From an uncultured bacterium (GTDB lineage Bacteria; Myxococcota_A; UBA9042; PHBI01): a stretch of DNA of 64,000 nucleotides. Below, piece after piece: positions 1 through 64,000 of this stretch. The translations under genes and the position numbers were made by a program. The notes under the pieces were generated by a model that had not been told where the DNA came from, did no database searches, and saw only the letters and a list, made by a program, of their open reading frames with translations. How positions within the stretch are numbered: position 1 is the stretch's first letter; every line of letters starts with the position of its first letter. Location of the stretch: the NCBI GenBank assembly GCA_938040325.1, contig CALHXW010000314.1, forward strand, positions 9,154 through 73,153. The letters are read 5' to 3'.

Positions 1-113
1 GTCCGCACATCGCAAGCCCCACAGTCTGGGCCGCGGTCACACTCGCCGCCCTCTCCGCACCAGCATTCGGTCTCATTCGCGTCGCAAACGATCGAGACCC
101 GCAGGCACAGGAG
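1..113 (-). CDS. Partial Cys-rich ORF running off the left window edge, in the same frame as the 114..668 ORF but separated from it by TAG
   Basis: Hand translation of the reverse strand gives LLCLRVSIVCDANETECWCGEGGECDRGPDCGACDVR with no stop. Hand-counted GC3 is about 76% over 37 codons. No start codon is evident. Confidence 0.3.
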
Positions 114-668
114 CTAAGCATCGTCACAAACGCAGCCGCGGAACGCCCGCCCCATCGCGCGTTCGCGCCCCGCTTCAACCTTGGCTATCCTCCCGTTGAA
201 TACGATCTTCCACGTCTTGGGTTCGTTGCGGCCGGCTGGGACACTGCTGAAGGCCACCAAGAACGCGTACTGCCAGAGGTCCGATTCCAGGGGATTGGCT
301 GCTATGCATTCGGTCCCTTTGAGCTGTTTCGGTTGCCTGATGTGAACACTCTGCTCGACCGGCTCGCACAGATGCCGCCAGCTGACCTTGCAGCGTTCTG
401 CAAGGAAATCTGGGATGCACCTGAGGCGGCGATTCGACGCATGGGTGGCGTTCCACCTGCGCCAGGCCCAAGACCAGAATGCGCGGCGCGACCCGGTGAG
501 ATGTTCGAGCACTGGGGCGACGTTATGGTCGACCGCCAACAGCTCATCCACGTCTACTTCAGCCAATCTCGGATCCCCATTGGCGTCTGGCGCCAAGCGA
601 GTCCGTAGCGCCCGGCAATACCGCGCGCCGCCTTGGCCATCGGGCGCAACAGTGGTAGGACAAACCAT
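114..668 (-). CDS. Hypothetical protein (184-aa ORF, extent uncertain)
   Basis: Hand-counted GC3 is ~73-77% in this frame. The C-terminal half (GTECIAANPLESDLWQYAFLVAFSSVPAGRNEPKTWKIVFNGRIAKVEAG...) looks protein-like and the N-terminal half is W/R-rich. A competing + strand ORF at 333..608 cannot be excluded. Confidence 0.4.
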   Translation of the reverse strand: MVCPTTVAPDGQGGARYCRALRTRLAPDANGDPRLAEVDVDELLAVDHNVAPVLEHLTGSRRAFWSWAWRRWNATHASNRRLRCIPDFLAERCKVSWRHLCEPVEQSVHIRQPKQLKGTECIAANPLESDLWQYAFLVAFSSVPAGRNEPKTWKIVFNGRIAKVEAGRERAMGRAFRGCVCDDA

Positions 669-880
669 GGCTAGCAGACCGCACAGATTCTTCCATCCTG
701 GTCAAGTTCGCACGCGCGTCCAGCGCCAGACAGCTCCTTCGCCAAGTGTCTTCGTCCGAAACCAGAAATGTCGTCGCCTAAAGGCATCCGGCACGCGTTC
801 CGAACTTCCGCTTGGTTCGCACCAAGACCGACGAAAGAACCGCGGCGCGCTGCGGCCAGCAGGCTCGCTGACGCAACGCC

Positions 881-1759
881 TTGTCCGCCAGAACGCCTGA
901 CACTGTGGATGCGCTCTCCACCAACACGCGCCCGACTGGCATCCCCATGCCGTGGATGACCGCACTTCGATCACTGCGAGTGCACCAATGGTGGTATTTC
1001 GCAACGTTGCCGCTGGGGGCGCTCGCGTTTGCGGTGCCAACCTGGGGCGACGTTTTCCTGGGTGTGTGCTGCGCGTCTGCGTGCCTTGCCGCTGCCTTTG
1101 GCCTCAATGCGATCACCGACCGCGCTGGCGATCGTTGCGCGTGGAAGAACCCCCTCGTCGGCCGTGGCGAAGGCGCGGGCCGCGTTCTCGGTTTAACTGC
1201 CGGATGCGGCGCCGTCGCTCTCTTGACCGCTTCGTGGGTTGGGCCGACGGCCCTCCTTGCCGCCGGGCTTTCAGTCCTCGCTGGACTCGTCTACAGCGTC
1301 GGCCCAAGATGGAAGGCAAGGCCTGGAATCGGAACGCTCTGCAATGGCGTCATCTTTACGCCGCTTCTTTTCGTTGGAACCTCAGCAGTAGTTGATACCG
1401 AAGTGGCGCTTGCCCTCACCATCGCACTGATGACGCTGGTCACTCAGAACCAACTCCTCCATGAAGCGGCAGACATGGACGAGGACCACCGTTCCGGCAC
1501 GAGGACGACAGTCGTTGTGATCGGCGCGGGGCACGTCAAGCGCGTCGGGTTGGCGTTGGGAGCGGTTGGCGCAGCAACAACGCTCGGGTTCGCGGGTTTG
1601 TCGCCGCTGACGTTCACGGCCTCGATCGGCATGATGTGTGGAGGCATCTTGCCTTTTATAGTGCAATCAACTGAGTGGAGCCGGCTACGCCGGCAACACC
1701 GATGGCTTGCTGCAGCGGGTGGAGGCACGATGTTTTTTGCCGCGCTGCTGCTTCAGTGA
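881..1759 (+). CDS. UbiA-superfamily prenyltransferase, integral membrane
   Basis: The ORF begins with TTG at 881, and ATG candidates lie at 947 and 956. It has multiple hydrophobic segments. The first Asp-rich motif is LNAITDRAGD (NxxxDxxxD) and the second is EAADMDEDHRSGTRT (DxxxD..G..T), as in DGGGP/chlorophyll/heme-O synthase type UbiA enzymes. Confidence 0.8.
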   Translation: MSARTPDTVDALSTNTRPTGIPMPWMTALRSLRVHQWWYFATLPLGALAFAVPTWGDVFLGVCCASACLAAAFGLNAITDRAGDRCAWKNPLVGRGEGAGRVLGLTAGCGAVALLTASWVGPTALLAAGLSVLAGLVYSVGPRWKARPGIGTLCNGVIFTPLLFVGTSAVVDTEVALALTIALMTLVTQNQLLHEAADMDEDHRSGTRTTVVVIGAGHVKRVGLALGAVGAATTLGFAGLSPLTFTASIGMMCGGILPFIVQSTEWSRLRRQHRWLAAAGGGTMFFAALLLQ

Positions 1760-1767
1760 GGCAAACG

Positions 1768-2811
1768 ATGCGCAGGATGAAACGTTCTGCAGTGCGGCGA
1801 GCGCTGGGCTTCGCCTATGCGAAAGCCAGCGGCGGGTCAATGCCCGTGTCAATTACGTTTATCACGACAGATCGGTGCAACTTCGACTGCAGCTACTGCC
1901 AGATACCCCATGCACCGACACCCGAAATGTCGACGGATGACTTCAAGCGCGCTATCTATGAATTTTGTCGCCATGGCCTGACGCGAGCGAGCTTCAGTGG
2001 CGGCGAAGTGATGTTAAGGCGCGACACTGTTGAGCTTGTTACGTATTCCAAGTCCCTCGGCTTGTTCACGTCGCTAAACTCCAATGGTTGGTCGACAGGC
2101 CGCCACCTTGACGAGCTCGCTGGTGTTCTCGACATGCTTGTCGTGTCGCTTGATGGTGACCGTGAGGCCCATGATGCGGTTTGCCGCCGACCGGGCTCTT
2201 ATGACCGTGTCCTTGACCTCCTATCGGACGCGAGGGACCACGGTATCTCAACTGCCACCATTTCCGTGATCGGGCCATGGAACCTCCACCTTTTGGATGA
2301 CCTGATGGCAACTGCGAGTCGACTGGGGGCATGGGCGTATTTCCAACCCGCTCAGGCCGACTGCTACGATCAGTCGGCTGGACTCACCGGCGGACTTGGC
2401 GCCAGCGAAATCCATGCCCTGGCAAACGCGCTTGAGCGAGGACTAGCGCGAAATGAGCCGATTGCCGCGTCAACCGGCTACCTCGCACGCTTGAAGCAGG
2501 CGCCAAAGTTCACGAGCTGCGCGAAGTGTGCAGCTGGTCGGTTCTTTGCCTCGGTGCTCCCGGATGGTCGTGTGGTGCCGTGCCATTTAACCTCAGAACG
2601 ACACCATTACCCCAGCGGTCTCGATGTTGGTTTCGTGAAGGCGTTCAACGCGCTACCTCGACCGAGTGGTGACGGTTGCGCGATCAGTCCGTACCAGGAG
2701 AGCGACCTGATTTTCTCCTTGGACCGCAACGCAATTCAAGCCGCGCTTCGCCGCTCCATCCCCTCATCTGCAAGCGCTTATCGCGTGATGAAGTCTGCAA
2801 TCTTGCGCTGA
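1768..2811 (+). CDS. Radical SAM enzyme with twitch/SPASM-like C-terminal Cys domain (paralog 1)
   Basis: ATG at 1768 lies 8 nt after the UbiA stop; the track start at 1675 would overlap UbiA. Motifs: TTDRCNFDCSYC (CxxxCxxC), GGEVMLRRD, and C-terminal CAAGRFFASVLPDGRVVPC (C-x12-G-x4-C). Confidence 0.9.
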   Translation: MRRMKRSAVRRALGFAYAKASGGSMPVSITFITTDRCNFDCSYCQIPHAPTPEMSTDDFKRAIYEFCRHGLTRASFSGGEVMLRRDTVELVTYSKSLGLFTSLNSNGWSTGRHLDELAGVLDMLVVSLDGDREAHDAVCRRPGSYDRVLDLLSDARDHGISTATISVIGPWNLHLLDDLMATASRLGAWAYFQPAQADCYDQSAGLTGGLGASEIHALANALERGLARNEPIAASTGYLARLKQAPKFTSCAKCAAGRFFASVLPDGRVVPCHLTSERHHYPSGLDVGFVKAFNALPRPSGDGCAISPYQESDLIFSLDRNAIQAALRRSIPSSASAYRVMKSAILR

Positions 2812-3869
2812 GCCTTCACCAACGTGAGGTTGCCTGAGCACGCCTGCTCCCAACACATGCAGCCGTATTCTGCTGACTGCATGCGCTTGCGGGTCGCCTG
2901 CGTCGCCCGATGCGCCCACAGCTCTCGAATCGACAACTTGGTAACGTTGCCAACGCGCGAGTCTTCGCGTCCATAACAGAGCTTTACATCCCCGTTAGGC
3001 AAAATCGTCATCGACGTCGCCGGAACCAAGAGACAGCGGAACCCGATGTCTTTGTAGAGTGCATCAGGCTCGAAGACATACCGCGAGGCCATATCCAAAT
3101 AGGGCGATCTGAGCCACGGATGTGCCTTTTGAAGGTCAGCGAGGCTGCGCTCAAGGGCCAGCCTGTCTTCCGGACGAAACATCACATCATGATCGCGAAC
3201 CGAGTGAATGCCGTTGTCCTGAACAATCTGTAAGAGAATCCCGTCGACCTTTTCTTGCCAATAATCCACGTAGGAAATGAGATGTCTGAAGTTGCCTCGG
3301 TGGATCGTGCAGCGGACCTGAATCTGCGGACGCTTGTTTCGCCGTTGCCGTCGCAACGTAGACGCTGCCGCCTCGACCTGGTGAAAGAGCCCGCTTAGAC
3401 CACGAAACCGGTCATGCTCGTCGGAACGATGGCTATCGACACTAAACGTGACGGTGTCGACACCAGTCTCCACCAGCCATCCGAGGTGACTTTCGATGTT
3501 ACGCCCGCTGGTCCCAAGGCTGACGTAAACGCCCCGCGCTTTTAAGACTGCCGCAAGGTCGCCAAGCTCGTCGACAAGGGTTGGCTCTCCGCCGATAAGC
3601 GAGACCCCCCACACGCCAGCGTCGGCAATGGCATGGGCGAGCGCGACCCGCTGTTTCCGATTGAGCTCAGCCACAGGCCGCCCCATATCGCAATGCCGAC
3701 AACGCAGAGGACAGCGTTCAGTCAATGCCCATGTGACGAATGTCGGCGCCGTGGGCTTGGTACCAGGGAACTGCACACCACTCAGGTTCGCCAGGAGGCT
3801 TGGTGCAGCGCGTGCTAAGTCTCCGAGGATGACTTGCCCGCCAGCGAACCGTGGACGAATTGTTTTCAC
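2778..3869 (-). CDS. Radical SAM enzyme with twitch/SPASM-like domain (paralog 2)
   Basis: Motifs: LTERCPLRCRHC (CxxxCxxC), GGEPTLVDE, CLLVPATSMTILPNGDVKLC (C-x13-G-x4-C) and CMCWEQAC. The probable GTG start at 3869 overlaps the upstream TGA (GTGA at 3866-3869). The track start at 4016 would overlap the aminotransferase by 150 nt. Confidence 0.9.
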   Translation of the reverse strand: MKTIRPRFAGGQVILGDLARAAPSLLANLSGVQFPGTKPTAPTFVTWALTERCPLRCRHCDMGRPVAELNRKQRVALAHAIADAGVWGVSLIGGEPTLVDELGDLAAVLKARGVYVSLGTSGRNIESHLGWLVETGVDTVTFSVDSHRSDEHDRFRGLSGLFHQVEAAASTLRRQRRNKRPQIQVRCTIHRGNFRHLISYVDYWQEKVDGILLQIVQDNGIHSVRDHDVMFRPEDRLALERSLADLQKAHPWLRSPYLDMASRYVFEPDALYKDIGFRCLLVPATSMTILPNGDVKLCYGREDSRVGNVTKLSIRELWAHRATQATRKRMQSAEYGCMCWEQACSGNLTLVKAQRKIADFITR

Positions 3870-5191
3870 GCCGCTTCTGCCCCTGTAGCCAAAAAGTCTT
3901 GGTGGGCCTCGACATAACGGGCCATCGCACCGATCTCTGCAGGCGTCAGGTTCGGATGCATCGGAAGAAACAGCATCTTGTTGGTGTATTGACGGGCGTT
4001 TGGCGTGTCTCGCCAAAAGGACGCGAACGCTCGCTCAGCGGTCGCACAAATAAGATTCGTCGAGGTGGTGTCGATCCCGTCCCTATGGAGCGCCGCTTTG
4101 AGTTGGTCCGGTTGATGAGTAAAGAGAGGCAGCCGCCACCATGTGCTGACCGCCTTGCGGGGGACGATAGGCAGCGCGTTTCGCACAGCCGGACTCGATG
4201 CCCGATAGAATGTGTCGACAAGTTGAGCCCGCGTCGCGTTGTCATGCTCCAGATGCATCAATGCTCTCAGAGCCATCAGCGCTTGCGCATCGCTGAACCG
4301 ACGAAACAGGTACGCAGGCAGTGCCCGACGAACCGCCCGGGGACGGCGACGCCACGGCACCAGGTTCCCTCGCTGGAACTCCCTAACGGCGTTCGGAAAG
4401 TACTGCTCCGCGCGTCCTACCGCGGCATGCATTGAACGCGTGTAGGTTCTTTTCGACGAGGCGGCATGCAGTGCAAGATCGCGAACAAACAATCCCGCGA
4501 GCTGGCGATGACTTACTGGCCGCAACTGACTGTTTCGACGCCGAAGGTACCTGGCTAACTCAGGATCGTCAGTGAGCGTCAAGCCGCCAATGAACGAACT
4601 CATCGGTTTCAGCGTGGTGAGGCTGAAGAAACCTGCTGCACCGAACGTACCTGCGTACCGCCCATTGAGTGAGGCCCCCATCGCCTGAGACGCATCCTCT
4701 AGCACGACCAGCGAGCGACGTTCAGCGATTGCCAAGATCGATGGCATGTCTGAGAGCAAGCCACAGAGATGGGTCACAAGGATCGCACAGGTCCGCCGAG
4801 TCACGGCGTTTTCCAAGCACTCCACATCCACACTGCAAGTGCGAGCGCCGAGGTCGACGAAACGTGGCACTAACCCGTGCTCCAAGATGACGTTGACAAC
4901 GTCGGCAATCGTCACAGGCGACAAAATCACCTCTGAGCCAGGCCTGAACCGATAATGCTCGAGGAGCATGCTGAGCGCGACTCGTGCATGAGGAAGCGCA
5001 ATGACGTTTCCTGCGCCGAACGTAGCCGCGCAGGCTTGTTCGAACTTAGCGACTTGCTCACCTTCCCGCGCGCGATGACCCACCAAGGTCTCGACGAGGT
5101 CCTGCGCTGTCTTCACCGGTTCGAAGTACAGCTGGCCGCGTGGCAAAGGACGTCTGCGTACCACGTGACCTCCCCTAGCGCCGCGGTTCAA
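3866..5191 (-). CDS. DegT/DnrJ/EryC1/StrS-family PLP-dependent aminotransferase
   Basis: Family-typical strings include ALPHARVALSMLLE, GSEVILSPVTIADVVN, LVVLEDASQAMGA and FFSLTTLKPMS (candidate PLP lysine). The TTG start at 5191 overlaps the upstream stop (TTGA at 5188-5191). Confidence 0.85.
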   Translation of the reverse strand: MNRGARGGHVVRRRPLPRGQLYFEPVKTAQDLVETLVGHRAREGEQVAKFEQACAATFGAGNVIALPHARVALSMLLEHYRFRPGSEVILSPVTIADVVNVILEHGLVPRFVDLGARTCSVDVECLENAVTRRTCAILVTHLCGLLSDMPSILAIAERRSLVVLEDASQAMGASLNGRYAGTFGAAGFFSLTTLKPMSSFIGGLTLTDDPELARYLRRRNSQLRPVSHRQLAGLFVRDLALHAASSKRTYTRSMHAAVGRAEQYFPNAVREFQRGNLVPWRRRPRAVRRALPAYLFRRFSDAQALMALRALMHLEHDNATRAQLVDTFYRASSPAVRNALPIVPRKAVSTWWRLPLFTHQPDQLKAALHRDGIDTTSTNLICATAERAFASFWRDTPNARQYTNKMLFLPMHPNLTPAEIGAMARYVEAHQDFLATGAEAA

Positions 5192-6552
5192 CCCTCAACC
5201 GTCACACGCCCATCGCCCTTGAGCAGCACGCCAGCCGGCAGCCGGACTGGCTTGGCCGGACGACCGAGCTTCTTTTCGCGTTCCGCCCGCTTGAGGGGCC
5301 GGTCAATGACGTTGCGATGACATGCCATCTGAACTTTGCCATCGACGAGGTAGTACCGTGAGCAGCGGGCGGCGTCTTGAACATCAATGCTCTGTGGCTC
5401 GCGAAACGTCTCGATAGAGATCAGCAGCGACCTCTCGCTCCACGACGCGGCTTCCGCTCGGCCACCACGAGATGCCATCTTCATGAAAGCACGCAAGTTT
5501 CTTGGGTTCTTCAAGAAGCCGGACACTCGCGTCGCCGGATGAAAGCTCTTCGAGTCTCCAAGAAGGGGCAGCGGCAGAAAGCAGCGACGCGTCGCAAAGT
5601 CCGGGTCATTCGTTAGCCGGTGAATCGCATGCATCGCCGCAAAGAACATCACCCAATCGCGGTACTTGATTCGACCACTGGTCTGCTCATCGATGGCGGC
5701 AATCATTTCGATTTCATCGAGCAGATTGTCGTCGGTGGTCAAGAGCCCGCGACCCAAGCGACGAGAAGGCATCAACGAAACATGACGAACACCCGGCGTG
5801 TCGAAGCCCATACGGATCAACTGCCCCATGTCGGTCATGTTAAAGTTCGAGTCCACCATACAAGCCAAGTCGATATTCATACCGACTCTCACGAGGTTAT
5901 CGATGGCCTGCTGTCGAATCTCGCTTGTATTCTTCACACCGCGAAGCGCGTAGAGCGACTCGTCATCCATTGTATCGGTCTGCAGCAGCACCCAGCGGCA
6001 GCCGCTGTTGTAGAGCATCTTGACGTAGTCGAAATCCTTGAGCTTGATGCCGTTGCTCAGGAGCTTCACGTCGTAGCCTAAACCCGTCAGTCTTGAGATC
6101 CACTTTGGCAAGTCAGACAAAAGGGTGGGCTCGCCCCCTGTCAGGTAGAGAACGGGCTTGTACGGAAGGATGGCTTTGAGCTGCTCAATCGTTTCGTCCA
6201 ACGATGGCATCTTGCCGCTCACCATGCCTTTTGCATCGATGAGGCAGTTCGGACAGCGCATGTTGCAGCTCTCCGTGACATCGATGAAGAGCCCACGCAG
6301 GTGCTTTGCGTGGGCGATGTCGTGCTCCAAAATCGGTGGTGGCAATGGTTCGAGCATCGACTCCATCAAGCGAAAATGCTTGGGATGTTTGCTCTGCTTG
6401 GCGTCGTGTTGACCGTGAACTGGGCACTGTCGCCGAAGCCAAATGGCGCCGGAGTGCTCGACGATCTGGGCGGGCACGAGCTGGGCGCAGTCTTCGCACC
6501 AACCTGTTGTGTCGGTGATCGACTTCGAAAGAAGAGTTCGTAGCAGTCCCAT
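5188..6552 (-). CDS. Radical SAM enzyme with N-terminal CxxC...CPxHG zinc-ribbon (Tes / MJ0619-like architecture)
   Basis: ATG at 6552 is preceded by AGGAGG 5 nt upstream. Motifs: WCEDCAQLV...RQCPVHG zinc ribbon, DVTESCNMRCPNC (CxxxCxxC) and LTGGEPTLL. About 454 aa. Confidence 0.85.
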   Translation of the reverse strand: MGLLRTLLSKSITDTTGWCEDCAQLVPAQIVEHSGAIWLRRQCPVHGQHDAKQSKHPKHFRLMESMLEPLPPPILEHDIAHAKHLRGLFIDVTESCNMRCPNCLIDAKGMVSGKMPSLDETIEQLKAILPYKPVLYLTGGEPTLLSDLPKWISRLTGLGYDVKLLSNGIKLKDFDYVKMLYNSGCRWVLLQTDTMDDESLYALRGVKNTSEIRQQAIDNLVRVGMNIDLACMVDSNFNMTDMGQLIRMGFDTPGVRHVSLMPSRRLGRGLLTTDDNLLDEIEMIAAIDEQTSGRIKYRDWVMFFAAMHAIHRLTNDPDFATRRCFLPLPLLGDSKSFHPATRVSGFLKNPRNLRAFMKMASRGGRAEAASWSERSLLISIETFREPQSIDVQDAARCSRYYLVDGKVQMACHRNVIDRPLKRAEREKKLGRPAKPVRLPAGVLLKGDGRVTVEG

Positions 6553-6717
6553 GCGTCCTCCTATGGCGACGTTAACGAGGGCCGAAGCGGATGTCCAGCC
6601 CGACCAAGTCGACGACAAGGGGCCCCTCGGGCCAACGACACGACCCATGCCTCTCGGACCGGAACCCCAAACTCGCGAGCGTCGTGATGGGTTGCCCGCA
6701 GGAGTTTCGACTGCCGT

Positions 6718-9579
6718 CTACCCTGTTAACCGCCGATGCCTCCACCGGATGAACCGTTCTGCAATCGACTGAGCGGGCGAGAGTGGCCTGACCAAGTCGA
6801 ACCTGTGCCTGTCGGGGTGGGTCAGATCGTCAAGCATCGCAATCGGCTTGCCGTCTTTCATCACGGCCCCGTCGATTCGAACGGCGAGCATCAACGTCGG
6901 TGCGAGATTCACGCTGCCTGTCACTGCCGCGTCGAGCTCTGCCAGACCTGTCGCAAGCCTCTGAAGGCCAGCCTTTGTCCACTGCCCTACGATACGCAGC
7001 AACAGGTCGGTCGGCGGGCCTGAGGGCTGACCAAACTCAGTCTGGGTCTCTCGCAGCGAGGCCTCAAGAGTCGCCTCCGTTAGAGTCGCCTCGAACGCTT
7101 CGCGTGACGCATGCAGAAGCCGCACACCGCCGTTGCTCGCTTGTTGCCGGAACACTGTGGTGCTCGCGCCGACCGTTAGCGCGAACGGTGCGTTCACTCT
7201 GATCTGCAGTTCGTTGGCCAAGCTACACTCCGCGAATGCGACCGCGTCGGCTTGTTGCGCAGACGTCAGGCCTTCATCGAGGACGAGTGCGAACGTGGAC
7301 GGCCGAAGAGATTCTCGGTATGCAGACGCCCAAAGAGTCGGCTGACCCAGCAATTCCACCGCGGCATCCGTGAGAACCTTGGCCCCGCGCACGCCACCCG
7401 GGCCTAGCCGAGCACCGGGTACCACGCCAGCTTTCGCCAACTCCTGGAAGATGAGGCGCCGTGGCGCATCGTCACAGAGCCGCACAAGTCGACGTCCGCG
7501 AGCACGCCCAGAGGGGGAGACCTCGACGGCAAGCCTCGCGCGGAACAACTCTCCGAGCCGGGTGATGCTTGCAGCGTAGCGCCCGTCGTGGGTGAAGAAC
7601 GGCTTGCTGACCGCAGCATCGACGTACGCGTCGGCCGGGATATCTCCCGCAACGAATGGATAGTCGAACTCGGAGTAGCCTTCGATGCGAGCGATTCGCC
7701 GCACGTCGAGTTGTGCGGCACGGCCGTTCCTCAAATGGCGTCGATAACTCGCCGACGGAACGATCGACACAATCCTAGGGGTGACTGGGTACTTCACATG
7801 GAAATGAATCGGGTAGCGAAGCTTCAACGACGCGACCTTGGAGATGCCGGCGATGAGCTCCTCAGCGGTCGTTTGGACGTTGGATAGGATAAAGTATGCA
7901 TCCAAGTGGAGCCCGCGCTGCGCCATAGCCTCCATCACCGCCTCGATGTGGGCGACCTTGTAGCCTTTGGCGTGTCTGGTCAGCTCAACATCCGTGAAGC
8001 TTTCAACCCCCATCTGAAGGTGCGCGCTCCAGTGCCTTTCAACGTAGTCCTCAATGTACTCTCGGTCAGTGACGGGCCGACCAACGTCCACGAAGGCGTC
8101 CGGTGAGATGGCGTCCAGCAGCTCGTTGTCCGGCTCCGGCCGTGGCGACTTGCCAGCCTTCAGGCATAGGTCGCCGATCGCCACCTGGCACGACGCCAGT
8201 CGGAACCTCGTTCGACGCAAAGCCCGAAAGAAGTTGATCGCGCGCTGACGATCGCAAGCAAAGTCGTCATCGGAGATATGGACGCGGTAAACCTTCGCCG
8301 GGATCTCATCACCAAAGATCTCGACGAAACGTTGGTGGTAGCGCTCCAAGAGCTCAAAAATGTTGTCCGCACTCCGCGCTTGGTACGTCATTTGGCCGAT
8401 GATGGTGCAGAAGCTGCACTTGTGTACGCAGCCGCGGCTTGTTGCGATCTCGATGCCGTGGACGAGGTGACGCGCCTCTAAGTGTCGGAGTTCAAGGGCC
8501 ACCCGATCAAGAGACTCGACCTGCACGCCATGACTAGAGACCGCACTCAGAAGCCTGCCGCCCGCTCGGTCGAGCGCGATGACGCCACGCATGGCCAGGA
8601 CGCTGGCGCGCTGCGCAGGCGAGAGCGGAGTGTCAATGGAGGCGTCGGGCCCCAACAGGCGGCAAAGCTCGGGCACAAAATACTCGCCCGCTCCGCGACA
8701 GACGAAGCTGACGCCTGGCAAGTGTGCGGCCACGTGTTCGGGCGTCAGCGTCGGCATCACGCCACCGACAGCGATGTGGGCGCGACAACCAAGCCTTCGC
8801 AGGTGACAAATGAGTGCCGCCACGCGGTCGAAGTAGGCCTCTAGGAGCGTGATGCATACAAGGCCAACCGGCCCCCCCGCGAGCGCCCCTGGCAACTGCT
8901 CGAGTCCGATGAGTTGCTCTTCTTCGTCGATGCTTTGGACCGACCGAAACTGCTCGTGAATCGTCATCTTCACACGTGCGAAGACGACCTCGGTGGAAAG
9001 CTCCTCCAGCGAGCTGACCATGTGGAGCACGCCTTGGCTGAGCTCTTGGTCGTTGTGATCAATCTCGGTGTTCATCAACGACTCGAAGAAAAGCGCACGC
9101 TTGACGGGGGCACACGGCAGCTCTTGAGACATCTCTGCGTCATGGCCGGCTGGCTGCAGACCTCTGGGCGGCAGTCGCTTCAACAGTTCACGTGCGTCGA
9201 CTTCGATCGTGTGTCGGGAACTGAGGCTCGCGACCGCTTCCCTGTCGAGGAACACCTCGACAGCTCTCAGACCTGCTTGCGCGTGCGGTTGACCGAGTTG
9301 GGGCTGGAGGTGAACTCGCACGACGCCATCACGCTGCGCAGCGGCTGTCCCGAATGCCGCCGCTACCCGAAGACTCGCTGCAACGTCCTCGGATGTCGCT
9401 AGCTTGTGCACAACCTCGACTCTGCCAGCATTTCCACACGGTCGTTTCGTCAACCAACGACCGTCTTTGGCTTGGTGCGAACGGACGCCTGCGGGCGGAG
9501 CATCCGGCTCGATCGCATAGGTGAAACCCGTGCGCAACGGCCGGTCGGGACCCGAAACGTCAGTCATAAAGCCACGCAA
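6718..9579 (-). CDS. B12-binding-domain radical SAM enzyme (class B-like) with ~150-aa N-terminal and ~450-aa C-terminal extensions
   Basis: A B12-binding-like Rossmann segment (GLVCITLLEAYFDRVAALICHLRRLGCRAHIAVGGVMPT) precedes IATSRGCVHKCSFCTI (CxxxCxxC). The start is uncertain (9579, or the internal ATG at 9132). Confidence 0.85.
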   Translation of the reverse strand: MRGFMTDVSGPDRPLRTGFTYAIEPDAPPAGVRSHQAKDGRWLTKRPCGNAGRVEVVHKLATSEDVAASLRVAAAFGTAAAQRDGVVRVHLQPQLGQPHAQAGLRAVEVFLDREAVASLSSRHTIEVDARELLKRLPPRGLQPAGHDAEMSQELPCAPVKRALFFESLMNTEIDHNDQELSQGVLHMVSSLEELSTEVVFARVKMTIHEQFRSVQSIDEEEQLIGLEQLPGALAGGPVGLVCITLLEAYFDRVAALICHLRRLGCRAHIAVGGVMPTLTPEHVAAHLPGVSFVCRGAGEYFVPELCRLLGPDASIDTPLSPAQRASVLAMRGVIALDRAGGRLLSAVSSHGVQVESLDRVALELRHLEARHLVHGIEIATSRGCVHKCSFCTIIGQMTYQARSADNIFELLERYHQRFVEIFGDEIPAKVYRVHISDDDFACDRQRAINFFRALRRTRFRLASCQVAIGDLCLKAGKSPRPEPDNELLDAISPDAFVDVGRPVTDREYIEDYVERHWSAHLQMGVESFTDVELTRHAKGYKVAHIEAVMEAMAQRGLHLDAYFILSNVQTTAEELIAGISKVASLKLRYPIHFHVKYPVTPRIVSIVPSASYRRHLRNGRAAQLDVRRIARIEGYSEFDYPFVAGDIPADAYVDAAVSKPFFTHDGRYAASITRLGELFRARLAVEVSPSGRARGRRLVRLCDDAPRRLIFQELAKAGVVPGARLGPGGVRGAKVLTDAAVELLGQPTLWASAYRESLRPSTFALVLDEGLTSAQQADAVAFAECSLANELQIRVNAPFALTVGASTTVFRQQASNGGVRLLHASREAFEATLTEATLEASLRETQTEFGQPSGPPTDLLLRIVGQWTKAGLQRLATGLAELDAAVTGSVNLAPTLMLAVRIDGAVMKDGKPIAMLDDLTHPDRHRFDLVRPLSPAQSIAERFIRWRHRRLTG

Positions 9580-9870
9580 AAACGCGAACCAAGCGACGCG
9601 CTCGTCCTGTCAGTGCACGGCTCGGGTCGCTTCTCAAAAGGCTTGCAACACCCGACGCGCGACCGTCACGGCGACGACGCCGAACAATGAAGCAATTTTC
9701 GTGGACGGTCCTCATACGTGGTCGCTAGTGTAGCAGCAGCCGGAGAAATGCGAAGCGTGACGCCAATACATCACTCCTCTGCGCTCGACCCCCAGTGACG
9801 GAGCAGCGCTTGTTTTGGGCCTAGTTCGTCATGCCCTACTGGACGCCTGCGCACCTCCGTCGCTGGCCCG

Positions 9871-10632
9871 ATGAGCACGCCAAACGCGCCCCTTCTGGAA
9901 CGCCTGATGATGGCGACCTTCGGCCGCATCATGCCGCCGCAGGTCCGCGCCGTGCTGCCCACAGATCTGACACCGCGGGACGCCCTCGACTTTAAGGTCA
10001 ACCCGATCCTCCCGGTAGGTTCTGAACGGCCGCCACGAGTCGCCATCAGTGACGGCAGAGAGCCAGCTCAGTGGGCGCGACGAGTTGAGAGCACCTACCC
10101 TAGCCCGCAGGTCGCAAGGTTCATCGCGACCGTGCCTGGCTGTCGGCGAATGGTCGATACGAACGGCGAGAGCGCCGTGCTGTACCTCGACGATCTACAA
10201 GAACATGTCTCGCGCAAAGGACCTGCTGGACGCCCCCTCATGGCGCTGACGCTCCAGGTCCCGCAAGGCAACCGCAGCTTGATGACTCTTGAGCCCAACC
10301 CTCCCCGTCAGCTCTTCTCCTGCCGTATCGCGGAGCAACTTGACGCCCTCCTCTCGCACGGCGCTACCGGACGGTGGGCAGTCCGATATCGCCGACGTCA
10401 ACCGATCAGCGTCCTCTGGATTACCGAGGCCAGATGGCGCGATACATATGATGAAACGACCGCCGTTTTGGAAGGTGCTCTTGGCCTTCCCAGTGCATGG
10501 AAGAGACTTGGCGAAGCAGCCGTAGAGTTGTCGACCTACCCCGATGCCGTGGAGTTGCTCGGACCAAGGGGGCTGGACGTCACGGTTGGATGGCGACTGC
10601 AGAAAGCAACGACCGCTGACCCAAGCCCCTGA
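9871..10632 (+). CDS. Hypothetical protein, 253 aa
   Basis: Long ORF in an otherwise gene-free stretch, divergent from the B12-rSAM gene. I recognise no motif. Confidence 0.5.
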   Translation: MSTPNAPLLERLMMATFGRIMPPQVRAVLPTDLTPRDALDFKVNPILPVGSERPPRVAISDGREPAQWARRVESTYPSPQVARFIATVPGCRRMVDTNGESAVLYLDDLQEHVSRKGPAGRPLMALTLQVPQGNRSLMTLEPNPPRQLFSCRIAEQLDALLSHGATGRWAVRYRRRQPISVLWITEARWRDTYDETTAVLEGALGLPSAWKRLGEAAVELSTYPDAVELLGPRGLDVTVGWRLQKATTADPSP

Positions 10633-10684
10633 AGCCCGCACACACGGAGCGCAGCGCTGACGACACGCCGCAAACGCTTGGCCA

Positions 10685-11776
10685 ATGATCGTTGGACGAA
10701 AGGCTGGTACGTTGCTTGTTCTTCGCAGCGTCCGCGAGGTTACTATCGACATCGACCACGAACTCATCGGCCTGCAACTTGGCCTTCGAGATGGCATCAA
10801 ACACGAACGCATCCCGCGCGGCCAACTGCCTGTATGCGAGCGACTATTCGCTGACGCGGGATTCGTCGCCTACAGCGATCCACGCCTCCTCTATGAGGCC
10901 GGACATGCCGACATCCATAACTATGCAGGCCGAAGCCACGGCACGCTCTTCGTCGCACGCGACAGACGCACTGCTGAACGGCTCGCCGAGCTATCGATCG
11001 CCACAGAGCGCCGCGGCGGCGACAGCAAAGCCCGGGCCCAAGCCGAAGATGAGATCGGCGCCTTGTTGGGCTATCCAGCCTGTTGCCGGGCTGCCTTTCG
11101 TTCGCGTCAGAGTTCTGGTCGAGCGGCGCTCCACCTTGCTCCACTGCACCGAACTCGTGGCCCTCTCGACCAGCGACTCAATCGCTTTTCGCGATGGGCT
11201 GCACTGATCAGCCATATCCCCTGTCGCTTCGACTGCCCTGACAGCATCGCGCTAGCAGCTAGCATCGAAGCAGAGACGTCCATCCGGTATCCCGCCACCT
11301 CCGCATTCGCCCGTGAAATAAGGAGCTGTCCACTCCTCTACCTCGACGCCGACCAACTCGTGCTCGTGAGAGGTGAGTGGAGCGAGAACACACTCGTCAT
11401 CGACGACATCGTCCCGCCCGACCCTGAGCCAGGAAGAGACGCGACCATCGGACCTGCCGCGGAGCTGCGAGGCCACCTAGAGCCGGGGGCCGTCGTGCGT
11501 AGCGAACCAGCCAAGATCTTTGTCGACGTACGAGGTCGCCAGTTGTCGTCGACCGACATGTTTCCAAACACATGCTGGTGGGTCATGGATTGGACCGGAA
11601 CTCAGACTCCGACGGCTCCTGCCTCTACCATTCGTTGCGCCAACCGCGAGCTCACGAGTCAGCTTCGCGCGCAAGGGCTGTTGATCAACTTCGTTGACGG
11701 CCAACCCGCAAGCAACCGTGGCTTGCTCGATGCCGTGGAGCTAGTCTGGAGCGGCCGCGCTTCTGTCACTGTTTGA
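10685..11776 (+). CDS. Hypothetical Cys-motif protein, 363 aa
   Basis: Contains GALLGYPACCRAAF and ISHIPCRFDCPDS, two Cys pairs suggesting a metal site. It lies 52 nt after the previous ORF. I cannot assign a family with confidence. Confidence 0.55.
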   Translation: MIVGRKAGTLLVLRSVREVTIDIDHELIGLQLGLRDGIKHERIPRGQLPVCERLFADAGFVAYSDPRLLYEAGHADIHNYAGRSHGTLFVARDRRTAERLAELSIATERRGGDSKARAQAEDEIGALLGYPACCRAAFRSRQSSGRAALHLAPLHRTRGPLDQRLNRFSRWAALISHIPCRFDCPDSIALAASIEAETSIRYPATSAFAREIRSCPLLYLDADQLVLVRGEWSENTLVIDDIVPPDPEPGRDATIGPAAELRGHLEPGAVVRSEPAKIFVDVRGRQLSSTDMFPNTCWWVMDWTGTQTPTAPASTIRCANRELTSQLRAQGLLINFVDGQPASNRGLLDAVELVWSGRASVTV

Positions 11777-13222
11777 CCCTCTGAGGTCGATGAGTCGCGC
11801 CATGCTGGCCCGGACCTGAGGCCGCAGATCCGATGCGAGGTGGCTTGGGTCGAAGCGCTGAAAGGCCGGCAACCACTCGGGCCGCTCGTAGAAGTCAGCC
11901 ATAGCCGATGGCGAGAGCCCAGCGATGTCGGCGCAGCTGGCAACGATGCCGAGCTCGATGAACCGGTAGAAGTCCCACGGCACGCGGTCGAGCCCAGGCA
12001 CGCAGACCGTTGGGATGCCGTACTTCAGCAAGGTCAGGTGAGCACTTGTCCCGCCGCACACGACGAGATCGCACTGGGCTGCGTCCTCGACCAGCGTGCA
12101 GCTGGCATCGGAGAGCGTGATGTCGGGACCGCTCGGGAGCCGGGCGATGGCTGCGTGGTCTCGAACGGTGCGGTTGGGGTGCAGTCGAATCCGAATCGAC
12201 CTCGGCCCGAGCACCTTCCGAATGCTCCTGAGAGCCTCGGCAACCCCGTCCCAGTCGTTGACCAGGCTCAGAAAGATCCCCACCCGTAGCTCGGTCGCCG
12301 GTCTGCGCAAGGCGTCGACCGACATCGTCCGCGACACGCCCTCGGCACCTTTAAAGACGACCTCGCCGCTCATGCCCAGGCTGTTGCGGTAGACATCGTA
12401 GAGCGCAGGTCCATCGAGAAGGTTGAGCGCGAAGTCGGTGTGGGGCGGGTCGGCCGGGAGGTGGCCGTGGTTGATGTAGGCGACAGGCAAGCCCGCAATC
12501 TTCGCTGCCGCCCAGGCACCCATCGCACAAGGATTCGAGTCGCTCGAGACCACCAGCCCAGAGAGCTCGGATGCGGCGAGCTGTCGCCGAAAGCGTCCAT
12601 AGTAGCCGAGGGTCGCCGCGACGCGGCAGGCCACCAAGAAGCTCGTCTCCGGCGGGCTGACGGATGCGTGCAGGAGCTTGAGGCCGGAAGCGACGCGGGC
12701 AGGGTCTCGCAGCTCTGAGAGCAACGTGCCGACGCCAGCGGCGCGCTCGACCGCGCGTCCGCCGTGCTCAACGAACGCGAACGTCATCTCCGAGCAGACG
12801 CCGTCGAGCCACTCGAACTGCCGCCGCTCGTTGGCGTACTCGCCGACGGCCAGGACATCGGCCGTCCACGAGCGCCCGCGCGCGCTGAGGTACGCCTTGA
12901 GCCCGTAGAGCGCCACAAAGGCCGTTGCTGCGGGTCGGTGGGCTAGCCGCTTGTGGAGCCGCTCGGCGAGACGAATGAGCCTCCGGCGGCCCCGCAGCTC
13001 CGCGAAGACCGACCGGCGAAACGGCTGGGAGTCCTTGAAGACGACCGTGGCAATCGCCTGTTTGAGTGGGTCGCTGCCCGCGCTGGATGCTGCCCCTGCT
13101 TGTGCCTGTCTACCCACCATGGGCACCAGCTTGTCCGCTGCGACCGACGATGCAAAGCACGGATATAGACAGCCCACAAAGCACGCTACCGGCGCGCCAT
13201 GAACGGAAGCGCGCCAAAGCAC
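11741..13222 (-). CDS. Hypothetical protein, possible GT-B-like / capsule-type (KpsC/KpsS-like) glycosyltransferase
   Basis: Two Rossmann-like halves (SDSNPCAMGAWAAAKIAGLPVAYINHGH and LVVCGGTSAHLTLLKYGIPTVCVPG) are present. It is the last gene of the minus-strand operon. The functional call is tentative and the start is uncertain (13222 or ATG 13120). Confidence 0.45.
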   Translation of the reverse strand: MLWRASVHGAPVACFVGCLYPCFASSVAADKLVPMVGRQAQAGAASSAGSDPLKQAIATVVFKDSQPFRRSVFAELRGRRRLIRLAERLHKRLAHRPAATAFVALYGLKAYLSARGRSWTADVLAVGEYANERRQFEWLDGVCSEMTFAFVEHGGRAVERAAGVGTLLSELRDPARVASGLKLLHASVSPPETSFLVACRVAATLGYYGRFRRQLAASELSGLVVSSDSNPCAMGAWAAAKIAGLPVAYINHGHLPADPPHTDFALNLLDGPALYDVYRNSLGMSGEVVFKGAEGVSRTMSVDALRRPATELRVGIFLSLVNDWDGVAEALRSIRKVLGPRSIRIRLHPNRTVRDHAAIARLPSGPDITLSDASCTLVEDAAQCDLVVCGGTSAHLTLLKYGIPTVCVPGLDRVPWDFYRFIELGIVASCADIAGLSPSAMADFYERPEWLPAFQRFDPSHLASDLRPQVRASMARLIDLRGSNSDRSAAAPD

Positions 13223-14097
13223 CTCACCACCATCTTCACGATGAAGTAGACCGTGTAGGCGCCAGCCCCTAGGGGAACGCCGTACGCACTCAGGAGCACC
13301 TCAAAGGCTGCATGACCTGTGCCCAGGCCCGACGGGGCTACCGGAAGAGCCTCCACGAGCAAGCCGCACGAGGCAATGGCCAGCAGCTCCAGCGGTGTCA
13401 GGGCGCTCGCCGGCAGCGTTGTCACGATGATCGTGATCATGCATGCGGCCTTGAGGCCGTGGGCGAGCACGCTAAGCACCAACGCCTTCGCGATGACCGG
13501 CCGACTCACAAGGCGCGCCCAGCGCTCGCTCCCACCGAGTCGACGCACCAGAAAGCGCGCCCCAAGCGCCACGAGCGCGCTCCCCACCACGACACCCCCA
13601 ACGACGGTCACGGTGCTCTCGGGCCGTGCCTTGAGCAGCGCCGGCACCCCGAACGCCAACGCCAGCAGGACCAGGCCGAGCAAGCTTGTGACACGGTCGA
13701 CGATCACCGAGTGCGTCGACGCGTCCAGCGCCACGTCGTGTCGCTTCGACAGCTCTAGCGCACGAAGCGCGTCCGTCCCGAGCGTTGACGGCAGCGCTTG
13801 CCCCAAAAACTGCGACGACCACAGCATCCCCAAGAGCGTCGGGTAGCGTCGCGGCATGTCGACCAACGGGCCGACAAAGAGGCTCCAACGCAGTGCAGCA
13901 ACCAGCGTGACGCCAGCCAGCAGGCCGACGAGGGCTGCGACCACCTCCGGCCGCCGCGCAAGACCCGTCAGTGGCTCAAACGACAGGGCCTCTTGCGACA
14001 CCAGCCAGCCGATGAGCAGGCAGGCGACCGCCCAGCGCGCGGCTCGTTTCCATGCCGCCGCCTGGGTCCTCTCGGGCTCAGGCCGACTCAGGCTCAC
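13186..14097 (-). CDS. Polytopic membrane protein (possibly UPF0104 / flippase-like family)
   Basis: About 8 hydrophobic segments, and FLGQALPSTLGTDALRALEL resembles the family. A candidate GTG start at 14097 overlaps the upstream stop region; the track start at 14211 overlaps the HemN-like gene by 134 nt. Confidence 0.55.
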   Translation of the reverse strand: MSLSRPEPERTQAAAWKRAARWAVACLLIGWLVSQEALSFEPLTGLARRPEVVAALVGLLAGVTLVAALRWSLFVGPLVDMPRRYPTLLGMLWSSQFLGQALPSTLGTDALRALELSKRHDVALDASTHSVIVDRVTSLLGLVLLALAFGVPALLKARPESTVTVVGGVVVGSALVALGARFLVRRLGGSERWARLVSRPVIAKALVLSVLAHGLKAACMITIIVTTLPASALTPLELLAIASCGLLVEALPVAPSGLGTGHAAFEVLLSAYGVPLGAGAYTVYFIVKMVVRCFGALPFMARR

Positions 14098-15997
14098 GCT
14101 CTCGAACAGCGTCGACCATCGAAAAGAAGAGCGCGATCTGATCGGGCGAGAGCGTTCCTGTCTCGGGTGGCGCATGGGAGAGCGCCCAGTTTGCCGTTGC
14201 GCAGCGCGCATCCGTGTCGTCGCTGAGCGTCTCCACCCGCACGCGTAGGACGGACTCGCCCGGGAGCTGAAGGCCCACCTCGCTCGGCGTCAGCGTCGCA
14301 ACTGTCGCGGCCGCAAACCGATCGCCAACCGCGGAAATCCCAAGCAGGCCCAGCACCGCGCTCAGCTCAGATGCGCCCCGAGCGCTCGGCGACCCGCCGG
14401 CCGTCAGCTCCGGCTCGGCGGCTCCCTGACGATGCAGAACGGATGGCGCCGCGTCACGCGCGGGCATCATACGGTCGAGCGCGTCGTCATCGCGCAAGCG
14501 CACGAACGGCCCTCGCCGCTCGATCCAGCCCCTAGCTTGGGCCTCATCAAGGGCGACATCGTGAGCGCGAGGCCACGCGCGATCGACCACCCACCCCCCG
14601 CCTCGAAGGCGTCCGCGCAGCCGCGTCAGGCGCTCGTCCCGCACGCTCAGGCGCGTGCCTTCGTACGCCGGTTCAGCCGTACCGCGCTGGATGGCCCCGA
14701 GCGAGGTGACGTCGCGGTGCCAGCTGTGCCCGTAGATGTGGGAGAACGCGCCAGGCCCGATGCCGAGCAGGTGCCCAGGCGTGTCGCTGAAGCAGTGGTA
14801 CTCCGAGGTCCCCTTCAGCGCCGCAGCGGCGTGCCCCGCGAGGGCCCCAAGCTCTAGAGCGCGGGCGCCAAAGCGGTTGGGTTTGCTCACCATGTAGCCG
14901 GCCATCAGCGCTCTCGCGCGAGTCTCTGGGCGGCAGAGCTCTCTGACCGCAGCGCCAGCGTCGACGCTTCCGGGAAGCCGCGCGACCGGTTGGTAGCGGT
15001 AGATCGTGACGGTCGACGGACGCAGGGCCAAGACCGCCATGAGCTCGGCCTGCATGTCCTTTCCACGCTGCTCATCAAGACCGACGATGAGGTCGACGTT
15101 GACCTCGAAGCCAAGCAAGCGAGCGGAGTTGATGAGGGCGCCTGTGGCTTCAAGCGGCCCATTGATGCGGCCAATCGCCTTCAGCACGTCGGGATCGGTC
15201 GACTGAATCCCCATGCTGATGCGCGTGACCCCATGCTCTCGCGCCACTCGCAGCTTGGCCACATCGAGAGAGAGCGGGTTGCACTCGAGCGTGAAGCTCC
15301 CTCGGACGGTGAACGCATCGTTGTAGGCGCCGAGCACCTCCGCGAGCTCGTGGACCGGCAGCAGGCTTGGGGTCCCACCGCCGAAGTAGGCGTTGTCGAG
15401 CTGGGTGTGGCCGAGCACCGCGCGGTGTTGGCGAACCTGGCCCACGATGTGCTGGGTATGGCGCGAGAGGCTGCCCGCCTTACGCGGTACCCGGTGAAAG
15501 TACATGCAGAACTGGCAGCTGGTCTGGCAGTAGGCGAAGTGGACGTAGCCTGCCACGTGCTTGGGGCCAGCCCCTGTCTTGCGCTGCGTCAGCGCGTCTT
15601 GCCATGCCTGCCAGCGCTCCTCGGACGAGAGGCTCACCGGCTGCCACTGCAGCCACGCATCCGGCGACCCTGAGCGCATGCGAGACCGGAGGTGCTCGTC
15701 GACGGCGTCGGGTCCGCCCACCGAGCTCCTAGCGGTGCGCCGCAGGGTTGGCTTCGTCCGCATCAGGGACCAGTCCCAAAACAAGCGCGATTTTCGAGCG
15801 AGGCGAACGCTCCGGTGCTTGTCGGCCGAATGAAGGCCCTGCGAGCGTCGTCGAGTTCGGGTGAGCGCAGCGAGCGCACCGACGCTGCTGGCGAGTGCAT
15901 CGCCAAAGCCGCAGCCGGAAAGAGCCCTTGTTTTGGGACCAGTGGTTGGTCGACCGTGTTCATCAGGCGCAGCTCCATCGCCTGACCATACGAGCAA
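14078..15997 (-). CDS. HemN-like (class C) radical SAM enzyme with extra ~150-aa C-terminal region
   Basis: Motifs: YVHFAYCQTSCQFCMYF (CxxxCxxC), YFGGGTPSLL and RISMGIQSTD, which are HemN/HemZ family signatures. The start is uncertain (15997, or the internal ATG at 15763). Confidence 0.85.
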   Translation of the reverse strand: MLVWSGDGAAPDEHGRPTTGPKTRALSGCGFGDALASSVGALAALTRTRRRSQGLHSADKHRSVRLARKSRLFWDWSLMRTKPTLRRTARSSVGGPDAVDEHLRSRMRSGSPDAWLQWQPVSLSSEERWQAWQDALTQRKTGAGPKHVAGYVHFAYCQTSCQFCMYFHRVPRKAGSLSRHTQHIVGQVRQHRAVLGHTQLDNAYFGGGTPSLLPVHELAEVLGAYNDAFTVRGSFTLECNPLSLDVAKLRVAREHGVTRISMGIQSTDPDVLKAIGRINGPLEATGALINSARLLGFEVNVDLIVGLDEQRGKDMQAELMAVLALRPSTVTIYRYQPVARLPGSVDAGAAVRELCRPETRARALMAGYMVSKPNRFGARALELGALAGHAAAALKGTSEYHCFSDTPGHLLGIGPGAFSHIYGHSWHRDVTSLGAIQRGTAEPAYEGTRLSVRDERLTRLRGRLRGGGWVVDRAWPRAHDVALDEAQARGWIERRGPFVRLRDDDALDRMMPARDAAPSVLHRQGAAEPELTAGGSPSARGASELSAVLGLLGISAVGDRFAAATVATLTPSEVGLQLPGESVLRVRVETLSDDTDARCATANWALSHAPPETGTLSPDQIALFFSMVDAVREREPESA

Positions 15998-16063
15998 AGA
16001 TCGGCCGTCACAACCGGGCGCGCGCGAACGCCATCGGCGAGCGAGCAGAGAGACCGCGCGCCA

Positions 16064-16771
16064 TCAGCGGCGCAACACCATGAAGAGCCCGTAGCCCACC
16101 GGGAGGCGGACCCCTCGCTCGATGAGCGCGAGCTCGGCGTCGAAGATGTTGCCGCAGATCCGGTCGATCGTCGACGTCGCCGCTGGCTTCGGCTGTCTCC
16201 CCTGCCCCTTCCAGCGCCAGAGCCCCCGCGCTAGCACCGCCGCAGGCATGAGAGCGCCGACATACCAGCCCAGCTCAAGCACCGCTGCCTCCGGTGGCAC
16301 GGCGTCAGCGAGGCGCGCTCGCGTGTAGCGCCGTCGATGCCCCAGCGCCACGTCGTGGTCTGACCAGAGCCACGGATGGGCGGGCACCGTCGCCACAACG
16401 AGGCCGCCCGGTTTGAGGGAATCGAGGCACCACCGAAGCGCCTGCCGGTCGTCGTCGAGGTGCTCGAGGACTTCAAGCGCAACGATGATGTCCCAACTGC
16501 CGGAGTCGCCGATCGCCATGCAGCGGCGAACGCGGTGGTCCGCGGCCAGCAGCCGCCGGGCTCGCTCGCTCGTCTCGGCGACGTCAACCGGCCCGCCGGC
16601 GAGGGCCGACAGCACCGCGAGGTTCGGACCGTCCGCCGCGCCGAGCTCCAAGATGTCGGGCGTGGTGCCTGGCGCGTGCCGCTCGATGAGGTGACGCATG
16701 AGCCGCAGCCGCCCGCGGCGAACCCAGGTCCCGGCGTCGCGCTGCCAGCTATGGAACACCTGCTCATCCAT
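16064..16771 (-). CDS. Class I SAM-dependent methyltransferase
   Basis: Motifs: ILELGAADGPNL (motif I), IVALEVLEHLDDD and LKPGGLVV. The ATG at 16771 overlaps the upstream gene by 8 nt. Confidence 0.85.
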   Translation of the reverse strand: MDEQVFHSWQRDAGTWVRRGRLRLMRHLIERHAPGTTPDILELGAADGPNLAVLSALAGGPVDVAETSERARRLLAADHRVRRCMAIGDSGSWDIIVALEVLEHLDDDRQALRWCLDSLKPGGLVVATVPAHPWLWSDHDVALGHRRRYTRARLADAVPPEAAVLELGWYVGALMPAAVLARGLWRWKGQGRQPKPAATSTIDRICGNIFDAELALIERGVRLPVGYGLFMVLRR

Positions 16772-17501
16772 CGACGGGCTCCGCGGCTGAGCGACACACC
16801 CGCAGCGCGCTGAGCAACATGACGCCGTAGACCGCTCCCTGATAGAAGCTTCGGATGTCAGGTCGCGGGGTGCCGTCGGGGTAGAAGTAGTCGTTGCTGC
16901 CGCTGCCCCGTGGGAGGACGATGTCGCTGAGCTGACTCAGCACCACGACCGCGCAAAAGAGCAGCGTGTCGTGACGCAAGCGCGTGACAGGCGCCAGCCA
17001 GCGCTCGCTCGCCGGCCACAAACGCATCATTGCCGGCAGACCGCACCAGATGGCGACCGCCGGTACCGCGAGCGTCAGCGACAGGTCGCTGTACCAGGCC
17101 GAGCCGGTGCGGGGCGCCGTGTGTAGCGAGTCACCGCCGACCCAGCCCTGGAGGAGGCTGTGGCCGAGATCGACGCCGTAGACCGCCCCCCAGTGAATCT
17201 CCTCAAGCAGGAGCAGCAGGGCATAGAGCGTGAGCAACACGCTGAGGCCGATGGCGAGCCACGATGGACCGCGCCCGATGCGCCGCCGACGCCCGAGCAG
17301 CCGCATGCTCGCGACGCCCCAAGCACCGGCGGCCGCAAGGAGCACAACGTGAGACGCGTGCTCGATCGGCCCCTCCGTCATCGACAAGAGCAAAAGCGGC
17401 TCGGGCCACACGTACACGAGCAGCCACCACGTCAGCGACACGCCGACGACGATGGCCAGCGGCGTGCTGCGGATCCCAGACGGCGTCGGGTTGTCGGTCA
17501 A
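16764..17501 (-). CDS. Polytopic membrane protein, unknown function
   Basis: About 6-7 hydrophobic segments. A candidate TTG start at 17501 forms a TTGA overlap with the upstream rSAM stop (17498-17501). The track start is 17579. Confidence 0.55.
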   Translation of the reverse strand: MTDNPTPSGIRSTPLAIVVGVSLTWWLLVYVWPEPLLLLSMTEGPIEHASHVVLLAAAGAWGVASMRLLGRRRRIGRGPSWLAIGLSVLLTLYALLLLLEEIHWGAVYGVDLGHSLLQGWVGGDSLHTAPRTGSAWYSDLSLTLAVPAVAIWCGLPAMMRLWPASERWLAPVTRLRHDTLLFCAVVVLSQLSDIVLPRGSGSNDYFYPDGTPRPDIRSFYQGAVYGVMLLSALRVCRSAAEPVDG

Positions 17502-18481
17502 CGAAGCCAGGCGGCGTGAAGCGCTGACGGCGATCCAGAGAGGATCAGGTTCATCTCCACACGGGTGTCGCACCAGCAAGCCCGGCAGCTGTCGGGCACT
17601 AAGGCCTTAAACGCCTCGCCAAAGGACTCCGTCGCGAGCGTGCGGCCCGTGGGCTTGCGCACGAGGTTTCCGCAGCCGTAGAGGCTGCCGTCTGGCTCGA
17701 TGCGAGCGTACACCACGCCTGCACTGCACGTGATCGGGGCATAGACCGGCCAGTTCCGAAGGTACTCAAGGCCCGCGATCGAGTTCTGGATGCGCTTGTC
17801 GCCGGCCTTACGGCGGGCGATGAGGTCGTCGACAAACCGGTGCCACTCCTCGGGCTTCGGCGTCAGAGGCGCGAGGTCACGGCGCCCCATGGCCGGGGTG
17901 TCGCGAACGATGGTGAAGCCCGCCTTTCCACCCAGAGATCCCGCCAGTTCCAGCACGGCCTCTGCTTCGCCGAGGTTGTGGCGCGTGACCACCATGTGAA
18001 GATCGACCGACAGCCCCGCTGACCGCGCGGCGCGCGCACCGGTGACGGCGCGCTGGTGCGCCTTGGCGCCACGCTGGATGTCGTGCGCGACGGGCCCGCC
18101 ATCGACGCTCACGGTGAGTCCCGCGAGCTTGCCGGTCAGCGCGCCCAGGTGCTTCGGCACCAGCAGGCCGTTGCTGTGGATGGTGACGTCAACACCCGCG
18201 GCAGCGAGCAGATCCACGATCGGCAGGCACATCGGATGAACGAGGGGCTCCCCCCCGGTGAGCGCCACCCGCTGAACCCCAGCGTCCACCATCTCGCGGG
18301 CGACCTCCAGCATGCGCTCGTTGGGCATCTCGCTTGAGCCGCGATCCCAGCGTCCGCAGTAGTCACACGAGAGGTTGCAGGTGTCGGTCAGCGACCAGCC
18401 CACAAAGACCGGCCGCCGGCGACCAAACACGGCTGCGGCCGCCATCTGGGCGCCCATGCGAATCTTTGTGGGGAGCTTCAT
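17498..18481 (-). CDS. Radical SAM enzyme with twitch/SPASM-like domain (paralog 3)
   Basis: ATG at 18481 is preceded by GGAGACG. Motifs: LTDTCNLSCDYC (CxxxCxxC), GGEPLVHP, CSAGVVYARIEPDGSLYGC (C-x12-G-x4-C) and CRACWC. The track start at 18838 is an Arg/Pro-rich extension. Confidence 0.9.
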   Translation of the reverse strand: MKLPTKIRMGAQMAAAAVFGRRRPVFVGWSLTDTCNLSCDYCGRWDRGSSEMPNERMLEVAREMVDAGVQRVALTGGEPLVHPMCLPIVDLLAAAGVDVTIHSNGLLVPKHLGALTGKLAGLTVSVDGGPVAHDIQRGAKAHQRAVTGARAARSAGLSVDLHMVVTRHNLGEAEAVLELAGSLGGKAGFTIVRDTPAMGRRDLAPLTPKPEEWHRFVDDLIARRKAGDKRIQNSIAGLEYLRNWPVYAPITCSAGVVYARIEPDGSLYGCGNLVRKPTGRTLATESFGEAFKALVPDSCRACWCDTRVEMNLILSGSPSALHAAWLR

Positions 18482-18656
18482 CGTCTCCGCCCGTGACGGC
18501 AAGGCCGCCCAAGGGAACAAAGGGGTGCAGGCAGAGCGCCCGCTGTCGGCCCACAGCGTAGCACCGTCGGCGAAGGCGGAGCAACGGGCAAGCCGGCGCG
18601 CTGCCGGCCCGTGAGACGGCCGCACCCGCTGCGAAGACGGGCACCGAGAGCATGGT

Positions 18657-19715
18657 GTGATATGGTCGAGGCGGTCGCGCATGGTGGCGCCTGACTCCGA
18701 CGAGGTCTTCGACACCCCGATGAGACGAACACAACAAGCAGGCGCGGCACTCGGGATGGCGCGGGCACGCTTCCTCGGCCAGCGAGTGCCTGTAGCGGTG
18801 CGCATCAACCTCAACAACCGCTGCCACTCGCGCTGCACCTACTGCTCGTTTTGGTACACGCCGACCGAGGAGATGAGCACCTCCGAGGTCCGCAGCATCA
18901 TCGCCCAGCTAGGCCGTCTCGGCACCAAGCGCCTGTCGCTCAGCGGTGGCGAGCCGATGCTCCGCAAGGACCTTGGGGAGCTGATCGAGACGGCTGTTGC
19001 AGCCGGGATCTCGGTCGGACTCAACACGACAGGCTACCTCTTTCGGCGTCGCATCGCCGCGCTGCGATCGCTTGACCTCGTGAAGTTCTCCGTAGACGGC
19101 CCCCGCGAGGTCCATGATGCGGTTCGCGGCCGCGACGGCGCCTTCGACGAGCTGCTCGACGCCATCGAGGTTGCGAAGTCCGAGGGACTGCGTTTCTCGT
19201 TTGCCTTTACGATGACCGGCGACAGCCTCAGCGCCGTCCCTTGGGCCATCGACTTCGCCGAGCAGCACGGCACCTTCGTGGCGTTTCAGCCCGTGATGGC
19301 CCACGAACACGCCAGCGCTGACGTGGAAGCCAACTTTCCGTCCGAGAGCGACTACCGCGACACGATCGCACTCCTCGAGCGGGAGAAGCGACGCCGACCC
19401 AAGACGATCCGCAACTCCCTGGGGGGCCTCGACCACATCAGGAGTTGGCCCAAGATCAGCGGCCTGAAGTGCTGGGCGGGTGACGTGTTTATGGTCATTG
19501 AGCCCAACGGCGACCTGCTGCCATGCGACCGCATCACCTACGACAGGCCGACGCCCAACTGCCGGACGACATCTGTTCGCGACGCGCTAGCGCAGCTGCC
19601 GCCGGTGGACTGCGCTGGCTGCGGGTTTTGCGGCTCGGTGGAGCTCAACCTCCTCATGGCCGGCAAGGTCGCCGACGTGGTCCCCGCGGTGCTCGGCGTG
19701 ACCTCAAGCCGGTGA
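18657..19715 (+). CDS. Radical SAM enzyme with twitch/SPASM-like domain (paralog 4)
   Basis: Motifs: NLNNRCHSRCTYC (CxxxCxxC), GGEPMLRKD, CWAGDVFMVIEPNGDLLPC (C-x12-G-x4-C) and CAGCGFCGS. By comparison with the paralogs, the likely true start is ATG 18681 or 18720. Confidence 0.9.
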   Translation: MIWSRRSRMVAPDSDEVFDTPMRRTQQAGAALGMARARFLGQRVPVAVRINLNNRCHSRCTYCSFWYTPTEEMSTSEVRSIIAQLGRLGTKRLSLSGGEPMLRKDLGELIETAVAAGISVGLNTTGYLFRRRIAALRSLDLVKFSVDGPREVHDAVRGRDGAFDELLDAIEVAKSEGLRFSFAFTMTGDSLSAVPWAIDFAEQHGTFVAFQPVMAHEHASADVEANFPSESDYRDTIALLEREKRRRPKTIRNSLGGLDHIRSWPKISGLKCWAGDVFMVIEPNGDLLPCDRITYDRPTPNCRTTSVRDALAQLPPVDCAGCGFCGSVELNLLMAGKVADVVPAVLGVTSSR

Positions 19716-20710
19716 AGCGCGCGCTCGTCACGGGCGCTGCCGGACACATCGGTGGCTGGGTGACACGGCTGCTGCTCGAGCGCGGCGTCTCGGTCACGGC
19801 CCTCGATCGTCGGCCAGTCAACGTCGAGGCGCTGCGCCATCCAAGCCACGGCGCGTCGCTTCGCGCCATCACGGGCGACGTCCGCAAGCCCGATGCCCTC
19901 AAGCGGGCACTCGACGTCGGGCCGCCCGACGCGATCTTTCACCTTGCGATGGAGCTCTGGACGGGCACGGAGTCGCCGAGCGAGCTCACCAGCATTGCCG
20001 TCGACGGGATCGACATCCTCCTGGACGTCGTGGCCTCCATGAGCCCCAGCCCGCGCGTCGTCTACACGAGTTCCTGCGCAACGCTGGGCGTCAGCCGTGA
20101 CCCGACAGCGCCGTGCACCGAGCGGGACCGCGCGCAACACGCCAGCACGCCCTACGTGGCGGCCAAGCTCGCCGCTGAAGCGCGGCTACGTGAGCGGCTC
20201 GAGGAGGCACGCGATGTCGATGTCGTGACCACCCTGCCCTCGATGACCATTGGCCCCCGCGACCCACGCGGCACACCGTCGAACAGGCGGGTCGCTGCCA
20301 TGCTCAAGAGCTGGTGGAACCCCCTCACGCTCGCAGGCGGTCTCAACGTTGTCGACGTTCGCGACGTGGCCCTTGGCCACCTCCAAGCGTTCGACCATGG
20401 CGCAACAGGCGCACGCTACATCCTCGGCGGCCACAACCTCACGTTTGCGGAGCTCACACGCGCCTGCCAGCGAGCGGCCGGCTGGCGCGCGCTCCCCCCG
20501 GTCTCCCTGCCCGCACGGCTCTTGCTGCCAGGTGTGCGAGCGGTCCAAGCGCTGACAACCCGACTGGGAAGGCGCCCCTTCGTCACGACCGAGCAGGTCG
20601 AGCAGCGCATCGGCCGCTACGCGTTCGTCGACCACAGCCTGGCCAGCGAGCAGCTCGGGTACCGCCCGCGGGCACTTGCGGAGACGCTGCGAGCGGTCGC
20701 AGAGCGATGA
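19712..20710 (+). CDS. NAD-dependent epimerase/dehydratase (SDR family)
   Basis: VKRALVTGAAGHIGGWVTRLLLERG contains the GxxGxxG motif at the N-terminus. The GTG start at 19712 overlaps the rSAM stop (GTGA at 19712-19715). The track start at 19523 lies in the rSAM gene. Confidence 0.85.
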   Translation: MKRALVTGAAGHIGGWVTRLLLERGVSVTALDRRPVNVEALRHPSHGASLRAITGDVRKPDALKRALDVGPPDAIFHLAMELWTGTESPSELTSIAVDGIDILLDVVASMSPSPRVVYTSSCATLGVSRDPTAPCTERDRAQHASTPYVAAKLAAEARLRERLEEARDVDVVTTLPSMTIGPRDPRGTPSNRRVAAMLKSWWNPLTLAGGLNVVDVRDVALGHLQAFDHGATGARYILGGHNLTFAELTRACQRAAGWRALPPVSLPARLLLPGVRAVQALTTRLGRRPFVTTEQVEQRIGRYAFVDHSLASEQLGYRPRALAETLRAVAER

Positions 20711-20720
20711 GTGTAGCGCT

Positions 20721-21704
20721 ATGGTCATGAGCCACGACGCCAACGACCACGGAGGAGCGACCATCCGAGCGAGCGGAACCGACAACGTCATCACGCCAGG
20801 CCTCGTCGCCGTGTGCTCGCGAAGCGTGTCGCGGCACCCGGTGCTGCGCGATCGTCTTGCGGCCCTCGGTGCTCCCCTTCGCCTCAACGACGCGGGCCGG
20901 CGACTGGCGGGCGACGAGCTCCAGCGCTTCCTCTCGGGCGCTCGCCAAGCGATCGTCGGGCTGGAGACCATCGACGAGCAACTCTTGGCGGCCTGCCCGG
21001 ACCTACAGCACGTGTCAAAGGTCGGTGTAGGCACCGACAACCTCGACTTCGATGCTCTCGAGCGGCACGGGGTCAGCGTTCACGTCAGGCCAGGGGTCAA
21101 CCGCCGCAGCGTCGCGGAGCTTGCGATCGCGATGGCCATCTCCCTGCTGCGCCACGTTGGCGTCGCCGATCGCGCCATTCGCTCTGGCGCGTTCCCGCGG
21201 CTCATCGGCCGCGAGCTCAGCGCCTGCACCCTCGGCGTGCTCGGCTGCGGCAACGTCGGCAAGGAGGTCGTCCGGCTTCTCTCCGGCTGGGGCGTCACAC
21301 TCTTGGCCCACGACATCGTCGACTTCCGCGCCTTCTACGCGCGCCACGACGTGGAGGCCGTGTCGCTCCAGGAGCTGCTGGCGCGCTCGGATGTGCTGAC
21401 CCTTCACCTGCCGCTCGACGCCTCGACACGCGGCCTCATCGATGCGGCGGCGCTGTCGGCCATGAAGCCTCAGTCCGTGCTGGTGCAGACCTCGCGTGGC
21501 GGCATCGTTGACGAAGGCGCCTTGGTCGAGGCGCTCGAGACAGGCCACCTCCTCGGCGCCGGACTCGACGTGTTCGCCGCAGAGCCGCCGGCCGGGAGCC
21601 CGCTGCTCGCGTCTGACAAGGTCCTGCTCACCTCTCACCTCGGCGGTAGCACCGAGGAGGCCGTCCTCGCGATGGGCCATGCCGCCATCGATGGGCTCCG
21701 CTGA
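20721..21704 (+). CDS. D-isomer-specific 2-hydroxyacid dehydrogenase (PGDH-like)
   Basis: Motifs: LGVLGCGNVGKEVVRLL (NAD fold), LTLHLPL and VQTSRGGIVDE. ATG at 20721 lies 10 nt after the previous stop. Confidence 0.85.
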   Translation: MVMSHDANDHGGATIRASGTDNVITPGLVAVCSRSVSRHPVLRDRLAALGAPLRLNDAGRRLAGDELQRFLSGARQAIVGLETIDEQLLAACPDLQHVSKVGVGTDNLDFDALERHGVSVHVRPGVNRRSVAELAIAMAISLLRHVGVADRAIRSGAFPRLIGRELSACTLGVLGCGNVGKEVVRLLSGWGVTLLAHDIVDFRAFYARHDVEAVSLQELLARSDVLTLHLPLDASTRGLIDAAALSAMKPQSVLVQTSRGGIVDEGALVEALETGHLLGAGLDVFAAEPPAGSPLLASDKVLLTSHLGGSTEEAVLAMGHAAIDGLR

Positions 21705-21870
21705 GCCTCCGTTGTGGACGGCGACGCATTTAGGTCCGGACGCCGCCGCCTCGGCCGGCGAGGTGTGTCGGGCCCCTTCAAGAAGTCGGACCGAAGAGAT
21801 CGGCGATGGACCGTCGAGGAGATAGGAACGACCTTCCGGCATCTACGACTGGCACGCGCCGCGGCCACTC

Positions 21871-22401
21871 ATGTACGCTCGGCGCGTGACGACGACCTCC
21901 AGCTCCGACCTCGACTCCCGGCTCAAGCGTATTGCGCTGGTCGTGCTCGACGTTGACGGCGTGCTGACCGACGGCCGCATCACCTACCTAGGCCCCGAGG
22001 TCGGCTGGACACGAACCTTCCACGTCCATGACGGCCACGGCATCAAGCTGCTTTTGCGCGCGGGCTTGCCGGTCGCTGTGCTCTCGGCCGACGACAACCC
22101 GGCGATGCGCGCACGCGTCGCCATGCTCGGCATCGAGCACGCCGAGTACGGCTGCGAAGACAAGCGTGACGCACTCACGCGACTGCAGAGCACGTGCGGC
22201 GCGACGGACGCGACGACGCTGTACATGGGCGACGAGCTCTTCGACGTGCCGATCATCGAGCGCGTAGCGGTCGGCGTCTCCGTGGCCGATGCACGCCCCG
22301 AAGCGCGGGCGGCTGCCGATTTTGTGACCGAGCGAGGCGGAGGCCGTGGCGCTGTTCGCGAAGTCATCGACAGGCTCCGTGCTGCCAAAGGGATGGCGTG
22401 A
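21871..22401 (+). CDS. KdsC-like HAD-IIIA phosphatase (3-deoxy-ulosonate phosphate phosphatase family)
   Basis: Motifs: IALVVLDVDGVLTDGRI, HVHDGHGIKLL, LYMGDELFDVPIIERV and GGGRGAVREVIDRL. Confidence 0.85.
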   Translation: MYARRVTTTSSSDLDSRLKRIALVVLDVDGVLTDGRITYLGPEVGWTRTFHVHDGHGIKLLLRAGLPVAVLSADDNPAMRARVAMLGIEHAEYGCEDKRDALTRLQSTCGATDATTLYMGDELFDVPIIERVAVGVSVADARPEARAAADFVTERGGGRGAVREVIDRLRAAKGMA

Positions 22402-23177
22402 CCGACGTGTCTAACACCACGCCGCTCCGACAGGCGCTCCAGACAGGCCCGGCCGTGATCGGGAGCTGGATGGGGCTCGCCGACCCGGCGATCGCCGAGG
22501 TCCTCTGTGAGGCCGGCTGTCGCTGGCTTGGCATTGACCTTGAGCACTCGACGACAACACTCGCTCAGGCCGGAGCTCTCATTCAGACGGCTCGGGCAGC
22601 AGGCGTCGACCCGATGGTGCGACTGTCGACCAACGATGCGACCCAGATCGCTCGGGTCATGGACGCCGGCGCCACCGGGATCATCGTGCCGCACGTCAAC
22701 AGCCGCGCCGACGTCGATCGGGCCTACCAGGCGATGCACTACCCGCCTGCCGGCACGCGTGGCACCGGGCTGTCGCGTGCCCAAGGCTGGGGCGAGCGCT
22801 TCACCGAGTACCGCCAGTGGCTTGGCCGCAGCGCCGTATTGGTCGCTCAGATCGAACACTTCGAGGCGCTCAACCACCTCGACGCCATCTTCAGCCACCC
22901 AGGTCTCGACGCCTACATGATCGGCCCCTACGATCTCTCGTCGTCACTCGGCCACGCCGGCGACTTCACGCCGGAGCCGTTTTTGGCGGCGATCGACAGC
23001 GTCAAAGCCGCCGCCGCCCGGCATGGCGTGGCGGCCGGCTACCACCTCGTCGAGCCGAACCCCGACGAGCTCGCGCGCCTTGTGGCTGAGGGCTACCGGT
23101 TCGTCGCATACAGCGTCGACTTCCGGCTCTTGGCACGCGGCTTTCGGTCAGGACTGGCAGGGCTTGAGCGCTCATGA
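22398..23177 (+). CDS. HpcH/HpaI-family class II (pyruvate) aldolase
   Basis: Motifs: IGSWMGLADPAIAEVLCEAGCRWLGIDLEHS, RLSTNDATQIARVMDAGATGIIVPHV and HYPPAGTRG. The GTG start at 22398 forms a GTGA overlap with the KdsC-like stop. Confidence 0.85.
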   Translation: MTDVSNTTPLRQALQTGPAVIGSWMGLADPAIAEVLCEAGCRWLGIDLEHSTTTLAQAGALIQTARAAGVDPMVRLSTNDATQIARVMDAGATGIIVPHVNSRADVDRAYQAMHYPPAGTRGTGLSRAQGWGERFTEYRQWLGRSAVLVAQIEHFEALNHLDAIFSHPGLDAYMIGPYDLSSSLGHAGDFTPEPFLAAIDSVKAAAARHGVAAGYHLVEPNPDELARLVAEGYRFVAYSVDFRLLARGFRSGLAGLERS

Positions 23178-24154
23178 CCGCTCATCGGCCACCGATCCGG
23201 CTGGGTATCATCGGGGCCGGCGTGATGGGTGCCCGCCGTGAGGCCGCCGCGCTCGCTGACCCTAGGTTTGCCCACGTGGCAACCGTGGACGGTCAAGCCG
23301 CCGCGGACGACATGCTGCGCTCCGACGCGCTAGACGCCGTCGTGATCGCGGTGACTCCAGACGCGGCGCCTGGTCTCACGGCAACCGCGCTCGAACGTGG
23401 TCTGCATGTCCTGTGCGAGAAGCCGCCAGCCCGATCGCTGGCTGAGCTTGGTCCGGTCATCGATGCCGCCCGGCGGCACCCGGACACACAGCTCGCGTTC
23501 GGCTTCAACCACCGGCACCACGGCTCCGTCGTTGCGGCTCGCGCGCTCGTCGCGAGCGGGCGCTACGGTACCGTTGTCGGCATGCGTGGCGTCTACGGCA
23601 AACGCGCCGACGGCATGTCTGGCTGGCGCACGGAGCCGGCGACGAGTGGCGGCGGTATCCTGCGCGACCAAGGTGTTCACATGGTCGACCTGATGCATGT
23701 CTTTGCGGGCGGGCCCTTCACCGACGTCACCGGGCGCATCTCGCACACCCACCAAGCGGACGTCGAGGACAGCGCCTGGGCGCTCCTGACGACCGACACA
23801 GGCGTTGTTGCCACGCTCTGCTCGAGCGCGGTCGAGGCCCGAGAGATCTTCCGGCTCGAGCTGATGTTGAGCGACGGCCGCTTAACGCTCGCAGGCATCT
23901 TGAGTGGGTCTGGCGCTTACGCACCCGAGCGCCTCATCGCCGAGCGCCCGGGCGCCGAGCCGGCGGTCACGTCCTACGCGGTCGACCACTCGTGGGCGCA
24001 CGAGCTCAGCGCGTTCGGCGACGCGATTGAGCGCGGGACCGCCGTCGCGGACGGCACGCTGTCGCAGGCTGCGGCGGCCACCCGAGTCGTCGATGGTATC
24101 TATGCGTCAGCGAGCCGGCGCGACAGTGCGCGCCGGGAAGGAACACGAGCATGA
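23174..24154 (+). CDS. Gfo/Idh/MocA-family NAD(P) oxidoreductase
   Basis: Motifs: IRLGIIGAGVMG and HVLCEKPPA. ATGA overlap with the upstream stop at 23174-23177. Confidence 0.85.
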   Translation: MTAHRPPIRLGIIGAGVMGARREAAALADPRFAHVATVDGQAAADDMLRSDALDAVVIAVTPDAAPGLTATALERGLHVLCEKPPARSLAELGPVIDAARRHPDTQLAFGFNHRHHGSVVAARALVASGRYGTVVGMRGVYGKRADGMSGWRTEPATSGGGILRDQGVHMVDLMHVFAGGPFTDVTGRISHTHQADVEDSAWALLTTDTGVVATLCSSAVEAREIFRLELMLSDGRLTLAGILSGSGAYAPERLIAERPGAEPAVTSYAVDHSWAHELSAFGDAIERGTAVADGTLSQAAAATRVVDGIYASASRRDSARREGTRA

Positions 24155-24771
24155 GCCAAACCACGGACTGGTTTGACGCCACCGACGGACCCGAGGCGTT
24201 TGCCAGCGCTTACCTCTCCCACGTCCGCGGCGTGCTGGCGGCGGTCGACCGCGCAAGCGTCGCTGCCGCCATCGAGCTGCTTGACGCGACCCGAACCGCC
24301 GCCGGACGGGTGTGGGTCATCGGCAACGGTGGAAGCGCCGCCGCCGCCAGTCACTTCGCCAACGACCTGGTTGCCGTCGTTGGCTCTCCGCCCTTCACCG
24401 CGTTCAGCCTCACCGACAACCCCGCTGTCCTCACGGCCATCGCCAACGACCACGGCTACGCCGACGTCTTTGCGCGACAGCTCCACGGCCGGTGCCGCGC
24501 CGGCGACCTCGTGGTCGCGATCAGCGCGTCCGGCAACTCCGGCAACGTCCTCCGAGCCGTCGACGTGGCGCACGCTTGCGGTGCGCATGTGCTCGCGCTC
24601 TCTGGGTTTGACGGTGGTGGCGCGCTTGCTGCGGCGGCTGACGCCGCGGTGATCGTCCCGTCTCGTGCAGGCGAGTACGGCCCTGTGGAGGGAACGTTCT
24701 CCGTGCTCTTGCACGTCATAGCGAACTACCTGGCTCTGAAGGCGGCACCGACGGAGCCTGGTGATGCCTAG
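24151..24771 (+). CDS. SIS-domain sugar-phosphate isomerase (GmhA-like, no CBS domains)
   Basis: Motifs: VWVIGNGGSAAAASHFANDL and VAISASGNSGNVL. ATGA overlap at 24151-24154. Confidence 0.85.
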   Translation: MSQTTDWFDATDGPEAFASAYLSHVRGVLAAVDRASVAAAIELLDATRTAAGRVWVIGNGGSAAAASHFANDLVAVVGSPPFTAFSLTDNPAVLTAIANDHGYADVFARQLHGRCRAGDLVVAISASGNSGNVLRAVDVAHACGAHVLALSGFDGGGALAAAADAAVIVPSRAGEYGPVEGTFSVLLHVIANYLALKAAPTEPGDA

Positions 24772-25447
24772 CCCCCTCACGGCGCTCTTGATCATCAAGG
24801 CTCACAGCGTCCGCGTACCGAACAAGAACTTCCGCGAGCTCGCTGGCAAGCCCCTGTGTCGCCACATCCTTGCAACCCTTGAGCAGGTCAGCGACATCAC
24901 CCGCGTCGTCATCGACACCGACGCGCGCAGCCAGCTTGCCGCGGCTGGGGTCCATGACCGCGTCAGCGCAGGCGACCAGCGGCCGGTCATCATCGACCGC
25001 GAGCCCGCGCTCCTGGGCGATGAAGTCACGGCCAACGCGCTCATCGCGTCCATGCTCGGCCGGGTGGACGGCGAGCACTTTCTCATGACCCATGTCACCA
25101 ATCCCCTGCTCTCGGCCGACACCATCCGGAGCGCTATCGCCGCGTGGTGGACCGCTCTAGCCGCCGGTACGGCCGACTCGCTCATGTCGGTCACGAGACA
25201 CCAGGCGCGCTTCTACGATGCCGACGGCCAGCCGACAAACCACGAGCCAGCACGCTTGCTGCCAACACAACAGCTCCCGGTCCTCTACGAGGAAAACAGC
25301 CTCCTCTACCTCTTCACTCGCACGAGCTTCGCTGAGACGAAGAGCCGCGTGGGTGTCCGCCCGATGTTTTGGCCGACGCCAAAGATCGAGTCGGTCGACA
25401 TCGACACGCCCCAGGACTGGGACGTTGCAGCCGCCCTGCTGAGGTAG
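24764..25447 (+). CDS. Acylneuraminate/3-deoxy-ulosonate cytidylyltransferase family (CTP_transf_3-like)
   Basis: Motifs: ALLIIKAHSVRVPNKNFRELAGKPL at the N-terminus and ESVDIDTPQDWDVAAALL at the C-terminus. ATG at 24764 has GGAG 7 nt upstream and overlaps the SIS gene end. Confidence 0.8.
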   Translation: MPSPLTALLIIKAHSVRVPNKNFRELAGKPLCRHILATLEQVSDITRVVIDTDARSQLAAAGVHDRVSAGDQRPVIIDREPALLGDEVTANALIASMLGRVDGEHFLMTHVTNPLLSADTIRSAIAAWWTALAAGTADSLMSVTRHQARFYDADGQPTNHEPARLLPTQQLPVLYEENSLLYLFTRTSFAETKSRVGVRPMFWPTPKIESVDIDTPQDWDVAAALLR

Positions 25448-25482
25448 CCGCCGGCGCGTGGCCGAGCGGCGACGCTCACGCC

Positions 25483-26115
25483 TCAGCCGGCAGCCTCGGA
25501 CAAGAGCCTGCCGAGACGTCCGGCCACCCGTGTGGCTCGGGCTTCGGCGTCTGCGGGCGCCTTGGTCGGCAGCATCCCGTCGAGCTGCAGCATCGCCAGC
25601 CCGTGCACGGCGGCCCATGCCAGCTCGACGAGCTCAGCGAGCGGGATGTGAGCGCCGGTTCCTTCGCCTTGCGCCCGCTTGAGGGCCGAGGGCAGAAACG
25701 AGGCGGCGCGCCGCCTCGCCGTCGCCAGCTCGGGCGATGTGTCGAGCGAGGGTTGGGTTCGCCCGAACATCAACCTGAAGAGCTCCGGCTCGTCGGCAGC
25801 AAACCGCACGTAGGCCACGCCCAGCGACACCACTTCATCAATCGCGGCTCGCGGCACTCCAGCCGCTAGGTCGTCGTGATGCTGCTGGTGTGCGGCATGC
25901 AGCGTCGTGTTGAAGAGCGTAAACCCTTCCGTCAGCACCGCCGCGATCAGCGCCTCTCGGTCTGCGAAGTGTCGGTAGGGTGCACCGGTGCTGACCCCAG
26001 CGCGCCGCGCCAGGGCACGCAGCGACAGCTTCTCGACCCCGTCCTCTCGAATGGTGGCGAGTGCCGCTTTGACAAGCGTCTGCCGGAGGCTGCCGTGGTG
26101 GTACCTGTCTTTCAC
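25483..26115 (-). CDS. TetR/AcrR-family transcriptional regulator
   Basis: HTH segment LSLRALARRAGVSTGAPYRHFADREAL. GTG start at 26115 with GGAGAG upstream. Only the last 210 codons of the 697-aa track ORF are credible. Confidence 0.85.
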   Translation of the reverse strand: MKDRYHHGSLRQTLVKAALATIREDGVEKLSLRALARRAGVSTGAPYRHFADREALIAAVLTEGFTLFNTTLHAAHQQHHDDLAAGVPRAAIDEVVSLGVAYVRFAADEPELFRLMFGRTQPSLDTSPELATARRRAASFLPSALKRAQGEGTGAHIPLAELVELAWAAVHGLAMLQLDGMLPTKAPADAEARATRVAGRLGRLLSEAAG

Positions 26116-26149
26116 GTTGTCGCTCTCTCCCGCGGACGCCCGCCCGGCG

Positions 26150-26238
26150 CTTGCGGCAGCCCGAGCCGCAAGACTCGGTCCAAAGGTTGCATCCCGCGCC
26201 AGGATCGGCAACAGTCGCCGCCCGTAAGCACCGCTTAC
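26150..26238. promoter_or_regulatory. Two perfect palindromes in the TetR / oxidoreductase divergent intergenic region (candidate operators)
   Basis: CTTGCGGC-N7-GCCGCAAG at 26150-26172, and GTAAGC-acc-GCTTAC at 26224-26238, which lies just upstream of the AAGGAG RBS at 26247. Confidence 0.4.
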
Positions 26239-26259
26239 ATTGGCGTAAGGAGCGAGGGT

Positions 26260-27834
26260 TTGGGCAAGCAGGCTGTGGTGATTGGGACGGGCGCCGGGGG
26301 ACTGACCGCGGCGGTCGCGCTTGCGCAGGACGGCTATGACGTCACAGCGCTTGAGCGCGAGCGGCAGCTCGGCGGGTTTCTCAACCCCTTCAAGCGACGA
26401 AAGTACCACTTCGACCCTGGCGTTCACTACGTCGGGCAGTGCTCGCCTGGCGGTCAGATTCACCGCGTGCTGGACCGCTGCGGCATCGACGCAGAGGCGC
26501 TCTTTGCCCCTATGGACCAAGACGGCTACGACGTCTTGCGCTTCCCAGACTTCGAGTTCCGCGTGCCTCAAGGAATCGACGCCTATCGCGATCGTCTCGC
26601 GGCGGCGTTTCCGTCGGACACGCGCGCAATCGACCGCCTCGCTGCCGACATGCACGCGCTCAACACCGTCCTCCACCGCCGCTCTCGAGGGAGAAAGGTC
26701 CGCGCGTTGCCGCGCTTGGCGCCGCTCGCGCTCACCACCTTTGGCAAGTACCTTAGCCGCCTCACCCGCAACCCCAAGCTCCGCTCGGTGATCGCGGCGC
26801 AGGGCGGCGACTATGGTCTCCCTCCGAGCCGGACCCCGGCGCTGCTGGGCCTTGGACTCAACGTGCACTTCCTCGACCGCGGGAGCTTCTTTCCGCGCGG
26901 AGGCAGTGGCTCGCTGCGCGACGCCCTTGTCGCCGCCGGTCAGTCCCTTGGCGTTGTCTACCATCGGCGTGCGCCGGTCGCCGCCATCGAGCACGCCCGA
27001 GGCCGCGTCACTGGCGTCAGGACCGAGGCCGGACAGCGCTTCGCTGCGGATGTGGTGGTCAGCGCGATCGACCCCACGCTGACCTACGGACGACTGCTCG
27101 ATGAGAGCGCCATCTCCGCTCGGATGCAGCGCAAGGTCGCACGTAACATCACCTCCGTCGGCTCGCTCTGCCTGTACTACGGCATGAAACGCGACCTCCG
27201 CCAGCACGGCCTCGGGGCAGCCAACGTGTGGGACTATCCGACCTGGGACGTCGAGAACGCGTTCGCGTATGCGGTCGGCGACAGCGCTCGGGACGTGCCG
27301 GACGACCATGCCTTCTTCCTGTCGCCCAACTCCCTCAAAGACGACACGGGAGCGATGGCGCCGAGCGGCTGCAGCACGCTCGAGGTGGTCACGCTGACGT
27401 CGTTTGCGCCATACGCGCAGTGGGCAGACCAGCGCTCGTTCAAGCGGAGCGCGGGCTATCACGAGCTCAAAGCACAGGCCGCCGACGCCCTGCGCGCATC
27501 GGTCGACCGCCGCTGGCCTGGGCTCATCGGCGACGTGGAGGTGGAGGAGGTCTCCACCCCGGTCACCAACAATCACTTCGCCGGCGTGGTCGACGGCGGG
27601 ATCTACGGCCCGGCGGCGGTGCCGGAGCAGTTCGGGCCCAACGCCTACCGAGCGCGCGGCACGCTGACAGGACTCTACTTGGCTGGGGCTGGCGTCATTG
27701 GACCAGGTGTCGCTCCGAGCCTCGCCTCCGGGCTGATGGCGGCAAAGGCCGTGCGAAACGACCGGTCACGTGGCTTTGCCAACCGCGCTCGCAGCGCATC
27801 ACGCGCCACGCTCCGCCAGCTCAAGCTCGCCTGA
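26260..27834 (+). CDS. NAD(P)/FAD-dependent oxidoreductase, phytoene desaturase / RetSat-like family
   Basis: AVVIGTGAGGLTAAVALAQDGYDVTALERERQLGG is a GxGxxG dinucleotide fold. TTG start at 26260 lies 7 nt after AAGGAG. The upstream part of the 652-aa track ORF is antisense to the TetR gene. Confidence 0.85.
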   Translation: MGKQAVVIGTGAGGLTAAVALAQDGYDVTALERERQLGGFLNPFKRRKYHFDPGVHYVGQCSPGGQIHRVLDRCGIDAEALFAPMDQDGYDVLRFPDFEFRVPQGIDAYRDRLAAAFPSDTRAIDRLAADMHALNTVLHRRSRGRKVRALPRLAPLALTTFGKYLSRLTRNPKLRSVIAAQGGDYGLPPSRTPALLGLGLNVHFLDRGSFFPRGGSGSLRDALVAAGQSLGVVYHRRAPVAAIEHARGRVTGVRTEAGQRFAADVVVSAIDPTLTYGRLLDESAISARMQRKVARNITSVGSLCLYYGMKRDLRQHGLGAANVWDYPTWDVENAFAYAVGDSARDVPDDHAFFLSPNSLKDDTGAMAPSGCSTLEVVTLTSFAPYAQWADQRSFKRSAGYHELKAQAADALRASVDRRWPGLIGDVEVEEVSTPVTNNHFAGVVDGGIYGPAAVPEQFGPNAYRARGTLTGLYLAGAGVIGPGVAPSLASGLMAAKAVRNDRSRGFANRARSASRATLRQLKLA

Positions 27835-27845
27835 GACCAAGGCCG

Positions 27846-29018
27846 TCAGCGACGTGCAGACAACACAACGAACTTCGACGTTGCAACAACCACCGCGGAG
27901 CGACCAAAGAGCTGCTTAAGCCGCTCGGCATGACCCAGGTGTCGGTTTGCGACCACGAGAAGCTGTCCGCCCGGTCGCAGCGCACGCCGGGCGTCGGCAA
28001 ACATGTCGGACGCTACCCGCTCGGCCACCGCATGCTGCTCATGGAACGGCGGGTTGCACACCACAAGATCGATCGAGGCAGGCTCCACCACGCTCGCTAA
28101 GGCATCGGCCGCTTCAAACGTGACAGGCCCGTGGTCGCCGGGACGTGGCACAGCCGCGGCATTGTCCCGAGCGCTTGCGATGGCTTGGTAAGACTCGTCG
28201 ATGCCCAAGACCGCAGCGTTCGGACAGATCTGAGCGACCGCGAACGCGAGCACGCCATTGCCGCACCCGAGATCCACCGCCGCGACCGGTCGCGTCGACG
28301 CAGCGAGACCCTCCACGGCTTGGAGGTTGGCGAGCAGCAGCCGCGTGCCAAGATCGAGCCGCCCCCACGAGAACCCGTTGGGGCGGACGACGAGGGACCG
28401 GCCCAGCGACGGCACGTCAACCCGGCTAGGTGCGACGCGCGGTCGGCAGACCAGCGCGTCATCGAAGGTGGCCGTGGCCAGCCGAGCTTTCTTCCAGCCG
28501 AGGCTCGTCTTGGTCGGCCCGATGCAGGCCTCAAGCAGCTCGTAGGCCCGTCGCGGCGTGTGCTTGATCATGCCGCCCGCGACCACCTGAGCGCCAGCCG
28601 CAAGGTGCGGCCGCAACCGCAGGAGCTGATCCTCGAGCCACACCAGCGACTTCGGCAACCTCAACACCACCCGCTCGATGGGGCCTGCTGGATCCTTGTC
28701 GCCCGTCACCACCGTCACGGCCGTCGCGTCGAGCCCGTTGGCGACGAGGTTGTCGTCCATGGCCAGCCGGGCGCGGTGCGAGTCGCTCCACCACTGAAGG
28801 GCATAGCCATCACGCCGTGGCCCTTGCGCCGTCATGAGCAGCCCAGCAGCCAACGCCCCGAAGCGGTCGTTGGCTACGAGGGTCGCGGCACGGTCCTGCG
28901 GAACGGTCTTGAGCAGGTAGCGATCGGCCGCGTCGAAGGCTCTGAGAGCATCCGGCGTCGTCGCGCGGACCGGAGGCCGGCGCTGGAGCGTGACGGTGCG
29001 CCCCTCGCCGAGGTCCAT
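27846..29018 (-). CDS. RlmG/RsmC-like class I methyltransferase (NPPFH motif)
   Basis: Motifs: VDLGCGNGVLAFAVAQ (motif I) and LVVCNPPFH (motif IV), with an N-terminal duplicated-fold region as in rRNA m2G methyltransferases. ATG at 29018 lies 17 nt after the upstream stop. Confidence 0.75.
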   Translation of the reverse strand: MDLGEGRTVTLQRRPPVRATTPDALRAFDAADRYLLKTVPQDRAATLVANDRFGALAAGLLMTAQGPRRDGYALQWWSDSHRARLAMDDNLVANGLDATAVTVVTGDKDPAGPIERVVLRLPKSLVWLEDQLLRLRPHLAAGAQVVAGGMIKHTPRRAYELLEACIGPTKTSLGWKKARLATATFDDALVCRPRVAPSRVDVPSLGRSLVVRPNGFSWGRLDLGTRLLLANLQAVEGLAASTRPVAAVDLGCGNGVLAFAVAQICPNAAVLGIDESYQAIASARDNAAAVPRPGDHGPVTFEAADALASVVEPASIDLVVCNPPFHEQHAVAERVASDMFADARRALRPGGQLLVVANRHLGHAERLKQLFGRSAVVVATSKFVVLSARR

Positions 29019-29035
29019 CTCGGTGACGTCTGCGC

Positions 29036-30349
29036 TCACGGGATCGGTACGACGCCACGAGCACCGAAGCGCTCGACGTAGCCACGCCGAAGCCCCAAGC
29101 AACGAGCGCGCATCGAGCAGCCATCGCAGGGCTCAACGAAGACGCGGTCTGTGCGGTCCCACGCGCCGACATCAGCCACATGCAGTGACCGAACGGCGTC
29201 CACATGGTCGGGGTAGACGCACGGCGGGAACCCGCAGGTCCCCCCCACATCCACCGTCACGCCGGCCGACGCCAAGGTGCCGATCGCCTCCGAGAGCGGC
29301 ACACGGACTTCGTCGAGGGGCACAAGGCTCGCGTGATAGTGGGCGGCGTCAAAGCTCGGCGCGGGAAATGAGTAGGTCACGGAGCCCACGCGGCCGGCCG
29401 AGGCCGGCGTCACGAAGCGGTCCACGATCGTCTTGGCGTGCTGAGGCAAGCCGCCGACGGTGTCGGCATTGACCAGCGCGTTGAGGTCCACGTGGATACC
29501 AGCGGCCAGGGCATTGGCGATGCCCGCCATCGTGTGGGCCCAGGTTCCAGGCGCACGCGTGAGCTGATCGCTGATGCCTGCGTCGACCGAGTGAAGCGAC
29601 ACAAAGAGCCCGTCGACGCCGGCCTTCGCCAACCCGACAGCCAGGCTCTCGCGTCGCAGCTGCACGGCGTTCGTCTGGAGCTGTACCCGCAGTCCGTGGT
29701 GCTGTGTGGCGCGCTCGACAAGACCCACAAGCCCTCGAAACAAGGTCGGCTCCCCACCGGTGATGATGAGGCTCGCGATGCCTTGGGCTGCCAGCTCGTC
29801 GAGCCAGGTGGTGTAGAGTGCGTCGGGCGCGCCCGGCCAGCTGCGGTCCTGCCAGCAGAAGCCACAGTCCTGATTGCACCGGAACCCAAGACGCAGGTTG
29901 CCAACCTTGTGGGCGCCAACGCCTGTGACCTGACGAAACATCCAGTCTGAGACGTCGGTGAGCGCGGCGTGTTCGCGCACCGCTGCCCACAGCCCGGCCG
30001 CGAGGTCTTCGGTGTCGGCTCGTGCTGCGATCGTGGCGATCACGCGACGGCCAAGCGCAACCCGTGACGCCGGCGTGCTTGGTGGCGTTCTTAGGCCAAC
30101 CGCGTAGGTCCTGCGAGCCAGCTTTGGACGATGGAGCGTGCCGGGCGTGCCGAGGTCGATGTCGAGCGTGCCGTGCTCGCCCAGCGTGAGCTGCACGTGA
30201 AGAGCCACGGCTTCGTCGCTGCACGTGCGGACGCTCCAAACCAGCGGGATGGTCTCGCTCGCGCCGACAAGCTCCCGGAGAGCCGTCGTCACAGCCTCAC
30301 TCCGGGTTCCGACCCACGACGTCAGCGGCGGCGACTCGCGGGTCACCAC
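29036..30349 (-). CDS. Radical SAM enzyme with ~150-aa N-terminal unknown domain and C-terminal Cys cluster
   Basis: Motifs: LGFRCNQDCGFCWQD (CxxxCxxC) and ITGGEPTLF, with C-terminal GGTCGFPPC...EPCDGCSMRARC. GTG start at 30349 (uncertain). Confidence 0.8.
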   Translation of the reverse strand: MVTRESPPLTSWVGTRSEAVTTALRELVGASETIPLVWSVRTCSDEAVALHVQLTLGEHGTLDIDLGTPGTLHRPKLARRTYAVGLRTPPSTPASRVALGRRVIATIAARADTEDLAAGLWAAVREHAALTDVSDWMFRQVTGVGAHKVGNLRLGFRCNQDCGFCWQDRSWPGAPDALYTTWLDELAAQGIASLIITGGEPTLFRGLVGLVERATQHHGLRVQLQTNAVQLRRESLAVGLAKAGVDGLFVSLHSVDAGISDQLTRAPGTWAHTMAGIANALAAGIHVDLNALVNADTVGGLPQHAKTIVDRFVTPASAGRVGSVTYSFPAPSFDAAHYHASLVPLDEVRVPLSEAIGTLASAGVTVDVGGTCGFPPCVYPDHVDAVRSLHVADVGAWDRTDRVFVEPCDGCSMRARCLGLRRGYVERFGARGVVPIP

Positions 30350-30429
30350 GGAGCAACCTGCCCGGTTCGCTGCGCTCGCGTCGATTGGCGGTGATTGGAC
30401 ACGCGCCCTTATACCACGGCGTCTCGCCT

Positions 30430-33111
30430 CTATCCGCGACGCTCTTCACTGCGCGCCAGCGCGAGTGACAACCAGACCATCAGCGCAAGCCACATCCACA
30501 TCGGGGCAGTGTTCGTGTTGGCGGACGCGCAGCCCCCACCCTCTTCAACCGATGTCACGACCGCGGCGTTTCGGCTTGGCTCGTCTTGGCCATCGGCGCT
30601 GATGACTTCGACGTTGGCCGTGTCTTCGTCGTTGGCCCCCACGTCGTTGCCGCTCACGTCGGGGTTGGTGACGCCTACGTCCGGGCTCGGTCCTTCGTCG
30701 ACGGGTTCGGAGGGCTGGCAAGCAGGGTCGAGGGTGCATGGGCCCCAGCTGCCGCTCGATGCGCAGACTCGAACGCCTGCCTCACAGCCGGCTACCGCGT
30801 TGCTCAGGGCGCACACGCCATCTTTGCCAGGCAGGCAGAACTCGCAGACATCGCCTTCGTCGGTCTGGCCATCGCAGTCATCGTCGGCATCGTTACAGAT
30901 CTCGGCGTTGAGAGGATTGGGATTGTCGACGATGCAGACGGTCTCGCCTTCTTCCCCGCACGCCCACTCACCGGCTTGTTCGCAGCTTGTGCCTTCGGCC
31001 GCGACACACCCCTCGCCCACGAGCAGCCCCTCATCGACTTGACCGTCACAGGTGTCATCAACGCCGTTGCAGAGCTCCACGAGAACTTCGCAGCCACCAC
31101 AGCTGTTGAGTACGCCCTCGTCGGTCTCGCCGTCACAGTCATCGTCGATGCCGTTGCAGACCTCCGACGGCAAGTCACCGCAAGCTCCACACGCGTTGAG
31201 GAGGCCCTCATCGGTCTCGCCATTGCAGTCGTCGTCGATGCCGTTGCAAACTTCGTCGGCGAGTGGACCGCAGGCCCCACACGCGTTGAGTAGGCCCTCG
31301 TCGGTCTCGCCGTCACAGTCATCATCGAGGCCATTGCACTCGGTCTCTGAGCCGACCGGCCCGCAGCCACCGCAGGCGTTGCTGACACCCTCGTCGGTCT
31401 CACCGTCGCAGTTGTCGTCGATGCCGTTGCAGACCTCGGTCGCACCAGCGTTGACGCTGGGGTCACTGTCGTCGCAGTCGGTTCCAGGTGGCGAGACAAA
31501 GCCGCCGTCGCCATCGCTGTCGCCAGTGGTCACGCCCGAGGTGATCGCGCGAATCTCGTCGAAGAGAACTGTCGACGAACCCGAGACCCGCGGGTCGACG
31601 CGCAAGCCAGTGATGGTGCCCGTCCACTCCGGGTGGTCGGCAAAGCTCACGAAGGCCGGGTCGTAGTCGCCAGTTGCCGGGATCACGAAGGGAGCCGAGC
31701 GACTCGCGCTGTAGGACGGTGACGCGCTCGTCTTGAAGAAGACGCGCCCCATCTGGGCCGCGCCGGTGGCCTTAGCCGTGACGCGCACAGCGGTTCGGCT
31801 TGCCGCTTGGAAGCTGACCGTGTTGTTGAGGATGATGGGATCGTTGCCAGCCATCACGACTTTCAGTGCGCCGTCGGCCGTGTCCACGCTCGCGCTCGTC
31901 GTTGTGCCGCCTTTCACCCAGCCTTCGGTCTCGGCGGCCTGAGGGCCGTCGAAGTCCCAGCGAAAGCGGTCATAGATGTCGAACTGTTTGAAAGCGCGGA
32001 TGTTCTTGCCTGGAACGTTGGTCTCGACCGCGTCGTTCCATGACGTCTTCTCGCCGTACCAACCGCCCACGTGCCAGAGCCAGACTCGCACGTCCGGGTG
32101 GTCAACCTTGCCGATGGAGTATCGGTTCGCTTTGGTGGTGAACTCGATCTTTTTGCTCTCGCCGGGGGCGAAGTGTCCCACGTAGTAGGCGCCGGTTGTG
32201 GGCGCTGACTTGGGCGGGTTTTGGGCCAGAGAGTCTGCGTTGCTGACTTGCCACGTCGCCTGATCAAACGCGGGGTAGTCGGTGTAGATCGTGTAGTTGG
32301 TGGGTTTAATGTAGGGGTCCTCAAACCAAACGCCCACGACAACGCTGTCGCCAGGCTGGGTTTGGGAGCCGGCCGTCGAGTTGCTCACGAGGATCTGGGT
32401 CGTGAACGTCTGCCCGTTGTAGAGGTCCATCAAGCCGCTGCTTGAGCCCTCAGCACGAAAGTCTGCTGCCTGACCCGTCGGTGGGATCGCCAGCACATCG
32501 ACATCGATGTCGGGCTCTTGCGGACCGCATGGACCGCCCCCCGGGCCGCCGCCCCACCACTCGTAGTGCCAGTGCTCGCTGGGGACGGTAGCGGAGAAGC
32601 CGTAGGCCGCGCCGTTGTTGTTGAGCCAGACCTTACGCGAGGTGCTCCAGCCGCCGGTGTTGAGGTCGACGGCATGCCCACTCTGGTGGTTGGAGTAGCC
32701 TGGCACCGCAGCGAGGTTGCAGTTGTTGCAGGCGCAGTTGATGTAGCAGTTGTAGAGGTACTGCTGCTGGCTGTTGGTCCGGAACCCACTCACTACCGCG
32801 AGGTTGATGCCCGCGTTTGCCGCCGCCTGCTCCATGATGATGTAGGCGTTGGCGGTCTGGACCTCCATGGGCTTGCCGCCCACGTGAACGACCGTGATCG
32901 GAAACGCATTGCCGCTCGTGTAGCCGGTGTCGGTGCTCTCGGAGCAGTCCACAGAGCTGAGGGCAAGGTGAGACGTCTCGAGCTGTCCGGCTGCTGCGAG
33001 GGCCTCCCAGTCGGGCTCTTCACAGGGATGGTCACTGCCAGCATCGGCGCAGCTAGCGAGCGCCGCCATCGCTGCGACAAGAACAAAACGACTAATGAGA
33101 CGGTTATCCAT
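30430..33111 (-). CDS. Secreted lipoprotein: M15 (VanY-like LAS) peptidase domain + beta-rich middle region + MopE-type Cys/Asp repeats + MYXO-CTERM-like tail
   Basis: Lipobox is AALASC. The LAS motif is SNHQSGHAVD (SxHxxGxAxD) plus EHWH. There are six or more repeats of CNGIDDDCDGETDEG..NACGACG. The tail is GGGCASANTNTAPMWMWLALMVWLSLALARSEERRG (GC, TM helix, basic end). Confidence 0.85.
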   Translation of the reverse strand: MDNRLISRFVLVAAMAALASCADAGSDHPCEEPDWEALAAAGQLETSHLALSSVDCSESTDTGYTSGNAFPITVVHVGGKPMEVQTANAYIIMEQAAANAGINLAVVSGFRTNSQQQYLYNCYINCACNNCNLAAVPGYSNHQSGHAVDLNTGGWSTSRKVWLNNNGAAYGFSATVPSEHWHYEWWGGGPGGGPCGPQEPDIDVDVLAIPPTGQAADFRAEGSSSGLMDLYNGQTFTTQILVSNSTAGSQTQPGDSVVVGVWFEDPYIKPTNYTIYTDYPAFDQATWQVSNADSLAQNPPKSAPTTGAYYVGHFAPGESKKIEFTTKANRYSIGKVDHPDVRVWLWHVGGWYGEKTSWNDAVETNVPGKNIRAFKQFDIYDRFRWDFDGPQAAETEGWVKGGTTTSASVDTADGALKVVMAGNDPIILNNTVSFQAASRTAVRVTAKATGAAQMGRVFFKTSASPSYSASRSAPFVIPATGDYDPAFVSFADHPEWTGTITGLRVDPRVSGSSTVLFDEIRAITSGVTTGDSDGDGGFVSPPGTDCDDSDPSVNAGATEVCNGIDDNCDGETDEGVSNACGGCGPVGSETECNGLDDDCDGETDEGLLNACGACGPLADEVCNGIDDDCNGETDEGLLNACGACGDLPSEVCNGIDDDCDGETDEGVLNSCGGCEVLVELCNGVDDTCDGQVDEGLLVGEGCVAAEGTSCEQAGEWACGEEGETVCIVDNPNPLNAEICNDADDDCDGQTDEGDVCEFCLPGKDGVCALSNAVAGCEAGVRVCASSGSWGPCTLDPACQPSEPVDEGPSPDVGVTNPDVSGNDVGANDEDTANVEVISADGQDEPSRNAAVVTSVEEGGGCASANTNTAPMWMWLALMVWLSLALARSEERRG
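30800..31450 (-). repeat. In-frame tandem coding repeats (~90-97 bp period) encoding the CNGxDDxCDGxTDEG modules
   Basis: Near-identical strings of the form ctcgtcggtctcgccgtcacagtcatcgtcgatgccgttgcagac recur near 31113, 31203, 31293 and 31390. Confidence 0.8.
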
Positions 33112-33205
33112 GGGCGACAGCTTACAGCACCGGCCGTGCGGGAACCAACCCTTCGGTCAAAGTCGTTGTAAGCAACGGCGGCTGTGAGCCTGCACCCCGC
33201 AAGCT

Positions 33206-33643
33206 TCAGTGCCGCGTGGCCAGGACGCCCGACATGAGCTGGCTAAAGACCGTGACCTTGGGGTCCGGCACGCGCAGCGGCTCCGCTTCCTCGAGCCCCT
33301 CGGTCGCGTGGCGGTATGGCATGACCACGCATGACTCTTGCCCAGAGAGCGACTCGCCCCATGCCGCGAGCAAGAAGTGCGCCGCACCACCGCCTTGGCT
33401 GGTGTTGAGCGCGACCAGCGCCAGCACTTGGACCGCCCGAAGGCCGATCAGCCGTTGCTGCAGCGTGTCCCATGCGCGCTCGCCGCGGCGCGGAAGGTCA
33501 GGCATCGGCAGCCACACATAAGGTTCGTCCTCATCATCGCGAACGACCACGAGGACCGGCGTCACCCTGCCCTCCTCGCGCAGCGTTGCCCGTCCCACCT
33601 CGAGGAGCAGACGCGCTCGTTCGTCGAGGTGGGCCTCGGCCAT
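33206..33643 (-). CDS. Hypothetical protein (~145 aa)
   Basis: The sequence from ATG 33643 (MAEAHLDERARLLLEVGRATLREEGRVTPVLVVV...) looks protein-like. The track ORF extension to 33973 overlaps the lyase gene and is Arg/Gly-rich. Confidence 0.5.
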   Translation of the reverse strand: MAEAHLDERARLLLEVGRATLREEGRVTPVLVVVRDDEDEPYVWLPMPDLPRRGERAWDTLQQRLIGLRAVQVLALVALNTSQGGGAAHFLLAAWGESLSGQESCVVMPYRHATEGLEEAEPLRVPDPKVTVFSQLMSGVLATRH

Positions 33644-33693
33644 GGCGTCACGCCATAGCACCAGGAAGTGCGCCCGGCTGATACCATCGCTCG

Positions 33694-34605
33694 TCAGCAC
33701 GCTCCACGCTCCTTGACCACCGCAGCATGGACGCGACTCTGGAGCGCGCCGGATAGGTGACCAGCCACCCCTTGGCTCGCCGCAACGACCCCATCGAGAT
33801 CGATGCCGGTCTCGTATCCGAGCTTGTCGAGCAGGTAGAGCACGTCCTCGGTCGCGACGTTGCCGGTCGCGCTCTTGGCATAGGGACAGCCCCCGAGACC
33901 ACCCGCCGACGCGTCGAAGCGACGGATGCCGGCCGACAGACTCTGGGCGACGTTCGCCACCCCCATCCCCCATGTGTCATGAAAGTGCATGACGAGCTTG
34001 TCGACATCGATGCCGCGGCCCAGCACCTCGTCGAGCAAGCGCTCGACTTCCATGGGCGTACCAACGCCGATGGTGTCGCCAAGGCTCACCTCGTAGCAGC
34101 CGAGGTCGAGCATGCGCTCAACGATGTCGGCCACTCGCTTCGGCTCGGTTGGGCCGTCGTAGGGACACGCGAAGATGGTCGAGACGTAGCCCCGAACCGA
34201 CACGCCATCGGTCAGCGCACGCTTCGCAACCCCACCGATGATCTCGAGGCTCTCTTCAATGGTCCGGTTGATGTTCTTTTTGGCAAAGCCCTCGCTCGAC
34301 GACGTGAAGAGCGCAATGGCGTCGCAGTCGGCGCGTCGAGCACGCTCATAGCCGCGCGCGTTGGGCACCAAGGCCACGTAGCGAACGTCAGGTTGACGGG
34401 TGAGACCTGCAAAGACGCCTTCGGCGTCGGCCATGGCCGGCACCCACTTCGGATGCACGAAGCTTGCGACCTCGATCTGACGGGCACCGGCCTCGACGAG
34501 TCGCTCGATGAACGCAACCTTTGCGGCTGTCGGTACATCCGCCCGCTCGTTCTGAAGTCCGTCGCGCGGCCCCACCTCCGTGATATGAACGACAGGCCGC
34601 GTCAT
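33694..34605 (-). CDS. liuE: Hydroxymethylglutaryl-CoA lyase
   Basis: EVGPRDGLQNE signature and TIM-barrel HMGL-like sequence throughout. ATGA overlap with the upstream gene at 34602-34605. Confidence 0.95.
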   Translation of the reverse strand: MTRPVVHITEVGPRDGLQNERADVPTAAKVAFIERLVEAGARQIEVASFVHPKWVPAMADAEGVFAGLTRQPDVRYVALVPNARGYERARRADCDAIALFTSSSEGFAKKNINRTIEESLEIIGGVAKRALTDGVSVRGYVSTIFACPYDGPTEPKRVADIVERMLDLGCYEVSLGDTIGVGTPMEVERLLDEVLGRGIDVDKLVMHFHDTWGMGVANVAQSLSAGIRRFDASAGGLGGCPYAKSATGNVATEDVLYLLDKLGYETGIDLDGVVAASQGVAGHLSGALQSRVHAAVVKERGAC

Positions 34606-35138
34606 GCGTCCTCCTTGGCCGCCACCTCGCAGAGCGGGCTCCCCGGCTCGACAGCATCACCCACGCCGAAGTGGATCGCGCTCACGGTCCCGTCGTAGGG
34701 CGCTTTGATCCCGTGCTCCATCTTCATAGCCTCAACGATAAGCAGGGTATCGCCGGCGGCAACCTCCTGCCCAACGGTCGCTTGGACCGCGATCACCTTG
34801 CCCGGCATCGGCGCCTCAAGGCCGCCGCTCACAGCGGACGACTCACGACTCTCGATCTGGTCGGCCATCACGAAGGTATCGCCGCCGACGGTCACCCAGA
34901 ACGTGTCTTTGACAAGCGAGACTTGGGCTTGAAGCTGAGTGCCCTCGGGGGTTGTCAGCATCCACACGCCGTCAGGCGCACGCCGCGCCTCGACCTCGAT
35001 GGCTTGACCATCGATGACCAACGTGGCCCCACCGGCCGACGGGCGACCTGCCACTTCGACGATCTCGTCGCCCACCGAAAAGCGCCGCGCCATCAGCTGC
35101 CTCCTGTTCGGCCAAAGGTTGGCGTCACGCCACGCCAC
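34602..35138 (-). CDS. liuD: C-terminal fragment of methylcrotonyl-CoA carboxylase alpha subunit (BT region + biotinyl/BCCP domain)
   Basis: Contains PMPGKVIAVQATVGQEVAAGDTLLIVEAMKMEH (AMKM biotinylation motif). It starts at a GTG inside the overlap with the biotin carboxylase ORF, in a different frame. Confidence 0.85.
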   Translation of the reverse strand: MAWRDANLWPNRRQLMARRFSVGDEIVEVAGRPSAGGATLVIDGQAIEVEARRAPDGVWMLTTPEGTQLQAQVSLVKDTFWVTVGGDTFVMADQIESRESSAVSGGLEAPMPGKVIAVQATVGQEVAAGDTLLIVEAMKMEHGIKAPYDGTVSAIHFGVGDAVEPGSPLCEVAAKEDA

Positions 35139-36619
35139 GGCGCCGAAGTCTCGACAATGGCCGCAAAACCACCACCGCCACCGGCCCGACGGTGCGCATC
35201 GGCAAGCCCCGCAACCACGAGCGCAGCGCGAGGCGGCACAGGCAACTCCCAGCCATTCGGGTAGTGCTCGGCGATGAAGCCTGTGTGGGTGTCGCCTTCG
35301 ATGAACTTCGGGTGTTCAAGCACGTCAACCAAGAAGCCACGGTTGGTGACCACGCCATGGAGCGCCATGGTCCGAAGGGCTGCCGCCAGGCGCGTGCGTG
35401 CAACCTCGCGATCTGGCCCCCAGGCGATAAGCTTCGCGAGCATGGGGTCGTAGTTGACGCCGACCTCATCCCCCTCCGCGTAGCCCGAGTCCCAGCGCAT
35501 GCCTGGCCCGAGATCGACCCGCAAACGCGCAATCGTTCCGACCTGAGGCAGAAAGCCCGCTGCTGGCGCCTCAGCGTAGATTCGCGCCTCGATCGCGTGC
35601 CCTCGCGGGCTGAGATCGGCCTGGGCCCAGGGCAGCGCCTCGCCGCGAGCCACGCGAAGCTGGGCACGCACGAGGTCGACGCCCCAGACCAGCTCAGTCA
35701 CCGGGTGCTCGACCTGAAGCCGCGTGTTCATCTCAAGGAAGTAGAACTCGCCTGCGCTGTCGAGCATGAACTCGACGGTGCCGGCGCCCTCGTAGCCCAC
35801 AGCCTTCGCTGCAGCGACCGCGGCTTGGCCCATCGCCTCGCGCAGTGCTGGCTCAAGGACTGGCGACGGCGCTTCCTCGATGACTTTTTGGTGTCGACGC
35901 TGGATCGAGCACTCTCGCTCGCCGACGTGGACGACGTTTCCGTGGCTATCAGCAAAGACCTGCACCTCGACGTGGCGCGGCGCGATCAGGAGCTTCTCGA
36001 CGTAGACCGTCTCGTCAGAGAACGCCGCAGCGGCTTCGCGCTTGGCCCCAGCGATCGCTGCCGTCAGCTCGCTGGCTTCGTGCACGGCCCTCATGCCCTT
36101 GCCGCCGCCACCGGACGACGCCTTGATCAGGACCGGAAGCCCCATCTCAGTCGCCGCGGCGACAAGCCCGGCGTCGCCGCTGCCTGGCTCTGCGGTGGCG
36201 CCCGGTACGACCGGAACGCCGGCGTTGATCATCCGCTCGCGCGCGTCGATCTTGGTCCCCATGGCCTTGATCGCGTCGATCGGCGGTCCGATCCACGTGA
36301 GGCCGGCCTCCATGAGACGCTGGGCAAACGCTGCGTTCTCACTCAAGAAGCCATAGCCGGGGTGGATGGCGTCGGCGCCACTGGCCTCGGCGGCGGCCAG
36401 CACCGCGTCGACGTCCAGATAGCTCTCGGTCGCGGGCGCCGGACCAACGTGCCACGCCTCATCGGCCAGGCGCACGTGCAGGGCGGTGGCATCCGCGTCG
36501 GAGTAGATGGCCACGGAGGCAATCCCCTCGGCGCGGCAGGCACGGATCACGCGCACAGCGATCTCGCCTCGGTTGGCGATCAAGACCTTGGTCACCGACC
36601 TTCGCGTCTCAGTGCTCAT
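35093..36619 (-). CDS. liuD: N-terminal fragment of methylcrotonyl-CoA carboxylase alpha subunit (biotin carboxylase, ATP-grasp)
   Basis: KVLIANRGEIAVRVIRACR and the full biotin carboxylase (BC) domain are present. ATG at 36619 forms an ATGA overlap with the hydratase stop. The ORF ends prematurely at ...SAPWRGVTPTFGRTGGS. Confidence 0.9.
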   Translation of the reverse strand: MSTETRRSVTKVLIANRGEIAVRVIRACRAEGIASVAIYSDADATALHVRLADEAWHVGPAPATESYLDVDAVLAAAEASGADAIHPGYGFLSENAAFAQRLMEAGLTWIGPPIDAIKAMGTKIDARERMINAGVPVVPGATAEPGSGDAGLVAAATEMGLPVLIKASSGGGGKGMRAVHEASELTAAIAGAKREAAAAFSDETVYVEKLLIAPRHVEVQVFADSHGNVVHVGERECSIQRRHQKVIEEAPSPVLEPALREAMGQAAVAAAKAVGYEGAGTVEFMLDSAGEFYFLEMNTRLQVEHPVTELVWGVDLVRAQLRVARGEALPWAQADLSPRGHAIEARIYAEAPAAGFLPQVGTIARLRVDLGPGMRWDSGYAEGDEVGVNYDPMLAKLIAWGPDREVARTRLAAALRTMALHGVVTNRGFLVDVLEHPKFIEGDTHTGFIAEHYPNGWELPVPPRAALVVAGLADAHRRAGGGGGFAAIVETSAPWRGVTPTFGRTGGS

Positions 36620-37416
36620 GCGTCCTCGCTCGCAAGCGCTTTGACCCACGCCGGCTTGTCTTTGGTCAAAAACGCCCGCATGCCCTCTTGTCCCTCGGCG
36701 CTGACACGGAGCGTCGCAATGAGGTCTGCGGTATGGTCGAAGACCGCGTCGGGCTCCATGCCGGCCACATCCATCGCCAACCCCTTACAGGCTCGAACGG
36801 CGTTCGGACCGCCCTTGACGATCATGCCAGCGACCCGCTCCACCTCGGCGTCAAGCGCAGCCTCATCGGGTAGGACCCGGTTGATGAGGCCAATCTCGAC
36901 AGCGCGCTTAGCGAGGAAGCGCTCGCCCGTCACGAAGAGCTCGCGCGCTGCGCCAACCCCGATCTTTTTGATGACGTAGGGACTGATCACCGCGGGCGCG
37001 AGACCAAGCCGCACCTCGCTAAAGGCGAACTTGGTGCCGGCTACCGCGAGCGGGATGTCGCAACACGACACAAGCCCCACCCCGCCGCCGATCGCGGCCC
37101 CATGAATGCGGCCGATCACGGGCTTGGGGCAGCGGTCGATCGCATCGAAGAGCCCCGCCATGCGACGAGCACCTGCCTTGTTGTCGGTGCTCTGCTGGCT
37201 TGCCATGGCGCGCATCCAGGCCAGGTCGGCGCCCGCGCAGAAGGTCTTGCCAGCGCCTCGCAGCACAACAACTCGAGCCGCATCCTCGTCCGTGGCCCGC
37301 TGGATGCTTGCGAGCAGGCTGTCGATCGCGTCTCCGTCAAAGGCGTTGCGCACCGCTGGGCGGTTGAGCGTGATGGTGAAGACGCCGCGCGACAGCGTGG
37401 TCTCAATGCTGGACAT
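36616..37416 (-). CDS. liuC: Enoyl-CoA hydratase family, probable methylglutaconyl-CoA hydratase
   Basis: Crotonase motif VVVLRGAGKTFCAGADL. It sits between the carboxylase subunit genes. Confidence 0.85.
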   Translation of the reverse strand: MSSIETTLSRGVFTITLNRPAVRNAFDGDAIDSLLASIQRATDEDAARVVVLRGAGKTFCAGADLAWMRAMASQQSTDNKAGARRMAGLFDAIDRCPKPVIGRIHGAAIGGGVGLVSCCDIPLAVAGTKFAFSEVRLGLAPAVISPYVIKKIGVGAARELFVTGERFLAKRAVEIGLINRVLPDEAALDAEVERVAGMIVKGGPNAVRACKGLAMDVAGMEPDAVFDHTADLIATLRVSAEGQEGMRAFLTKDKPAWVKALASEDA

Positions 37417-37440
37417 GTTCTCTACCCTCCGTGCGCGTCG

Positions 37441-39054
37441 CTACATCCTGAAGACGCCGGGGCGCCAGTCTGGGATCGGTGCGTTCAGACTCGCCGAGAT
37501 CGACAACCCCAAGACGTCACGGGTCGACCGCGGGTCGATGATGCCGTCGTCCCACAAGCGCGCTGTGGCGTAGTAGGGGTTGCCTTCGGCTTCGTACTTG
37601 TCGAGCAGCGGCTGCTTGAACGCGGCAATGGCCGCTTCGTCCCAGCCCTCTGCCTGGCCGCGGCGCTTGAGCTGGTCGCCCTTCACGGTCGCGAGCACGT
37701 TCGCGGCTTGCTCGCCGCCCATCACCGAGATGCGGGAGTTTGGCCAGCTCCACATGAAGCGCGGCTGGTAGGCCCGACCGCACATGCCGTAGTTGCCAGC
37801 CCCGTAGCTGCCACCGATCACGACCGTGAACTTCGGGACATTGGCCGTCGACACGGCGTGAACCATCTTGGCGCCGTCTTTCGCGATGCCGCGCCGCTCG
37901 TACTCGCTGCCCACCATGAAGCCGGTGATGTTTTGGAGAAACACCAGCGGGATCTTGCGCATGCAGCAGAGCTCGATGAAGTGGGCCGCCTTCATGGCCG
38001 TCTCGGAGAAGAGCACACCGTTGTTGGCGACGATACCGACGGGGTAGCCCCAGATGTTGGCGAAGCCTGTGACGATGGTCGTGGCGTAGAGCTCTTTGAA
38101 CTCGGCGAACCGGGAACCGTCCACGACGCGTGCGATGACTTCACGCACGTCGTAGGGCTTCTTGAGGTCGGTCGGCACAACGCCACAGAGCTCGTCAGGG
38201 TCGAACGCGGGGGCCTCAGCCGCCTTGAGGTCGGTGTGGATGTGAATCGGCTTGGTGCGGTTGAGCGTTGAGACGATGCGGCGCGCCTTCGCGATCGCAT
38301 CCTCGTCGTCGAGCGCGTAGTGGTCGGCCACACCGGAGTGACGGGCATGGACGTCGGCGCCGCCGAGTGCCTCTGCCGTCACCACTTCGCCCGTCGCGGC
38401 CTTCACCAGCGGCGGACCGCCCAAAAAGATGGTCCCCTGCTCTTTGACGATGATGGTCTCGTCGCTCATCGCGGGCACGTAGGCACCGCCGGCTGTGCAC
38501 GAGCCTAGGACAACCGCGATCTGAGGAATGTTGGCCGCCGACAGCCGCGCTTGGTTGTAGAAGATGCGACCGAAGTGCTCGCGGTCTGGAAAGACCTCGG
38601 CCTGCATCGGCAAGAACGCGCCGCCAGAGTCCACCAAATAGACGCAAGGCAGGTGGTTCTCGAGCGCAATCTCTTGAGCGCGAAGGTGCTTCTTCACGGT
38701 GATGGGGAAGTAGGTTCCTCCTTTCACCGACGCATCGTTGGCCACGATCATGCACTCGACACCCTCGACCATGCCGACGCCGGCGACCACGCCAGCGCCT
38801 GGCGCCTTGCCCTCGTACATCTCCCAGGCGGCTAGCTGACCGACCTCGAGAAATGGGGTGCCCGGATCGAGCAGCAGCTCGACCCGCTCGCGCGCGAGCA
38901 GCTTGCCGAGATCGCGCTGACGCTGCACGCCGCGGCCGCCCGCTCGGACCACGTCACGGCGGGCGCTGAGCTCTTCGACGAGCCCGAGCATGGAGGAGCG
39001 ATTGCCGGTGTAGTCCGCATCCGCTTTATTAACCGTTGTCCCAAGACGCTGCAT
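37441..39054 (-). CDS. liuB: Methylcrotonyl-CoA carboxylase beta subunit (carboxyltransferase)
   Basis: Carboxyl_trans family sequence throughout ([44 protein letters not shown]). ATG at 39054 has AGGAG 9 nt upstream. Confidence 0.95.
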
Positions 39055-39357
39055 GGTCCGAGTACTCCTGCGTCCCGGCGTCTTGATCAACTGCGCCGAG
39101 CCCACGGCGACATAGCAGCGCCGGCGCGGCTTGGAAAGCCAACACTAACGACCACCCGGCCCAAGCAATCGGTCGTTCCTTGGCGATCGTCAGCACGGGG
39201 TTGCCGCACCGGTGGGGGTCGTGAAACGCGAGGCGGAGCCAACCGTTTACAGCGACTTAGAGTTGAAACCGGACGACTGCTTGTTTGTCGCGAGGATGTC
39301 GTGCAAACCCCGAGTGCCACCGCACATCAACTGCCCCTCCGGCAAAGGTTGTCCGCC

Positions 39358-40464
39358 ATGAAGACTCTCCTCCTTCCTTTGGCTGCAGCGTGCATGCTCA
39401 GCACCGCATGCAGTGATGACGGCACGGCCGAGTACAGCGACGACTGGGGTAGCGACGAGGTTGTGGCTGGCGGGAAGGCAGACGGCCTCATCGATCTTGC
39501 GCCGAAGCTCGCCTATGGCGGCGAAGTCAGCGGCCGTGTTGGCGGCGACGCGCTCAACGTGTTCTCGATGAAGCTCGACCGCAACGACACGTTCACGCTC
39601 AAGATGACGGTCACCAGCGGCGACCTCAACCCTCACATCACGCTCTTTGAAGGGACATCGCGCTACATCTCATCGGTGTCGTGGAACCGCAGTGGCGATG
39701 TCCTGACCAAGGTCTACAAGGCCGACGACGCAGGGGACTACGCGGTCGTCGCTCGAGCCTACCGCGGCGACGGCGAGGGCGAGTACACGATCACCGCAGC
39801 CTGCGATGCCGGGCCCTGCGCGGGGCAGCTCAACCCGCCGGATGCTGTCCTCGACATCGAGGAGTCCGCGGAGTGCATCACCCAGGCCCGCCAGTGCGCC
39901 TTCGACCGCGTGTCGCGCTACAACGGCGCAGTCGGCGACGCCCGCGCTGCCGAGCTGTGGACGGAGTGCCTGACCGAAGCGAGCATCGACGGAGGCACCA
40001 GCTGTGCCACGGCGTGCAGCGAGCATGATGATGCCAAGTGGCACTGCAACGACGTGACCTCGGCGCTGAAGTTTTACGCCGACCAGTCCGACAGCTGCCT
40101 GACCACCCTCGACGAGTGCTTCAGCGAGTGTTGGGGCGCGGGTTGGGGCACTCCATCGTCCGACGAGTTCTGGGAAACCGACGAGTCGATCTGTTGGGGC
40201 GGCGGGCTCAACGGCAACTGCGACACCTACGCGCGCTCTACGGCTGCCTGCGGTGGCTGCGTTGCTCCCGACACGTGGGCCGACTGCACCAACTTCTGCC
40301 ACTCGACGATCGGCGCCCACATCGACGATCTCGACACCATCTGTGACGAGAGCTGCGAAGAGATAGCTGACGAAGAGTGCACTGAGGCATGCGAGGGCTC
40401 GACCGACGGCGACTGCGAGGGCGAGTGCCTCGACTTCCTGTGGGACACCATCGACTGCGAGTAG
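39358..40464 (+). CDS. Secreted lipoprotein with PPC-like beta-sandwich region and Cys/acid-rich C-terminal half
   Basis: MKTLLLPLAAACMLSTACSDDG is a signal peptide plus lipobox. GEVSGRVGGDALNVFSMKLDRNDTFTLKMTVTSGDLNPHITLFEG resembles pre-peptidase C-terminal domains. Confidence 0.7.
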   Translation: MKTLLLPLAAACMLSTACSDDGTAEYSDDWGSDEVVAGGKADGLIDLAPKLAYGGEVSGRVGGDALNVFSMKLDRNDTFTLKMTVTSGDLNPHITLFEGTSRYISSVSWNRSGDVLTKVYKADDAGDYAVVARAYRGDGEGEYTITAACDAGPCAGQLNPPDAVLDIEESAECITQARQCAFDRVSRYNGAVGDARAAELWTECLTEASIDGGTSCATACSEHDDAKWHCNDVTSALKFYADQSDSCLTTLDECFSECWGAGWGTPSSDEFWETDESICWGGGLNGNCDTYARSTAACGGCVAPDTWADCTNFCHSTIGAHIDDLDTICDESCEEIADEECTEACEGSTDGDCEGECLDFLWDTIDCE

Positions 40465-40653
40465 TCGTCACCAGGGTCGGCGCGCCGGACACGGTCGTCC
40501 GCGCGCCCTCTTTTGTGACGACTCAGCAACAATTTTCCCCTGACCTCACCGCCCCTTGACAGTGCCGACGGTCTCCCGTCACGGTGCGCTCCAAGTGGGC
40601 CAGACCCCCAACCGGGCCAATGAGTGGACCCTCGGCACGACACGGAGCACGAC

Positions 40654-42477
40654 ATGATCATGCGCAAGAACCTCATTCTCTCGACGGTCTTCGCGGCCAG
40701 CCTCAGCCTCGGCTTTGTGGCTTGCGGCGACGACGACGATGGTGGCGGCACGACCGACACCGATGTCACGCAGACGGACACAGGCCTGACGGACACCGGC
40801 GGAGTCGACACGACCACGCCGGCGGACACGACCACGCCGGCGGACACGACCACGCCGGCGGACACGACGCCTCCTGCGGACACGACCCCGCCGGACGACA
40901 CGACGCCCGCCGACGCCATGGACGACACCACGACGCCGGACGACACCACGACGCCGGACGACACCACGACGCCGGACGACACCACGACGCCGGACGACAC
41001 CATGGACGACACAGCCATGCCGCCGGACGACACCATGAACGACACGAGCATGCCGCCGACTGGCGCTCAGGCTCAGATCGAAGCGGCGCGTGCGGCTGCC
41101 GAGGGCGCGACCGACCCGGTCACCGGCGCATGGACCATCGATGGCGCGGTCGTCACCTACGTCAAGCCAGCCATCGGCTCGGACCTCGCTGGCTTCTTCA
41201 TCCAAGCTGAAGCGACGGGCCCGGCGCTTTTCCTCGCCTGGGACACCGCACCGATGCCGAACGTCGGCGACGTCGTCACGGCCGCCATCACTGAGCTGGA
41301 CGTCAGCGGAGGCACCACGTTCGCGTCAGCCGTCGATAGCGTCACCGTTGGCGCCAACGTCGGCATTGCTGGATTCGCACAGGACATCAGCAACATCGAC
41401 GCCGTGGCGATGCTCAACGACCTTGAGTCTGAGCTTGTGACCGTCACCGGCACGCTCACCGGCACCTTCGGCTTCGCCGGCTCGATGCACTCGGCCGCGA
41501 CCTTTGACACCGCTGGACTCGTCGGCTCGGGCGACCTGCGACTGCGGCTCCCTGACGCGCTGCTCGCGACCCTTTCGCTGAGCCCAGGCTGCTCGTTCAC
41601 CGTCACCGGAACGCCGATGTGGCGCTTCAACCAGGTCGCACAACCGTCGGCATGGGATGCGTCGGAGCTGACCATCAACGGCTGCGCTGCCCCCACCGTG
41701 ACGTCAGCTGCGGCGACCTCCGCGACCGAAGTCCGCGTGTCCTTCAGCGCCGACATCGACGCGGCGAGCGTCATGGCAGACGGCAGCCAGTTCACGTTCG
41801 ACAACGGCCTCACCGCGAGTGCTGCGACCGCTGCGGGCAGCACCGTGACCCTGACGACCAGCGCCCAGACGGCCGGCACCAGCTACACGGTGACGGCGGC
41901 ATCCAGCGTCCTCGACACCCTGGGTGGCGGCGTTGACTCGGCAGCCAACACCGCAACCTTCACGGGTTTTGCGGCCACGGCTCACCTCGTCATCAATGAG
42001 ATCGACTACGACCAAGCCGGCACCGACATGGACGAGTTCGTCGAGATCTTCAACCCGACCTCCGGTCCGCTTCCGCTGACCGGACTTGAGCTCCAGCTCA
42101 TCAACGGCAACGGTGCTGTGGCGTACGACAACATCGACCTCGGCCAGGCTGGCGCCGAGCTCGCTGCTGGCGCCTACTTGGTCGTCGGCTCGTCCACCGC
42201 CGTGGTCACCGCCGGCGGTGGCATCGACATCGGCAGCAGCAACCTCATTCAGAATGGCCCCGACGGCGCTGCCATCGTGGAGGTCGCCACCGGAACCATC
42301 ATCGACTCGATGACCTATGAGGGCGACATCCCCGGCTACAGCGAAGGCACCTTTGCTCCTGGCGACAGCGCCACCGAGTCGCTCAACCGCTGCCCTGACG
42401 GCGTCGACTCCAACGACAACAGCGCAGACTTTGTGCTGACCCCGCCGACGCCTGGCGCCGCAGGCACTTGCCCGTAG
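40654..42477 (+). CDS. Secreted lipoprotein: Asp/Thr/Pro repeat linker + Ig-like region + lamin-tail-domain (LTD)-like C-terminus
   Basis: ATG at 40654 has GGAG 7 nt upstream. The lipobox is LGFVAC. TTPADT and DDTTTP repeats are present. HLVINEIDYDQAGTDMDEFVEIFNPTSGPLPLTGLELQLINGNG resembles an LTD. Confidence 0.75.
   Translation: MIMRKNLILSTVFAASLSLGFVACGDDDDGGGTTDTDVTQTDTGLTDTGGVDTTTPADTTTPADTTTPADTTPPADTTPPDDTTPADAMDDTTTPDDTTTPDDTTTPDDTTTPDDTMDDTAMPPDDTMNDTSMPPTGAQAQIEAARAAAEGATDPVTGAWTIDGAVVTYVKPAIGSDLAGFFIQAEATGPALFLAWDTAPMPNVGDVVTAAITELDVSGGTTFASAVDSVTVGANVGIAGFAQDISNIDAVAMLNDLESELVTVTGTLTGTFGFAGSMHSAATFDTAGLVGSGDLRLRLPDALLATLSLSPGCSFTVTGTPMWRFNQVAQPSAWDASELTINGCAAPTVTSAAATSATEVRVSFSADIDAASVMADGSQFTFDNGLTASAATAAGSTVTLTTSAQTAGTSYTVTAASSVLDTLGGGVDSAANTATFTGFAATAHLVINEIDYDQAGTDMDEFVEIFNPTSGPLPLTGLELQLINGNGAVAYDNIDLGQAGAELAAGAYLVVGSSTAVVTAGGGIDIGSSNLIQNGPDGAAIVEVATGTIIDSMTYEGDIPGYSEGTFAPGDSATESLNRCPDGVDSNDNSADFVLTPPTPGAAGTCP
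40807..40992 (+). repeat. Perfect 18-bp in-frame tandem repeats
   Basis: gacacgaccacgccggcg x3 at 40807-40860 and gacgacaccacgacgccg x4 at 40921-40992, with degenerate copies between and after. Confidence 0.95.
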
Positions 42478-42533
42478 CGACAGAGGCGAGCGATCGTCTT
42501 GGGTGCGACGAATCGCACCCGGTCGAACACCCC

Positions 42534-42563
42534 AAGGGCGCAGTCGTAACCGGCTGCGCCCTT
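42534..42563 (+). terminator. Candidate terminator hairpin downstream of the 40654 gene
   Basis: AAGGGCGCAG-N10-CTGCGCCCTT is a perfect 10-bp stem followed by tgcgtt (poor U tract). It is flanked by two further hairpins (42501-42520 and 42581-42602). Confidence 0.35.
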
Positions 42564-42678
42564 TGCGTTCCCGGAACAAAGGCCGGTTTATGTCGACCGG
42601 CCGTGTTGTGAATGCAGGACAATTCACCTAAACCGACCACACGCTTTGATCGATGGTCGATAGGACTCACGGAGTTTC

Positions 42679-44124
42679 ATGCGAGCGCACACGGAAAAAC
42701 TCTCGCTTCTCATCGTCGCAGCTGGGCTCATCATGAGCCCGGTCGCGAACGGAGCGGAGACCTTTGTGCTCGACACGTTCCGGCCGACAACCTCGCTGGG
42801 CAACGGCATCCTCAACGTCTCGACGAGCCGGCTGCTGCCGCACCTAGCTCCTGCCGCTGGGCTCGTCGTGAGCTACGCCGACGACCTGCTCACCCTCGTG
42901 CGCACCGACGACGACGCAACACTCGTCGATCGGCTTGTCGACGACCGGCTGACGCTGCACGTGGACGCTGCGATCGGCTTCTTCGGGTACGCCGAGCTCG
43001 GCATTGGCGTGCCGCTCCATGTCTCACAGTCGGGTGTCGAGCTGTCGGCCATTGGCGCTCCGGGGACCTCCGCGAGTGGCTATGCGACCGGCGACCTGCG
43101 GGTGGTGCCGAAAGTGCGCTTTTGGGATCCGAGGGATGCGCAGGGATTCGGCCTGCACATCTCGCTGCCGATTCACTTCCCCCTCGACACCGAGAGCCCC
43201 TTCGTTAGCGACGGAGACATCCGTTTCGAAGCCCAGCTTGGACTCGATTACCGGCATGCAGCAACGGGCATCCACATCGCTGGCTCGGTCGGCTACCACC
43301 ACCGAGCCGAACGCATCGTCCACAACATCAGCGTTGGCCCAACGCTCGGGTGGGGCCTTGGCGTCCGCGTGCCGGTGGGGCTCACGCCCCTACGCATCGA
43401 CGCGAGCCTCTTTGGCGATGTGTCCTTCAGCGACAACATCGACCTCAACGACGGCACGCTCATCGCCGGCGATCGAGAGCAACCCATCGAGTTCTTGGCG
43501 GGTCCGAGCCTCGAGTTCGGCGAGTGGACTGTCCACTTGGCAGCCGGCGCAGGGATCGTCCGAGATGTCGGCGCACCGACGTGGCGTTTCATCGGGGGGA
43601 TAGGCTTCACCCCCGTCGACGACTTCCTCGACGCTGATGGCGACGGCGTTGGTGACTCTGCGGATGCGTGCCCGCGTGTCGCCGAAGACATCGATGGCTT
43701 CGAGGACGGCGATGGCTGCCCCGACAACGACAACGACAACGACCAAGTAGCAGACAGCATCGACAAGTGCCCCAATGTCCCCGAAGACATCGACGGACAA
43801 AACGATGCCGACGGCTGCCCGGACAAGGATGACGACGGCGACGGTGTCCCGGAAGAGCAGGACCGTTGCCCGGCGGCACCCGAGGACATCGACGGGTTCG
43901 AGGACGAAGACGGCTGTCCCGATGTCGACAACGACAAGGACGGCTTTGAGGACGCCATCGATGACTGCCCGATTGTCCCCGAGGACCTCGACGGCTTCCA
44001 GGACGACGATGGGTGCCCAGAGCCAGACAACGACGGCGACGGCATCCTCGACGGGGTGGACCAGTGCCCAGACTTCGCTGAGACCGTCAACGGTGACGAG
44101 GACGAAGACGGCTGCCCCGAGTAG
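42679..44124 (+). CDS. Outer-membrane beta-barrel-like protein with C-terminal thrombospondin type 3 (TSP3) Ca-binding repeats, no OmpA-like domain
   Basis: Signal peptide is LLIVAAGLIMSPVANGAE. The N-terminal ~300 aa has alternating beta-strand-like sequence. About 8 repeats of the form DxDGDGVxDxxDxCP / EDxDGFxDxDGCPD run up to the stop. Confidence 0.75.
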   Translation: MRAHTEKLSLLIVAAGLIMSPVANGAETFVLDTFRPTTSLGNGILNVSTSRLLPHLAPAAGLVVSYADDLLTLVRTDDDATLVDRLVDDRLTLHVDAAIGFFGYAELGIGVPLHVSQSGVELSAIGAPGTSASGYATGDLRVVPKVRFWDPRDAQGFGLHISLPIHFPLDTESPFVSDGDIRFEAQLGLDYRHAATGIHIAGSVGYHHRAERIVHNISVGPTLGWGLGVRVPVGLTPLRIDASLFGDVSFSDNIDLNDGTLIAGDREQPIEFLAGPSLEFGEWTVHLAAGAGIVRDVGAPTWRFIGGIGFTPVDDFLDADGDGVGDSADACPRVAEDIDGFEDGDGCPDNDNDNDQVADSIDKCPNVPEDIDGQNDADGCPDKDDDGDGVPEEQDRCPAAPEDIDGFEDEDGCPDVDNDKDGFEDAIDDCPIVPEDLDGFQDDDGCPEPDNDGDGILDGVDQCPDFAETVNGDEDEDGCPE

Positions 44125-44292
44125 ACGCCTGAGCGTTCACACTTGACCGTCTCGCAGAAGTCGTGCCACCGGCTGCATCGACAGCTCCCGGCGTCGCGAG
44201 CGTCGAGCACCGATCCCGCGGGCCACGTGACTGACGCTCGCGACGAAGGAATCGGCGACCGGTAGTGTCACAAGCGAGTTACCGGACCACCC

Positions 44293-44350
44293 CAGCGGCA
44301 CACCTCGCTGCATCCCACAATCCGCATTCCCCAGCAACGCAGCTACCAAG
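44293..44350 (+). repeat. Copy A of a ~58-bp intergenic repeat
   Basis: cagcggcacacctcgctgcatcccacaatccgcattccccagcaacgcagctaccaag. By hand alignment it is ~82% identical to copy B and ~70% to copy C. Confidence 0.8.
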
Positions 44351-44473
44351 CTTGCTCAAGCTCAGACGCGGCGACCACTGCCTGCGACGCCACTCAGCAG
44401 TGGTTGAGGCATGAGCTACTGCTGGGTTTGTGACGCTTGCACCTTGACTCGTATCACAACGTGTCACACGGTG

Positions 44474-44504
44474 ATGTCTCACAACCCTGGACAATGTGAG
44501 ACAT
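44474..44504. promoter_or_regulatory. Perfect 10-bp inverted repeat overlapping the RHH gene start codon (candidate autoregulatory operator or start-codon-occluding hairpin)
   Basis: ATGTCTCACA at 44474-44483, N11, then TGTGAGACAT at 44495-44504. The ATG at 44503 lies in the right arm. Additional TCACA(A) motifs occur at ~44268, 44454 and 44464. Confidence 0.5.
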
Positions 44505-44895
44505 GCAAGACGAAGCTGCGAAAGAAAAGAACCAGCGGGTGCTCCACGCCCGCATCCCGGAGTCGCTGGACACGGAGCTAAAGCGTCGTGCATCGACCCT
44601 CGGGATGAGCGTGTCCAACCTTGTTCGCAACGCGCTGCACCATGCGTTTGGGCTGGTCGAAGATGTCATCGCTGACAGTGCCGATGTCGCACGCTCGGCG
44701 CGGGGCGAGGCTGCGCCAGCACGAGCTGCTCTTGCCGATGTCGTCGCCCTCGCGCCGTTGGTGGTGGTTCGGACAACCCCTTGCACCAACTGCGCCCGCA
44801 ACGTGACTGCCGGCGAACAAGCCTTTGCCGCCCTGACGCCTGACGCCCGGGTCCCCGGCGTTCTGTGCCCCACATGCAAACAGGTGATCTCATGA
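44503..44895 (+). CDS. Ribbon-helix-helix (CopG/Arc-like) DNA-binding protein with C-terminal CxxC...CxxC zinc ribbon
   Basis: RVLHARIPESLDTELKRRASTLGMSVSNLVRNALHHAF matches the RHH pattern. The C-terminus has PCTNCARNV...LCPTCKQ. Confidence 0.7.
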   Translation: MQDEAAKEKNQRVLHARIPESLDTELKRRASTLGMSVSNLVRNALHHAFGLVEDVIADSADVARSARGEAAPARAALADVVALAPLVVVRTTPCTNCARNVTAGEQAFAALTPDARVPGVLCPTCKQVIS

Positions 44896-46355
44896 ATCTC
44901 CACGACGCCATCAGCGTTCTTAGCGACTCCGTACGACGACTCGATGCTGGCCTTCAGGGCGCTGGCCGCGCCTGGGGCAAAATGGATGTCCTCTGGCAGA
45001 CCCTGCAAAAGGACGCGGCCACTGTTCGGAAGGACGCGACTCAGCTCGGTGCCACGGCAACTCAGGCCCTGCACGACCTCGCCGCTCTACCTCGCGCTTC
45101 ACGCGTCGCAGCTGCCTTTGCGCCGGCCGTGCTAGCACAGCGTATCCACCTCGGCCGACGGACTCGCGCCACCGATCCCGACGCACTCGATGCCGAGTTC
45201 GACATCGCTCAAGCCAAACGCATCGCTGCGGCCTGCAAGTACCTCGGCGGCGGCGTCCTCAAGGTCGGGCAGATCCTCAGCGCTCGACCCGATCTCCTCT
45301 CACCGGCCTACATCAACGCACTCGCTCAGCTGCAAGACGACGCACAGCCTCTGCATGCAGCCGTCGCGAAGGCGGAGCTCGAGGCGACCTACGGCGCAGA
45401 GCTGAGCACCGTGTTCGCGACCTTCGAGTCCAAGCCCATCGCCGCAGCGAGTGTGGCGCAGGTTCATGCCGCGACGCTTCCCGACGGACGGCGCGTCGTG
45501 GTCAAGCTGCGCCGGCCCGGGATTCGCAGCATTGTGTCTGCCGATCTTCGCGGGATGAAGCACTTGCTCAACACCCTTGAGCCCGCGATCCGTCGCGCGA
45601 TGCCGCCGGAGGTGCTCGCCGAGATCGAGCGGATGGTCTTGGCCGAGTGCGACTTCACCCAAGAGCTCGCCGCGCTGACCCGAGCCGGACTCGCGCTGGC
45701 ACACCGTGACAACGTGCAGGTTCCGGCCCCTATCCCGCACCTCTGCCACGACAACGTCCTCGTCATGACCCATGAGGAAGGCGTCAACCTAGCGACCTAC
45801 CTCAGCGGCGCCGACAAGACGGCGCGCGACGCCGTGCTCACGGAGCTCATCGACCTCTTTGCCGAAGCCGTGCTCGTCACTGGCGAGTTCCACGCCGATC
45901 CGCACCCTGGAAACATCCTTGTGACGCCAACGGGCGGGGTGACGCTGCTCGACTTCGGCGCCGCAGCGGTGCTGCCCGTCGACATTCGACGCCACTACGT
46001 CCAGGCAACGATGGCCGCGGTAGGCGCCAACCCGAAGCAGGCAGCCGAGCACCTCGTGGCGCTGGGCTTTACCTCGGACCCCGAAGAGGCCGAGCGCTTC
46101 GCGGCCGCTGTACTCGCACAGCTACACGCCGACGCCGAGTCGATCGGCGACGACACTTTCGACGCTGTTGCCAACGTCAACGCGCTGATTGGACTGGCGC
46201 GTGACTTCCCAGACGTGGTCGTGCCCGACCATATGGTGCACATCGCGCGCGTGTTCGCGACGCTCGGCGGTCTCTACCTGCGGTACCGGCCCGATGTCCC
46301 GGCCGCCAAGATCCTGATGCGACACCTCGTCGTCGGAAGCGCCAGCACCGCCTAG
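44892..46355 (+). CDS. ABC1/UbiB-family atypical protein kinase
   Basis: Motifs: GGGVLKVGQILSARPDLLSPAYINALAQLQDD, IAAASVAQVHAATLPDGRRVVVKLRRPGI and HADPHPGNILV. ATG at 44892 forms an ATGA overlap with the RHH stop (44892-44895). Confidence 0.9.
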   Translation: MNLHDAISVLSDSVRRLDAGLQGAGRAWGKMDVLWQTLQKDAATVRKDATQLGATATQALHDLAALPRASRVAAAFAPAVLAQRIHLGRRTRATDPDALDAEFDIAQAKRIAAACKYLGGGVLKVGQILSARPDLLSPAYINALAQLQDDAQPLHAAVAKAELEATYGAELSTVFATFESKPIAAASVAQVHAATLPDGRRVVVKLRRPGIRSIVSADLRGMKHLLNTLEPAIRRAMPPEVLAEIERMVLAECDFTQELAALTRAGLALAHRDNVQVPAPIPHLCHDNVLVMTHEEGVNLATYLSGADKTARDAVLTELIDLFAEAVLVTGEFHADPHPGNILVTPTGGVTLLDFGAAAVLPVDIRRHYVQATMAAVGANPKQAAEHLVALGFTSDPEEAERFAAAVLAQLHADAESIGDDTFDAVANVNALIGLARDFPDVVVPDHMVHIARVFATLGGLYLRYRPDVPAAKILMRHLVVGSASTA

Positions 46356-46382
46356 CAGCGTTGCCGGGAAATGCAATTCCCG
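46355..46382. repeat. Inverted half-copy of the intergenic repeat plus 18-bp near-palindrome, directly after the kinase stop
   Basis: gcagcgttgccgggaaatgc (46355-46374) is the reverse complement of gcatttcccggcaacgctgc. It matches 17/20 to 44324-44343 and is near-identical to copy B. CGGGAAATGCAATTCCCG (46365-46382) is a palindrome with one A/A mismatch pair. Confidence 0.75.
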
Positions 46383-46462
46383 ATGACTTCGTGATGCGCA
46401 CCACTGAGGCAACAACCTCGAGATCACCTTGTCCCGACAGGGTTTCCTCTCGTTTGTCACCT

Positions 46463-46520
46463 CAGCGGCACACCTCACTTCGTCCCAGAAACCGCATTCC
46501 CGGCAACGCTGCTAGCAGGG
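46463..46520 (+). repeat. Copy B of the ~58-bp intergenic repeat
   Basis: cagcggcacacctcacttcgtcccagaaaccgcattcccggcaacgctgctagcaggg. Confidence 0.8.
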
Positions 46521-46541
46521 GCCCTTGGGTCGAAGTTCCTG

Positions 46542-46598
46542 TAGCGGCACGCCTCGCTGCGTATGAAGCCGCAGTTCCGGCAACGCGGCGAGCCTGGC
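46542..46598 (+). repeat. Copy C of the ~58-bp intergenic repeat (more diverged)
   Basis: tagcggcacgcctcgctgcgtatgaagccgcagttccggcaacgcggcgagcctggc. Confidence 0.7.
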
Positions 46599-46688
46599 TA
46601 GCCCTGCCCCGGCGGCCCCTCAGCGTGCACGCGGGCGCTTGCGCAGGGGCAGTTGACATGGCGGGCGCGCGATCCCATCGTCGGCGCA

Positions 46689-47612
46689 ATGACTGTCTCG
46701 AAACCGCCGAAGTGGCACAAAATCGCGATACTCTGCGGGGGCCTTGCCGTCGCCGCTGCCGTCGCGCGCTACGTTCTGCAAGGAACGGGCGGGGTCTACA
46801 CCCAGCTCTCCCGCCGCTTCTATGAAAACGATCCGACGCTCGGCTGGACGCTCACCGAGTCGAGCTACGTGTGGCTCGGACTTGAAGTGATCGCAGTGAT
46901 GGCCGTGGTCGTGCTGGCAGCGATCGTTGCCAACCGGTGGTGGGCACGACGGGGCGACCGGGCGTGGACCTGGCTGCGCTGGGGGGCCCACGTGGATGCA
47001 GCGCTTTGCGTGACACTCTTGGCGGTTCCGTTGGTCGCGTTCACGTCAGGCTCGCCGCCTGAGGGTGCCCAAGCGCTCCTTCCAACGAGCGCGGATGCAG
47101 CGAGTGAACAAACAAGCCCGGTCGCGGACGGCACCTACCGAGTGCTGACCTCGGAACACTCGACGGTCGTCGCGACGATCGAAGCAGGTCAGGAGAAGTT
47201 CCAAGGCCGATTCTCACCGCCGACGGGCGAAGTGACCGTGACCCGTGGCACGTGGCGAGGCGCGATAGCCGTGCCTAGCGCCTCGATCGCGACCGGCATC
47301 GACCTGCGCGATGAGCATGCGCGCGGCTACCTGAAGGACACGGAGCACACGACCATCACGGTCGCATTCGATGGCAAACGCGCCGACGGCGTGATCGATG
47401 GCACCATTAAGATTGCGGGCCGCACCGTTGCGCGCCCACTCGCGGTGACGGTCACACCGGTCACCGGTGATGCGGTCGAACGATTGCCCGCCGGTGCGCG
47501 TTACCTCGTTACCGCGAGCCTGACGATCAGCGTCACCGAGGCTGGCCTCGAGCGTGAGGCCTTCGACAGCGACGTTGTCGCCGTCGTCGCCAAGCTTGTT
47601 GTTGGCGACTGA
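46689..47612 (+). CDS. Membrane-anchored YceI-like (polyisoprenoid-binding) domain protein
   Basis: The N-terminal ~130 aa has 3-4 hydrophobic helices. A YceI-like region follows (ADGTYRVLTSEHSTVVATIEAG..FQGRFSPPTGEVTV...ASIATGIDLRDEHARGYL). ATG at 46689. Confidence 0.7.
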   Translation: MTVSKPPKWHKIAILCGGLAVAAAVARYVLQGTGGVYTQLSRRFYENDPTLGWTLTESSYVWLGLEVIAVMAVVVLAAIVANRWWARRGDRAWTWLRWGAHVDAALCVTLLAVPLVAFTSGSPPEGAQALLPTSADAASEQTSPVADGTYRVLTSEHSTVVATIEAGQEKFQGRFSPPTGEVTVTRGTWRGAIAVPSASIATGIDLRDEHARGYLKDTEHTTITVAFDGKRADGVIDGTIKIAGRTVARPLAVTVTPVTGDAVERLPAGARYLVTASLTISVTEAGLEREAFDSDVVAVVAKLVVGD

Positions 47613-47657
47613 CACCAGTACCCGTTCGTTCATTTTGATCCCATCAGGAGAAACACC

Positions 47658-48437
47658 ATGAGAACTGCCAAACTCACACTTGCCGCTGTGTTGACCGCGA
47701 GCCTCTGCTTTGCTGCGTGCGACAAAGAAGCCAACAAAGGCGGCGCCACGGCCGAGAAAGTGAAGGCTGAAGCCAACAAGACGGTCGATAAGGCCAAGGC
47801 GAAGGCCGACGAGGCGAAAGCAGCTGCCGAAGCGAAGATCGCCGACGCAAAGAAGGCTGCCGAAGCAGCGAAGGCCAAGGCCAAGGCAGCCACTGGTAAG
47901 GTCAAGGCTGTTGCAGGCGCTGCCGCGGGCGCCGCACCTGCCGCCGGCGACTACATCAAGTTTGTCATCGACCACACCGACTCGAAGAAGGGCCTGGTCA
48001 ACGGCAGCTTCAGCAAGTTCTCGGTTGTCGAAGCGAACATCAACGCTTCAGACCTCACGAAGTCCACGGCGACCATCAAGGTCGACATCACCAGCATCGA
48101 CACCGGCAACGGAGCCCGCGACAAGCACCTGAAGTCCCCCGATTTCTTCGACGTCGCGAAGTGGGGCCAAGCGCTCATCACCGTCAACGAGATCAAAAAG
48201 ACCGATGCGGCCGACGTGTTCACAGCCAACGCCTGGCTCGACCTTCACGGCGCCAAGAAGAAGCTCCCGGTGGGCTTCAAGGTCCTGAGCAACAAGGACG
48301 GGACCGTGGTCATCGAGGGTGCGACCAAGGGCATCAAGCGCGCCGACTGGGGCGTTGGCGGTCCGCCGGACAAGAGCGGCGCCGCGGCCACGTTCGACGC
48401 GAGCGTCCGGCTGACGCTGAAGAACACCAAGAAGTAG
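47658..48437 (+). CDS. YceI-family lipoprotein with Lys/Ala-rich linker
   Basis: AGGAG RBS. The lipobox is LCFAAC. A KA-rich low-complexity linker precedes the YceI core (VNGSFSKFSVVEANI..ATIKVDITSIDTGNGARDKHLKSPDFFDV). Confidence 0.85.
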   Translation: MRTAKLTLAAVLTASLCFAACDKEANKGGATAEKVKAEANKTVDKAKAKADEAKAAAEAKIADAKKAAEAAKAKAKAATGKVKAVAGAAAGAAPAAGDYIKFVIDHTDSKKGLVNGSFSKFSVVEANINASDLTKSTATIKVDITSIDTGNGARDKHLKSPDFFDVAKWGQALITVNEIKKTDAADVFTANAWLDLHGAKKKLPVGFKVLSNKDGTVVIEGATKGIKRADWGVGGPPDKSGAAATFDASVRLTLKNTKK

Positions 48438-48458
48438 GCGCACGCTTGTGAGCTTCGG

Positions 48459-48490
48459 AGCGCTCGCCACTGGCGGGCGCTCTTTTTTTT
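48459..48490 (+). terminator. Rho-independent terminator
   Basis: AGCGCTCGCC-act-GGCGGGCGCT is a 10-bp stem with one G-U pair, followed by C and T8 (48483-48490). It lies 22 nt after the YceI stop. Confidence 0.8.
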
Positions 48491-48536
48491 GCGCGCGCAG
48501 CACACGCCTACGCGGAGCACTCCGACGACGCCAGGG

Positions 48537-48974
48537 TCAGACGTCAGCGAGCGCTGCGAGCGCCCGCGCGACCGGCACATCCGGAGGCGTGAGCGCAAAG
48601 CTCGAAAGCTGCTCAAGCGCGACCCACGCGAGGGCATCATGGTCGGCCGAGCGACGCACGACACCGGCGGCCAGCTCCGCTTCGAACGTCTCCAACACAA
48701 TGACGACTGCGCCCGTGTTGTGTTCGCTCGTGAGCACATGAGGCCCGACGGTGATCGTGACGCCGAGCTCCTCGCCAATCTCGCGAACGAGGCACTCGGG
48801 GCCGGTCTCGCCGGGCTCGAACTTCCCGCCAGGAAACTCCCAGAGGCCGCCGAAGGACTTGTGCGCTGCCCGCCGAGCCAGCAACACGACGTCCCCGTCG
48901 ATGATCGCGGCGGCCGCGACCCGCAGCCTTGGGGTGCTCGTCGCGGACGTTAGGTCGTTGGTTGGGTCGGCCAT
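48537..48974 (-). CDS. NUDIX hydrolase (MutT-like)
   Basis: Nudix box GGKFEPGETGPECLVREIGEELGV (Gx5Ex7REUxEExGU). Candidate ATG at 48974. Confidence 0.85.
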   Translation of the reverse strand: MADPTNDLTSATSTPRLRVAAAAIIDGDVVLLARRAAHKSFGGLWEFPGGKFEPGETGPECLVREIGEELGVTITVGPHVLTSEHNTGAVVIVLETFEAELAAGVVRRSADHDALAWVALEQLSSFALTPPDVPVARALAALADV

Positions 48975-50170
48975 GGCGTTGCATACCGCTCCGAGATCCA
49001 TGGTGTCGAGCCCGCAAAGAGCTGGTCGGCTTGGCGGATCCCGTCCTCGCGCCCCTCGATTCGTCCGGCGCGCCGGAGCTCAAGCGCGCTCCGACGGCCA
49101 GCGAAGAGCTGAGTGAGAACGTCGACGGAGAGCCGAACGTCGCCTAGGCCGCCAACCGTCACGCTGCCGCGACCATCGCGCACCTCAAGCCGAAAGAGTC
49201 CTCGGTTGCGTGGGTTGATCGGATCGTCAATGTGCAGGTCGACCACCCCAGCACGTCCCCGAACGTACCCACGCTGCGTCAGGGCAGCGACGACATCGAC
49301 CACGCGAGCCCAACACGGGGCCATCGACGTTTCCGCCGGCGCTGCGCCAAGCTCAGCAAGGGCCTGTAGGAGTCGGTCGAAGCGTGCGCCGTACCAGATC
49401 ACGCAGCGGGTCTCAGGGCGAGCATGGCGCAGGTACGACACGAGGCCACGCGCCGCGGACTGGTCGACAAGCGCCACGTCGACGAGCTCCACGTCGCGGA
49501 CGTGCGGCGCCAGCCATATGTTGCGGAGGATGGCGAACCCACAGAGCCGCCCGTTCCGCTCCAACACAACGCGCTCAACGTCCTGCCCCCACGTCGCGTC
49601 GAGGAGTCGCCATGCGAGCGCGTCGCGGGCCTGCCCGCCGTCATGGCGTTGAGCAACGGTACGCTGGAGCTCCACCACGGCGTCATGGTCGCCGAGGGCC
49701 CAAGCCCGCGACCTCACACTTGCGGTCGCGGTCGGCGGCGAACGCACTTGTGCCAGGGCCACGCGGTGCCGGCAGGTCTCGACAACGGGCGACAAGCCCA
49801 GGCCACGCGCCGCCGCCAGTGGCAAGTCCCACGTCAGCATGGTGGCGGTCCGGCGGACGATCGCGGACGACAGGGTGGTCGAAAGACACGCCTCGACCCC
49901 ATCCGCTGTACCCGCGCTGAGCACCGCCATCGTCGCATCAACCCGCGCCCCGCCCCAAAAGACGCCACCGTCGATCGCTGCAATCGCGGCACTTGGTGCC
50001 CCTGCGTGTGTGGTCGCAATGACCACGTCTGGCACCGCCGCAAGGAGCCGACGCCGGCCGGCCAGCAGCTCCTCAGGCGAACCTCCAAGCATGGCGTCTA
50101 CATGCGCTCGGTCCTCGCCCCGCGCCTGGCGCGTCGGCCGCTCGCCGTCAAAATTTGCCGTGACATCCAC
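48950..50170 (-). CDS. Eis-like GNAT acetyltransferase with C-terminal SCP2-like domain (tentative)
   Basis: The C-terminal region (VVDLHIDDPINPRNRGLFRLEVRDGRGSV...LTQLFAGRRSALELRRAGRI...ADQLF) resembles the Eis family SCP2 domain. GNAT motifs in the N-terminal part are weak by eye. Confidence 0.55.
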   Translation of the reverse strand: MDVTANFDGERPTRQARGEDRAHVDAMLGGSPEELLAGRRRLLAAVPDVVIATTHAGAPSAAIAAIDGGVFWGGARVDATMAVLSAGTADGVEACLSTTLSSAIVRRTATMLTWDLPLAAARGLGLSPVVETCRHRVALAQVRSPPTATASVRSRAWALGDHDAVVELQRTVAQRHDGGQARDALAWRLLDATWGQDVERVVLERNGRLCGFAILRNIWLAPHVRDVELVDVALVDQSAARGLVSYLRHARPETRCVIWYGARFDRLLQALAELGAAPAETSMAPCWARVVDVVAALTQRGYVRGRAGVVDLHIDDPINPRNRGLFRLEVRDGRGSVTVGGLGDVRLSVDVLTQLFAGRRSALELRRAGRIEGREDGIRQADQLFAGSTPWISERYATPWPTQPTT

Positions 50171-50367
50171 GCGCAGAAGCCAACCACGGAACAGATCTGG
50201 TACGCTAGCGCGACGTGACGAACGAGGGGCCTCTAGCCTTGGCTCGTCGAGGGCTGTGAGACGAGGAGCACGACAATCAGCCAGCAGGTTCCATCCAAGC
50301 TGAGCCCAGACGATAGCCGATGCGCGCTGGCGTCACAGCGCCAGCTCGCTCAACGAGAAAGGCGCTC

Positions 50368-51120
50368 ATGAGGCTTACCGTCGTCGGTTCGTCAGATGCG
50401 TTCCACTCGGGTGCAAGACGCCACGCATCGTATCACCTCGCGGGCCTTGGCGACGGCGAGTGGATGGTCGACTTCGGCGCGACATCACTGCTTGGTCTCC
50501 GAAAGCTCGCGCTGGATCCAGCCGCGCTTAGCACGATCGCCCTCACGCACCTACACGGCGATCACTTCGCAGGGCTGCCCTTTCTCTTTCTCGACGCGAT
50601 GTTTAAGAGCAATCGCACCGCACCACTGACCGTGATCGGGCCGCCCGGCACAGAGGCCCGCGTTGGAACCCTGTTCCGCTGCCTTTACCCGAACTTGGCC
50701 AGCCAAACGCCGACGTTCCCGGTCCGTTTCGTCGAGCTCTCACCGGGAGGACGCCGCGAGGTAGACGGTGTGGTTGTCGAAGCCTTTGCCGCCGAGCACA
50801 TGACGCCACCCGATCAGGCTCTGTGCTTACGTCTGACGCGCAACGAGACATCGTACGCCTTTTCCGGCGATACGGAGCTCTGTGACGGACTCTACGCGGC
50901 AGCCTCGGGCGCAAAGCTCTTGGTCCTCGACTGTACCGGGTACGAGACGTGGGTCGGACGCCACTGCACGTGGCAAGAGCTCAGCGGACAGCTGGCGTCG
51001 TTCGGAGACACCGCATTGGTGCTCAGCCACCTAGGAGCTGAGATGAGGGCCAAGCTGCCGCAGCCGGTTGCCGGCACAACGCTCACGTATGCCGAAGACG
51101 GCTTGACCATCGACGCCTAA
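50368..51120 (+). CDS. MBL-fold metallo-hydrolase
   Basis: LTHLHGDHFAGLPFL contains the HxHxDH motif. ATG at 50368 is preceded by GAGAAAGG. Confidence 0.8.
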   Translation: MRLTVVGSSDAFHSGARRHASYHLAGLGDGEWMVDFGATSLLGLRKLALDPAALSTIALTHLHGDHFAGLPFLFLDAMFKSNRTAPLTVIGPPGTEARVGTLFRCLYPNLASQTPTFPVRFVELSPGGRREVDGVVVEAFAAEHMTPPDQALCLRLTRNETSYAFSGDTELCDGLYAAASGAKLLVLDCTGYETWVGRHCTWQELSGQLASFGDTALVLSHLGAEMRAKLPQPVAGTTLTYAEDGLTIDA

Positions 51121-51259
51121 GGCGCAGCGCACACGCGCGCCCGGTGACAGCGAGCGCAGCTCCCAGCGTTGACAGCGCGACGGTGGAAAAGGGAAGTTCA
51201 CGCTCGCCTGCGCCGAACGCTGCTAGCGAACCCAAAGAACTCGACCGCGAGGAGAACCC

Positions 51260-52141
51260 ATGCGCTCTGCCCATCGACCAACCGCCCGACTCTTCATCGC
51301 AACCTTCGCGATCGCCGGCGTGTTCGCGCTTGGCTCATGCAGCTCGCTTGGCGGACTCGGCGAGCTCCTCTCGCCCTATGCACCGAAGATTCGCTTCGAG
51401 AAGCTCGACCTGCGCGGCATCACGTTTCAGGACATCGACGTGGACTTCGTGTTCGCCATCGACAACCCCAACCCCCTCAACGTCAAGCTCGACACGTTCT
51501 CCTACGCACTCGGCCTTGCGGGCACCAACCTCGTGAAGGGCACCAACACCGACGGCATCGCGCTCAAGTCCAAGGGCACCTCCAAGATGGCGCTTCCGTT
51601 GAGTCTGAAGTTCACCGACATCTTCAAGACCGCCAAAGCCCTCGGCGGAAAAGACGAGATCCCGTTTCAGCTCTCGGGTGACTTCGGCTTCAACACACCG
51701 GCCGGGATGGCGAAGATTCCGTTCAACGAAAAGGGCAACTTCCCTGTCGTCAAGCCGCCGAAGGTCAGCATGAAGGGCGTCCGCATGGGCAAGGTCAACC
51801 TGCTGCAGCAGAAGGCGTCGATGAACATCGACCTCGGCTTCAAAAACGAGCTAGGCGGTGCCCCGATCTCGCTGTCAGGCCTCGACTACAACGTGAAGAT
51901 GGGCGGCAAGAACATCGCCGACGGACTGCTCGCAACCCTCCCCCAGGTGGCGGCTGGCACCGAGCAAACCGTCACGCTGCCGATCAACTTGGACCTCGGC
52001 AAGGTCGGGTCCAACATCGTCAGCGCGATCACGAAAGGAAGCGCGATGGACATCGGACTGGGCGCCACCGTTCAGGTCGGCACGCCCTTTGGGGCCATCC
52101 CGCTGTCGATCGACGAGAACGGGAACTTTCGTCTGAACTAA
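51260..52141 (+). CDS. Lipoprotein with two LEA_2 / WHy-like domains
   Basis: The lipobox is ALGSC. PKIRFEKLDLRGITFQDIDVDFVFAIDNPNPLNVKLDTFSYAL is followed by a second similar module. Confidence 0.8.
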   Translation: MRSAHRPTARLFIATFAIAGVFALGSCSSLGGLGELLSPYAPKIRFEKLDLRGITFQDIDVDFVFAIDNPNPLNVKLDTFSYALGLAGTNLVKGTNTDGIALKSKGTSKMALPLSLKFTDIFKTAKALGGKDEIPFQLSGDFGFNTPAGMAKIPFNEKGNFPVVKPPKVSMKGVRMGKVNLLQQKASMNIDLGFKNELGGAPISLSGLDYNVKMGGKNIADGLLATLPQVAAGTEQTVTLPINLDLGKVGSNIVSAITKGSAMDIGLGATVQVGTPFGAIPLSIDENGNFRLN

Positions 52142-52210
52142 GACGTGGCTTGCTAGCAGGTCAGGCGCGCTCGCCTCGCTCACATCCGTGAGGGCAACGT
52201 GAGCGCAGTC

Positions 52211-52245
52211 GAGCGAGGGCAGCACTGGCCCTCGCTCTTCCGCTC
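52211..52245 (+). terminator. Candidate terminator hairpin after the LEA_2 gene
   Basis: GAGCGAGGGC-agcactg-GCCCTCGCTC is a perfect 10-bp stem followed by ttccgctcttcg (weak U tract). Confidence 0.4.
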
Positions 52246-52340
52246 TTCGTCGCTGCTGGGCTCGCTGCCCCACGAGGACGTCCAGCGCTCAGCTCCTGCG
52301 CCTTGTCCTCCGCGAGCACTTGGCTCGCAGAGCGGGCGCG

Positions 52341-53156
52341 TCACTCGATGACGATGCCGTCGAGACCGTCTTCTGCTGGCGGGTACGTCATGTTGAGCTT
52401 CTCAAGCGTCTCAACGAGAATTCGCGAGATCACGATATTCCGGTACCACTTGGAGTCCGCCGGTATCACGTACCACGGTGCCCCCTCCGTCGACGTTTTC
52501 TCCATGGCGACCTCGTAGGCCTCCATGTAGGTGTCCCAGAGCTTGCGCTCCTTGAGGTCGCCCGCGGAGAACTTCCAGTTCTTCTCGGGCACGTCCAGCC
52601 GTTCTTGAAGACGCTCTTTCTGCTCCTCTTTCGAGATGTGGAGAAAGAACTTCAGGACCGTCGTGCCCTCATCGACGAGCCGCTCCTCAAAGTCGCGGAT
52701 ATGCTTGTAGCGTTTTTCCCAGCGCTCTTGCGGCACGATGTTGTGTACCCGAACCACCAGGACATCCTCGTAGTGCGAGCGGTTGAAGATGGTGATCTCG
52801 CCAGAGCCTGGTGTGTGCTTGTGGACCCGCCACAGGTAATCGTGGGCGAGCTCTTCCGCCGTCGGCCGCTTGAACGACGCGACTTTGACGCCCTGTGGGT
52901 TGGTGCCATCAAAGATGTGGCGAATCGTGCTGTCCTTGCCGGCCGTGTCCATCGCCTGAAGCACGACGAGCACCTTCTGCTTCTTCTCCGCATAGAGCAG
53001 CTCTTGCAGTGCCTCTAGTCGCTCGTTGAGCTCAGCGAAGACCTCCTTGCCGGCCTTCTTGCCGTCCGACCATAGCGCGCGGTCACGCGGATCGTGTTTG
53101 CTGAGGTCCACCTTCTTTCCAGGTGCCACGCGATAGATGTCGGTGCTTTCGGCCAT
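52341..53156 (-). CDS. ppk2: Polyphosphate kinase 2 (PPK2) family
   Basis: Motifs: VLVVLQAMDTAGKDSTIRHIF (Walker A-like) and IFNRSHYEDVLVVRVH. Confidence 0.9.
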   Translation of the reverse strand: MAESTDIYRVAPGKKVDLSKHDPRDRALWSDGKKAGKEVFAELNERLEALQELLYAEKKQKVLVVLQAMDTAGKDSTIRHIFDGTNPQGVKVASFKRPTAEELAHDYLWRVHKHTPGSGEITIFNRSHYEDVLVVRVHNIVPQERWEKRYKHIRDFEERLVDEGTTVLKFFLHISKEEQKERLQERLDVPEKNWKFSAGDLKERKLWDTYMEAYEVAMEKTSTEGAPWYVIPADSKWYRNIVISRILVETLEKLNMTYPPAEDGLDGIVIE

Positions 53157-53308
53157 CGTCTAACCCTCCAGTTGAGCATGTGCGGACCCGCACCATGACC
53201 CAACAAATTTCCGCCTACAACTCGGTCGGTCGCCGCAGCGCGGTCTCCGAACCAGCGCATTAAACACACGAAGCGCCAGACACGAAAGGCCACCGGATCC
53301 CGCAAACG

Positions 53309-54655
53309 TTACCCGTTTGGCCCGTGACGGCCTTGATCCGAACCAGCAGCGGGGAGCTCTGCGACCAGCTCGCCAATCATGTAGAGGCTGCCGGTGACGA
53401 GCACGCCGCCGTGTGCGCCGGCCAAGCGCTGAGCGGTTCTGTAGCCATCGACGGGATCGGCGATGAACGTGCTGTGAGGGCAATAGCGCGACACGATCCT
53501 CATGACCGCCGCCGGATCAGCCACGGGCCGCGCGCTGGATCCGCACACAACGATGGCGTCGACGACGGGCCCCAGCTCGCGGAGCATGCCATCGAGGTCC
53601 TTTTCCTCGTTGGCCGCAAAGAGCATCACGCACGGCCGCTGGGGCAAGAACTCTTCGACCTGCGACGCTAGCGCCTTGGCCCCGAGCGGGTTGTGGGCGC
53701 CGTCGATGAGGGTCGCACACGCGCCATCAGCTGCGCTTGCGAGCCGCAGCTCGAGCCGGCCCGGGTGGCGAGCACGCTCGAGCCCATCGGCCATCTGGGT
53801 GGCTTTCACGGTGAACCCATGCGCGTTGAGTGACTCGATCGCCGCACACGCTAGCGCAGCATTGTCGCCCTGATGGTGCCCTCGAATGCCGAGGGCAACA
53901 GGTCCGACGCGGTGAAGCCAGCCGCGGTAGCGAAACCCACCGCCGACCCACTGGTGAACGAAGTCGACGCCTGCCCGTCGGATCGGCGCACGCATCGAGA
54001 ACGCATGGGGACCGACGACGTCGCGAAAGAGGGTCGGCGACACATGACTGACCAGGGTCGAGCCCGGCTGGACAATCTCGACCTTCTCGCGAGCGATGGC
54101 GTCCACGGAGTTGCCGAGAAAGCGCTCATGGTCGAGCCCGACGTTGGTCAGAATAGCGACTAGAGGTGGCACAACGGCGGTTGCATCGAGCCGCCCGCCA
54201 AGCCCGACCTCCAGCACAGCGAGATCCACCTCGCGCTCGACGAAGTAGAGCAGTGCCATCACGGTCAGGACTTCGAAGTACGTCAGGGCAACCGGCTCCC
54301 GCGTGACAGCTCCGTCGCCCTGCCCTGCGGCGGCCGCATGCACGACACTGGCGAGTCGGGCAAAGTCCCGTGCCCCAATCGGCGTCTGAACGACCTTGAT
54401 CCGCTCGGTCACCGACACCAAGTGCGGGCTGGTGTAGAGGCCGACGCGATAGCCGCCCGCGTGGGCCATGGCGGTCACGAACTGGGCCGTCGACCCCTTG
54501 CCGTTGGTGCCCGCAATGGTCACAGCGGCGAGCTCTAGGTGGGGATCTCCGAGGCGCGCCAAGACCTCCCTCACGCGGGAGAGACCAAGGCGGATCCCGG
54601 CTGGCTTAAGGGACAGCAGCCAGCGCTCTGCGGCGTCGATATCGTTGAACTTCAC
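53309..54655 (-). CDS. folC: Bifunctional folylpolyglutamate synthase / dihydrofolate synthase
   Basis: VTIAGTNGKGSTAQFV P-loop and Mur ligase family layout. Confidence 0.9.
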   Translation of the reverse strand: MKFNDIDAAERWLLSLKPAGIRLGLSRVREVLARLGDPHLELAAVTIAGTNGKGSTAQFVTAMAHAGGYRVGLYTSPHLVSVTERIKVVQTPIGARDFARLASVVHAAAAGQGDGAVTREPVALTYFEVLTVMALLYFVEREVDLAVLEVGLGGRLDATAVVPPLVAILTNVGLDHERFLGNSVDAIAREKVEIVQPGSTLVSHVSPTLFRDVVGPHAFSMRAPIRRAGVDFVHQWVGGGFRYRGWLHRVGPVALGIRGHHQGDNAALACAAIESLNAHGFTVKATQMADGLERARHPGRLELRLASAADGACATLIDGAHNPLGAKALASQVEEFLPQRPCVMLFAANEEKDLDGMLRELGPVVDAIVVCGSSARPVADPAAVMRIVSRYCPHSTFIADPVDGYRTAQRLAGAHGGVLVTGSLYMIGELVAELPAAGSDQGRHGPNG

Positions 54656-54821
54656 GCCGGTAGGCTAGCAGCCTGGGCAGAAATTCGAAATCCGAGGCCT
54701 TTGAGCGTCGGCCAATCGGCGCTCGGCGTGCTCAGCGTTGCGTTCAGCTCTCTTCGCCGGAAGCGTCCCTTGACGATCGTGGCCACGATTCGCAGGTTGG
54801 GACGCGACCACGGGAGCACAC

Positions 54822-56813
54822 ATGGCCGAAACACCACCGACGACACCTCCGCCCGAGCCTGTGGACAAGCCACTGGAAGCGATGACTGTCGACGAGCTCG
54901 CGACTGCGCTGCGGTACCACAACTACCGGTACTTCGAGCTGGCGGCGCCGGTCATCGACGACTACGCCTTCGATCGTCTCACCCGTCGGTTGCGGGACGT
55001 GGCACCGAGCCACCCGGCGCTGGACGCTTTGGTTGGAGACGCGACGGCCCAGGGCCAGAAGGTCGCTCACGACTCGCCGATGCTCAGTCTCGACAAGGCG
55101 TACGATGCCGAGACCGTGCACAAGTGGGCCGACCACTTCGAGGGGGGCGTTGTGATGTCTCCCAAGATCGATGGCGTGGCAGCATCGCTGCGCTACGACG
55201 CCCGCGGACGTCTGTTGATGGCGCTGACGCGTGGGGACGGAAAGCGTGGCGAGGTCTTCACCGACAACGCCCGCTTCATCGATGACATCCCCAAAGACCT
55301 TGGCGAGGGTCCGCTCGAGATCCGCGGTGAAATCTACATGAAGCTCAGCGTCTTCGCCGGGCTCGCCGGTGACTTCAGCAACCCGCGCAACACGACTGCG
55401 GGTGCCATCAAGCAAAAGGACCCCAAGAAGACGGCCGGCTATCGCCTATCGTTCTTCGCGTACTCCGTGCGAGGACGAGAGTTCGAGACCCTCATGGACT
55501 GGGTTGCTTGGGCGAAGGCCAAGGGCGTCGCGGTCGTAGACTCCGAGCTCGTCGAGCGCGACGAGGTGCAAGCTGGCTACGACCGCTGGGTCGCCGCACG
55601 CGCGCGGACCGACTACGAGATGGACGGCGTCGTCTTCACCGCCAACAGGACGAGTGAGCACGTACGCCTTGGCGAGACCGCTCACCACCCTCGCTACGCG
55701 ATCGCCTACAAGTTCCAGGGTGAGAGTGGCGAGACGACCCTTGAGCAGATCGAGTGGTCGGTCAGCCGTAGCGGCGCGATCACGCCCGTAGCGATCGTCA
55801 CCCCAATCTCGCTGTCTGGGGCGATGGTGTCGCGCTGCTCAATGCACAACTTGGCCATCCTTGCGGGTCTTGGCGCGAGCGCTGGTGCGCGTGTGGTGGC
55901 GATGCGACGTGGCGGCGTGATTCCTCATATCGAGGCCGTTGTCACGCCTGGGCCGGCGGCCGCCGTGATCCCGACCAGCTGCCCGTCCTGCGGCGGCCCG
56001 ACAACGGTCGACGGCGACGTCCTCTTCTGCGCGGCGCCTCAGAACTGTACCGCCGCCCGGATCGGCACGCTTGAGCACTTCGTGAAGGCCGCCGAGATCG
56101 ACGGTTTCGGTCCGAAGATCCTCGACCAGCTTCTGTCGCTGAAGCTGGTGACCAGTCCGCCCGACCTCTTTGATCTCACGCTGCCGCAGCTGCTTAGCCT
56201 CGAGCGCATGGGAACCAAGCTTGCACGCAAGCTACTCGACGGCGTCGCCGCGGCCCGGACGATGCCGCTTGATCGCTTCCTCAAGAGCCTTGGCGTCGAT
56301 GATCTAGGCAACGTCGCCTCAACGAAGCTCGCTGAGACCTTCAACAGTCTCGACGCCGTGCTTGAAGCGCGTCACGAAGCGATTGCCGAGGTGTACGGCC
56401 TTGGCGAGCTCACCGCGACGTCGATCATGGGCGGGCTCGAGGAGCGAGCCGAGATGATCGGGCTTCTGAGAGACCGCATCACGGTCACCGACGTCGCGAC
56501 ACCCGAGGTCGTCGAGGTCGATCCCGCAAGCGACGACCCGCTGGCCGGTCGTAGCTTCGTCTTCACCGGGAAGATGGCCTCGATGGACAGAAAGACCGCC
56601 CAGGGCCACGTCAAGCGCCGTGGCGGCAAGACGCCTTCGGGGGTCTCCGGCGAGCTGGACTACCTGGTGGTCGGCGACGACGGCTCACCGCTGCTCGGCG
56701 ATGGCGCAATGAGCAGCAAGCACAAGAAGGCCGACAAGCTCGTCGCCGGCGGCGCCGAGCTGAAGATCATCACGGAGACCGCGTTCATCGCGATGGTGGG
56801 CGGCCTACAATAG
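54822..56813 (+). CDS. ligA: NAD-dependent DNA ligase
   Basis: KIDGVAASLRY (KxDG adenylation site), Zn finger CPSCGG...C..C, HhH region and C-terminal BRCT (GRSFVFTGKM...). Confidence 0.95.
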   Translation: MAETPPTTPPPEPVDKPLEAMTVDELATALRYHNYRYFELAAPVIDDYAFDRLTRRLRDVAPSHPALDALVGDATAQGQKVAHDSPMLSLDKAYDAETVHKWADHFEGGVVMSPKIDGVAASLRYDARGRLLMALTRGDGKRGEVFTDNARFIDDIPKDLGEGPLEIRGEIYMKLSVFAGLAGDFSNPRNTTAGAIKQKDPKKTAGYRLSFFAYSVRGREFETLMDWVAWAKAKGVAVVDSELVERDEVQAGYDRWVAARARTDYEMDGVVFTANRTSEHVRLGETAHHPRYAIAYKFQGESGETTLEQIEWSVSRSGAITPVAIVTPISLSGAMVSRCSMHNLAILAGLGASAGARVVAMRRGGVIPHIEAVVTPGPAAAVIPTSCPSCGGPTTVDGDVLFCAAPQNCTAARIGTLEHFVKAAEIDGFGPKILDQLLSLKLVTSPPDLFDLTLPQLLSLERMGTKLARKLLDGVAAARTMPLDRFLKSLGVDDLGNVASTKLAETFNSLDAVLEARHEAIAEVYGLGELTATSIMGGLEERAEMIGLLRDRITVTDVATPEVVEVDPASDDPLAGRSFVFTGKMASMDRKTAQGHVKRRGGKTPSGVSGELDYLVVGDDGSPLLGDGAMSSKHKKADKLVAGGAELKIITETAFIAMVGGLQ

Positions 56814-56831
56814 CGCTGCAGGCAGCCGCGC

Positions 56832-57650
56832 TCAGTCGCCTTCGAAGACCGGCTCGGTCTTGGCGAAGAACGCCTGCATACCGCGCATCACGTCCTTGCT
56901 CCGCAAGCACTGGACTTGAGCCGCGGCCTCGCGATCGAGGGCTTCGCTGAGGCTCGTGGCGCCGGCGCCCGAGCGGATGTTGGCCTTGCCCAACCGGTAC
57001 GCCAGCGGCGGACCGGCGGCCAGCCGCTGAAGCCATGTCTCAGCGAGTGCGTCGAGTTCGCCGTCAGGCACGGACCGATTGACGATGCCCATCTCGAGAG
57101 CAACCCGCCCGTCGAATCGGTCACCGAGATAGAAGAGCTCAAGCGCCTTGGAGACGCCGACGAGTCGCGAGAGCGTGAAGCTAGAGCCGCCATCAGGCAC
57201 CAACGCAATGCGGCTGAACACCTGCCCGATCTTCGACTCGTCGGCTGCCAAGCGCAGATCGCACGAGAGCGCGAGGTCGAACCCGAAGCCGACACACGCG
57301 CCACGGATGAGTGCAACGGTGGGCTTCTGGCAGCGATGCAGTGCCTCGATCGCACTGTGAAAACCGTCGCGGACGCGGTCGTGTAGGTCGTCGTCACTGC
57401 CGGCTAGGATCTTCGGCCCCTGACGTAGGTCGGCGCCGCTGCAGAAGTGACCGCCGGCGCCCGACAGGACGATGACGCGGACGGAGGCGTCCTCATCAAA
57501 GGCGTCGATGGCCTTGGCGATCATGCGGCAGGAGTCCGCGGTGATGCCGTTGCGCGCCTCTGCGTTGTCGATGATGATCCGACCGATGGCGCCATCGGCG
57601 GCTGCGCGAATGAAGTGGTGCACGCCTCGATCGGCGGGAGTCTGAGACAT
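56832..57650 (-). CDS. Enoyl-CoA hydratase/isomerase family protein
   Basis: Crotonase motif VRVIVLSGAGGHFCSGADL. Confidence 0.85.
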   Translation of the reverse strand: MSQTPADRGVHHFIRAAADGAIGRIIIDNAEARNGITADSCRMIAKAIDAFDEDASVRVIVLSGAGGHFCSGADLRQGPKILAGSDDDLHDRVRDGFHSAIEALHRCQKPTVALIRGACVGFGFDLALSCDLRLAADESKIGQVFSRIALVPDGGSSFTLSRLVGVSKALELFYLGDRFDGRVALEMGIVNRSVPDGELDALAETWLQRLAAGPPLAYRLGKANIRSGAGATSLSEALDREAAAQVQCLRSKDVMRGMQAFFAKTEPVFEGD

Positions 57651-57936
57651 GGTCGCTTCCTTAGCGGTGGGGAGTTCGGTGGGGTTGGTTCGGTGCGCGA
57701 GCGAAGTGAATCACGACGCTGTCGTGCGGCACGTCCGGCGTGCCCAGCCATCGGCTCGAGCGCGCACTGGACCTGCGGGGTCGATGACGCGGCTGAGCAT
57801 CTGGTTCGGCGGGAGCGGCGTCAAGCACGCAGCGCCTGCCGCGGGATCACACCGGGCGAGCTGCTTGGCTGACGACCGAGTGACGCTGTGGTATCCCGGC
57901 GGCCGGTTGACGACGCCGCCATGGAGGCAGAAGCGC

Positions 57937-60399
57937 GTGCGCTACTCGCTCGAAGTCCAGAACATCCTGAAGTCAGCGCAGGAGCTTGCCCTCGGCGCCG
58001 AGCAGCCATTGACGACTGGCCATATCATGCTTGGAATGCTCACGAGCACCAGCCGTGCGGGGCGTATCCTCGAGGACCTCAAGGTCGACCCCGCGCGGTT
58101 GCTCGATGCCCTCGGCGCAGTCAAACGTGTCGAGCGGAAGCTGGCGGAGAGCGATGATCTCTTGTCGCTGGTCGAAGACCGCATGCACGACGCCGCTCAC
58201 CACTCGGGCGCAAGCTTGGTCTCAAGCCTGCACCTGCTGCTGGCGCTGACGCGCGAGAAGGCGGCGGTCGCCTACCAAGCGTTTTCGTTCATGGGGATTC
58301 CGCCGGTGGAGGTCCGGACGGCCGCACTCGGACAGATCACCGGTCCGGCGCCGCGAACGCTTCGGCCCAAGCGACCGATCGACGCCGCCTTTGCAGGCGA
58401 GCCGAGCTCCAGCGTCGGCCTACAGAACCCGCAGTTGACGCGGACCGCAACCCCCAAACCGCCAACGAAAGCCAAGAGACGGCGGACCACGCCGGTACCG
58501 AGCGGCGAGGACAACCCGTTCCTGGATGCCGACTCTGGCGAGACCCCTGGCGCCGACGACGGCTCAGGCGACGACTCGGCCCGCTACCGACTCGACCCGG
58601 AAGACTTCCCGATCCTCACGAGCCTCGGCAACAACCTCAGCTCGGATGCCTCCAAAGGACTCATCGACCCCGTCATCGGTCGGTCGCGTGAGATCGACAC
58701 CGTGATCGATGTCCTGAACAAGCGCCGCAGCAACAACCCCTGCCTCGTTGGCGAGCCAGGCGTTGGCAAGACAGCGATCGTTGAGGGGCTGGCACTCGCG
58801 CTCATCGAAAAGGGCGAACACGTCGCGGCACTCGCCGACCGGATCGTGATCGCCATCGACGTGGGGGCGTTGGTCGCAGGAACCGAGCTCCGCGGGTCGT
58901 TTTCCCGACGTATGGCCAAGCTCAAAGAAGAGGTGCGCGCCTCCAACGGACGCGTGATCGTCTTCATCGACGAGATCCACACGCTCGTGGGAGCCGGCAG
59001 CGGTGAGGGCGCGCTCGACGCTGCAAACGACCTGAAGGCTGCCCTCGCACGGGGTGAGTTCCCATGCATCGGCGCGACCACACCGCGCGAGTTCCATCGG
59101 TACATCGAAAAGGACCCGGCACTAGAGCGACGCTTTCAGGCCATCGAGATCGAGGAGCCAAGCGAAGAGGACGCCCTCACCATCGTCCAAGGCGTCCTCG
59201 ACAAGTACGAGGCACACCACGGCGTTCTCTACCAACCTGAGGCTGTTGAGGCCGCCGTCCGCCTCAGCCGCCGCTACATCGTTGACCGGCGACTGCCTGA
59301 CAAAGCCTTCAACCTCATCGACACGGCAGCCGCGCGCGCGGTGAGACGCGGCAACGAGGTTGTCGGCATCGAAGAGATCGCCGAGGTTGTCACGGAGCTG
59401 ACTCAGATCCCGACCGAGCGCCTCCTGATGACCGACGCCGACCGCATCCTCGGGCTACGCGACTTCCTCGCCGAGCGCATCATCGGCCACGACGAGGTGC
59501 TCGACGCGGTCAGTGAGGTCATCCAACGCAACAGCGCAGGGTTCTCATCGAAGCGACCCATCGGCTCGTTCCTCTTCCTCGGGCCGAGCGGGGTCGGAAA
59601 GACCGAGACGGCCAAGGCCCTCGCGGAGTTCCTCTTCTGCGAGCCCGAAGCGATGACCCGCTTTGACATGAGTGAGTTCATGGAGCGTCACGCCGTCAGC
59701 CGTCTGCTCGGAGCAGCCCCTGGCTATGTCGGCTACGAGGAAGCCGGGCAGCTCACAGCTGCGCTCAAGCGGCGGCCCTACCAGCTCATCTTGTTCGACG
59801 AGATCGAAAAGGCCCACCCGGACGCCCTGAACCTGCTGCTTCAGGTCCTCGACGAGGGCCGGCTGACCGACGCGAAGGGCCAGGCGCTCAACTTCGCAAA
59901 CACCGTGATCTTGATGACCTCCAACCTCGGCTCAGAGGTCTTCAGCAGCGGCAAGAGTCGCGGCATTGGATTCGGCGGGCCCGCAGACGGGGATGGCCGC
60001 ATGGCGCCAGCCCAGCGCGAAGCGATGGAGCGCGCGGCCAAGAAGGCACTACCGCCCGAGTTCTGGGGCCGAATCGACGAGAAGTGCCTCTTTGCGCCGC
60101 TCGGCGAGAGCGAGCTGGCCAGCATCGCCCGGCTGATGGTCGCCGAGTCGTCAAAGCAGCTCGAAGCGGAACGCGGTATCGGCTACACGGTTGACGACGC
60201 CGTGGTCACGCTCCTTGTGGCGCGCGTCGGGCAAGATCCCACCGTAGGCGCTCGACCCATGCGGCGGGCTGTTCAGCGCCTGTGCGAGACCGCGATTGCC
60301 CGCTCAGTGCTGGCAGGCGATGTCGATCGAGGCGCTCGCTTGCGACTCAGCGCCAGCGGCAACGAGCTTCAGGTCGAGCCCGAACCACAGCCAGGCTGA
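57937..60399 (+). CDS. ClpA/ClpC-type AAA+ ATPase (Clp_N + two AAA modules)
   Basis: GTG at 57937 lies 9 nt after GGAGG. The Clp_N repeat is present. Walker A motifs are GEPGVGKTAIVEGLA and GPSGVGKTETAKALA. The IGF tripeptide (SRGIGFGG) is a candidate ClpP-docking loop. The track start at 57649 adds a non-homologous extension. Confidence 0.9.
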   Translation: MRYSLEVQNILKSAQELALGAEQPLTTGHIMLGMLTSTSRAGRILEDLKVDPARLLDALGAVKRVERKLAESDDLLSLVEDRMHDAAHHSGASLVSSLHLLLALTREKAAVAYQAFSFMGIPPVEVRTAALGQITGPAPRTLRPKRPIDAAFAGEPSSSVGLQNPQLTRTATPKPPTKAKRRRTTPVPSGEDNPFLDADSGETPGADDGSGDDSARYRLDPEDFPILTSLGNNLSSDASKGLIDPVIGRSREIDTVIDVLNKRRSNNPCLVGEPGVGKTAIVEGLALALIEKGEHVAALADRIVIAIDVGALVAGTELRGSFSRRMAKLKEEVRASNGRVIVFIDEIHTLVGAGSGEGALDAANDLKAALARGEFPCIGATTPREFHRYIEKDPALERRFQAIEIEEPSEEDALTIVQGVLDKYEAHHGVLYQPEAVEAAVRLSRRYIVDRRLPDKAFNLIDTAAARAVRRGNEVVGIEEIAEVVTELTQIPTERLLMTDADRILGLRDFLAERIIGHDEVLDAVSEVIQRNSAGFSSKRPIGSFLFLGPSGVGKTETAKALAEFLFCEPEAMTRFDMSEFMERHAVSRLLGAAPGYVGYEEAGQLTAALKRRPYQLILFDEIEKAHPDALNLLLQVLDEGRLTDAKGQALNFANTVILMTSNLGSEVFSSGKSRGIGFGGPADGDGRMAPAQREAMERAAKKALPPEFWGRIDEKCLFAPLGESELASIARLMVAESSKQLEAERGIGYTVDDAVVTLLVARVGQDPTVGARPMRRAVQRLCETAIARSVLAGDVDRGARLRLSASGNELQVEPEPQPG

Positions 60400-60421
60400 C
60401 GGACCGAGCCCACGCGACATG

Positions 60422-60904
60422 TCAGCGCACCAGTCGAACCCGTACTTCCGAGGTGTCGGACTCGACAACCAAGTGCCCCGCGCGCTCGAAGACCTTTCCG
60501 TCCCGAGCCTTTAGCTTGGCAATGACAGCGTACCGCCCCTCCGGGACCTGCAGCTGCGCAGCTGGGCTCACAGGGCTCTGGAACCCGTCGGGGAAGGCCA
60601 TGTGCGTCTCACCGATACGCTGACCATCGCCATCGTAGTAGGTCGCATCGAGCTGGATGATGTCTTGCATCGCGGCATTGCCGGCCACGCCGTAGACGAC
60701 CGGGCCGATCTCGAACCGGACCGACGCGTCAGCCGCCACGACATCGCGGAAGAGCAGCACCCCAACCACGACAAATGCCACCAGAAATCCACGCGCCAGC
60801 CAGGGTCGCTTCGAAGGCTTGGATGAGGGAGCGGATGGTTTCGGTTCAGCGGACACGGGCGAGTTTTTAGAACGGCTGGCCCCGCGATGATAGGAGAAGT
60901 TCAT
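60422..60904 (-). CDS. Hypothetical single-pass membrane protein
   Basis: A Lys/Ser/Pro-rich N-terminus is followed by the TM helix GFLVAFVVVGVLLF and a beta-rich ~100 aa region. The start codon shares CATG with the ddl start. Confidence 0.5.
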   Translation of the reverse strand: MNFSYHRGASRSKNSPVSAEPKPSAPSSKPSKRPWLARGFLVAFVVVGVLLFRDVVAADASVRFEIGPVVYGVAGNAAMQDIIQLDATYYDGDGQRIGETHMAFPDGFQSPVSPAAQLQVPEGRYAVIAKLKARDGKVFERAGHLVVESDTSEVRVRLVR

Positions 60905-61883
60905 GCGAGTGGTTGTCCTAACAGGCGGAAGAAGTGGCGAGCACGAGGTCTCATTGCGGTCGGGCGCCGCGGTGCTGACGGCTCTTGCCGAGCTCGAGCA
61001 TCACGCGATGGAGTGGCGCTTTGCCCGCACCGGCGGATCGCAGCTCTTGGCCACGGGCGCCCCGCCTACCGAGGCCAAGGACCTTGGCACAGCCATTGGC
61101 GAGGTCATGGCGTTCGCTCCCGACGTCGCGTTCATCGCGATGCATGGCGGCGACGGTGAGGACGGACGCCTTCAGGGACTGCTCGACCTCCTCAACATCC
61201 CCTACCAGGGCTCTGGCTTGCGAGCGTCGGCCCTCGGCTTAGACAAGGCCGCGACCAAGGAGCGTTTCCGTGCGCGCGGAATCGCCGTCGCCCCAGACGT
61301 GGTGGCACGTCGCGGTGTGCCGCATGAGAGTGCAGCGATCGTCGCCGAGCTCGGACTCCCGCTCGTTCTCAAGACGCGAGAGAGCGGATCGAGCGTTGGC
61401 GTCGAGCTTGTGTCGACAGACGACGACGCCAAGACCCGCCTCGCTGCGTTGCTCATGACCTCCGACGAGGTCGTCTGTGAGCAGTTTGTCGAGGGCCGGG
61501 AGTTCACGGCGGCTGTGCTTGAGCGTGTCGATGGTTCACTAGAGGCTCTGCCAATCGTCGAGATCAGACCCAAGACGGCGGCATTCTTCGACTTCGAGGC
61601 AAAGTACACGCCAGGCGCGACCGACGAGATCTGCCCGGCGCCGATCGCCCCTGCCCTACGAGACGACCTACAGGCAATGGGCCTCGCCGCCCACCAGGCT
61701 TTGGGCTGCCGCGGCTATAGCCGCACCGACGTGATCGTCGGGCCGAATGGGCCGATCGCGCTTGAGACAAACACACTGCCGGGGCTCACGAAGGAGAGCC
61801 TGCTGCCAAAGGCGGCGAGCGCCAGTGGACTCACCTTCTCCGCGTTGATTGCGCGTCTCTTGGCACGCGCTCGAACCGACTAA
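60903..61883 (+). CDS. ddl: D-alanine--D-alanine ligase
   Basis: MRVVVLTGGRSGEHEVSLRSG N-terminus and ATP-grasp core (LPLVLKTRESGSSVGV, ALETNTLPGLT). GGAG lies 6 nt upstream. Confidence 0.95.
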   Translation: MRVVVLTGGRSGEHEVSLRSGAAVLTALAELEHHAMEWRFARTGGSQLLATGAPPTEAKDLGTAIGEVMAFAPDVAFIAMHGGDGEDGRLQGLLDLLNIPYQGSGLRASALGLDKAATKERFRARGIAVAPDVVARRGVPHESAAIVAELGLPLVLKTRESGSSVGVELVSTDDDAKTRLAALLMTSDEVVCEQFVEGREFTAAVLERVDGSLEALPIVEIRPKTAAFFDFEAKYTPGATDEICPAPIAPALRDDLQAMGLAAHQALGCRGYSRTDVIVGPNGPIALETNTLPGLTKESLLPKAASASGLTFSALIARLLARARTD

Positions 61884-62137
61884 CGCCCGCGCTGCGGCGC
61901 AATAACCACCCGCCATCACGACACTTCCCCGGACACATCCCGCATAGCCGAAGGCACGATGCTCTCTGTCCGTGCCCGGGACCACGGGCCCCGATGAGCA
62001 GCGCGCCTAGGCGCGTTGTTGTGCGCTGCGCTTGAAATGAGCGTTGGACCCGCTATCCTGCGTTGCTGAAGATGACCTCTGGTCGGGGTCATCGGGGTTA
62101 CCGGGCCCGTCACAGGGTCCGCAATCGGGGAATGTCG

Positions 62138-64000
62138 ATGCAGAGGTTTTTAGTCGCTGGCTTGTTGGCCAGTTCGATGTGGATTTTCAACGCGTGTTCA
62201 GGCTGCGACGATGACGAGGGCGGTGGTGCAGACACCGGCCAGGTTGTTGACACCGGCGCGGACACTACAACTGGTGAAGACACAGGCTCTGACACTGCCT
62301 TGCCGCCCGACACGACAGAGGACGACACGGCGGTGGCGGACACGGCGGTCGATGACGACACGGCGATGGCAGACACCGCCATGGACGACACGGCGGACAT
62401 GGACACCGCCATCGACGACACGAACATGGACGATACCAACCCAATCGACACCACGCCCGACGACACGAGCATGGCGACTGGTCCGCAGATCGAGGTCGCC
62501 AAGGCCGACGACTGCGCGTCGCTGGGTACGCCGACGACCGAGGATCTTCCTTGGTCCGACGCCGACGACAACACCAACTACACCAACAGCTTTAGCTACC
62601 ACGCGGGAGCCTGCAACGACCAAGTGACACCGACCGAGTATGGCCTGGGCTCGCCAGACGTGCTCTACGCCATCACGGCGCTTGAGGACGGCGCTCTTGT
62701 GATCGACCTTGAGACAACGGTCGACCTCGCGCTGACCGTGACAGGCGTCTGTGGCGATTCGCTCAACAGCTGCGTTGCTGAGAGCGACCTCGTCGGTGAC
62801 GTGACCGTGGAGACGGCCACCTTCGACGTGACTGCAGGCACGACCTACTACGTGCAGGTCGACGGCTGGGAAAACGATGCCGTCGTCGCCGGTAGCTACA
62901 CCCTCAACGTCAACCTCGCAGAGAACTGCAGCGACGGCATCGACAACAACGGCGACAACGCCGCTGACTGCCAAGACCTCGCGTGCGCCGACGCGCCCAA
63001 CTGCGACGAGGGCAACACCGACCTCTACCCCGACGGCTGCTTGCCGGGTGACGGCGTCGACAACGACGACGACGGCCTCTTTGACTGTGCTGACCCCGAC
63101 TGCGCCGGCGTTGCCGAGTGTGACGAGGGCGACACGACGCTCTACCCCACAGGCTGCGATCCGCTCGACACCAACGACGACGACCAGGACGGCTTGCTGA
63201 ACTGCGCCGACCCCGACTGCGACGGCGCCGCCGCCTGCAACGAGGGCGACGACACGCTCTACCCGGGCGGCTGCAACCCGCTCGACGCAGCGGACGACGA
63301 CCTGGACGGCCTGCTGAACTGCGCCGACCCCGACTGCGCCGACGAGCCCGCTTGCAACGAAGCGGATGACGGCCTCTACGCCAACGGCTGCCTCAACGGC
63401 ACCGACGACGACCTCGACGGCGACTCGGACTGCGATGACAGCGACTGCCAGGCCAACCCGGCCTGCCTTGGCCCGGGCGACTCGTGCGACCAGCCGCTGC
63501 CGCTCATCGCTGAGGCCGCGCCGGCGACGTTCGACAGCTGCAACTACGTCGACGTGGTCAAGGCCACGGGCGAGTCCAACGGCTGCCAGTCGAACTCAAC
63601 GACCTCCACGGGTCAAGACGTCTGGTTCGAGTTCGTCGCGCCCGCACCTGGGCCCTACGTGGTCACGGTCGACGGCACCTTCGACTCGGTCGTCAACGCC
63701 TTTGACGCAACGACCGCTTGCCCCGCGGCGGGTGACTACGATGCATGCATCGACGGCTCGGACGCCGGCTCGGTCGAGACGGTTCAGTTCACTGCGACGG
63801 CCGCCAACGAGTCCTTCATCATCGTCGTTGACGGCTGGAGCACCGCCTGCGGTTCGTTCGACATCAGCGCAATGGCTGTTCCGCCAGAAGACTGCACCGA
63901 CGGCACCGACAACGATCTCGACGGCGACGCAGACTGTGACGACTCCGACTGCCAGAACCTCGTCGCCTGCAACGAGTTCGCCGGCGGCGCTGGCGCTTGC
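62138..64000 (+). CDS. Partial (3' end outside the window) secreted lipoprotein: acidic Asp/Thr linker, PPC-like domains, ~39-aa Cys4/Asp-rich repeats. Not in the supplied ORF track
   Basis: Hand translation of 621 codons shows no stop. It begins MQRFLVAGLLASSMWIFNACSGCDDDEGG (lipobox FNAC). DTAVADTAVDDDTAMADTAMDDT linker. TAGTTYYVQVDGWENDAVVAGSYTLNVNL resembles a PPC domain. Repeats take the form DEGDTTLYPTGCDPLDTNDDDQDGLLNCADPDCDGAAAC. Confidence 0.75.
   Translation, partial: MQRFLVAGLLASSMWIFNACSGCDDDEGGGADTGQVVDTGADTTTGEDTGSDTALPPDTTEDDTAVADTAVDDDTAMADTAMDDTADMDTAIDDTNMDDTNPIDTTPDDTSMATGPQIEVAKADDCASLGTPTTEDLPWSDADDNTNYTNSFSYHAGACNDQVTPTEYGLGSPDVLYAITALEDGALVIDLETTVDLALTVTGVCGDSLNSCVAESDLVGDVTVETATFDVTAGTTYYVQVDGWENDAVVAGSYTLNVNLAENCSDGIDNNGDNAADCQDLACADAPNCDEGNTDLYPDGCLPGDGVDNDDDGLFDCADPDCAGVAECDEGDTTLYPTGCDPLDTNDDDQDGLLNCADPDCDGAAACNEGDDTLYPGGCNPLDAADDDLDGLLNCADPDCADEPACNEADDGLYANGCLNGTDDDLDGDSDCDDSDCQANPACLGPGDSCDQPLPLIAEAAPATFDSCNYVDVVKATGESNGCQSNSTTSTGQDVWFEFVAPAPGPYVVTVDGTFDSVVNAFDATTACPAAGDYDACIDGSDAGSVETVQFTATAANESFIIVVDGWSTACGSFDISAMAVPPEDCTDGTDNDLDGDADCDDSDCQNLVACNEFAGGAGAC

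Follow-up and report, generated by a model that had tools for sequence, protein, structure and literature searches.

A radical SAM-rich island in an uncultured Myxococcota genome: one pathway, or two cassettes that happen to adjoin?

Why should seven radical SAM (rSAM) enzymes be interleaved with a prenyltransferase, an aminotransferase and a sugar-acid operon, and do all these genes serve one and the same pathway? The question comes from an earlier note on the 64 000-nucleotide stretch of DNA analysed here (the window), which described an island of 24 ORFs in four transcription units, starting at position 881. Its central observation is confirmed. All the genes that it named are where it placed them, and the seven CxxxCxxC motifs are found in the translations of G2, G3, G5, G6, G11, G14 and G15. 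Pfam matches and cysteine patterns agree with the architectures proposed for these enzymes: four of twitch/SPASM type, one with a Zn-ribbon, one B12-binding and one HemN-like. Six of the seven pass the Pfam Radical_SAM cut-off, G6 being the exception; G3 passes that of SPASM, G15 stays slightly under it (20.6 vs 21.5), and G2 and G14 have the C-terminal cysteine pattern. Seven rSAM genes out of 22 is far above chance (P ~2e-9, a binomial estimate assuming that ~1% of the genes of a genome encode rSAMs), and an eighth is located at 29036-30349. The count and the border, by contrast, had to be revised. We find 22 genes of at least 170 aa and one doubtful 77-aa ORF, in five transcription units, and the left edge of the window truncates the cluster: in another assembly of this organism (L004) it continues leftward for at least 4 kb, with the rest of a PMT_2-type GT-C gene and two further rSAM/SPASM genes, both PapB/SCIFF-like. 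That the island corresponds to no characterised cluster still stands. Throughout its length a single curated NCBIfam cut-off is passed, that of the KdsC subfamily, and our literature search found no published description of either of its halves, which are rare, uncharacterised and side by side in this uncultured Myxococcota genome.

The answer to which we give a probability of about one half is that the island consists of two independently conserved cassettes, with the lipid and sugar-acid roles proposed below, which adjoin by happenstance in this chromosome. Cassette A (1-11.78 kb of the window, and at least 4 kb to its left) brings together the GT-C, an AfUbiA-like prenyltransferase and the twitch rSAM next to it, an rSAM of B12 type, and three coupled genes, which encode an rSAM of Tes/GDGT-MAS fold, a DegT aminotransferase and an rSAM with SPASM. 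In cassette B (11.74-25.45 kb) a GmhA-like isomerase, an HpcH aldolase, a KdsC phosphatase and a cytidylyltransferase are joined by oxidoreductases, two twitch rSAMs, and one protein each of GT-B and flippase-like type. Composition changes sharply at ~11.75 kb: GC3 is 0.59-0.72 from the GT-C gene through G8, and in the two upstream rSAM genes, while it is 0.76-0.86 from G9 onward and in housekeeping genes. The composition of cassette B is native; that of cassette A is foreign, so that cassette A was probably acquired horizontally. Synteny, which we sampled in a small number of MAG contigs and up to 10 kb on either side, is kept within each cassette. Cassette A genes occur in four other lineages (L001, L002, L003/L006 and L088) with no cassette B gene within 10 kb, and cassette B occurs without cassette A in four loci (L085, L086, L087 and L171/L172).

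The earlier note had proposed a single 25-kb pathway, both halves building one prenyl-anchored envelope glycoconjugate. In such a pathway G15-G22 would make an ulosonic acid, G3 and G4 aminate it, G6 and G11 C-methylate it, and the product, attached to the UbiA-made anchor, would be exported or transferred via G10 and the GT-C. The two halves do adjoin, and the window's cassette B has neither a DegT nor a GT-C of its own, while L086 and L087 each bring a DegT and additional twitch rSAMs, L087 also has a PMT_2 GT-C, and the cassette A locus L088 contains an LPG_synthase_TM protein. Neither the DegT of L086 nor that of L087 is an orthologue of G4, however (one is 48% identical over only 126 aa, the other 25% overall), and in every other locus sampled the two parts, of 11.8 kb on the left and 13.7 kb on the right of the GC3 break, occur apart. 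We therefore find an integrated pathway distinctly less probable than two cassettes, perhaps half as much. As DegT, twitch rSAM, PMT_2 and LPG_synthase_TM are part types common to both, the cassettes could still cooperate in this genome.

Within the window, cassette A begins with the 3' end of the GT-C gene (3-608, plus strand), the last ~201 codons of a 558-aa polytopic protein. Its full-length version, taken from L004, reaches 27.9 bits for PMT_2 (cut-off 26.1), with 6 predicted TM segments and a GC3 of 0.63-0.67. A large polytopic protein flanks UbiA in L001, L002, L003 and L004; the L004 protein passes the PMT_2 cut-off, that of L002 falls slightly short of it, and those of L001 and L003 match nothing in Pfam. 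The doubtful Arg-rich 77-aa ORF (667-900, plus strand) is called in L004; it has no Pfam match and is not conserved in L001-L003. G1 (905-1759, plus strand; Pfam UbiA 64.4 bits), the UbiA-superfamily prenyltransferase, belongs to a family of 68 members, with orthologues in L001-L003 and L168-L170, and has both Asp-rich motifs (NAITDRAGD and DMDED). The profile of its orthologues matched only two PDB entries, AfUbiA (4TQ3, 2.5e-12) and Rv3806c (8J8J, 5.4e-5). Its constant neighbour is an rSAM of the type of G2 (1768-2811, plus strand; CNFDCSYC; Radical_SAM 82 bits), a twitch/SPASM enzyme whose nearest PDB relative is BlsE (6e-15), with SkfB, PqqE and viperin next; the orthologues of G2 in L001 (50% identity), L003 (46%), L168 (51%) and L170 (34%) all adjoin UbiA. 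G6 (6718-9567, minus strand; CVHKCSFC) is a 949-aa rSAM of B12-binding type with long N- and C-terminal extensions. It remains just under the Pfam cut-offs (Radical_SAM 28.1 vs 29.5; B12-binding 27.0 vs 32.1), and matches the MJ_1487, HpnJ and BchE families weakly; sequence comparison finds no relative of it in PDB. In L002, L003, L168, L169 and L170 the B12-rSAM that goes with UbiA is 500-545 aa long, and the triad of UbiA, G2-type rSAM and B12-rSAM is kept in L001-L003, L168 and L170 (UbiA and B12-rSAM in L169). L168 adds GT2, PIG-L and B12-rSAM, a set resembling HpnI/K/J, and L169 adds MMPL and a CDP-alcohol phosphatidyltransferase; these extra genes point to lipids with polar heads.

The pairing of UbiA with a GT-C is a signature of three-component glycosylation systems (PMC11127046), and cassette A, which shows it, might accordingly be read as a PRPP-based extracytoplasmic system modelled on Citrobacter O-antigen pentofuranoses or mycobacterial DPA. 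UbiA would make polyprenyl-phosphoribose, the rSAMs and DegT would turn it into a lipid-linked aminopentose, and the flippase-like protein and the GT-C would deliver this sugar to an envelope acceptor. A nucleotide-sugar enzyme is absent from cassette A, an HAD hydrolase adjoins the cassette of L001, and Rv3806c is the sole PDB match of the G1 profile besides AfUbiA. Yet that match is weak (5e-5) and limited to the N-terminal half; the residues with which Rv3806c binds phosphoribose and the 5'-phosphate are replaced in the G1 family (Y/H at K28, an invariant Gly at Q135), which keeps, like AfUbiA, the second Asp-rich motif characteristic of prenyltransferases that use diphosphates. This makes the PRPP-based system unlikely.

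The strongest single lead was the resemblance, already perceived in the earlier note, to the association of Tes with UbiA. G5 (5188-6552, minus strand; CNMRCPNC) carries an N-terminal rubredoxin-like Zn-ribbon (Zn_ribbon_HMPTM 44.7 bits) and matches PDB 7TOL by sequence (E=7.7e-31). Its AlphaFold2 model (pLDDT 86.7) aligns with 7TOL over its full length (Foldseek E=1.2e-26, TM 0.74/0.69), the next match being MoaA at 1e-9, and is thus predicted to have the full Tes/GDGT-MAS fold. Cysteines 19, 22, 43, 96, 100, 103, 324, 397 and 411 (P0001 numbering) are invariant or nearly so, with a 3Cys+His rubredoxin-like site and a C-terminal Cys triad. Compared with the cofactors of Tes (PMC13459092), however, G5 has no cysteine where the N-terminal auxiliary cluster of Tes is bound, and reaches 122 bits for the NCBIfam Tes model, against a cut-off of 450; for both reasons its chemistry may differ. 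G3 (2778-3869, minus strand; CPLRCRHC; Radical_SAM 53 bits, SPASM 33 bits) and G4 (3866-5164, minus strand) are translationally coupled, with a 4-nt overlap between the G3 start and the G4 stop. Orthologues of G3 (39-54% identity) adjoin a DegT gene in L001, L002, L003 and L088, and the adjacency of the two is without exception in L001-L003 and L004. G4 is a DegT/DnrJ/EryC1-family PLP aminotransferase (Pfam 197.7 bits) that passes no NCBIfam equivalog cut-off; its best PDB match is 7B0D, 'glutamine--scyllo-inositol transaminase' (105 bits), and sugar aminotransferases score ~90. The low-GC3 block ends with two genes not found in related loci: G7 (9871-10632, plus strand; 253 aa, GC3 0.67), with no Pfam or NCBIfam match, and G8 (10712-11776, plus strand; 354 aa, GC3 0.65), a protein that contains Cys and matches DUF483 weakly (19 bits vs a cut-off of 25).

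Cassette B starts with G9 (11741-13120, minus strand), a 459-aa protein with an invariant RLHPN motif and no Pfam match. Its family consists of 36 hypothetical proteins, the named ones only in Myxococcota MAGs. The AlphaFold2 model (pLDDT 90.4) has a GT-B fold, which agrees with the earlier note's GT-like label, and Foldseek retrieves UDP-GlcNAc 2-epimerases, MurG, GT1 enzymes and TarL (TMt up to 0.59); the model suggests either a glycosyltransferase or an NDP-sugar epimerase/hydrolase of NeuC/PseG type. The gene order 2-hydroxyacid dehydrogenase, G9, CTP_transf_3 is kept in L085 and L086. G10 (13186-14211, minus strand; Pfam LPG_synthase_TM 71 bits, 6 predicted TM) is a flippase-like membrane protein whose family is also present in L085 and L086, besides L088. 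G11 (14078-15997, minus strand, start codon uncertain; CQTSCQFC; Radical_SAM 60.5 bits) is a HemN-like rSAM of class C type with a long C-terminal extension; it scores 113-117 bits for STM4012 and ChuW/HutW, under their cut-offs, matches the NocN methyltransferase and HemN in PDB, and is absent from L085-L087 and L171. The class I SAM-dependent methyltransferase G12 (16064-16771, minus strand; Methyltransf_23 52 bits) is absent from the other cassette B loci, and G13 (16764-17579, minus strand; 5 predicted TM) is a membrane protein with no Pfam match. G14 (17498-18484, minus strand; CNLSCDYC; Radical_SAM 74 bits), a twitch-type rSAM, has orthologues in L085 (57%) and L086 (60%), and BlsE as its closest PDB relative (5e-14); its start was set from orthologues of 328-351 aa, the longest ORF reaching 18838.

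The eight-gene operon G15-G22, all on the plus strand, follows. G15 (18657-19715; CHSRCTYC; Radical_SAM 90 bits) is an rSAM/SPASM protein with orthologues in L086 (53%) and L087 (36%). G16 (19523-20710, true start probably near 19709; Epimerase 98.9 bits) is an HpnA-like NAD-dependent SDR epimerase/dehydratase (192.7 bits for the HpnA model vs 367.65), and G17 (20676-21704; 2-Hacid_dh_C 169 bits) a phosphoglycerate dehydrogenase-like D-2-hydroxyacid dehydrogenase (213 bits for PGDH vs 454), with orthologues in L085, L086 and L171. G18 (21871-22401) is the KdsC-type HAD phosphatase (TIGR01670, 114.2 bits vs 106.95). The HpcH/HpaI class II (pyruvate) aldolase G19 (22194-23177, true start probably near 22400; Pfam 100.7 bits; 158 bits for HpaI vs 369) has orthologues of 44-52% identity in L085-L087 and L171, and the GFO/IDH/MocA oxidoreductase G20 (23174-24154) in L085 and L086. 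G21 (24151-24771; SIS_2 62 bits) is a GmhA-like sugar-phosphate isomerase, with 102-111 bits for phosphoheptose isomerase models (cut-offs 209-320). G22 (24761-25447; CTP_transf_3 41.4 bits vs 22.6) is a cytidylyltransferase of KdsB/NeuA/PseF type, PseF being its only NCBIfam match (49 bits vs 206), with orthologues of 41-51% identity in L085-L087. Directly downstream, D1 (25876-27834, plus strand; Amino_oxidase 68 bits; crtI_fam 141 bits vs 238) encodes a CrtI-family FAD oxidoreductase that is absent from other cassette B loci, and its membership of the cluster is uncertain.

BlsE, to which G2 and G14 come closest among solved structures, is an rSAM enzyme of sugar-nucleoside metabolism, a kinship that favours the sugar-acid logic proposed below for cassette B. 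BlsE and viperin both act on small molecules, which tells against a cryptic ribosomal peptide, matured by the four SPASM/twitch rSAMs of the window and later prenylated and glycosylated. We find such a peptide very improbable. The 77-aa ORF and the two PapB/SCIFF/anSME-like rSAMs just left of the window would suit it, but no conserved small ORF is present in L001-L003 or L085-L087, the PapB-like genes are outside the conserved set, and the genes conserved alongside encode sugar and lipid enzymes. Least probable of all is tailoring of a tetrapyrrole or prenylquinone cofactor (after BchE/BchQ/BchR with BchG, NirJ/Ahb with HemN, or MqnP with MenK), because the family-level matches that recall it (G6 with BchE, G11 with HemN/ChuW, G2, G3 and G15 with NirJ/AhbC/AhbD) all score far under cut-offs, amid sugar and lipid neighbours and with no other such gene in the window or any related locus. 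For a ribosomal peptide and for a tetrapyrrole, the two alternatives listed in the earlier note, the window itself offers no positive evidence.

Returning to two cassettes, what the sequences show is their gene families, folds, motifs, synteny and rarity and the break in composition; from enzyme families and neighbourhoods we infer all their substrates and products. These fit the class of compounds first proposed, an envelope lipid or glycoconjugate and a CMP-sugar acid, if not their union in a single pathway. Cassette B probably leads to a CMP-activated 3-deoxy-2-ulosonic-type sugar acid. G21 would provide an aldose phosphate, which G19, standing in for KdsA or NeuB, would join to pyruvate; G18 would strip the phosphate and G22, with CTP, yield the activated acid. 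G16, G17 and G20, with the twitch rSAMs G14 and G15, may tailor the sugar, which G9 would transfer, unless it supplies free sugar as NeuC or PseG do; G10 would be a flippase-like partner, and G11-G13 lineage-specific additions. Cassette A probably tailors an aminated lipid or glycolipid of the envelope that has a prenyl anchor. At the outer face of the inner membrane, the GT-C would use this product or decorate it. The donor of GT-C enzymes must be polyprenyl-phosphate-linked, and no enzyme making such a donor is obvious in cassette A. Following the logic of BtrN and BtrS, G3 would turn a hydroxyl of the head group into a ketone that G4 would transaminate. G1 would attach a polyprenyl chain to a polar acceptor, and G2, G5 and G6 would perform radical C-H chemistry on this lipid; if Tes and the B12 rSAMs that act on archaeal and hopanoid lipids are a guide, this would be C-methylation, or C-C coupling, at the ends of chains.

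The earlier note had proposed a single 25-kb pathway for 881-25447, and this idea holds only in part: synteny and a break in composition favour two independently mobile, independently conserved cassettes, an architecture that we consider well supported. Cassette A runs from a GT-C gene through G8 (1-11.78 kb, and further left beyond the window), and cassette B comprises G9 to G22 (11.74-25.45 kb), the island genes being numbered from left to right. To this explanation, taken together with the mechanism proposed for the cassettes, we give a probability of about one half; the chemistry we infer from family, fold and neighbourhood.

ORF listing and translation recovered seven CX3CX2C triads, each in a gene of its own and all of them between 1.7 and 19.7 kb; every triad quoted earlier is among them. 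Six of the seven radical SAM (rSAM) genes pass the cut-off for PF04055 (Radical_SAM), G6 being borderline (28.1 against 29.5), and seven such genes among about 22 are far beyond chance (binomial P about 2e-9, on an assumed genomic rate of 1% of genes). Pfam and NCBIfam scans also bear out the families of the UbiA, DegT, methyltransferase, LPG_synthase_TM and 5-TM proteins and of the sugar-acid operon. They place G2, G3, G14 and G15 among SPASM/twitch-type rSAMs; G4 is a DegT protein (198 bits, Pfam), G5 an rSAM with a Zn_ribbon_HMPTM domain (Pfam), G10 LPG_synthase_TM, G11 a HemN/ChuW-like rSAM, G12 a class I methyltransferase and G13 the 5-TM protein. The plus-strand operon G15-G22 encodes, in this order, an rSAM, an HpnA-like SDR, a PGDH-like 2-hydroxyacid dehydrogenase, KdsC, an HpcH/HpaI aldolase, GFO, a GmhA-like SIS protein and CTP_transf_3. 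A curated NCBIfam cut-off is passed by the KdsC subfamily alone, the other island proteins being sub-threshold relatives of named families. With gene starts set by the gene calls in L004, another assembly of this organism, and by the lengths of orthologues, five transcription units appear: GT-C, the doubtful 77-aa orf77 (667-900), G1 and G2 (plus strand); G6, G5, G4 and G3 (minus); G7 and G8 (plus); G14 through G9 (minus); and G15 through G22 (plus).

The cluster extends left past position 1, as seen in L004. The 3' end of GT-C (3-608, plus strand) represents the last 201 codons of a polytopic PMT_2-type protein of 558 aa, full length in L004. Directly preceding it there, with equally low GC3, are two paralogous rSAM/SPASM genes (L004:14145-16972; 459 and at least 350 aa; motif IPTWQCELRC[NR]YC), whose best NCBIfam matches are the peptide maturases PapB, SCIFF, HxsB and anSME and which are absent from the other cassette-A loci. 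An eighth rSAM of the window (29036-30349, minus; HxsC/MoaA-like, 437 aa), of native composition, overlaps the 3' end of an RlmG-like methyltransferase gene (27846-29102). Window and L004 left flank together thus hold at least ten rSAM genes within about 37 kb. Within the low-GC3 block, G7 (9871-10632, plus; no family match) and G8 (10712-11776, plus; a weak DUF483 match and several conserved-looking Cys) have no counterpart in related loci.

To the right, the island is over by about 25.4-27.8 kb. Beyond it come genes for the RlmG-like rRNA methyltransferase, leucine catabolism, LigA and ClpB, and this is therefore chromosomal DNA; a leucine/isovalerate catabolism-type operon (33694-39105, minus), with HMG-CoA lyase-like, biotin carrier, biotin carboxylase, enoyl-CoA hydratase and carboxyltransferase genes, sets the island among ordinary housekeeping genes. 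Following the cytidylyltransferase gene by 430 bp on the same strand, D1 (25876-27834, plus) encodes an FAD oxidoreductase of the CrtI/phytoene-desaturase family (141 bits, below cut-off), which could act on an isoprenoid chain; it was not found in other cassette-B loci. An 893-aa protein (30430-33111, minus) has a VanY D-Ala-D-Ala carboxypeptidase domain and, in addition, repeats of a Cys-rich metal-binding motif of MopE type, and MopE-repeat proteins also lie beside the cassette in L001.

Per-gene composition separates the two cassettes. GC3 is 0.59-0.72 in the two upstream rSAM genes, GT-C, orf77 and G1-G8, and 0.76-0.86 from G9 onward and in the housekeeping genes, the values changing at about 11.75 kb, where G8 gives way to G9. 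This junction is not marked by a riboswitch, a tRNA or a mobile-element gene, and scans of the window for riboswitches, other RNAs and tRNAs found none. Synteny draws the same line. Around the orthologue of G5, three loci elsewhere (L001, L002, L003/L006) carry UbiA, a G2-type rSAM, DegT, a G3-type SPASM rSAM and a polytopic membrane protein of 580-645 aa, and a short, truncated one (L088) carries G5, DegT, G3 and then LPG_synthase_TM; a B12-rSAM was found in L002 and L003. No gene of the G7-G22 set lies within 10 kb of these cassette-A loci. Conversely, cassette-A orthologues are absent from the four cassette-B loci (L085, L086, L087 and L171/L172), in which G9 homologues occur together with an HpcH aldolase, a SIS isomerase and one or more twitch/SPASM-type rSAMs. 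Orthologues of G14 are clear in L085 and L086 (57-60%), and those of G15 (36-53%) are present in L086 and L087; the cytidylyltransferase was found in L085-L087 (the contig of L171 stops just after G9), the 2-hydroxyacid dehydrogenase in L085, L086 and L171, and KdsC, GFO and LPG_synthase_TM in subsets of these loci. G6 in its 949-aa form, G7, G8, G11-G13 and G16 are specific to the window genome.

The main argument that the cassettes could cooperate in the window genome is that they draw on shared types of part. Elsewhere, cassette B comes with a DegT of its own, additional rSAMs, a carbamoyltransferase, an Asn-synthase-like enzyme and large polytopic proteins, and in L087 also with a PMT_2 GT-C. 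We retain the two-cassette reading on the grounds of synteny and GC3, one cassette having probably been inserted beside the other.

Both are rare and uncharacterised, and so far occur only in uncultured lineages, mostly Myxococcota MAGs. A word-based search gave 38 homologues of G5 at E<=1e-10, about 23 of them at >=44% identity; an exhaustive phmmer search gave 45 representatives of the subfamily at E<=1e-30 among 1.84 billion. Orthologues of G5 number two among 185,579 GTDB species representatives and two in a JGI metagenome scan. The latter (L088 and L089; Ga0209692, Ga0209475; 56-57% identity) lie on contigs of 44-46% GC, and cassette A therefore crosses very different genomic backgrounds; these contigs and the foreign composition in the window fit with its horizontal spread. 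The G9 family has 36 members, all hypothetical and named in Myxococcota MAGs only. One further orthologue of G5 (51%; L005:1999-5212) stands on a contig of 67.5% GC labelled 'uncultured Enterobacteriaceae', a label that looks wrong; a B12-like rSAM is its sole companion, UbiA, DegT, G3 and other core genes being absent from this locus. That the island matches no known pathway, as had been claimed, holds in every database and literature check run, and neither cassette was found described in literature on these gene combinations, bacterial Tes homologues or calditol synthase.

By sequence, the closest solved relative of G5 is the archaeal rSAM GDGT-MAS/Tes (PDB 7TOL, E=7.7e-31). The AlphaFold2 model of G5 (pLDDT 86.7) matches 7TOL over its full length (Foldseek E=1.2e-26, TM 0.74/0.69, 503 columns) and has the four-domain architecture of Tes (rubredoxin-like, N-terminal, RS core, C-terminal); the next match, MoaA at 1e-9, is 17 orders of magnitude weaker. 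The Tes equivalog model, NF045702, is not reached (122.2 bits against a cut-off of 450). From the full-length match and this score, G5 shares the architecture of Tes without being a Tes equivalog. The metal sites of Tes are a rubredoxin-like Fe (3Cys+His), [4Fe-4S]N (3Cys+His), the RS cluster and [4Fe-4S]C (3Cys+Met) (PMC13459092). A 16-member alignment of the G5 family conserves C19/C22/C43 with a mostly conserved His, C96/C100/C103 and C324/C397/C411; it contains no conserved Cys between residues 47 and 95 for the N-domain cluster, and its three invariant C-terminal Cys are enough for one auxiliary cluster.

Tes catalyses tail-to-tail C(sp3)-C(sp3) coupling of lipid chains, on substrates that depend on the UbiA enzyme DGGGP synthase, and its fold is, to our knowledge, the only one known to couple lipid tails. 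Cassette A might be read as a bacterial route to an archaeal-style isoprenoid lipid: a polyprenyl attached by UbiA would undergo tail-to-tail coupling or macrocyclisation by G5 and C-methylation or cyclisation by B12-rSAMs, its head being aminated by G3 and G4. We think this unlikely. If true, it would mean that Myxococcota produce a lipid class not known before, disseminated horizontally, and it would matter for the bacterial-archaeal 'lipid divide' and for the question of where orphan tetraether-like biomarkers come from.

G1 passes the UbiA cut-off (PF01040, 64.4 bits against 34.2) and keeps the Asp-rich motifs NAITDRAGD and DMDED across orthologues, with variation in L002. Against the PDB, the orthologue profile finds two families only, AfUbiA (4TQ3, 2.5e-12) and Rv3806c (5.4e-5). 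The latter match, together with the neighbouring GT-C, had pointed to 'three-component' pentofuranose systems (Kelly et al. 2024); G1 as a PRPP/DPPRS enzyme, favoured on these grounds, was downgraded since the phosphoribose ligands of Rv3806c are not conserved. This enzyme (PPPRS) has the phosphoribose and 5'-phosphate ligands K28, Y70, Q135 and Y157, of which K28 and Q135 are 5'-phosphate and ribose ligands, and an NDxxDxxxD motif (PMC10994848, PMC11127046). In a weak alignment, which makes the comparison less than absolute, the G1 family has Y/H at K28 and an invariant Gly at Q135; its motif reads N-A-x-x-D-x-x-x-D against NDxxDxxxD, and only R22, Y70 and Y138 are kept, residues general to UbiA enzymes. 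Because K28 and Q135 are replaced and the second Asp-rich motif is kept as in AfUbiA, we treat G1 as a putative prenyltransferase using a prenyl diphosphate. As for GT-C, the 558-aa protein of L004 (27.9 bits) and a 549-aa protein of L087 (27.6) are marginal passes of PMT_2 (PF13231, cut-off 26.1), and a 640-aa polytopic protein of L002 falls just below (25.5); these have 5-10 predicted TM segments, and a sequence search for PDB relatives of GT-C found none.

The UbiA subfamily of G1 (68 proteins) is broader than the G5 family, and its conserved minimum is UbiA, a G2-type rSAM and a B12-rSAM. L168 joins UbiA and a G2 orthologue (51% identity) to a UDP-GlcNAc 2-epimerase, a PIG-L deacetylase, a B12-rSAM, GT2s and SDRs, a set resembling an HpnI/K/J-like head-group set; near its UbiA-G2 pair and GT2/PIG-L/B12-rSAM genes (L168:1396-3816 and 8050-17924) are several fragmented WelO5-like ORFs (Fe/2OG halogenase family). 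In L169, UbiA and a B12-rSAM are accompanied by genes for lipid head groups and transport (MMPL transporter, CDP-alcohol phosphatidyltransferase, VTT/DedA-type protein, nucleotidyltransferase), and L170 has UbiA, a G2-type rSAM, four B12-rSAMs and an 881-aa rSAM. This last locus (L170:2808-20329, on a 414-kb metagenome contig), with a methyltransferase and a Cupin_8/JmjC protein as well, is denser in rSAMs than the island. Such contexts point to isoprenoid lipids whose chains are tailored and whose heads bear sugars or amino groups. G6 itself, 949 aa long, has B12-binding and rSAM domains in the right order, both just under Pfam cut-offs; a sequence search gave no PDB relative, and NCBIfam gave for the B12-rSAM subfamily only generic sub-threshold matches to BchE, HpnJ and P-methylases.

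G4 and G3 are always adjacent, with a 4-nt overlap in L001 and L003 as well as in the window. In the PDB, G4 comes closest to a protein annotated as glutamine--scyllo-inositol transaminase, with nucleotide-sugar aminotransferases only slightly behind. Oxidation by the SPASM rSAM G3, then transamination by G4, after the logic of BtrN/BtrS, would be the simplest reading of the pair, by analogy.

Cassette B suggests a CMP-ulosonate route in which a class II pyruvate aldolase replaces KdsA/NeuB, with two rSAM tailoring steps; it would open a new way into the diversity of bacterial sugar acids. G18 passes the KdsC model (TIGR01670, 114.2 against 106.95). G22 passes Pfam CTP_transf_3 (41.4 against 22.6); its only NCBIfam match is the PseF equivalog (49 against 206), with no KdsB match at 1e-4. 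G21 is a sub-threshold GmhA-like SIS isomerase (111 bits). No PEP-dependent synthase of KdsA or NeuB type was found in the window or in L085-L087 and L171, the HpcH/HpaI aldolase standing in that place. Tailoring of the sugar would fall to the oxidoreductases G16, G17 and G20 and to the two twitch rSAMs. For G14, as for G2, the closest relative of solved structure is BlsE, a nucleoside-sugar decarboxylase. G9, tightly set between the dehydrogenase and cytidylyltransferase genes in L085 and L086, has no Pfam domain; its model (AlphaFold2, pLDDT 90.4) has a GT-B fold, its family an invariant RLHPN motif. Foldseek matches it to UDP-GlcNAc 2-epimerases (best TM scores), MurG, GT1 enzymes and TarL. 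It could be a transferase for the activated acid, or a NeuC/PseG-like enzyme releasing a free sugar for the aldolase. A CMP-sugar (sialyl/Kdo-type) transferase, proposed from the HP motif, was rejected, Foldseek showing a generic GT-B fold only, with those epimerases as best TM matches.

The RiPP and tetrapyrrole readings were dropped, neither having a supporting conserved neighbour; for a RiPP precursor, the window offers only the non-conserved 77-aa ORF, and the called genes of related loci include no conserved small gene.

Cassette A ties the Tes fold, in bacteria, to UbiA, an aminotransferase and GT-C, and is a concrete clonable set of about ten genes for asking whether there are bacterial Tes-type isoprenoid lipids or a new lipid-linked amino sugar. 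The orphan rSAM subfamilies of G2/G14/G15, G5 and G6 gain a defined genomic context for enzymology.

Several known systems come close to parts of this picture. As in Tes, G5 has a rubredoxin-like site of three Cys and one His, CX3CX2C and a C-terminal Cys triad, and a UbiA-family gene adjoins it. Unlike Tes, to which it is 24% identical, it lacks the Cys for the N-terminal [4Fe-4S] cluster, is a bacterial protein with neither GGGP synthase nor G1P dehydrogenase encoded nearby, makes up a small subfamily of its own and is always paired with the DegT aminotransferase and SPASM rSAM. The three-component pentofuranose systems and the mycobacterial DPA pathway combine the UbiA-family enzyme PPPRS/Rv3806c with a flippase, a GT-C and epimerases. 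Cassette A shares with them a UbiA-family gene beside GT-C, a flippase-like membrane protein (G10 in the window, LPG_synthase_TM in L088), tailoring enzymes of the cytoplasm and the lack of nucleotide-sugar synthesis genes. It differs in that G1 has a second Asp-rich motif and no K28 or Q135, in that tailoring falls to rSAMs and a transaminase, not to DprE1/E2 or an SDR epimerase, and in having no dedicated phosphatase in the window.

Hopanoid side-chain tailoring (HpnH/I/J/K, HpnA, LPG_synthase_TM-type) likewise involves an isoprenoid lipid, rSAM and B12-rSAM enzymes and an amino-sugar or cyclitol head; in L168, GT2, PIG-L and B12-rSAM genes accompany the UbiA-G2 pair, and G16 is HpnA-like (193 bits). 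By contrast, squalene-hopene cyclase and HpnCDE are missing, all Hpn model scores are below cut-off, and the amino group would come from transamination, not GlcNAc deacetylation. The invariably adjacent G3-G4 pair recalls BtrN (twitch rSAM dehydrogenase) and BtrS (DegT) of butirosin, the best PDB relative of G4 being annotated as an inosose-type transaminase; unlike butirosin, there is no 2-deoxy-scyllo-inosose synthase or other cyclase, and G3 resembles BtrN at the general SPASM/twitch level. Finally, cassette B has in common with the CMP-Kdo (KdsD-KdsA-KdsC-KdsB) and CMP-nonulosonate (NeuC/NeuB/NeuA, Pse, Leg) routes a SIS isomerase, a KdsC phosphatase, CTP_transf_3, a GT-B protein of NeuC/PseG fold and SDR/GFO tailoring enzymes. 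It reaches no Kds, Neu, Pse or Leg equivalog model and departs from those routes in its condensing enzyme, an HpcH/HpaI class II pyruvate aldolase instead of the PEP-dependent KdsA/NeuB, and in two twitch rSAMs and a PGDH-like dehydrogenase that are conserved in the cassette.

Follow-up and report, generated by a model that had tools for sequence, protein, structure and literature searches.

A rare radical-SAM, aminotransferase and UbiA gene module from uncultured Myxococcota-type bacteria

Genes at the locus

The window, that is the whole stretch of DNA analyzed here, comprises 64,000 nucleotides from an uncultured bacterium. An initial annotation had described four minus-strand genes in its left part as a single operon coding for a B12-type radical-SAM (rSAM) protein, a Zn-ribbon rSAM, a DegT aminotransferase and a twitch rSAM. 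The four co-directional open reading frames are present (6718..9579, 953 aa; 5188..6648; 3866..5191; and 2778..4016), and the genes and their domain calls are borne out by Pfam, SPASM and Foldseek comparisons.

The gene at 5188..6552 (minus strand) encodes a 454-aa rubredoxin/Zn-ribbon rSAM of the Tes/GDGT-MAS superfamily (Zn_ribbon_HMPTM, 44.7 bits, plus Radical_SAM), most likely starting from the ATG at 6552, which follows an AGGAGG. It carries a ribbon motif (C19X2C22X20C43X2H46) and a radical-SAM motif (C96X3C100X2C103), and has 21 close homologues. Its closest solved relative is GDGT-MAS (MJ0619, 7TOL), a lipid-binding enzyme with a CX2C-X20-CX2H ribbon (PMC9433317). The profile of the ribbon rSAM matches 7TOL with an E-value of 8.1e-52, the alignment spanning both ribbon and radical-SAM core and reaching into the C-terminal cluster region, where two Cys residues align; together with the identical spacing of the N-terminal rubredoxin-like ribbon, this upholds the previously suggested kinship with the Tes/MJ0619 group. 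Unlike GDGT-MAS, the ribbon rSAM lacks the N-terminal auxiliary CX3CX2C+His cluster motif, is ∼70 residues shorter, and sits with UbiA, DegT and twitch-rSAM genes, which, to our knowledge, Tes loci do not carry. Identity to Tes-like proteins is ∼26%, and NCBIfam scores are 127 bits for TrsS (cut-off 490) and 122 bits for Tes (cut-off 450). An exhaustive family search revealed two relatives fused to GT2 domains (P0245 and P0259), whose best matches are the polyprenyl-phosphate glycosyltransferases ArnC and PpgS; both are distant family members (∼240 bits) outside the clade of the window protein. A third relative, P0249, is a B12-rSAM::ribbon-rSAM fusion.

The DegT/DnrJ/EryC1-family PLP aminotransferase (3866..5164, minus strand; Pfam DegT, 197.7 bits) counts 432 aa from GTG 5164. 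The longest open reading frame starts at TTG 5191; GTG 5164 comes 4 nt after the Shine-Dalgarno sequence AGGGGAGG, orthologue N-termini start 1-5 residues ahead of a conserved LPRGQLYF, and the gene caller also gives 432 aa, making GTG 5164 the more likely start. The junction between the ribbon-rSAM and aminotransferase genes is therefore likely a 23-nt spacer, not an overlap. Of the two 4-nt overlaps proposed to chain the last three genes, the GTGA at 3866-3869 is present, whereas the TTGA at 5188-5191 exists as letters but probably does not contain a real start. Genes overlapping in this way may be co-translated stoichiometrically, as had been suggested. Across 21 clade members, K186 (the catalytic Lys), D157, Q160 and S181 do not vary. 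The enzyme forms a small clade of its own with 28 close homologues, after which scores fall from 250 to 117 bits, and does not group with ordinary O-antigen aminotransferases. Its best NCBIfam matches are ArnB and PseC, and its best PDB match is the glutamine:scyllo-inosose transaminase 7B0D (E 3e-29).

The twitch-type rSAM (2778..3869, minus strand; 363 aa from GTG 3869; Radical_SAM 53 bits, SPASM 33 bits) has seven Cys residues invariant in the alignment, C53, C57 and C60 plus four near the C-terminus (C279-x18-C298 and C337-x-C339), which predict a single auxiliary site, ligated entirely by Cys and spaced Cx18C as in BtrN. Its orthologues in L005, L006, L007, L008, L020 and L022 are 37-54% identical. 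The DegT gene lies directly upstream of the twitch gene in six of the seven loci carrying both, with a 4-nt overlap in four.

On the opposite strand lies a UbiA-superfamily prenyltransferase gene (881..1759, plus strand; 292 aa; Pfam UbiA, 64.4 bits). UbiA enzymes are membrane prenyltransferases, and the NxxxDxxxD and DxxED catalytic motifs are kept in seven aligned orthologues. The sole PDB match is the archaeal AfUbiA (4TQ3, E 1.9e-13). Profile comparison gave no specific likeness to DPPR synthase, DGGGP synthase or MenA; DGGGP-synthase models are among the weak matches, and ChlG is a weak match of one orthologue. The ATG of a small rSAM ('rSAM5'; 1768..2811, plus strand; ∼347 aa; Radical_SAM 82 bits) is found 9 nt past the UbiA stop. 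This protein has CxxxCxxC and GGE motifs and a C-terminal Cys cluster (conserved C285, C303 and C335), and its gene converges on the twitch gene with a 34-nt overlap of the 3' ends.

The left edge of the window cuts a further plus-strand gene, leaving 201 codons and the stop at 606-608 (3..608) of a polytopic membrane protein. The C-terminus of a 609-aa membrane protein of L011 maps to positions 30-590 of the window (39% identity, E 2e-32 by tblastn). Relatives have 7-10 predicted TM segments. Module-flanking membrane proteins gave no PDB sequence match and, in Pfam, weak, sub-threshold matches to PMT_2 and DUF6057 alone, so that their assignment to the GT-C transferases is insecure.

Recurrence of a five-gene module

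Neighbourhood comparison revealed orthologues of these genes (35-79% identity) at ten other independent loci, in shuffled order. The conserved unit is a five-gene module comprising the ribbon rSAM, the DegT aminotransferase, the twitch rSAM, the UbiA prenyltransferase and the small rSAM, with all five found together in the window, L005, L006 and L007. The four-gene operon of the initial annotation does not stand, as it included the 953-aa B12-rSAM, of which none of the other module loci has an orthologue, and omitted the UbiA and small-rSAM genes, which belong to the core and, at 881-2811, converge on it. The module contains two welded pairs, UbiA with the small rSAM and DegT with the twitch rSAM, and the ribbon rSAM as a further enzyme. 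The small rSAM has orthologues in seven other loci (28-57% identity), always paired with UbiA, and the two genes adjoin at every locus that has both (the window, L005, L006, L007, L009, L011, L020 and L022). UbiA and the small rSAM are missing from L008, neither DegT nor the twitch rSAM was seen within reach in L009 and L011, and L020 and L022 have no ribbon-rSAM orthologue.

A B12-rSAM is a frequent neighbour of the module, and a polytopic membrane protein is the usual one (L005, L006, L007, L009, L011, L020 and L022). LPG_synthase_TM proteins are encoded at 13186-14211 of the window and, in L008, adjacent to the twitch rSAM, and a GT2 resembling AglJ/Dol-P-hexose-transferase lies beside the L022 cluster. 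The module is rare, so far seen only in uncultured Myxococcota-type MAGs, and uncharacterised, being assembled from enzyme kinds already known.

The 953-aa B12-rSAM

The gene at 6718..9579 (minus strand), separated from the ribbon rSAM by a 165-nt spacer (6553..6717) with no promoter-like or terminator-like site on the minus strand, encodes a multidomain B12-type rSAM. Its B12-binding (27.0 bits) and Radical_SAM (28.1 bits) matches both fall slightly below the Pfam cut-offs. Homologue alignment and a structure model (pLDDT 86.6) delimit a conserved N-terminal domain (residues 1-150), a class-B core (∼150-700), a helical linker (700-760) and a degenerate second rSAM domain (760-953). In the model, the central ∼550 residues adopt a predicted Rossmann-like B12 domain, an rSAM barrel and a C-terminal helical region, like OxsB, TsrM, AprD4, CysS and TokK (Foldseek E 1e-13 to 1e-9 for OxsB, TsrM, TokK and CysS, at 11-15% sequence identity). 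Unlike these enzymes, it has the additional N-terminal domain, for which there is no PDB fold match, and belongs to a family with a second rSAM domain, intact in most relatives but degenerate here.

Both extensions had been reported to lack a recognizable motif; the C-terminal region aligns with the intact second rSAM domain of relatives (hhalign 99%, E 2.5e-18), whose best matches are the PapB, HxsB, QhpD and SCIFF maturases. Sequence comparison thus identifies it as the remnant of a PapB/HxsB-like domain that lost its CxxxCxxC and is predicted to be catalytically dead. Both extensions are conserved coding sequence in homologues, which excludes mis-called overprinting; the 804-aa prediction from the gene caller misses part of the protein.

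The family is separate and widespread, with at least 191 proteins of ∼1000-1100 aa, mostly double radical-SAM enzymes, and occurs elsewhere without the module. As its members sit in peptide-maturase-like rSAM islands, where those of L003 and L019 adjoin small ORFs and genes resembling HxsD, the 953-aa protein may be unrelated to the module. By its sequence, the protein in the B12-rSAM slot of the window is of a different family from the usual module neighbours; the B12 half of P0249 is nearest to the ordinary-size B12-rSAMs adjoining the module in L007 and L009 (E 3e-56 to 6e-31). The GC3 of the 953-aa gene and the module genes is 0.64-0.71, that of genes further right 0.74-0.85.

A putative membrane-bound pathway

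Because no module enzyme attains a curated equivalog cut-off in NCBIfam, we infer all substrates named below. The product of the module is probably an isoprenoid-linked compound that bears an amine and is anchored in the membrane. We give slightly less than even odds to the module both assembling and modifying a polar head group that is isoprenoid-linked and membrane-anchored, the likeliest candidate being a sugar or cyclitol on a polyprenyl(-phosphate). More tentatively, the chemistry would be that of a lipid-linked pathway, with polyprenyl as the lipid, to an amino-sugar or amino-cyclitol. In such a pathway, UbiA would couple an isoprenoid with a head-group precursor, the twitch rSAM would oxidize a secondary alcohol, and DegT would transaminate the resulting ketone to an amine. 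At the membrane interface, the small and Tes-like rSAMs would introduce further radical modifications; methyl groups would come from a B12-rSAM, and the polytopic membrane protein would flip or transfer the finished amino head group.

A lipid-bound substrate is favoured by the lipid-binding nature of GDGT-MAS, the kept catalytic motifs of the membrane prenyltransferase UbiA, the polyprenyl-phosphate/Dol-P-type GT2 domains of P0245, P0259 and L022, the PMT_2/DUF6057-like proteins flanking the module at seven loci and at 3-608 of the window, and the LPG_synthase_TM proteins. Amination is favoured by the retention of Lys186, Asp157 and Gln160, the ArnB/PseC matches and the Cys-ligated auxiliary site of the twitch rSAM; the P0249 fusion and the module-like low GC3 of the 953-aa gene argue for a B12 partner. 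The case is weakened by the unspecific UbiA subfamily, the remoteness of the GT2 fusions, the incompleteness of several loci and the lack of specific BtrN similarity in the twitch rSAM; moreover, we know of no carrier-lipid sugar pathway that employs a Tes-like enzyme.

The pairing of DegT and twitch rSAM had been likened to BtrS and BtrN of butirosin biosynthesis, in which oxidation precedes transamination. Their adjacency is conserved, and oxidise-then-transaminate chemistry is reasonable given the kept catalytic Lys and a conserved neighbour with four invariant Cys and Cx18C, by its sequence an rSAM with a BtrN-like single, fully Cys-ligated cluster. The specific kinship fails: the twitch rSAM is longer than the 270-residue BtrN chain, and matches it at E 0.029 in the twitch region only. 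Extending the analogy to the four originally grouped genes, which would then yield a soluble natural product, an aminocyclitol or amino-sugar methylated by the B12 enzyme, seems unlikely. These genes are closely spaced and share a low GC3, DegT resembles a scyllo-inosose transaminase, and the wider region encodes GFO/IDH/MocA-type dehydrogenases, a type that in L020 is fused to a cluster rSAM. However, the 953-aa gene is not part of the module elsewhere, no sugar-nucleotide or cyclitol synthase (e.g. DOI-synthase-like) was seen in the module, and the conserved partners are UbiA and membrane proteins, not aminoglycoside genes, which argues for a membrane-bound product. Somewhat less probable is a bacterial Tes-type pathway, in which UbiA would supply a prenyl lipid or isoprenoid ether whose unactivated tail carbons the ribbon rSAM would, like Tes, couple or cyclise into a macrocyclic or membrane-spanning lipid, B12-rSAMs would methylate or cyclise tails (as Grs and Gmm), and DegT and the twitch rSAM would provide an amino head group. 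The GDGT-MAS alignment (E 8e-52), the archaeal relative of UbiA with its weak DGGGP-synthase matches, and the B12-rSAMs recurring beside or fused with the ribbon rSAM agree with it, as does the reported use of the same enzyme classes in archaeal lipid tailoring (PMC13459092). Against it speak the low Tes identity and HMM score, the missing [4Fe-4S]N motif of GDGT-MAS, GT2 fusions indicating sugar-linked substrates, and loci in which no glycerol-ether genes, those for G1P dehydrogenase and GGGP synthase included, were seen.

Peptide or tetrapyrrole substrates fit the module less well. A RiPP-like island, where rSAMs would modify a ribosomal peptide, DegT would add an amine and UbiA a prenyl group, is improbable: the maturase-like second domain and gene neighbours of the 953-aa family and the eight rSAM genes within 30 kb of the window point that way, but near the window genes the search found neither an HxsD or RRE-type domain nor a small ORF resembling a precursor, the module stands without such islands in L005-L008, and we know of no UbiA-type prenylation or DegT-type transamination of peptides. 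Tailoring of a tetrapyrrole or related cofactor, with UbiA in the role of chlorophyll or heme O synthase and side chains modified by rSAMs of NirJ/AhbD-like and HemN/ChuW-like type, is the most improbable. In NCBIfam, the NirJ, NirJ2, AhbC and AhbD models give 50-66 bits with the small and twitch rSAMs, scores that are generic to SPASM/twitch enzymes and far under the cut-offs; the HemN/ChuW-like rSAM at 14078-15997 (112-117 bits, NCBIfam) falls outside the stretch of low GC3 and does not recur with the module. ChlG is matched weakly, and we are aware of no tetrapyrrole-tailoring role for a sugar-type aminotransferase.

For the lipid-linked amino-sugar or amino-cyclitol pathway, the nearest known counterparts are the Arn (L-Ara4N) and mycobacterial DPA pathways, which provide carrier-lipid-linked sugar donors for GT-C transferases. 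These have no counterpart of the Tes-like enzyme, and their oxidation and tailoring steps are NAD- or FAD-dependent, whereas those of the module would be radical-SAM reactions; no ArnA, ArnC, ArnD or DprE orthologues accompany the module, and its UbiA is not specifically DPPR-synthase-like. Shared with them are an ArnB-like DegT-type aminotransferase, a UbiA-family enzyme (cf. DPPR synthase), polyprenyl-phosphate-type GT2 domains, either adjacent or as fusions with ribbon-rSAM relatives, polytopic membrane proteins weakly similar to PMT_2, and a flippase-like LPG_synthase_TM protein.

Gene organization and conservation of the module

The initial annotation described a minus-strand operon of four genes, encoding a 953-aa B12-type radical-SAM (rSAM) enzyme, a Zn-ribbon rSAM enzyme, a DegT aminotransferase and a twitch rSAM enzyme. 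All four ORFs are present and co-directional on the minus strand (6718..9579, 5188..6648, 3866..5191 and 2778..4016, respectively), and the proposed domain calls agree with Pfam: Zn_ribbon_HMPTM (44.7 bits) and Radical_SAM (61.9 bits) in the ribbon rSAM, DegT_DnrJ_EryC1 in the aminotransferase, Radical_SAM (53.3 bits) and SPASM (33.2 bits) in the twitch rSAM, and B12-binding (27.0 versus 32.1) and Radical_SAM (28.1 versus 29.5), both just below their gathering scores, in the 953-aa protein. Inspection of the junction sequences supports the proposed ribbon-rSAM start at ATG 6552, with AGGAGG 5 nt ahead, as well as the GTGA overlap of the twitch start GTG 3869 with the aminotransferase stop. The proposed TTGA overlap exists as letters, in that TTG 5191 overlaps the ribbon-rSAM stop, but GTG 5164, located 4 nt 3' of AGGGGAGG, is the likelier aminotransferase start. 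Given this context, the starts of the DegT orthologues (1-5 residues ahead of a conserved LPRGQLYF in 20 out of 20 aligned) and the public gene call of 432 aa for the window protein, the junction is most likely a 23-nt spacer rather than an overlap. The 953-aa gene is parted from the other three by a 165-nt gap. A promoter and terminator scan gave no signal above shuffled background and none in the spacer 6553-6717; neither a cobalamin riboswitch nor another RNA was found by an Rfam scan of window 1-20 kb, and a tRNA search found none.

Two plus-strand genes converge on these four, encoding a UbiA prenyltransferase (881..1759) and a small rSAM (about 1768..2811), the latter sharing a convergent 3'-end overlap of 34 nt with the twitch rSAM (window 2778-2811). 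From left to right, the order is membrane protein, UbiA and small rSAM, reading rightward, followed by twitch rSAM, DegT, ribbon rSAM and B12-rSAM, reading leftward.

Gene neighbourhoods were gathered for the orthologues of the ribbon rSAM and of the aminotransferase and compared by tblastn and ORF clustering. After merging of duplicates (L007=L012=L025 and L008=L023=L024), 11 independent loci were available. Ribbon rSAM, DegT and small rSAM each occur at 8 of these, the twitch rSAM at 7, and UbiA at 7 by ORF clustering, a weaker tblastn match adding locus L009. All five families are found together in the window, L005, L006 and L007, in varying order and orientation. The twitch rSAM lies directly downstream of DegT in six of seven loci, four of which (the window, L005, L007 and L022) show a called 4-nt overlap. 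Likewise, UbiA adjoins the small rSAM wherever both are present, overlapping it by 4 nt in L007, L011 and L022. On the other hand, tblastn of the neighbourhoods detects the 953-aa family at no other module locus, and the operon as first drawn has to be revised: UbiA and the small rSAM are the recurring partners instead.

The gene combination is rare and conserved. Its hosts are uncultured organisms, and a literature search found no paper describing it. Every module enzyme belongs to a known superfamily, yet none reaches a curated family cut-off.

In seven loci, the module is flanked by a polytopic membrane protein, 550-690 aa long, for which 7-10 TM segments are predicted. Of such a protein the window encodes the last 201 residues (3..608, plus strand), which are 39% identical to the counterpart in L011 (E 2e-32). 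No PDB sequence match was found for this family, and its Pfam matches, PMT_2 and DUF6057, are sub-threshold only, making a GT-C assignment a lead, not a finding.

The module enzymes and their relatives

In a word-indexed search, the ribbon rSAM has 21 close homologues (41-79% identity), the next matches falling to about 26%. An exhaustive profile search yields a wider family of 438 representatives (E ≤ 1e-30), about 45 of which are full-length with more than 200 bits. The protein had initially been associated with Tes, also known as GDGT-MAS or MJ0619 (PDB 7TOL), for which an earlier pterin-methylase assignment is considered incorrect (PMC9433317); the Pfam name Zn_ribbon_HMPTM (PF23545) reflects this superseded assignment. 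The crystal structure revealed a rubredoxin-like iron site in this lipid synthase (C9X2C12X20C33X2H36), one of four metal sites, the others being an N-terminal [4Fe-4S] cluster (ligands C73, C77, C80 and a His), the radical-SAM cluster and a C-terminal cluster (PMC9433317).

The association with Tes stands in part. Like Tes, the window protein has a ribbon of the same spacing (C19X2C22X20C43X2H46) that aligns to the 7TOL motif. Across the 21 homologues C43 never varies, and at least 90% have C19, C22 and H46. Moreover, the profile of the clade matches 7TOL with an E value of 8.1e-52. Unlike in Tes, however, the N-terminal [4Fe-4S] motif is missing: the 7TOL segment NGCPYDCGLCPNH lies opposite a gap in the clade profile, and the clade has no Cys between ribbon and radical-SAM motif. 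For the C-terminal cluster region, a second and weak alignment (i-E 0.046) places C397 and C411 opposite Cys of 7TOL 447-513, and C324 is also invariant. The protein scores 122.2 bits against a Tes cut-off of 450 (NF045702) and 127.4 bits against a TrsS cut-off of 490. Judged by these sequence features, the ribbon rSAM is a relative within the Tes superfamily, not a Tes. Since the GDGT-MAS ribbon is an iron site, iron may by analogy also be the metal bound by the "Zn ribbon" in the window. Two distant relatives (P0245 and P0259) are fused to an ArnC/PpgS-type polyprenyl-phosphate GT2; the contig retrieved for P0245 spans only 3.5 kb. Another member of the wider family, P0287, is fused to an nSTAND3 NTPase domain.

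The DegT protein scores 197.7 bits against PF01041 (gathering score 19.8). The catalytic Lys (K186), the PLP-binding Asp and Gln (D157, Q160) and S181 do not vary among 21 clade members, which makes the protein an aminotransferase and not a dehydratase. The clade counts 28 close homologues, at 38-47% identity and 250-373 bits, before scores drop to 117 bits. The best NCBIfam scores, for PseC (113.6 versus 423.5) and ArnB (107.1 versus 631), stay below cut-off, and no named equivalog among PseC, ArnB, WecE, DesI and others is reached. The protein does not group with ordinary O-antigen aminotransferases lacking an rSAM partner, the outcome that the initial annotation had named as refuting its proposal; it falls in a separate clade, and its orthologues keep their rSAM partners.

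In the twitch rSAM, the CX3CX2C motif (C53, C57, C60) as well as C279-x18-C298 and C337-x-C339 are invariant in 7 orthologues. As judged by motif, the protein resembles BtrN in combining CX3CX2C with one fully Cys-ligated auxiliary cluster. In contrast, its profile matches the BtrN structure (4M7T) over the twitch region only (E 0.029, 16 bits), and SkfB, BlsE and PqqE score far above BtrN; the BtrN precedent initially invoked thus finds no specific relationship in sequence. The conserved adjacency of the two genes would fit an oxidation, by the twitch rSAM, of an alcohol to the ketone used by DegT.

UbiA scores 64.4 bits against PF01040 (gathering score 34.2) and retains both Asp-rich motifs (N76xxxDxxxD and DxxED). 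Its sole PDB match is AfUbiA. Among the UbiA subfamilies compared (DPPR synthase, DGGGPS, MenA, heme O synthase and others), no NCBIfam cut-off is approached and none is favoured in 7 orthologues.

The 953-aa protein

At least 191 homologues of the 953-aa protein were found, in Myxococcota, Polyangiaceae, Sandaracinaceae and other MAGs; nearly all are 950-1110 aa long and 42-59% identical. The homologues P0002 and P0003 are surrounded by unrelated genes; P0045 and P0007 belong to large rSAM islands that also comprise HxsD-like genes, genes for TPR proteins and several rSAMs (470-625 aa). In these islands there are relatives of two window neighbours, a 253-aa gene and a HemN-like rSAM.

An alignment of 43 members defines the domain picture of the family. 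In the window protein, a Rossmann-like cobalamin domain is followed by an rSAM barrel with C384X3C388X2C391, and an AlphaFold model built with this alignment (pLDDT 86.6, pTM 0.87) matches OxsB, TsrM, AprD4, CysS, TokK and MgmA in Foldseek (E 1e-13 to 2e-9), with a probability of 1.00 for OxsB, TsrM, TokK and CysS. The modelled fold agrees with a class B rSAM architecture, and cobalamin use is predicted. To our knowledge, however, AprD4 functions without B12; since it is among the fold matches, the fold by itself does not prove cobalamin use.

The initial annotation had considered that the extensions of this protein might be mis-called overprinted sequence. The N-terminal extension is real: residues 21-100 show 93% occupancy across the 43 members, with Y21, E24, G40, R46, H48, G49 and R71 near-invariant, and the 804-aa version proposed by the gene caller is too short, cutting this domain. 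Modelled alone (pLDDT 83.9), the N-terminal 150 residues gave no PDB match by Foldseek (best E 0.027, TM 0.23-0.33). The C-terminal extension, initially described as free of recognizable motifs, is the remnant of a second rSAM domain. This domain is intact in 27 of the 43 members, with CELRCxYC (CxLRCxYC), GGE, SSNG and SLDG motifs; the cluster motif is missing in the remaining 16, the window protein and 15 others. The intact domain is most similar to peptide maturases, scoring 106 bits for PapB and 84 bits for HxsB. By hhalign, the remnant group matches the intact domains with 99% probability (E 2.5e-18, 246 columns). Recognition of the homology needed intermediates and profile-profile comparison, the window C-terminus alone giving no significant match to an HMM of the intact domains. 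The doubled size of the protein is accounted for by four parts, namely an N-terminal domain of unassigned fold, the class-B core, a second rSAM domain that is dead, and the helical linker between these two. As a family, these proteins (at least 191, of about 1000 aa) are double rSAM enzymes, a sizeable subset of which has a dead second domain. In annotation pipelines, the Zn_ribbon_HMPTM name, the double-rSAM family and the truncated 953-aa call all want correcting.

Next to the ribbon rSAM, L006, L007, L009 (with two copies) and L010 have B12-rSAMs of ordinary size (469-626 aa), which share 20-28% identity with one another and with the 953-aa protein. At 20-23% identity and E values of 1e-4 or worse, they were rejected as its orthologues. 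In P0249, a member of the wider ribbon-rSAM family found by the exhaustive profile search, a B12-rSAM is fused to a ribbon rSAM. Its B12 half is nearest to the neighbours in L007 and L009, at E 3e-56 to 6e-31, versus E 3e-4 for the 953-aa protein, and no B12-rSAM of this lineage was found in the window. GC3 is 0.64-0.71 across the eight genes from UbiA to a 363-aa gene (881-11776), the 953-aa gene included, and 0.74-0.85 for genes from 11741 rightward. The low-GC3 block looks distinct in composition and was possibly acquired as an island, the left edge of which lies beyond the window. The comparative sequence evidence lends no support to operon membership of the 953-aa gene; chances are roughly balanced that its product is a non-orthologous stand-in for the B12-rSAM of the module.

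Possible products and the wider window

Beyond the anatomy and linkage of the genes, which are observed directly, everything about the pathway, its substrates included, is what we infer. Seven pointers taken together suggest, tentatively and at less than even odds, a lipid-linked, amine-bearing head group as the likeliest product: UbiA is a membrane prenyltransferase with intact motifs, the ribbon rSAM is related to a lipid-binding rSAM, L022 carries an AglJ/Dol-P-hexose-transferase-like GT2, and to these are added the GT2 fusions P0245/P0259, the polytopic membrane proteins, the LPG_synthase_TM proteins and an aminotransferase of the sugar type. The logic would resemble that of the Arn and DPA carrier-lipid routes, with radical-SAM chemistry as driver. 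We know of no precedent for a Tes-like enzyme in such a pathway. We regard the soluble aminosugar or cyclitol product initially proposed as rather doubtful. A lipid formed by Tes-type (Csp3-Csp3) tail coupling is unlikely. The same low probability applies to a previously unknown class of bacterial isoprenoid lipid in uncultured Myxococcota, made by the Tes-related rSAM, UbiA, the twitch rSAMs and DegT, in which a polyprenyl chain would be radical-tailored (C-C-coupled, cyclised or methylated) and would bear an amino-sugar or amino-cyclitol head. Less probable than any of these is peptide or tetrapyrrole tailoring. A search near the B12-rSAM for a precursor-like small ORF gave nothing convincing.

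If the chemistry of the lipid-linked amine holds, the module would make, without need of oxygen, an envelope component that bears an amine and is anchored by an isoprenoid, and it would provide a first functional context for a bacterial branch of the Tes/GDGT-MAS superfamily. Lipid biomarker research has yet to settle what Tes homologues do in bacteria (PMC8941075). Were the radical-tailored isoprenoid reading true, archaeal-type radical lipid chemistry would reach into bacteria, with an amination wholly driven by radical-SAM enzymes and independent of oxygen. Interest in the locus is moderate now, and would be higher if such a lipid were the product.

Window 1-30400 contains eight rSAM genes within 30 kb, four of them in or near the module. 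The others are a HemN/ChuW-like rSAM (14078-15997), two divergent small-rSAM paralogues (17498-18838, minus; 18657-19715, plus) and a 437-aa rSAM (29036-30349, minus), orthologous (41-47% identity) to an rSAM of about 450 aa that adjoins DegT in both L021 and L022. The counterpart of this 437-aa rSAM in L020 is fused to a GFO/IDH/MocA dehydrogenase, and a free-standing GFO/IDH/MocA gene is found at 23174-24154 of the window. As far as gene content can indicate, the module may have further partners at least 20 kb away.

Nearer by, a 253-aa gene (9871-10632, plus) has 35-37% identity to an L019 gene beside a MauG-like peroxidase. A 363-aa gene (10685-11776, plus) shows a weak DUF483 match and an LGYPACC motif, its product sharing 34% identity over 134 aa with that of a 238-aa gene near the DegT orthologue of L021. 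No similarity was found between the 363-aa and 493-aa neighbours and the unknowns flanking the L003 homologue. An LPG_synthase_TM flippase-like protein (71 bits) is encoded at 13186-14211 (minus); in L008 an LPG_synthase_TM protein, 25% identical to the window copy over 112 aa, directly follows the twitch rSAM. An 893-aa protein (30430-33111, minus) combines a VanY D-Ala-D-Ala carboxypeptidase domain with six MopE-type metal-binding repeats, and MopE-repeat proteins also occur near L003 and L005. Finally, 19523-24154 encodes an NAD epimerase/dehydratase, a D-2-hydroxyacid dehydrogenase, an HpcH/HpaI aldolase and a GFO/IDH/MocA oxidoreductase, enzymes that might provide a sugar or cyclitol head group, or act on one.

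Follow-up and report, generated by a model that had tools for sequence, protein, structure and literature searches.

An operon predicted to make a CMP-activated sugar acid by way of a pyruvate aldolase in an uncultured bacterium of the Myxococcota_A

Known routes to CMP-activated sugar acids and the layout of the operon

The CMP-Kdo pathway (KdsD, KdsA, KdsC and KdsB) comprises a sugar-phosphate isomerase, a C3 condensation to a 2-keto-3-deoxy acid phosphate, a KdsC-family phosphatase and a CTP_transf_3 cytidylyltransferase, and the same outline can be read in the operon analyzed here. The phosphorylated routes to KDN and sialic acid (KDN-9-P synthase and phosphatase in Bacteroides; NANS, NANP and CMAS in animals) are also similar, with an aldose phosphate joined to a C3 unit, a HAD phosphatase and a NeuA-type cytidylyltransferase. 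Their condensation is carried out irreversibly by a NeuB-type synthase with PEP, whereas the only candidate in the operon is a reversible pyruvate aldolase. A DegT aminotransferase, an SDR enzyme, a GT-B protein, a condensing enzyme and a PseF-like cytidylyltransferase are features that the operon and its surroundings share with the pseudaminic and legionaminic acid pathways (PseB, C, H, G, I, F and LegB, C, H, G, I, F). Yet a NeuB-type synthase and a recognizable PseG, PseH, 4,6-dehydratase or nucleotide-sugar-forming enzyme are absent from this DNA, and sugar-phosphate enzymes are found instead. Finally, a Gfo/Idh/MocA oxidoreductase, a CTP_transf_3 enzyme and an SDR enzyme occur together both here and in the characterized ElaA/ElaB/ElaC cassette of Acinetobacter baumannii KL49, which oxidizes and then re-reduces a CMP-linked ulosonic acid (CMP-nonulosonate; PMC13656337). 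The Ela substrate is legionaminic acid from a NeuB-type synthase (PMC13656337), and no close sequence relation to the operon was detected.

Eight co-directional open reading frames were found at 18657–25447 on the plus strand of the window, which is the whole 64-kb stretch of DNA analyzed (contig CALHXW010000314.1). They encode a radical SAM enzyme (rSAM1), an SDR enzyme, a 2-hydroxyacid dehydrogenase (2HADH), a phosphatase, an HpcH/HpaI aldolase, a Gfo/Idh/MocA oxidoreductase (Gfo), an SIS isomerase and a cytidylyltransferase. Coordinates, gene order and family names given in the initial annotation were all recovered, the families with both Pfam and NCBIfam. The four overlaps it listed (GTGA at 19712 and 22398, ATGA at 23174 and 24151) can be read in the sequence, together with an 11-nt overlap between the SIS and cytidylyltransferase genes, and a 166-bp gap separates the dehydrogenase and phosphatase genes. 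A tblastn search of the entire window revealed no relative of KdsA or NeuB (E > 0.07), in line with the earlier statement that neither type of synthase is visible.

With a probability of roughly 0.55, the product of the operon is a CMP-activated 2-keto-3-deoxy sugar acid (an ulosonic acid) akin to Kdo, KDN or sialic acid, the backbone of which would be built by the pyruvate aldolase. The Kdo- or nonulosonate-like interpretation of the initial annotation holds in outline on comparative evidence, while its parallel to the Kds enzymes proved loose and its placing of the dehydrogenase, the rSAM enzyme and the GT-like gene had to be revised.

Enzymes of the operon and its surroundings

The reactions of class II pyruvate aldolases are reversible and their classical role is catabolic, which weighs against the main reading. 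The metal-dependent enzyme of this class encoded at 22398–23177 (plus strand; Pfam HpcH_HpaI, 101 bits) is the proposed C–C bond-forming step and would stand in for the non-homologous KdsA of the CMP-Kdo pathway. The catalytic residues of HpaI are all retained in the alignment, with E49/H50, R75, Q151/E153 and D179 matching HpaI E44/H45, R70, Q147/E149 and D175. Although fold and catalytic residues are common to HpaI, GarL and RhmA, identity to these is only ~35%, and the aldolase belongs to a distinct subfamily with 45–58% internal identity across phyla and 32–37% identity to annotated hpaI-type genes on plasmids. HpaI, GarL and RhmA are found in degradation operons, whereas the subfamily occurs with cytidylyltransferases in glycan loci.

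The cytidylyltransferase (24761–25447, plus strand; Pfam CTP_transf_3, 41 bits against a cut-off of 22.6) is NeuA/PseF-like, of the CMP-ulosonate synthetase type. A NeuA is its closest relative of known structure (E 4e-08), and its Lys, QQLP, N..Y and DID motifs align with those of the N. meningitidis CMP-Neu5Ac synthetase. It falls below every curated equivalog cut-off (best NCBIfam model PseF, 49 bits against 206) and has Lys and Val in place of the NeuA P-loop residues Arg12 and Lys16, both of which count against the main reading. A KdsB-like identity was considered and rejected.

The HAD phosphatase (21871–22401, plus strand) passes the KdsC-family model TIGR01670 (114 bits, cut-off 107) and is of the phospho-ulosonate phosphatase type. 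It scores 131 bits with NF007019 (cut-off 208) and 76 bits with the KDN-9-P phosphatase model, and orthologues with 62–63% identity are found in relatives L035, L085 and L088. In L086 no KdsC gene was detected and the cytidylyltransferase carries a fused HAD domain, which places a dephosphorylation step next to CMP activation.

The single-domain SIS sugar-phosphate isomerase (24151–24771, plus strand; SIS_2, 62 bits) is GmhA-like, with scores of 102–111 bits for GmhA models that lie under their cut-offs (209–276). Compared with GmhA structures, HFAEEL has become HFANDL and a Gln ligand Glu, while the C-terminal His is retained. The replacement of the catalytic Glu of GmhA by Asp counts against the main reading. 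A KdsD-like identity was rejected, since this is a single-domain GmhA relative with no CBS domains. The KdsD/KdsC/KdsB mirror seen initially is a loose one; KdsB-like cytidylyltransferases are the type found in most relatives from the broad family.

The operon also differs from the CMP-Kdo pathway in its additional PGDH-like dehydrogenase, Gfo, SDR and rSAM enzymes. The D-isomer 2HADH (20721–21704, plus strand; Pfam 2-Hacid_dh_C, 169 bits) has phosphoglycerate dehydrogenases (PGDHs) as its nearest solved structures (E 7e-48) and scores 213 bits with TIGR01327 (cut-off 454). Among proteins of known structure, the Gfo protein (23174–24154, plus strand; assigned by Pfam) is closest to inositol and sugar 3-dehydrogenases or ketoreductases. 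The extended SDR enzyme (19712–20710, plus strand; Pfam Epimerase, 99 bits), of the epimerase/dehydratase/reductase type, starts with a GTG that overlaps the rSAM1 stop codon. Its best model is HpnA (TIGR03466, 193 bits, cut-off 368), to which it is related without being a member, and the Myxococcota relatives yielded no orthologue.

rSAM1 (18657–19715, plus strand; Pfam Radical_SAM 90 bits, SPASM 20.6 bits) contains the CxxxCxxC motif and a weak SPASM/twitch-type region with a C-terminal Cys cluster, and its true start is likely the ATG at 18720, judging from homologue length. It is paralogous (28–30% identity) to the divergent rSAM2 (17498–18484, minus strand; Radical_SAM 74 bits), which likely starts near 18484 within a maximal ORF reaching 18838, and to a third rSAM of the same type at 1675–2811 (plus strand; 30% to rSAM1 over 318 residues). 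Counted from the likely starts, the intergenic region 18485–18719 is presumed to be a shared control region; no sigma-70-like match was found in it. The DegT/DnrJ/EryC1 sugar aminotransferase (3866–5191, minus strand; Pfam 198 bits; best NCBIfam model PseC, 114 bits, cut-off 424) lies outside the main operon, as first described.

A 459-aa protein matching no Pfam model is encoded at 11741–13120 on the minus strand (also given as 11741–13222). Its AF2 model (pLDDT 91.4) predicts a GT-B fold with high confidence. Foldseek matched the model to GT-B glycosyltransferases, MurG and UDP-GlcNAc 2-epimerases, the last with the best TM-scores (0.45–0.57). The family has 1,818 representatives, some fused with LPG_synthase_TM (as in P0265), GNAT or methyltransferase domains, and the protein could be either a CMP-sugar transferase or an NDP-sugar hydrolase analog. 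Directly upstream lies the gene for an LPG_synthase_TM (MprF-flippase-like) membrane protein with about eight or more hydrophobic segments (13186–14211, minus strand; Pfam 71 bits). A cytosolic transferase paired with such a flippase-like domain, fused in one relative, resembles MprF (synthase plus flippase), and KpsS/KpsC or WaaA offer a precedent for passing a CMP-activated sugar acid to lipid, but no sequence relation of the GT-B family to the MprF synthase, KpsS/C or WaaA can be detected.

Conservation of the aldolase-cytidylyltransferase module

Searches yielded 2,880 homologues of the aldolase and 540 species-level genomes, bacterial and archaeal. Of 62 aldolase loci flanked on both sides by 4 kb or more, spread over many phyla, 60 have a CTP_transf_3 gene within 10 kb. 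Fifty of these are KdsB-like (passing NF009905; 326 bits, cut-off 255) and ten are of the window type, with none of the 62 loci scoring for both types in this NF009905-based test. The aldolase gene adjoins the cytidylyltransferase gene in most loci, in the order aldolase then KdsB-like, and is often translationally coupled to it. This linkage suggests that the aldolase is functionally tied to the CMP-transferase rather than being a stray catabolic enzyme. Its most constant partner is the PGDH-like dehydrogenase (54 of 62 loci), which is thus a core partner and should not be counted among "three extra redox enzymes" as it was at first. Numerous loci lie in polysaccharide settings that include genes for Wzx, DegT and LIC12162 transferases. 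KdsA is absent from all 90 loci examined. NeuB is found near the aldolase at 18 of the 90, where it could serve their cytidylyltransferase, and this counts against the main reading.

Myxococcota relatives repeatedly carry KdsC-HpcH-Gfo-SIS-2HADH-(GT-B)-CMP-transferase as one unit. Synteny of HpcH-Gfo-SIS-2HADH-GT-B-cytidylyltransferase is kept in at least six further loci (L001, L035, L085, L086, L088 and L089, all with a Gfo orthologue after HpcH), so the arrangement is not due to chance. Cytidylyltransferase orthologues (41–53% identity) close the module in seven relatives. The GT-like gene does end the divergent operon on the minus strand, as initially noted, but is no distant accessory: in 8/8 relatives it sits between 2HADH or HpcH and the cytidylyltransferase, as part of the module core. 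Members of the LPG_synthase_TM family are inside or beside the module in L085 and L086. Being headed by an rSAM enzyme is true of this locus and some relatives (L086, L087, L090) and not of the pathway as such, because rSAM and SDR genes are missing from the stand-alone modules (L001, L035, L088, L089). rSAM1, its two paralogues and DegT recur with the module in some relatives only. An rSAM1 orthologue (53%) adjoins HpcH divergently in L086 and a 36% relative occurs in L087, rSAM2 orthologues (57–60%) are present in L085 and L086, and L086, L087 and L090 each have DegT genes and three rSAM genes (~320–420 aa) beside the module.

Proposed pathway and alternative explanations

From the enzyme families, intact catalytic motifs and conserved linkage observed, we infer a step order, a substrate and an acceptor. 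The GmhA-like isomerase would convert a ketose phosphate to an aldose phosphate, and the aldolase would join this aldehyde to pyruvate, giving a terminally phosphorylated 4-hydroxy-2-oxo acid. The phosphatase would then take off the phosphate and the NeuA/PseF-like enzyme couple CMP to the sugar acid, and these two steps, the latter driven by CTP, could draw the reversible aldol reaction forward. Gfo, SDR, the three rSAM paralogues and DegT may tailor the sugar by oxidation, epimerization, deoxygenation or amination, possibly in part at the CMP-sugar level given the precedent of ElaA (Gfo), ElaB (cytidylyltransferase) and ElaC (SDR). The GT-B protein most likely hands the sugar acid to an acceptor, which may be a membrane lipid that would then be moved across the membrane by the MprF-flippase-like protein. 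The scheme has no step for the PGDH-like dehydrogenase despite its constancy, which counts against it.

A tentative alternative is that the locus follows pseudaminic or legionaminic logic, with the aldolase replacing the NeuB-type synthase. An aldose from a nucleotide sugar would be tailored by SDR, DegT and rSAM enzymes and released by the GT-B protein acting as a hydrolase (a PseG/NeuC/LegG analog); the aldolase would add pyruvate, the PseF-like enzyme would activate the product, and the sugar-phosphate enzymes would serve another branch. This fits with the GT-B/HpcH/CTP_transf_3 triad, invariant in 8/8 relatives and accompanied in L087 and L090 by DegT and three rSAM genes but by none of Gfo, 2HADH and KdsC, and with the epimerase TM-scores and the PseC and PseF best models. 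On the 12-kb contig of L093, a GT-B family member is fused to GNAT in a Pse-like locus with PseB-like, PseC-like, NeuB and CTP_transf_3 genes, and the genes seen there include no further annotated PseG candidate; one of them (518 aa) has no Pfam match. However, genes for nucleotide-sugar formation or a 4,6-dehydratase are missing from the stand-alone seven-gene module (L001, L088, L089), and its sugar-phosphate isomerase and KdsC-type phosphatase point to precursors that are phosphorylated rather than nucleotide-linked. Moreover, L087 and L090 retain an SIS-like gene, the GT-B family lacks sequence similarity to PseG or NeuC and has other members fused to or beside lipid-related genes, and no N-acetyltransferase is visible in the window.

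It is unlikely that the cytidylyltransferase activates an ulosonic acid from an ordinary KdsA or NeuB elsewhere in the genome, of which only 64 kb is visible, while the aldolase and the PGDH-like dehydrogenase have a different product, such as a hydroxy-acid substituent or a precursor aldehyde. Such a division would give the dehydrogenase the role it lacks in the main model and would agree with the loci that have NeuB, and glyceroyl and hydroxyacyl groups are known to decorate nonulosonic acids (SugarBase preprint). Against it stand the adjoining, often coupled genes and the 42 of 60 linked loci without NeuB within 10 kb, none of the 60 having KdsA. The module is also found in Dehalococcoidia, Saccharibacteria and archaeal MAGs. 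These groups are not known to have LPS, and Kdo synthesis is therefore not expected in them.

We regard as rather improbable a different alpha-hydroxy or alpha-keto acid as the product, e.g., a 3-hydroxy ulosonic acid from hydroxypyruvate or a cyclized derivative, which would then be CMP-activated. Here the dehydrogenase and phosphatase, both core partners, would lead from 3-phosphoglycerate via phosphohydroxypyruvate to hydroxypyruvate, and HpcH-family "hydroxyketoacid aldolases" (6r62) are among the solved relatives of the aldolase. In a second arrangement within the broad family, a DHQ-synthase-like cyclase (TIGR04425, 506 bits) joins the set, as does a shikimate/quinate dehydrogenase in Leptospira, but the window has no such cyclase, and the known substrates of KdsC-type phosphatases are Kdo-8-P and KDN-9-P. 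Although the characterized enzymes HpaI, GarL and RhmA are catabolic, a catabolic 2-keto-3-deoxy-acid set merely lying beside an unrelated cytidylyltransferase can be dismissed, given the start/stop overlaps, the 60/62 linkage across phyla, the KdsC phosphatase in the operon, the retained HpaI residues and NeuA motifs, the many polysaccharide clusters and the absence of any transporter, dehydratase or kinase expected of a catabolic route.

For the preferred reading, a CMP-activated sugar acid built by an aldolase, no published description of such a pathway was found in the literature. The same uncharacterized aldolase/cytidylyltransferase design is present in several hundred bacterial and archaeal genomes.

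Gene content of the operon

The initial annotation had placed an operon of eight forward-strand genes at 18657–25447, and all eight are present there and match the families it had named. The first gene (18657–19715) encodes a radical SAM protein, rSAM1 (Radical_SAM, 90 bits), with a SPASM/twitch-type Cys cluster. Its translation contains the motif CHSRCTYC (CxxxCxxC) and seven C-terminal Cys residues, and the SPASM model scores 20.6 bits, slightly short of its cut-off of 21.5. It is followed by an extended SDR (19712–20710), which is not a member of the HpnA family (193 vs. a cut-off of 368), and by a D-2-hydroxyacid dehydrogenase (20721–21704) whose nearest relatives are phosphoglycerate dehydrogenases (TIGR01327, 213 vs. 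454; PDB match, E = 7e-48), hence PGDH-like. The remaining genes encode a KdsC-family phosphatase (21871–22401), an HpcH/HpaI aldolase (22398–23177; PF03328, 100.7 bits vs. a gathering score of 25), a Gfo/Idh/MocA oxidoreductase (23174–24154), a SIS isomerase (24151–24771; SIS_2, 62 bits) and a CTP_transf_3 cytidylyltransferase (24761–25447; PF02348, 41.4 bits vs. a gathering score of 22.6). The four start/stop overlaps claimed for the operon (GTGA, GTGA, ATGA, and ATGA) can all be read in the sequence. This tight packing is broken by a 166-bp non-coding gap (21705–21870) between the dehydrogenase and phosphatase genes, in which a promoter/terminator scan of the operon found no consensus. A link to hopanoids, suggested by HpnA-, HpnH- and HpnL-like names in the window, was rejected because the scores are far under the cut-offs and the window has no squalene-hopene cyclase.

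To our knowledge, all characterized routes to Kdo, KDN, and sialic, pseudaminic and legionaminic acids use a PEP-dependent synthase of the KdsA/NeuB type. The operon had been described as lacking such an enzyme, and tblastn with E. coli KdsA and a NeuB representative indeed found no relative in the 64 kb (E > 0.07). The isomerase, phosphatase and cytidylyltransferase had further been said to mirror KdsD, KdsC and KdsB, which holds for the phosphatase only. This protein passes TIGR01670 (114.2 vs. 106.95) and contains LDVDGVLTDG, which fits the KdsC motif DxDGV(L)TD; the stricter KdsC equivalog NF007019 is not reached (131 vs. 208).

The SIS protein (206 aa) has a single SIS_2 domain and no CBS domain, rather than the SIS and tandem CBS domains of KdsD/KpsF. 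The GmhA models score best, at 102–111 bits under cut-offs of 209–276, and the best PDB match has E = 1e-25. Compared with GmhA, HFAEEL has become HFANDL, the catalytic Glu is replaced by Asp and the Gln ligand by Glu, while both His residues are kept. The protein is a single-domain GmhA relative and not KdsD-like. That it acts as a true GmhA on a heptose phosphate, giving a C10 product, is possible yet unsupported, since the score stays below the GmhA cut-off and the catalytic Glu is absent.

The cytidylyltransferase is nearest to NeuA and PseF and scores below the equivalog cut-offs (PseF, 49 vs. 206; KdsB models, 17–21 vs. 155–255). In the alignment with the Neisseria meningitidis enzyme, K22 of the N-terminal loop, QQLP, N..Y and DID are matched; Arg12 is replaced by Lys and Lys16 by Val. 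We take the roles of these motifs (the Arg/Lys loop, QQLP, Asn..Tyr, and Asp-x-Asp) to be those of the published N. meningitidis structure.

The Gfo enzyme resembles sugar and inositol dehydrogenases in a generic way only. ElaABC is a characterized cassette of a Gfo enzyme, a cytidylyltransferase and an SDR that oxidizes and then re-reduces a CMP-linked nonulosonic acid (PMC13656337). Orthology of the Gfo enzyme to ElaA was rejected, as ElaA is absent among its sequence matches.

The aldolase and its linkage to cytidylyltransferases

The residues H50, R75, Q151, E153, and D179 of the aldolase align with the catalytic and metal-binding residues H45, R70, Q147, E149, and D175 of HpaI, and E49 aligns with HpaI E44. 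The catalytic residues are invariant across 26 members of the subfamily. The protein scores under the NCBIfam equivalog cut-offs for the catabolic enzymes HpaI (158 vs. 369), GarL (125–127 vs. 393–407) and RhmA (112 vs. 441). Among the candidates scored, 2,880 homologs were found at E ≤ 1e-10, and 540 genomes contained relatives in a pattern scan that took a single genome for each species. The best 80 of these 540, which share 43–58% identity with the window aldolase, come from Proteobacteria, Desulfobacterota, Nitrospinota, Bacteroidota, Verrucomicrobiota, Planctomycetota, Elusimicrobiota, Firmicutes, Dehalococcoidia and Saccharibacteria, and also include two archaeal MAGs. A search of plasmids with the aldolase returned only annotated hpaI-type genes (32–37% identity).

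Linkage was counted in 62 loci whose aldolase gene is flanked by 4 kb or more on each side, by clustering their ORFs and then recounting by tblastn. A CTP_transf_3 gene is present in 60 of the 62, being KdsB-like in 50 (a representative passes NF009905, 326 vs. 255) and of the NeuA/PseF-like type of the window in 10; the two types never occur together in the tblastn test (0 of 62). An orthologous 2-hydroxyacid dehydrogenase is found in 54 loci and NeuB in 17, while KdsA was detected by tblastn in none of the 62. In most loci the aldolase and cytidylyltransferase genes are adjacent. This linkage and adjacency rule out a catabolic role for the aldolase. Because it is tied to CTP_transf_3 genes across loci, the aldolase is the best candidate for C–C bond formation in the synthesis of a CMP-activated acid. 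The central idea of the initial annotation, a CMP-sugar-acid pathway in which a pyruvate aldolase replaces the KdsA/NeuB synthase, is supported in outline by these comparisons, and its details need correcting.

The broad aldolase family has two layouts, ALD-KdsB-2HADH-SDR-HAD(-cyclase) and ALD-KdsB-(MT)-Gfo-SDR-DHQ-synthase-like-2HADH-SIS, where ALD is the aldolase and 2HADH the PGDH-like dehydrogenase. Both are often located inside polysaccharide loci that also contain genes for Wzx, DegT and LIC12162 transferases, and the ElaABC-like order KdsB-like-Gfo-SDR is common. The DHQ-synthase-like gene matches TIGR04425 with 506 bits. The layout with this cyclase (L012, L015, L021, L033, L042, L049, L065, L067, L068, L071, L072, and L084) often has an additional inositol monophosphatase or 6-phosphogluconolactonase-like gene, and the corresponding locus of Leptospira has a shikimate/quinate dehydrogenase gene. 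The cyclase layout is a hint that the acid receiving CMP is carbocyclic and quinate-like.

The PGDH-like dehydrogenase is nearly universal, and the pathway model gives it no step. It could act with the phosphatase to supply hydroxypyruvate; it may also oxidize a phospho-aldonate or act on the distal carboxylate end.

In the literature searched we found no paper or functional description of an aldolase-based CMP-sugar pathway. A preprint on Leptospira interrogans (bioRxiv 10.1101/771931) lists this gene set upstream of the rfb locus and offers no explanation for it, and the SugarBase preprint describes higher-carbon CMP-ulosonic acids in Magnetospirillum with no occurrence of an aldolase in its text. 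The pathway is thus uncharacterized in all sources searched, and is a widespread variant of the known CMP-sugar-acid route.

A conserved module and its GT-B protein

The block (KdsC)-HpcH-Gfo-SIS-2HADH-X-cytidylyltransferase is found in the same order in six loci on Myxococcota-type metagenome contigs (L001, L035, L085, L086, L088, and L089). Protein X of these relatives (≈430 aa, no Pfam match) shares 37–46% identity with the product of the last gene of the divergent operon in the window, located on the reverse strand (ORF 11741–13222, gene called at 11741–13120, 459 aa). As the two are orthologs, the two divergent operons of the window belong together. In L086 there is no separate KdsC gene, and a HAD phosphatase domain is instead fused to the cytidylyltransferase (11284–12591, 435 aa). 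This fusion places dephosphorylation directly before CMP activation, an order shared with the pathways to Kdo, KDN and animal sialic acid.

In two further loci, L087 and L090, the genes for HpcH, X, the cytidylyltransferase and a SIS-like protein are retained and those for Gfo, 2HADH and KdsC are missing; each locus has instead three radical SAM genes (≈320–420 aa) and one or two DegT genes. Both gene sets are present in L086 and in the window. An ortholog of rSAM1 (53%) is located divergently beside HpcH in L086, and orthologs of rSAM2 (17498–18484 on the reverse strand in the window) occur in L085 and L086 (57–60%). The two proteins and the radical SAM protein encoded at 1675–2811 are paralogs with 28–30% identity. 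The radical SAM enzymes are thus a recurrent but optional layer of the module. No counterpart of the HpnA-like SDR turned up in these Myxococcota-type relatives. Beside the radical SAM-containing modules of L087 (371–2020) and L090 (12400–14490 and 15444–17069) lie genes for large membrane proteins, whose matches are weak to PMT_2 or clear to YfhO (GT-C type). Such proteins would fit extracytoplasmic transfer from a lipid-linked donor; the window has no recognized counterpart.

An AlphaFold model of X built from 34 homologs is of high confidence (pLDDT 91.4, pTM 0.90) and has a GT-B fold with two Rossmann-like domains. Foldseek matched it to GT-B enzymes, namely GT1 natural-product glycosyltransferases, GT28 MurG and Epimerase_2 UDP-GlcNAc 2-epimerases (probability 1.00, TM 0.31–0.57). 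A profile search of the family against PDB sequences gave no solved relative. A full HMMER scan gave 1,818 cluster representatives, making this a sizeable family without a Pfam model; in 34 members searched with Pfam, Glyco_transf_4 matched weakly in eight and the PseG/NeuC families (Glyco_tran_28_C and Epimerase_2) in none. KGAEG, RLHPN and GNSS are invariant motifs, presumably similar to D/E-D/E-G, HP and SS in the bacterial sialyltransferases (GT38/52/80). Alignment of the family with the LIC12162 transferases by hhalign reached a probability of only 53%.

Two roles were considered for X, of which we tentatively favor a transferase acting on a lipid. The main rival is a nucleotide-sugar hydrolase with a PseG/NeuC-like role. 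It draws on a GNAT-fused family member (P0250, L093 8001–9863) in a locus with PseB-like, PseC-like, NeuB and CTP_transf_3 genes, where no other PseG candidate is annotated and one 518-aa gene has no match. We prefer a transferase on account of the stand-alone module, which uses sugar phosphates together with a KdsC-type phosphatase. A lipid acceptor is suggested by the family member P0265 (L092 10001–12151), which is fused to an LPG_synthase_TM domain, and by an LPG_synthase_TM protein that adjoins X in the window (13186–14211) and is also encoded within or next to the module of L085 and L086. A further member ends a PAP2-PLDc (cardiolipin-synthase-like) operon in L095. A methyltransferase fusion was also seen among the fusion proteins examined (P0265, P0250, and P0230).

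Genomic surroundings and implications

The sugar module lies in a radical SAM-rich cluster; between 1.6 and 30.4 kb we counted nine genes of the Radical_SAM type. These include genes at 1675–2811, 2778–4016, 17498–18838 (maximal ORF), 18657–19715 and 29036–30349, a Tes/TrsS-like gene with an N-terminal Zn ribbon (5188–6648; 122–127 bits, far under the cut-offs), a gene for a B12-binding protein of 953 aa (6718–9579; weak Pfam match, 28 bits vs. a cut-off of 29.5) and a HemN/ChuW-like gene (14078–15997). The cluster further contains genes for a UbiA prenyltransferase (881–1759), a five-TM protein (16764–17579) and two methyltransferases. A modified lipid is one possibility for its product. The GC content is 59–62% in the first 12 kb, 67–69% at 12–30 kb and ≈65% thereafter, and given this step the sugar and radical SAM core and the left part of the cluster may have separate histories.

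Convergent with the cytidylyltransferase gene, a TetR regulator is encoded in the C-terminal part of a long reverse-strand ORF (25483–27576), followed on the forward strand by a flavoenzyme of the CrtI/phytoene-desaturase family (within 25483–27834, Rossmann motif from ≈26270). The two maximal ORFs overlap, so most of the long reverse-strand ORF is not a gene. An 893-aa protein (30430–33111) has a signal-anchor-like N-terminus, a VanY D-Ala-D-Ala carboxypeptidase domain and MopE-type metal-binding repeats. The genes at 33694–39105 (HMG-CoA-lyase-like, biotin carboxyl carrier and methylcrotonyl-CoA carboxylase beta subunit) form an ordinary leucine-catabolism set, and the beta subunit, which shares 80% identity with proteins of Myxococcota MAGs, places the window in that phylum.

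A bolder, joint reading is a NeuB/KdsA-independent route to CMP-ulosonic acids that relies on a class II pyruvate aldolase together with a PGDH-like dehydrogenase and would be present in several hundred species of many bacterial phyla and some archaea, Leptospira included. In this Myxococcota lineage its product would be reshaped by the three radical SAM paralogs and an aminotransferase and put on a membrane lipid by the GT-B protein, and an MprF-type flippase would export the lipid. We give this joint reading roughly one chance in five. If the joint reading is true, the anionic glycolipid head group would belong to a new class, and the cluster that makes it would have a UbiA prenyltransferase and a Tes/TrsS-like enzyme besides its nine or more radical SAM genes.

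Genome screens for ulosonic acid sugars look for a synthase of the KdsA/NeuB type. If a pyruvate aldolase replaces that enzyme, such screens would therefore overlook a whole set of surface sugar acids, in organisms from Leptospira and Legionella relatives to Dehalococcoidia, Saccharibacteria and archaea. As a compact set of seven genes in conserved order, the module would provide new enzymes for sugar acid synthesis as well as the first functional handle on an unannotated GT-B family of ≈1,800 representative sequences.
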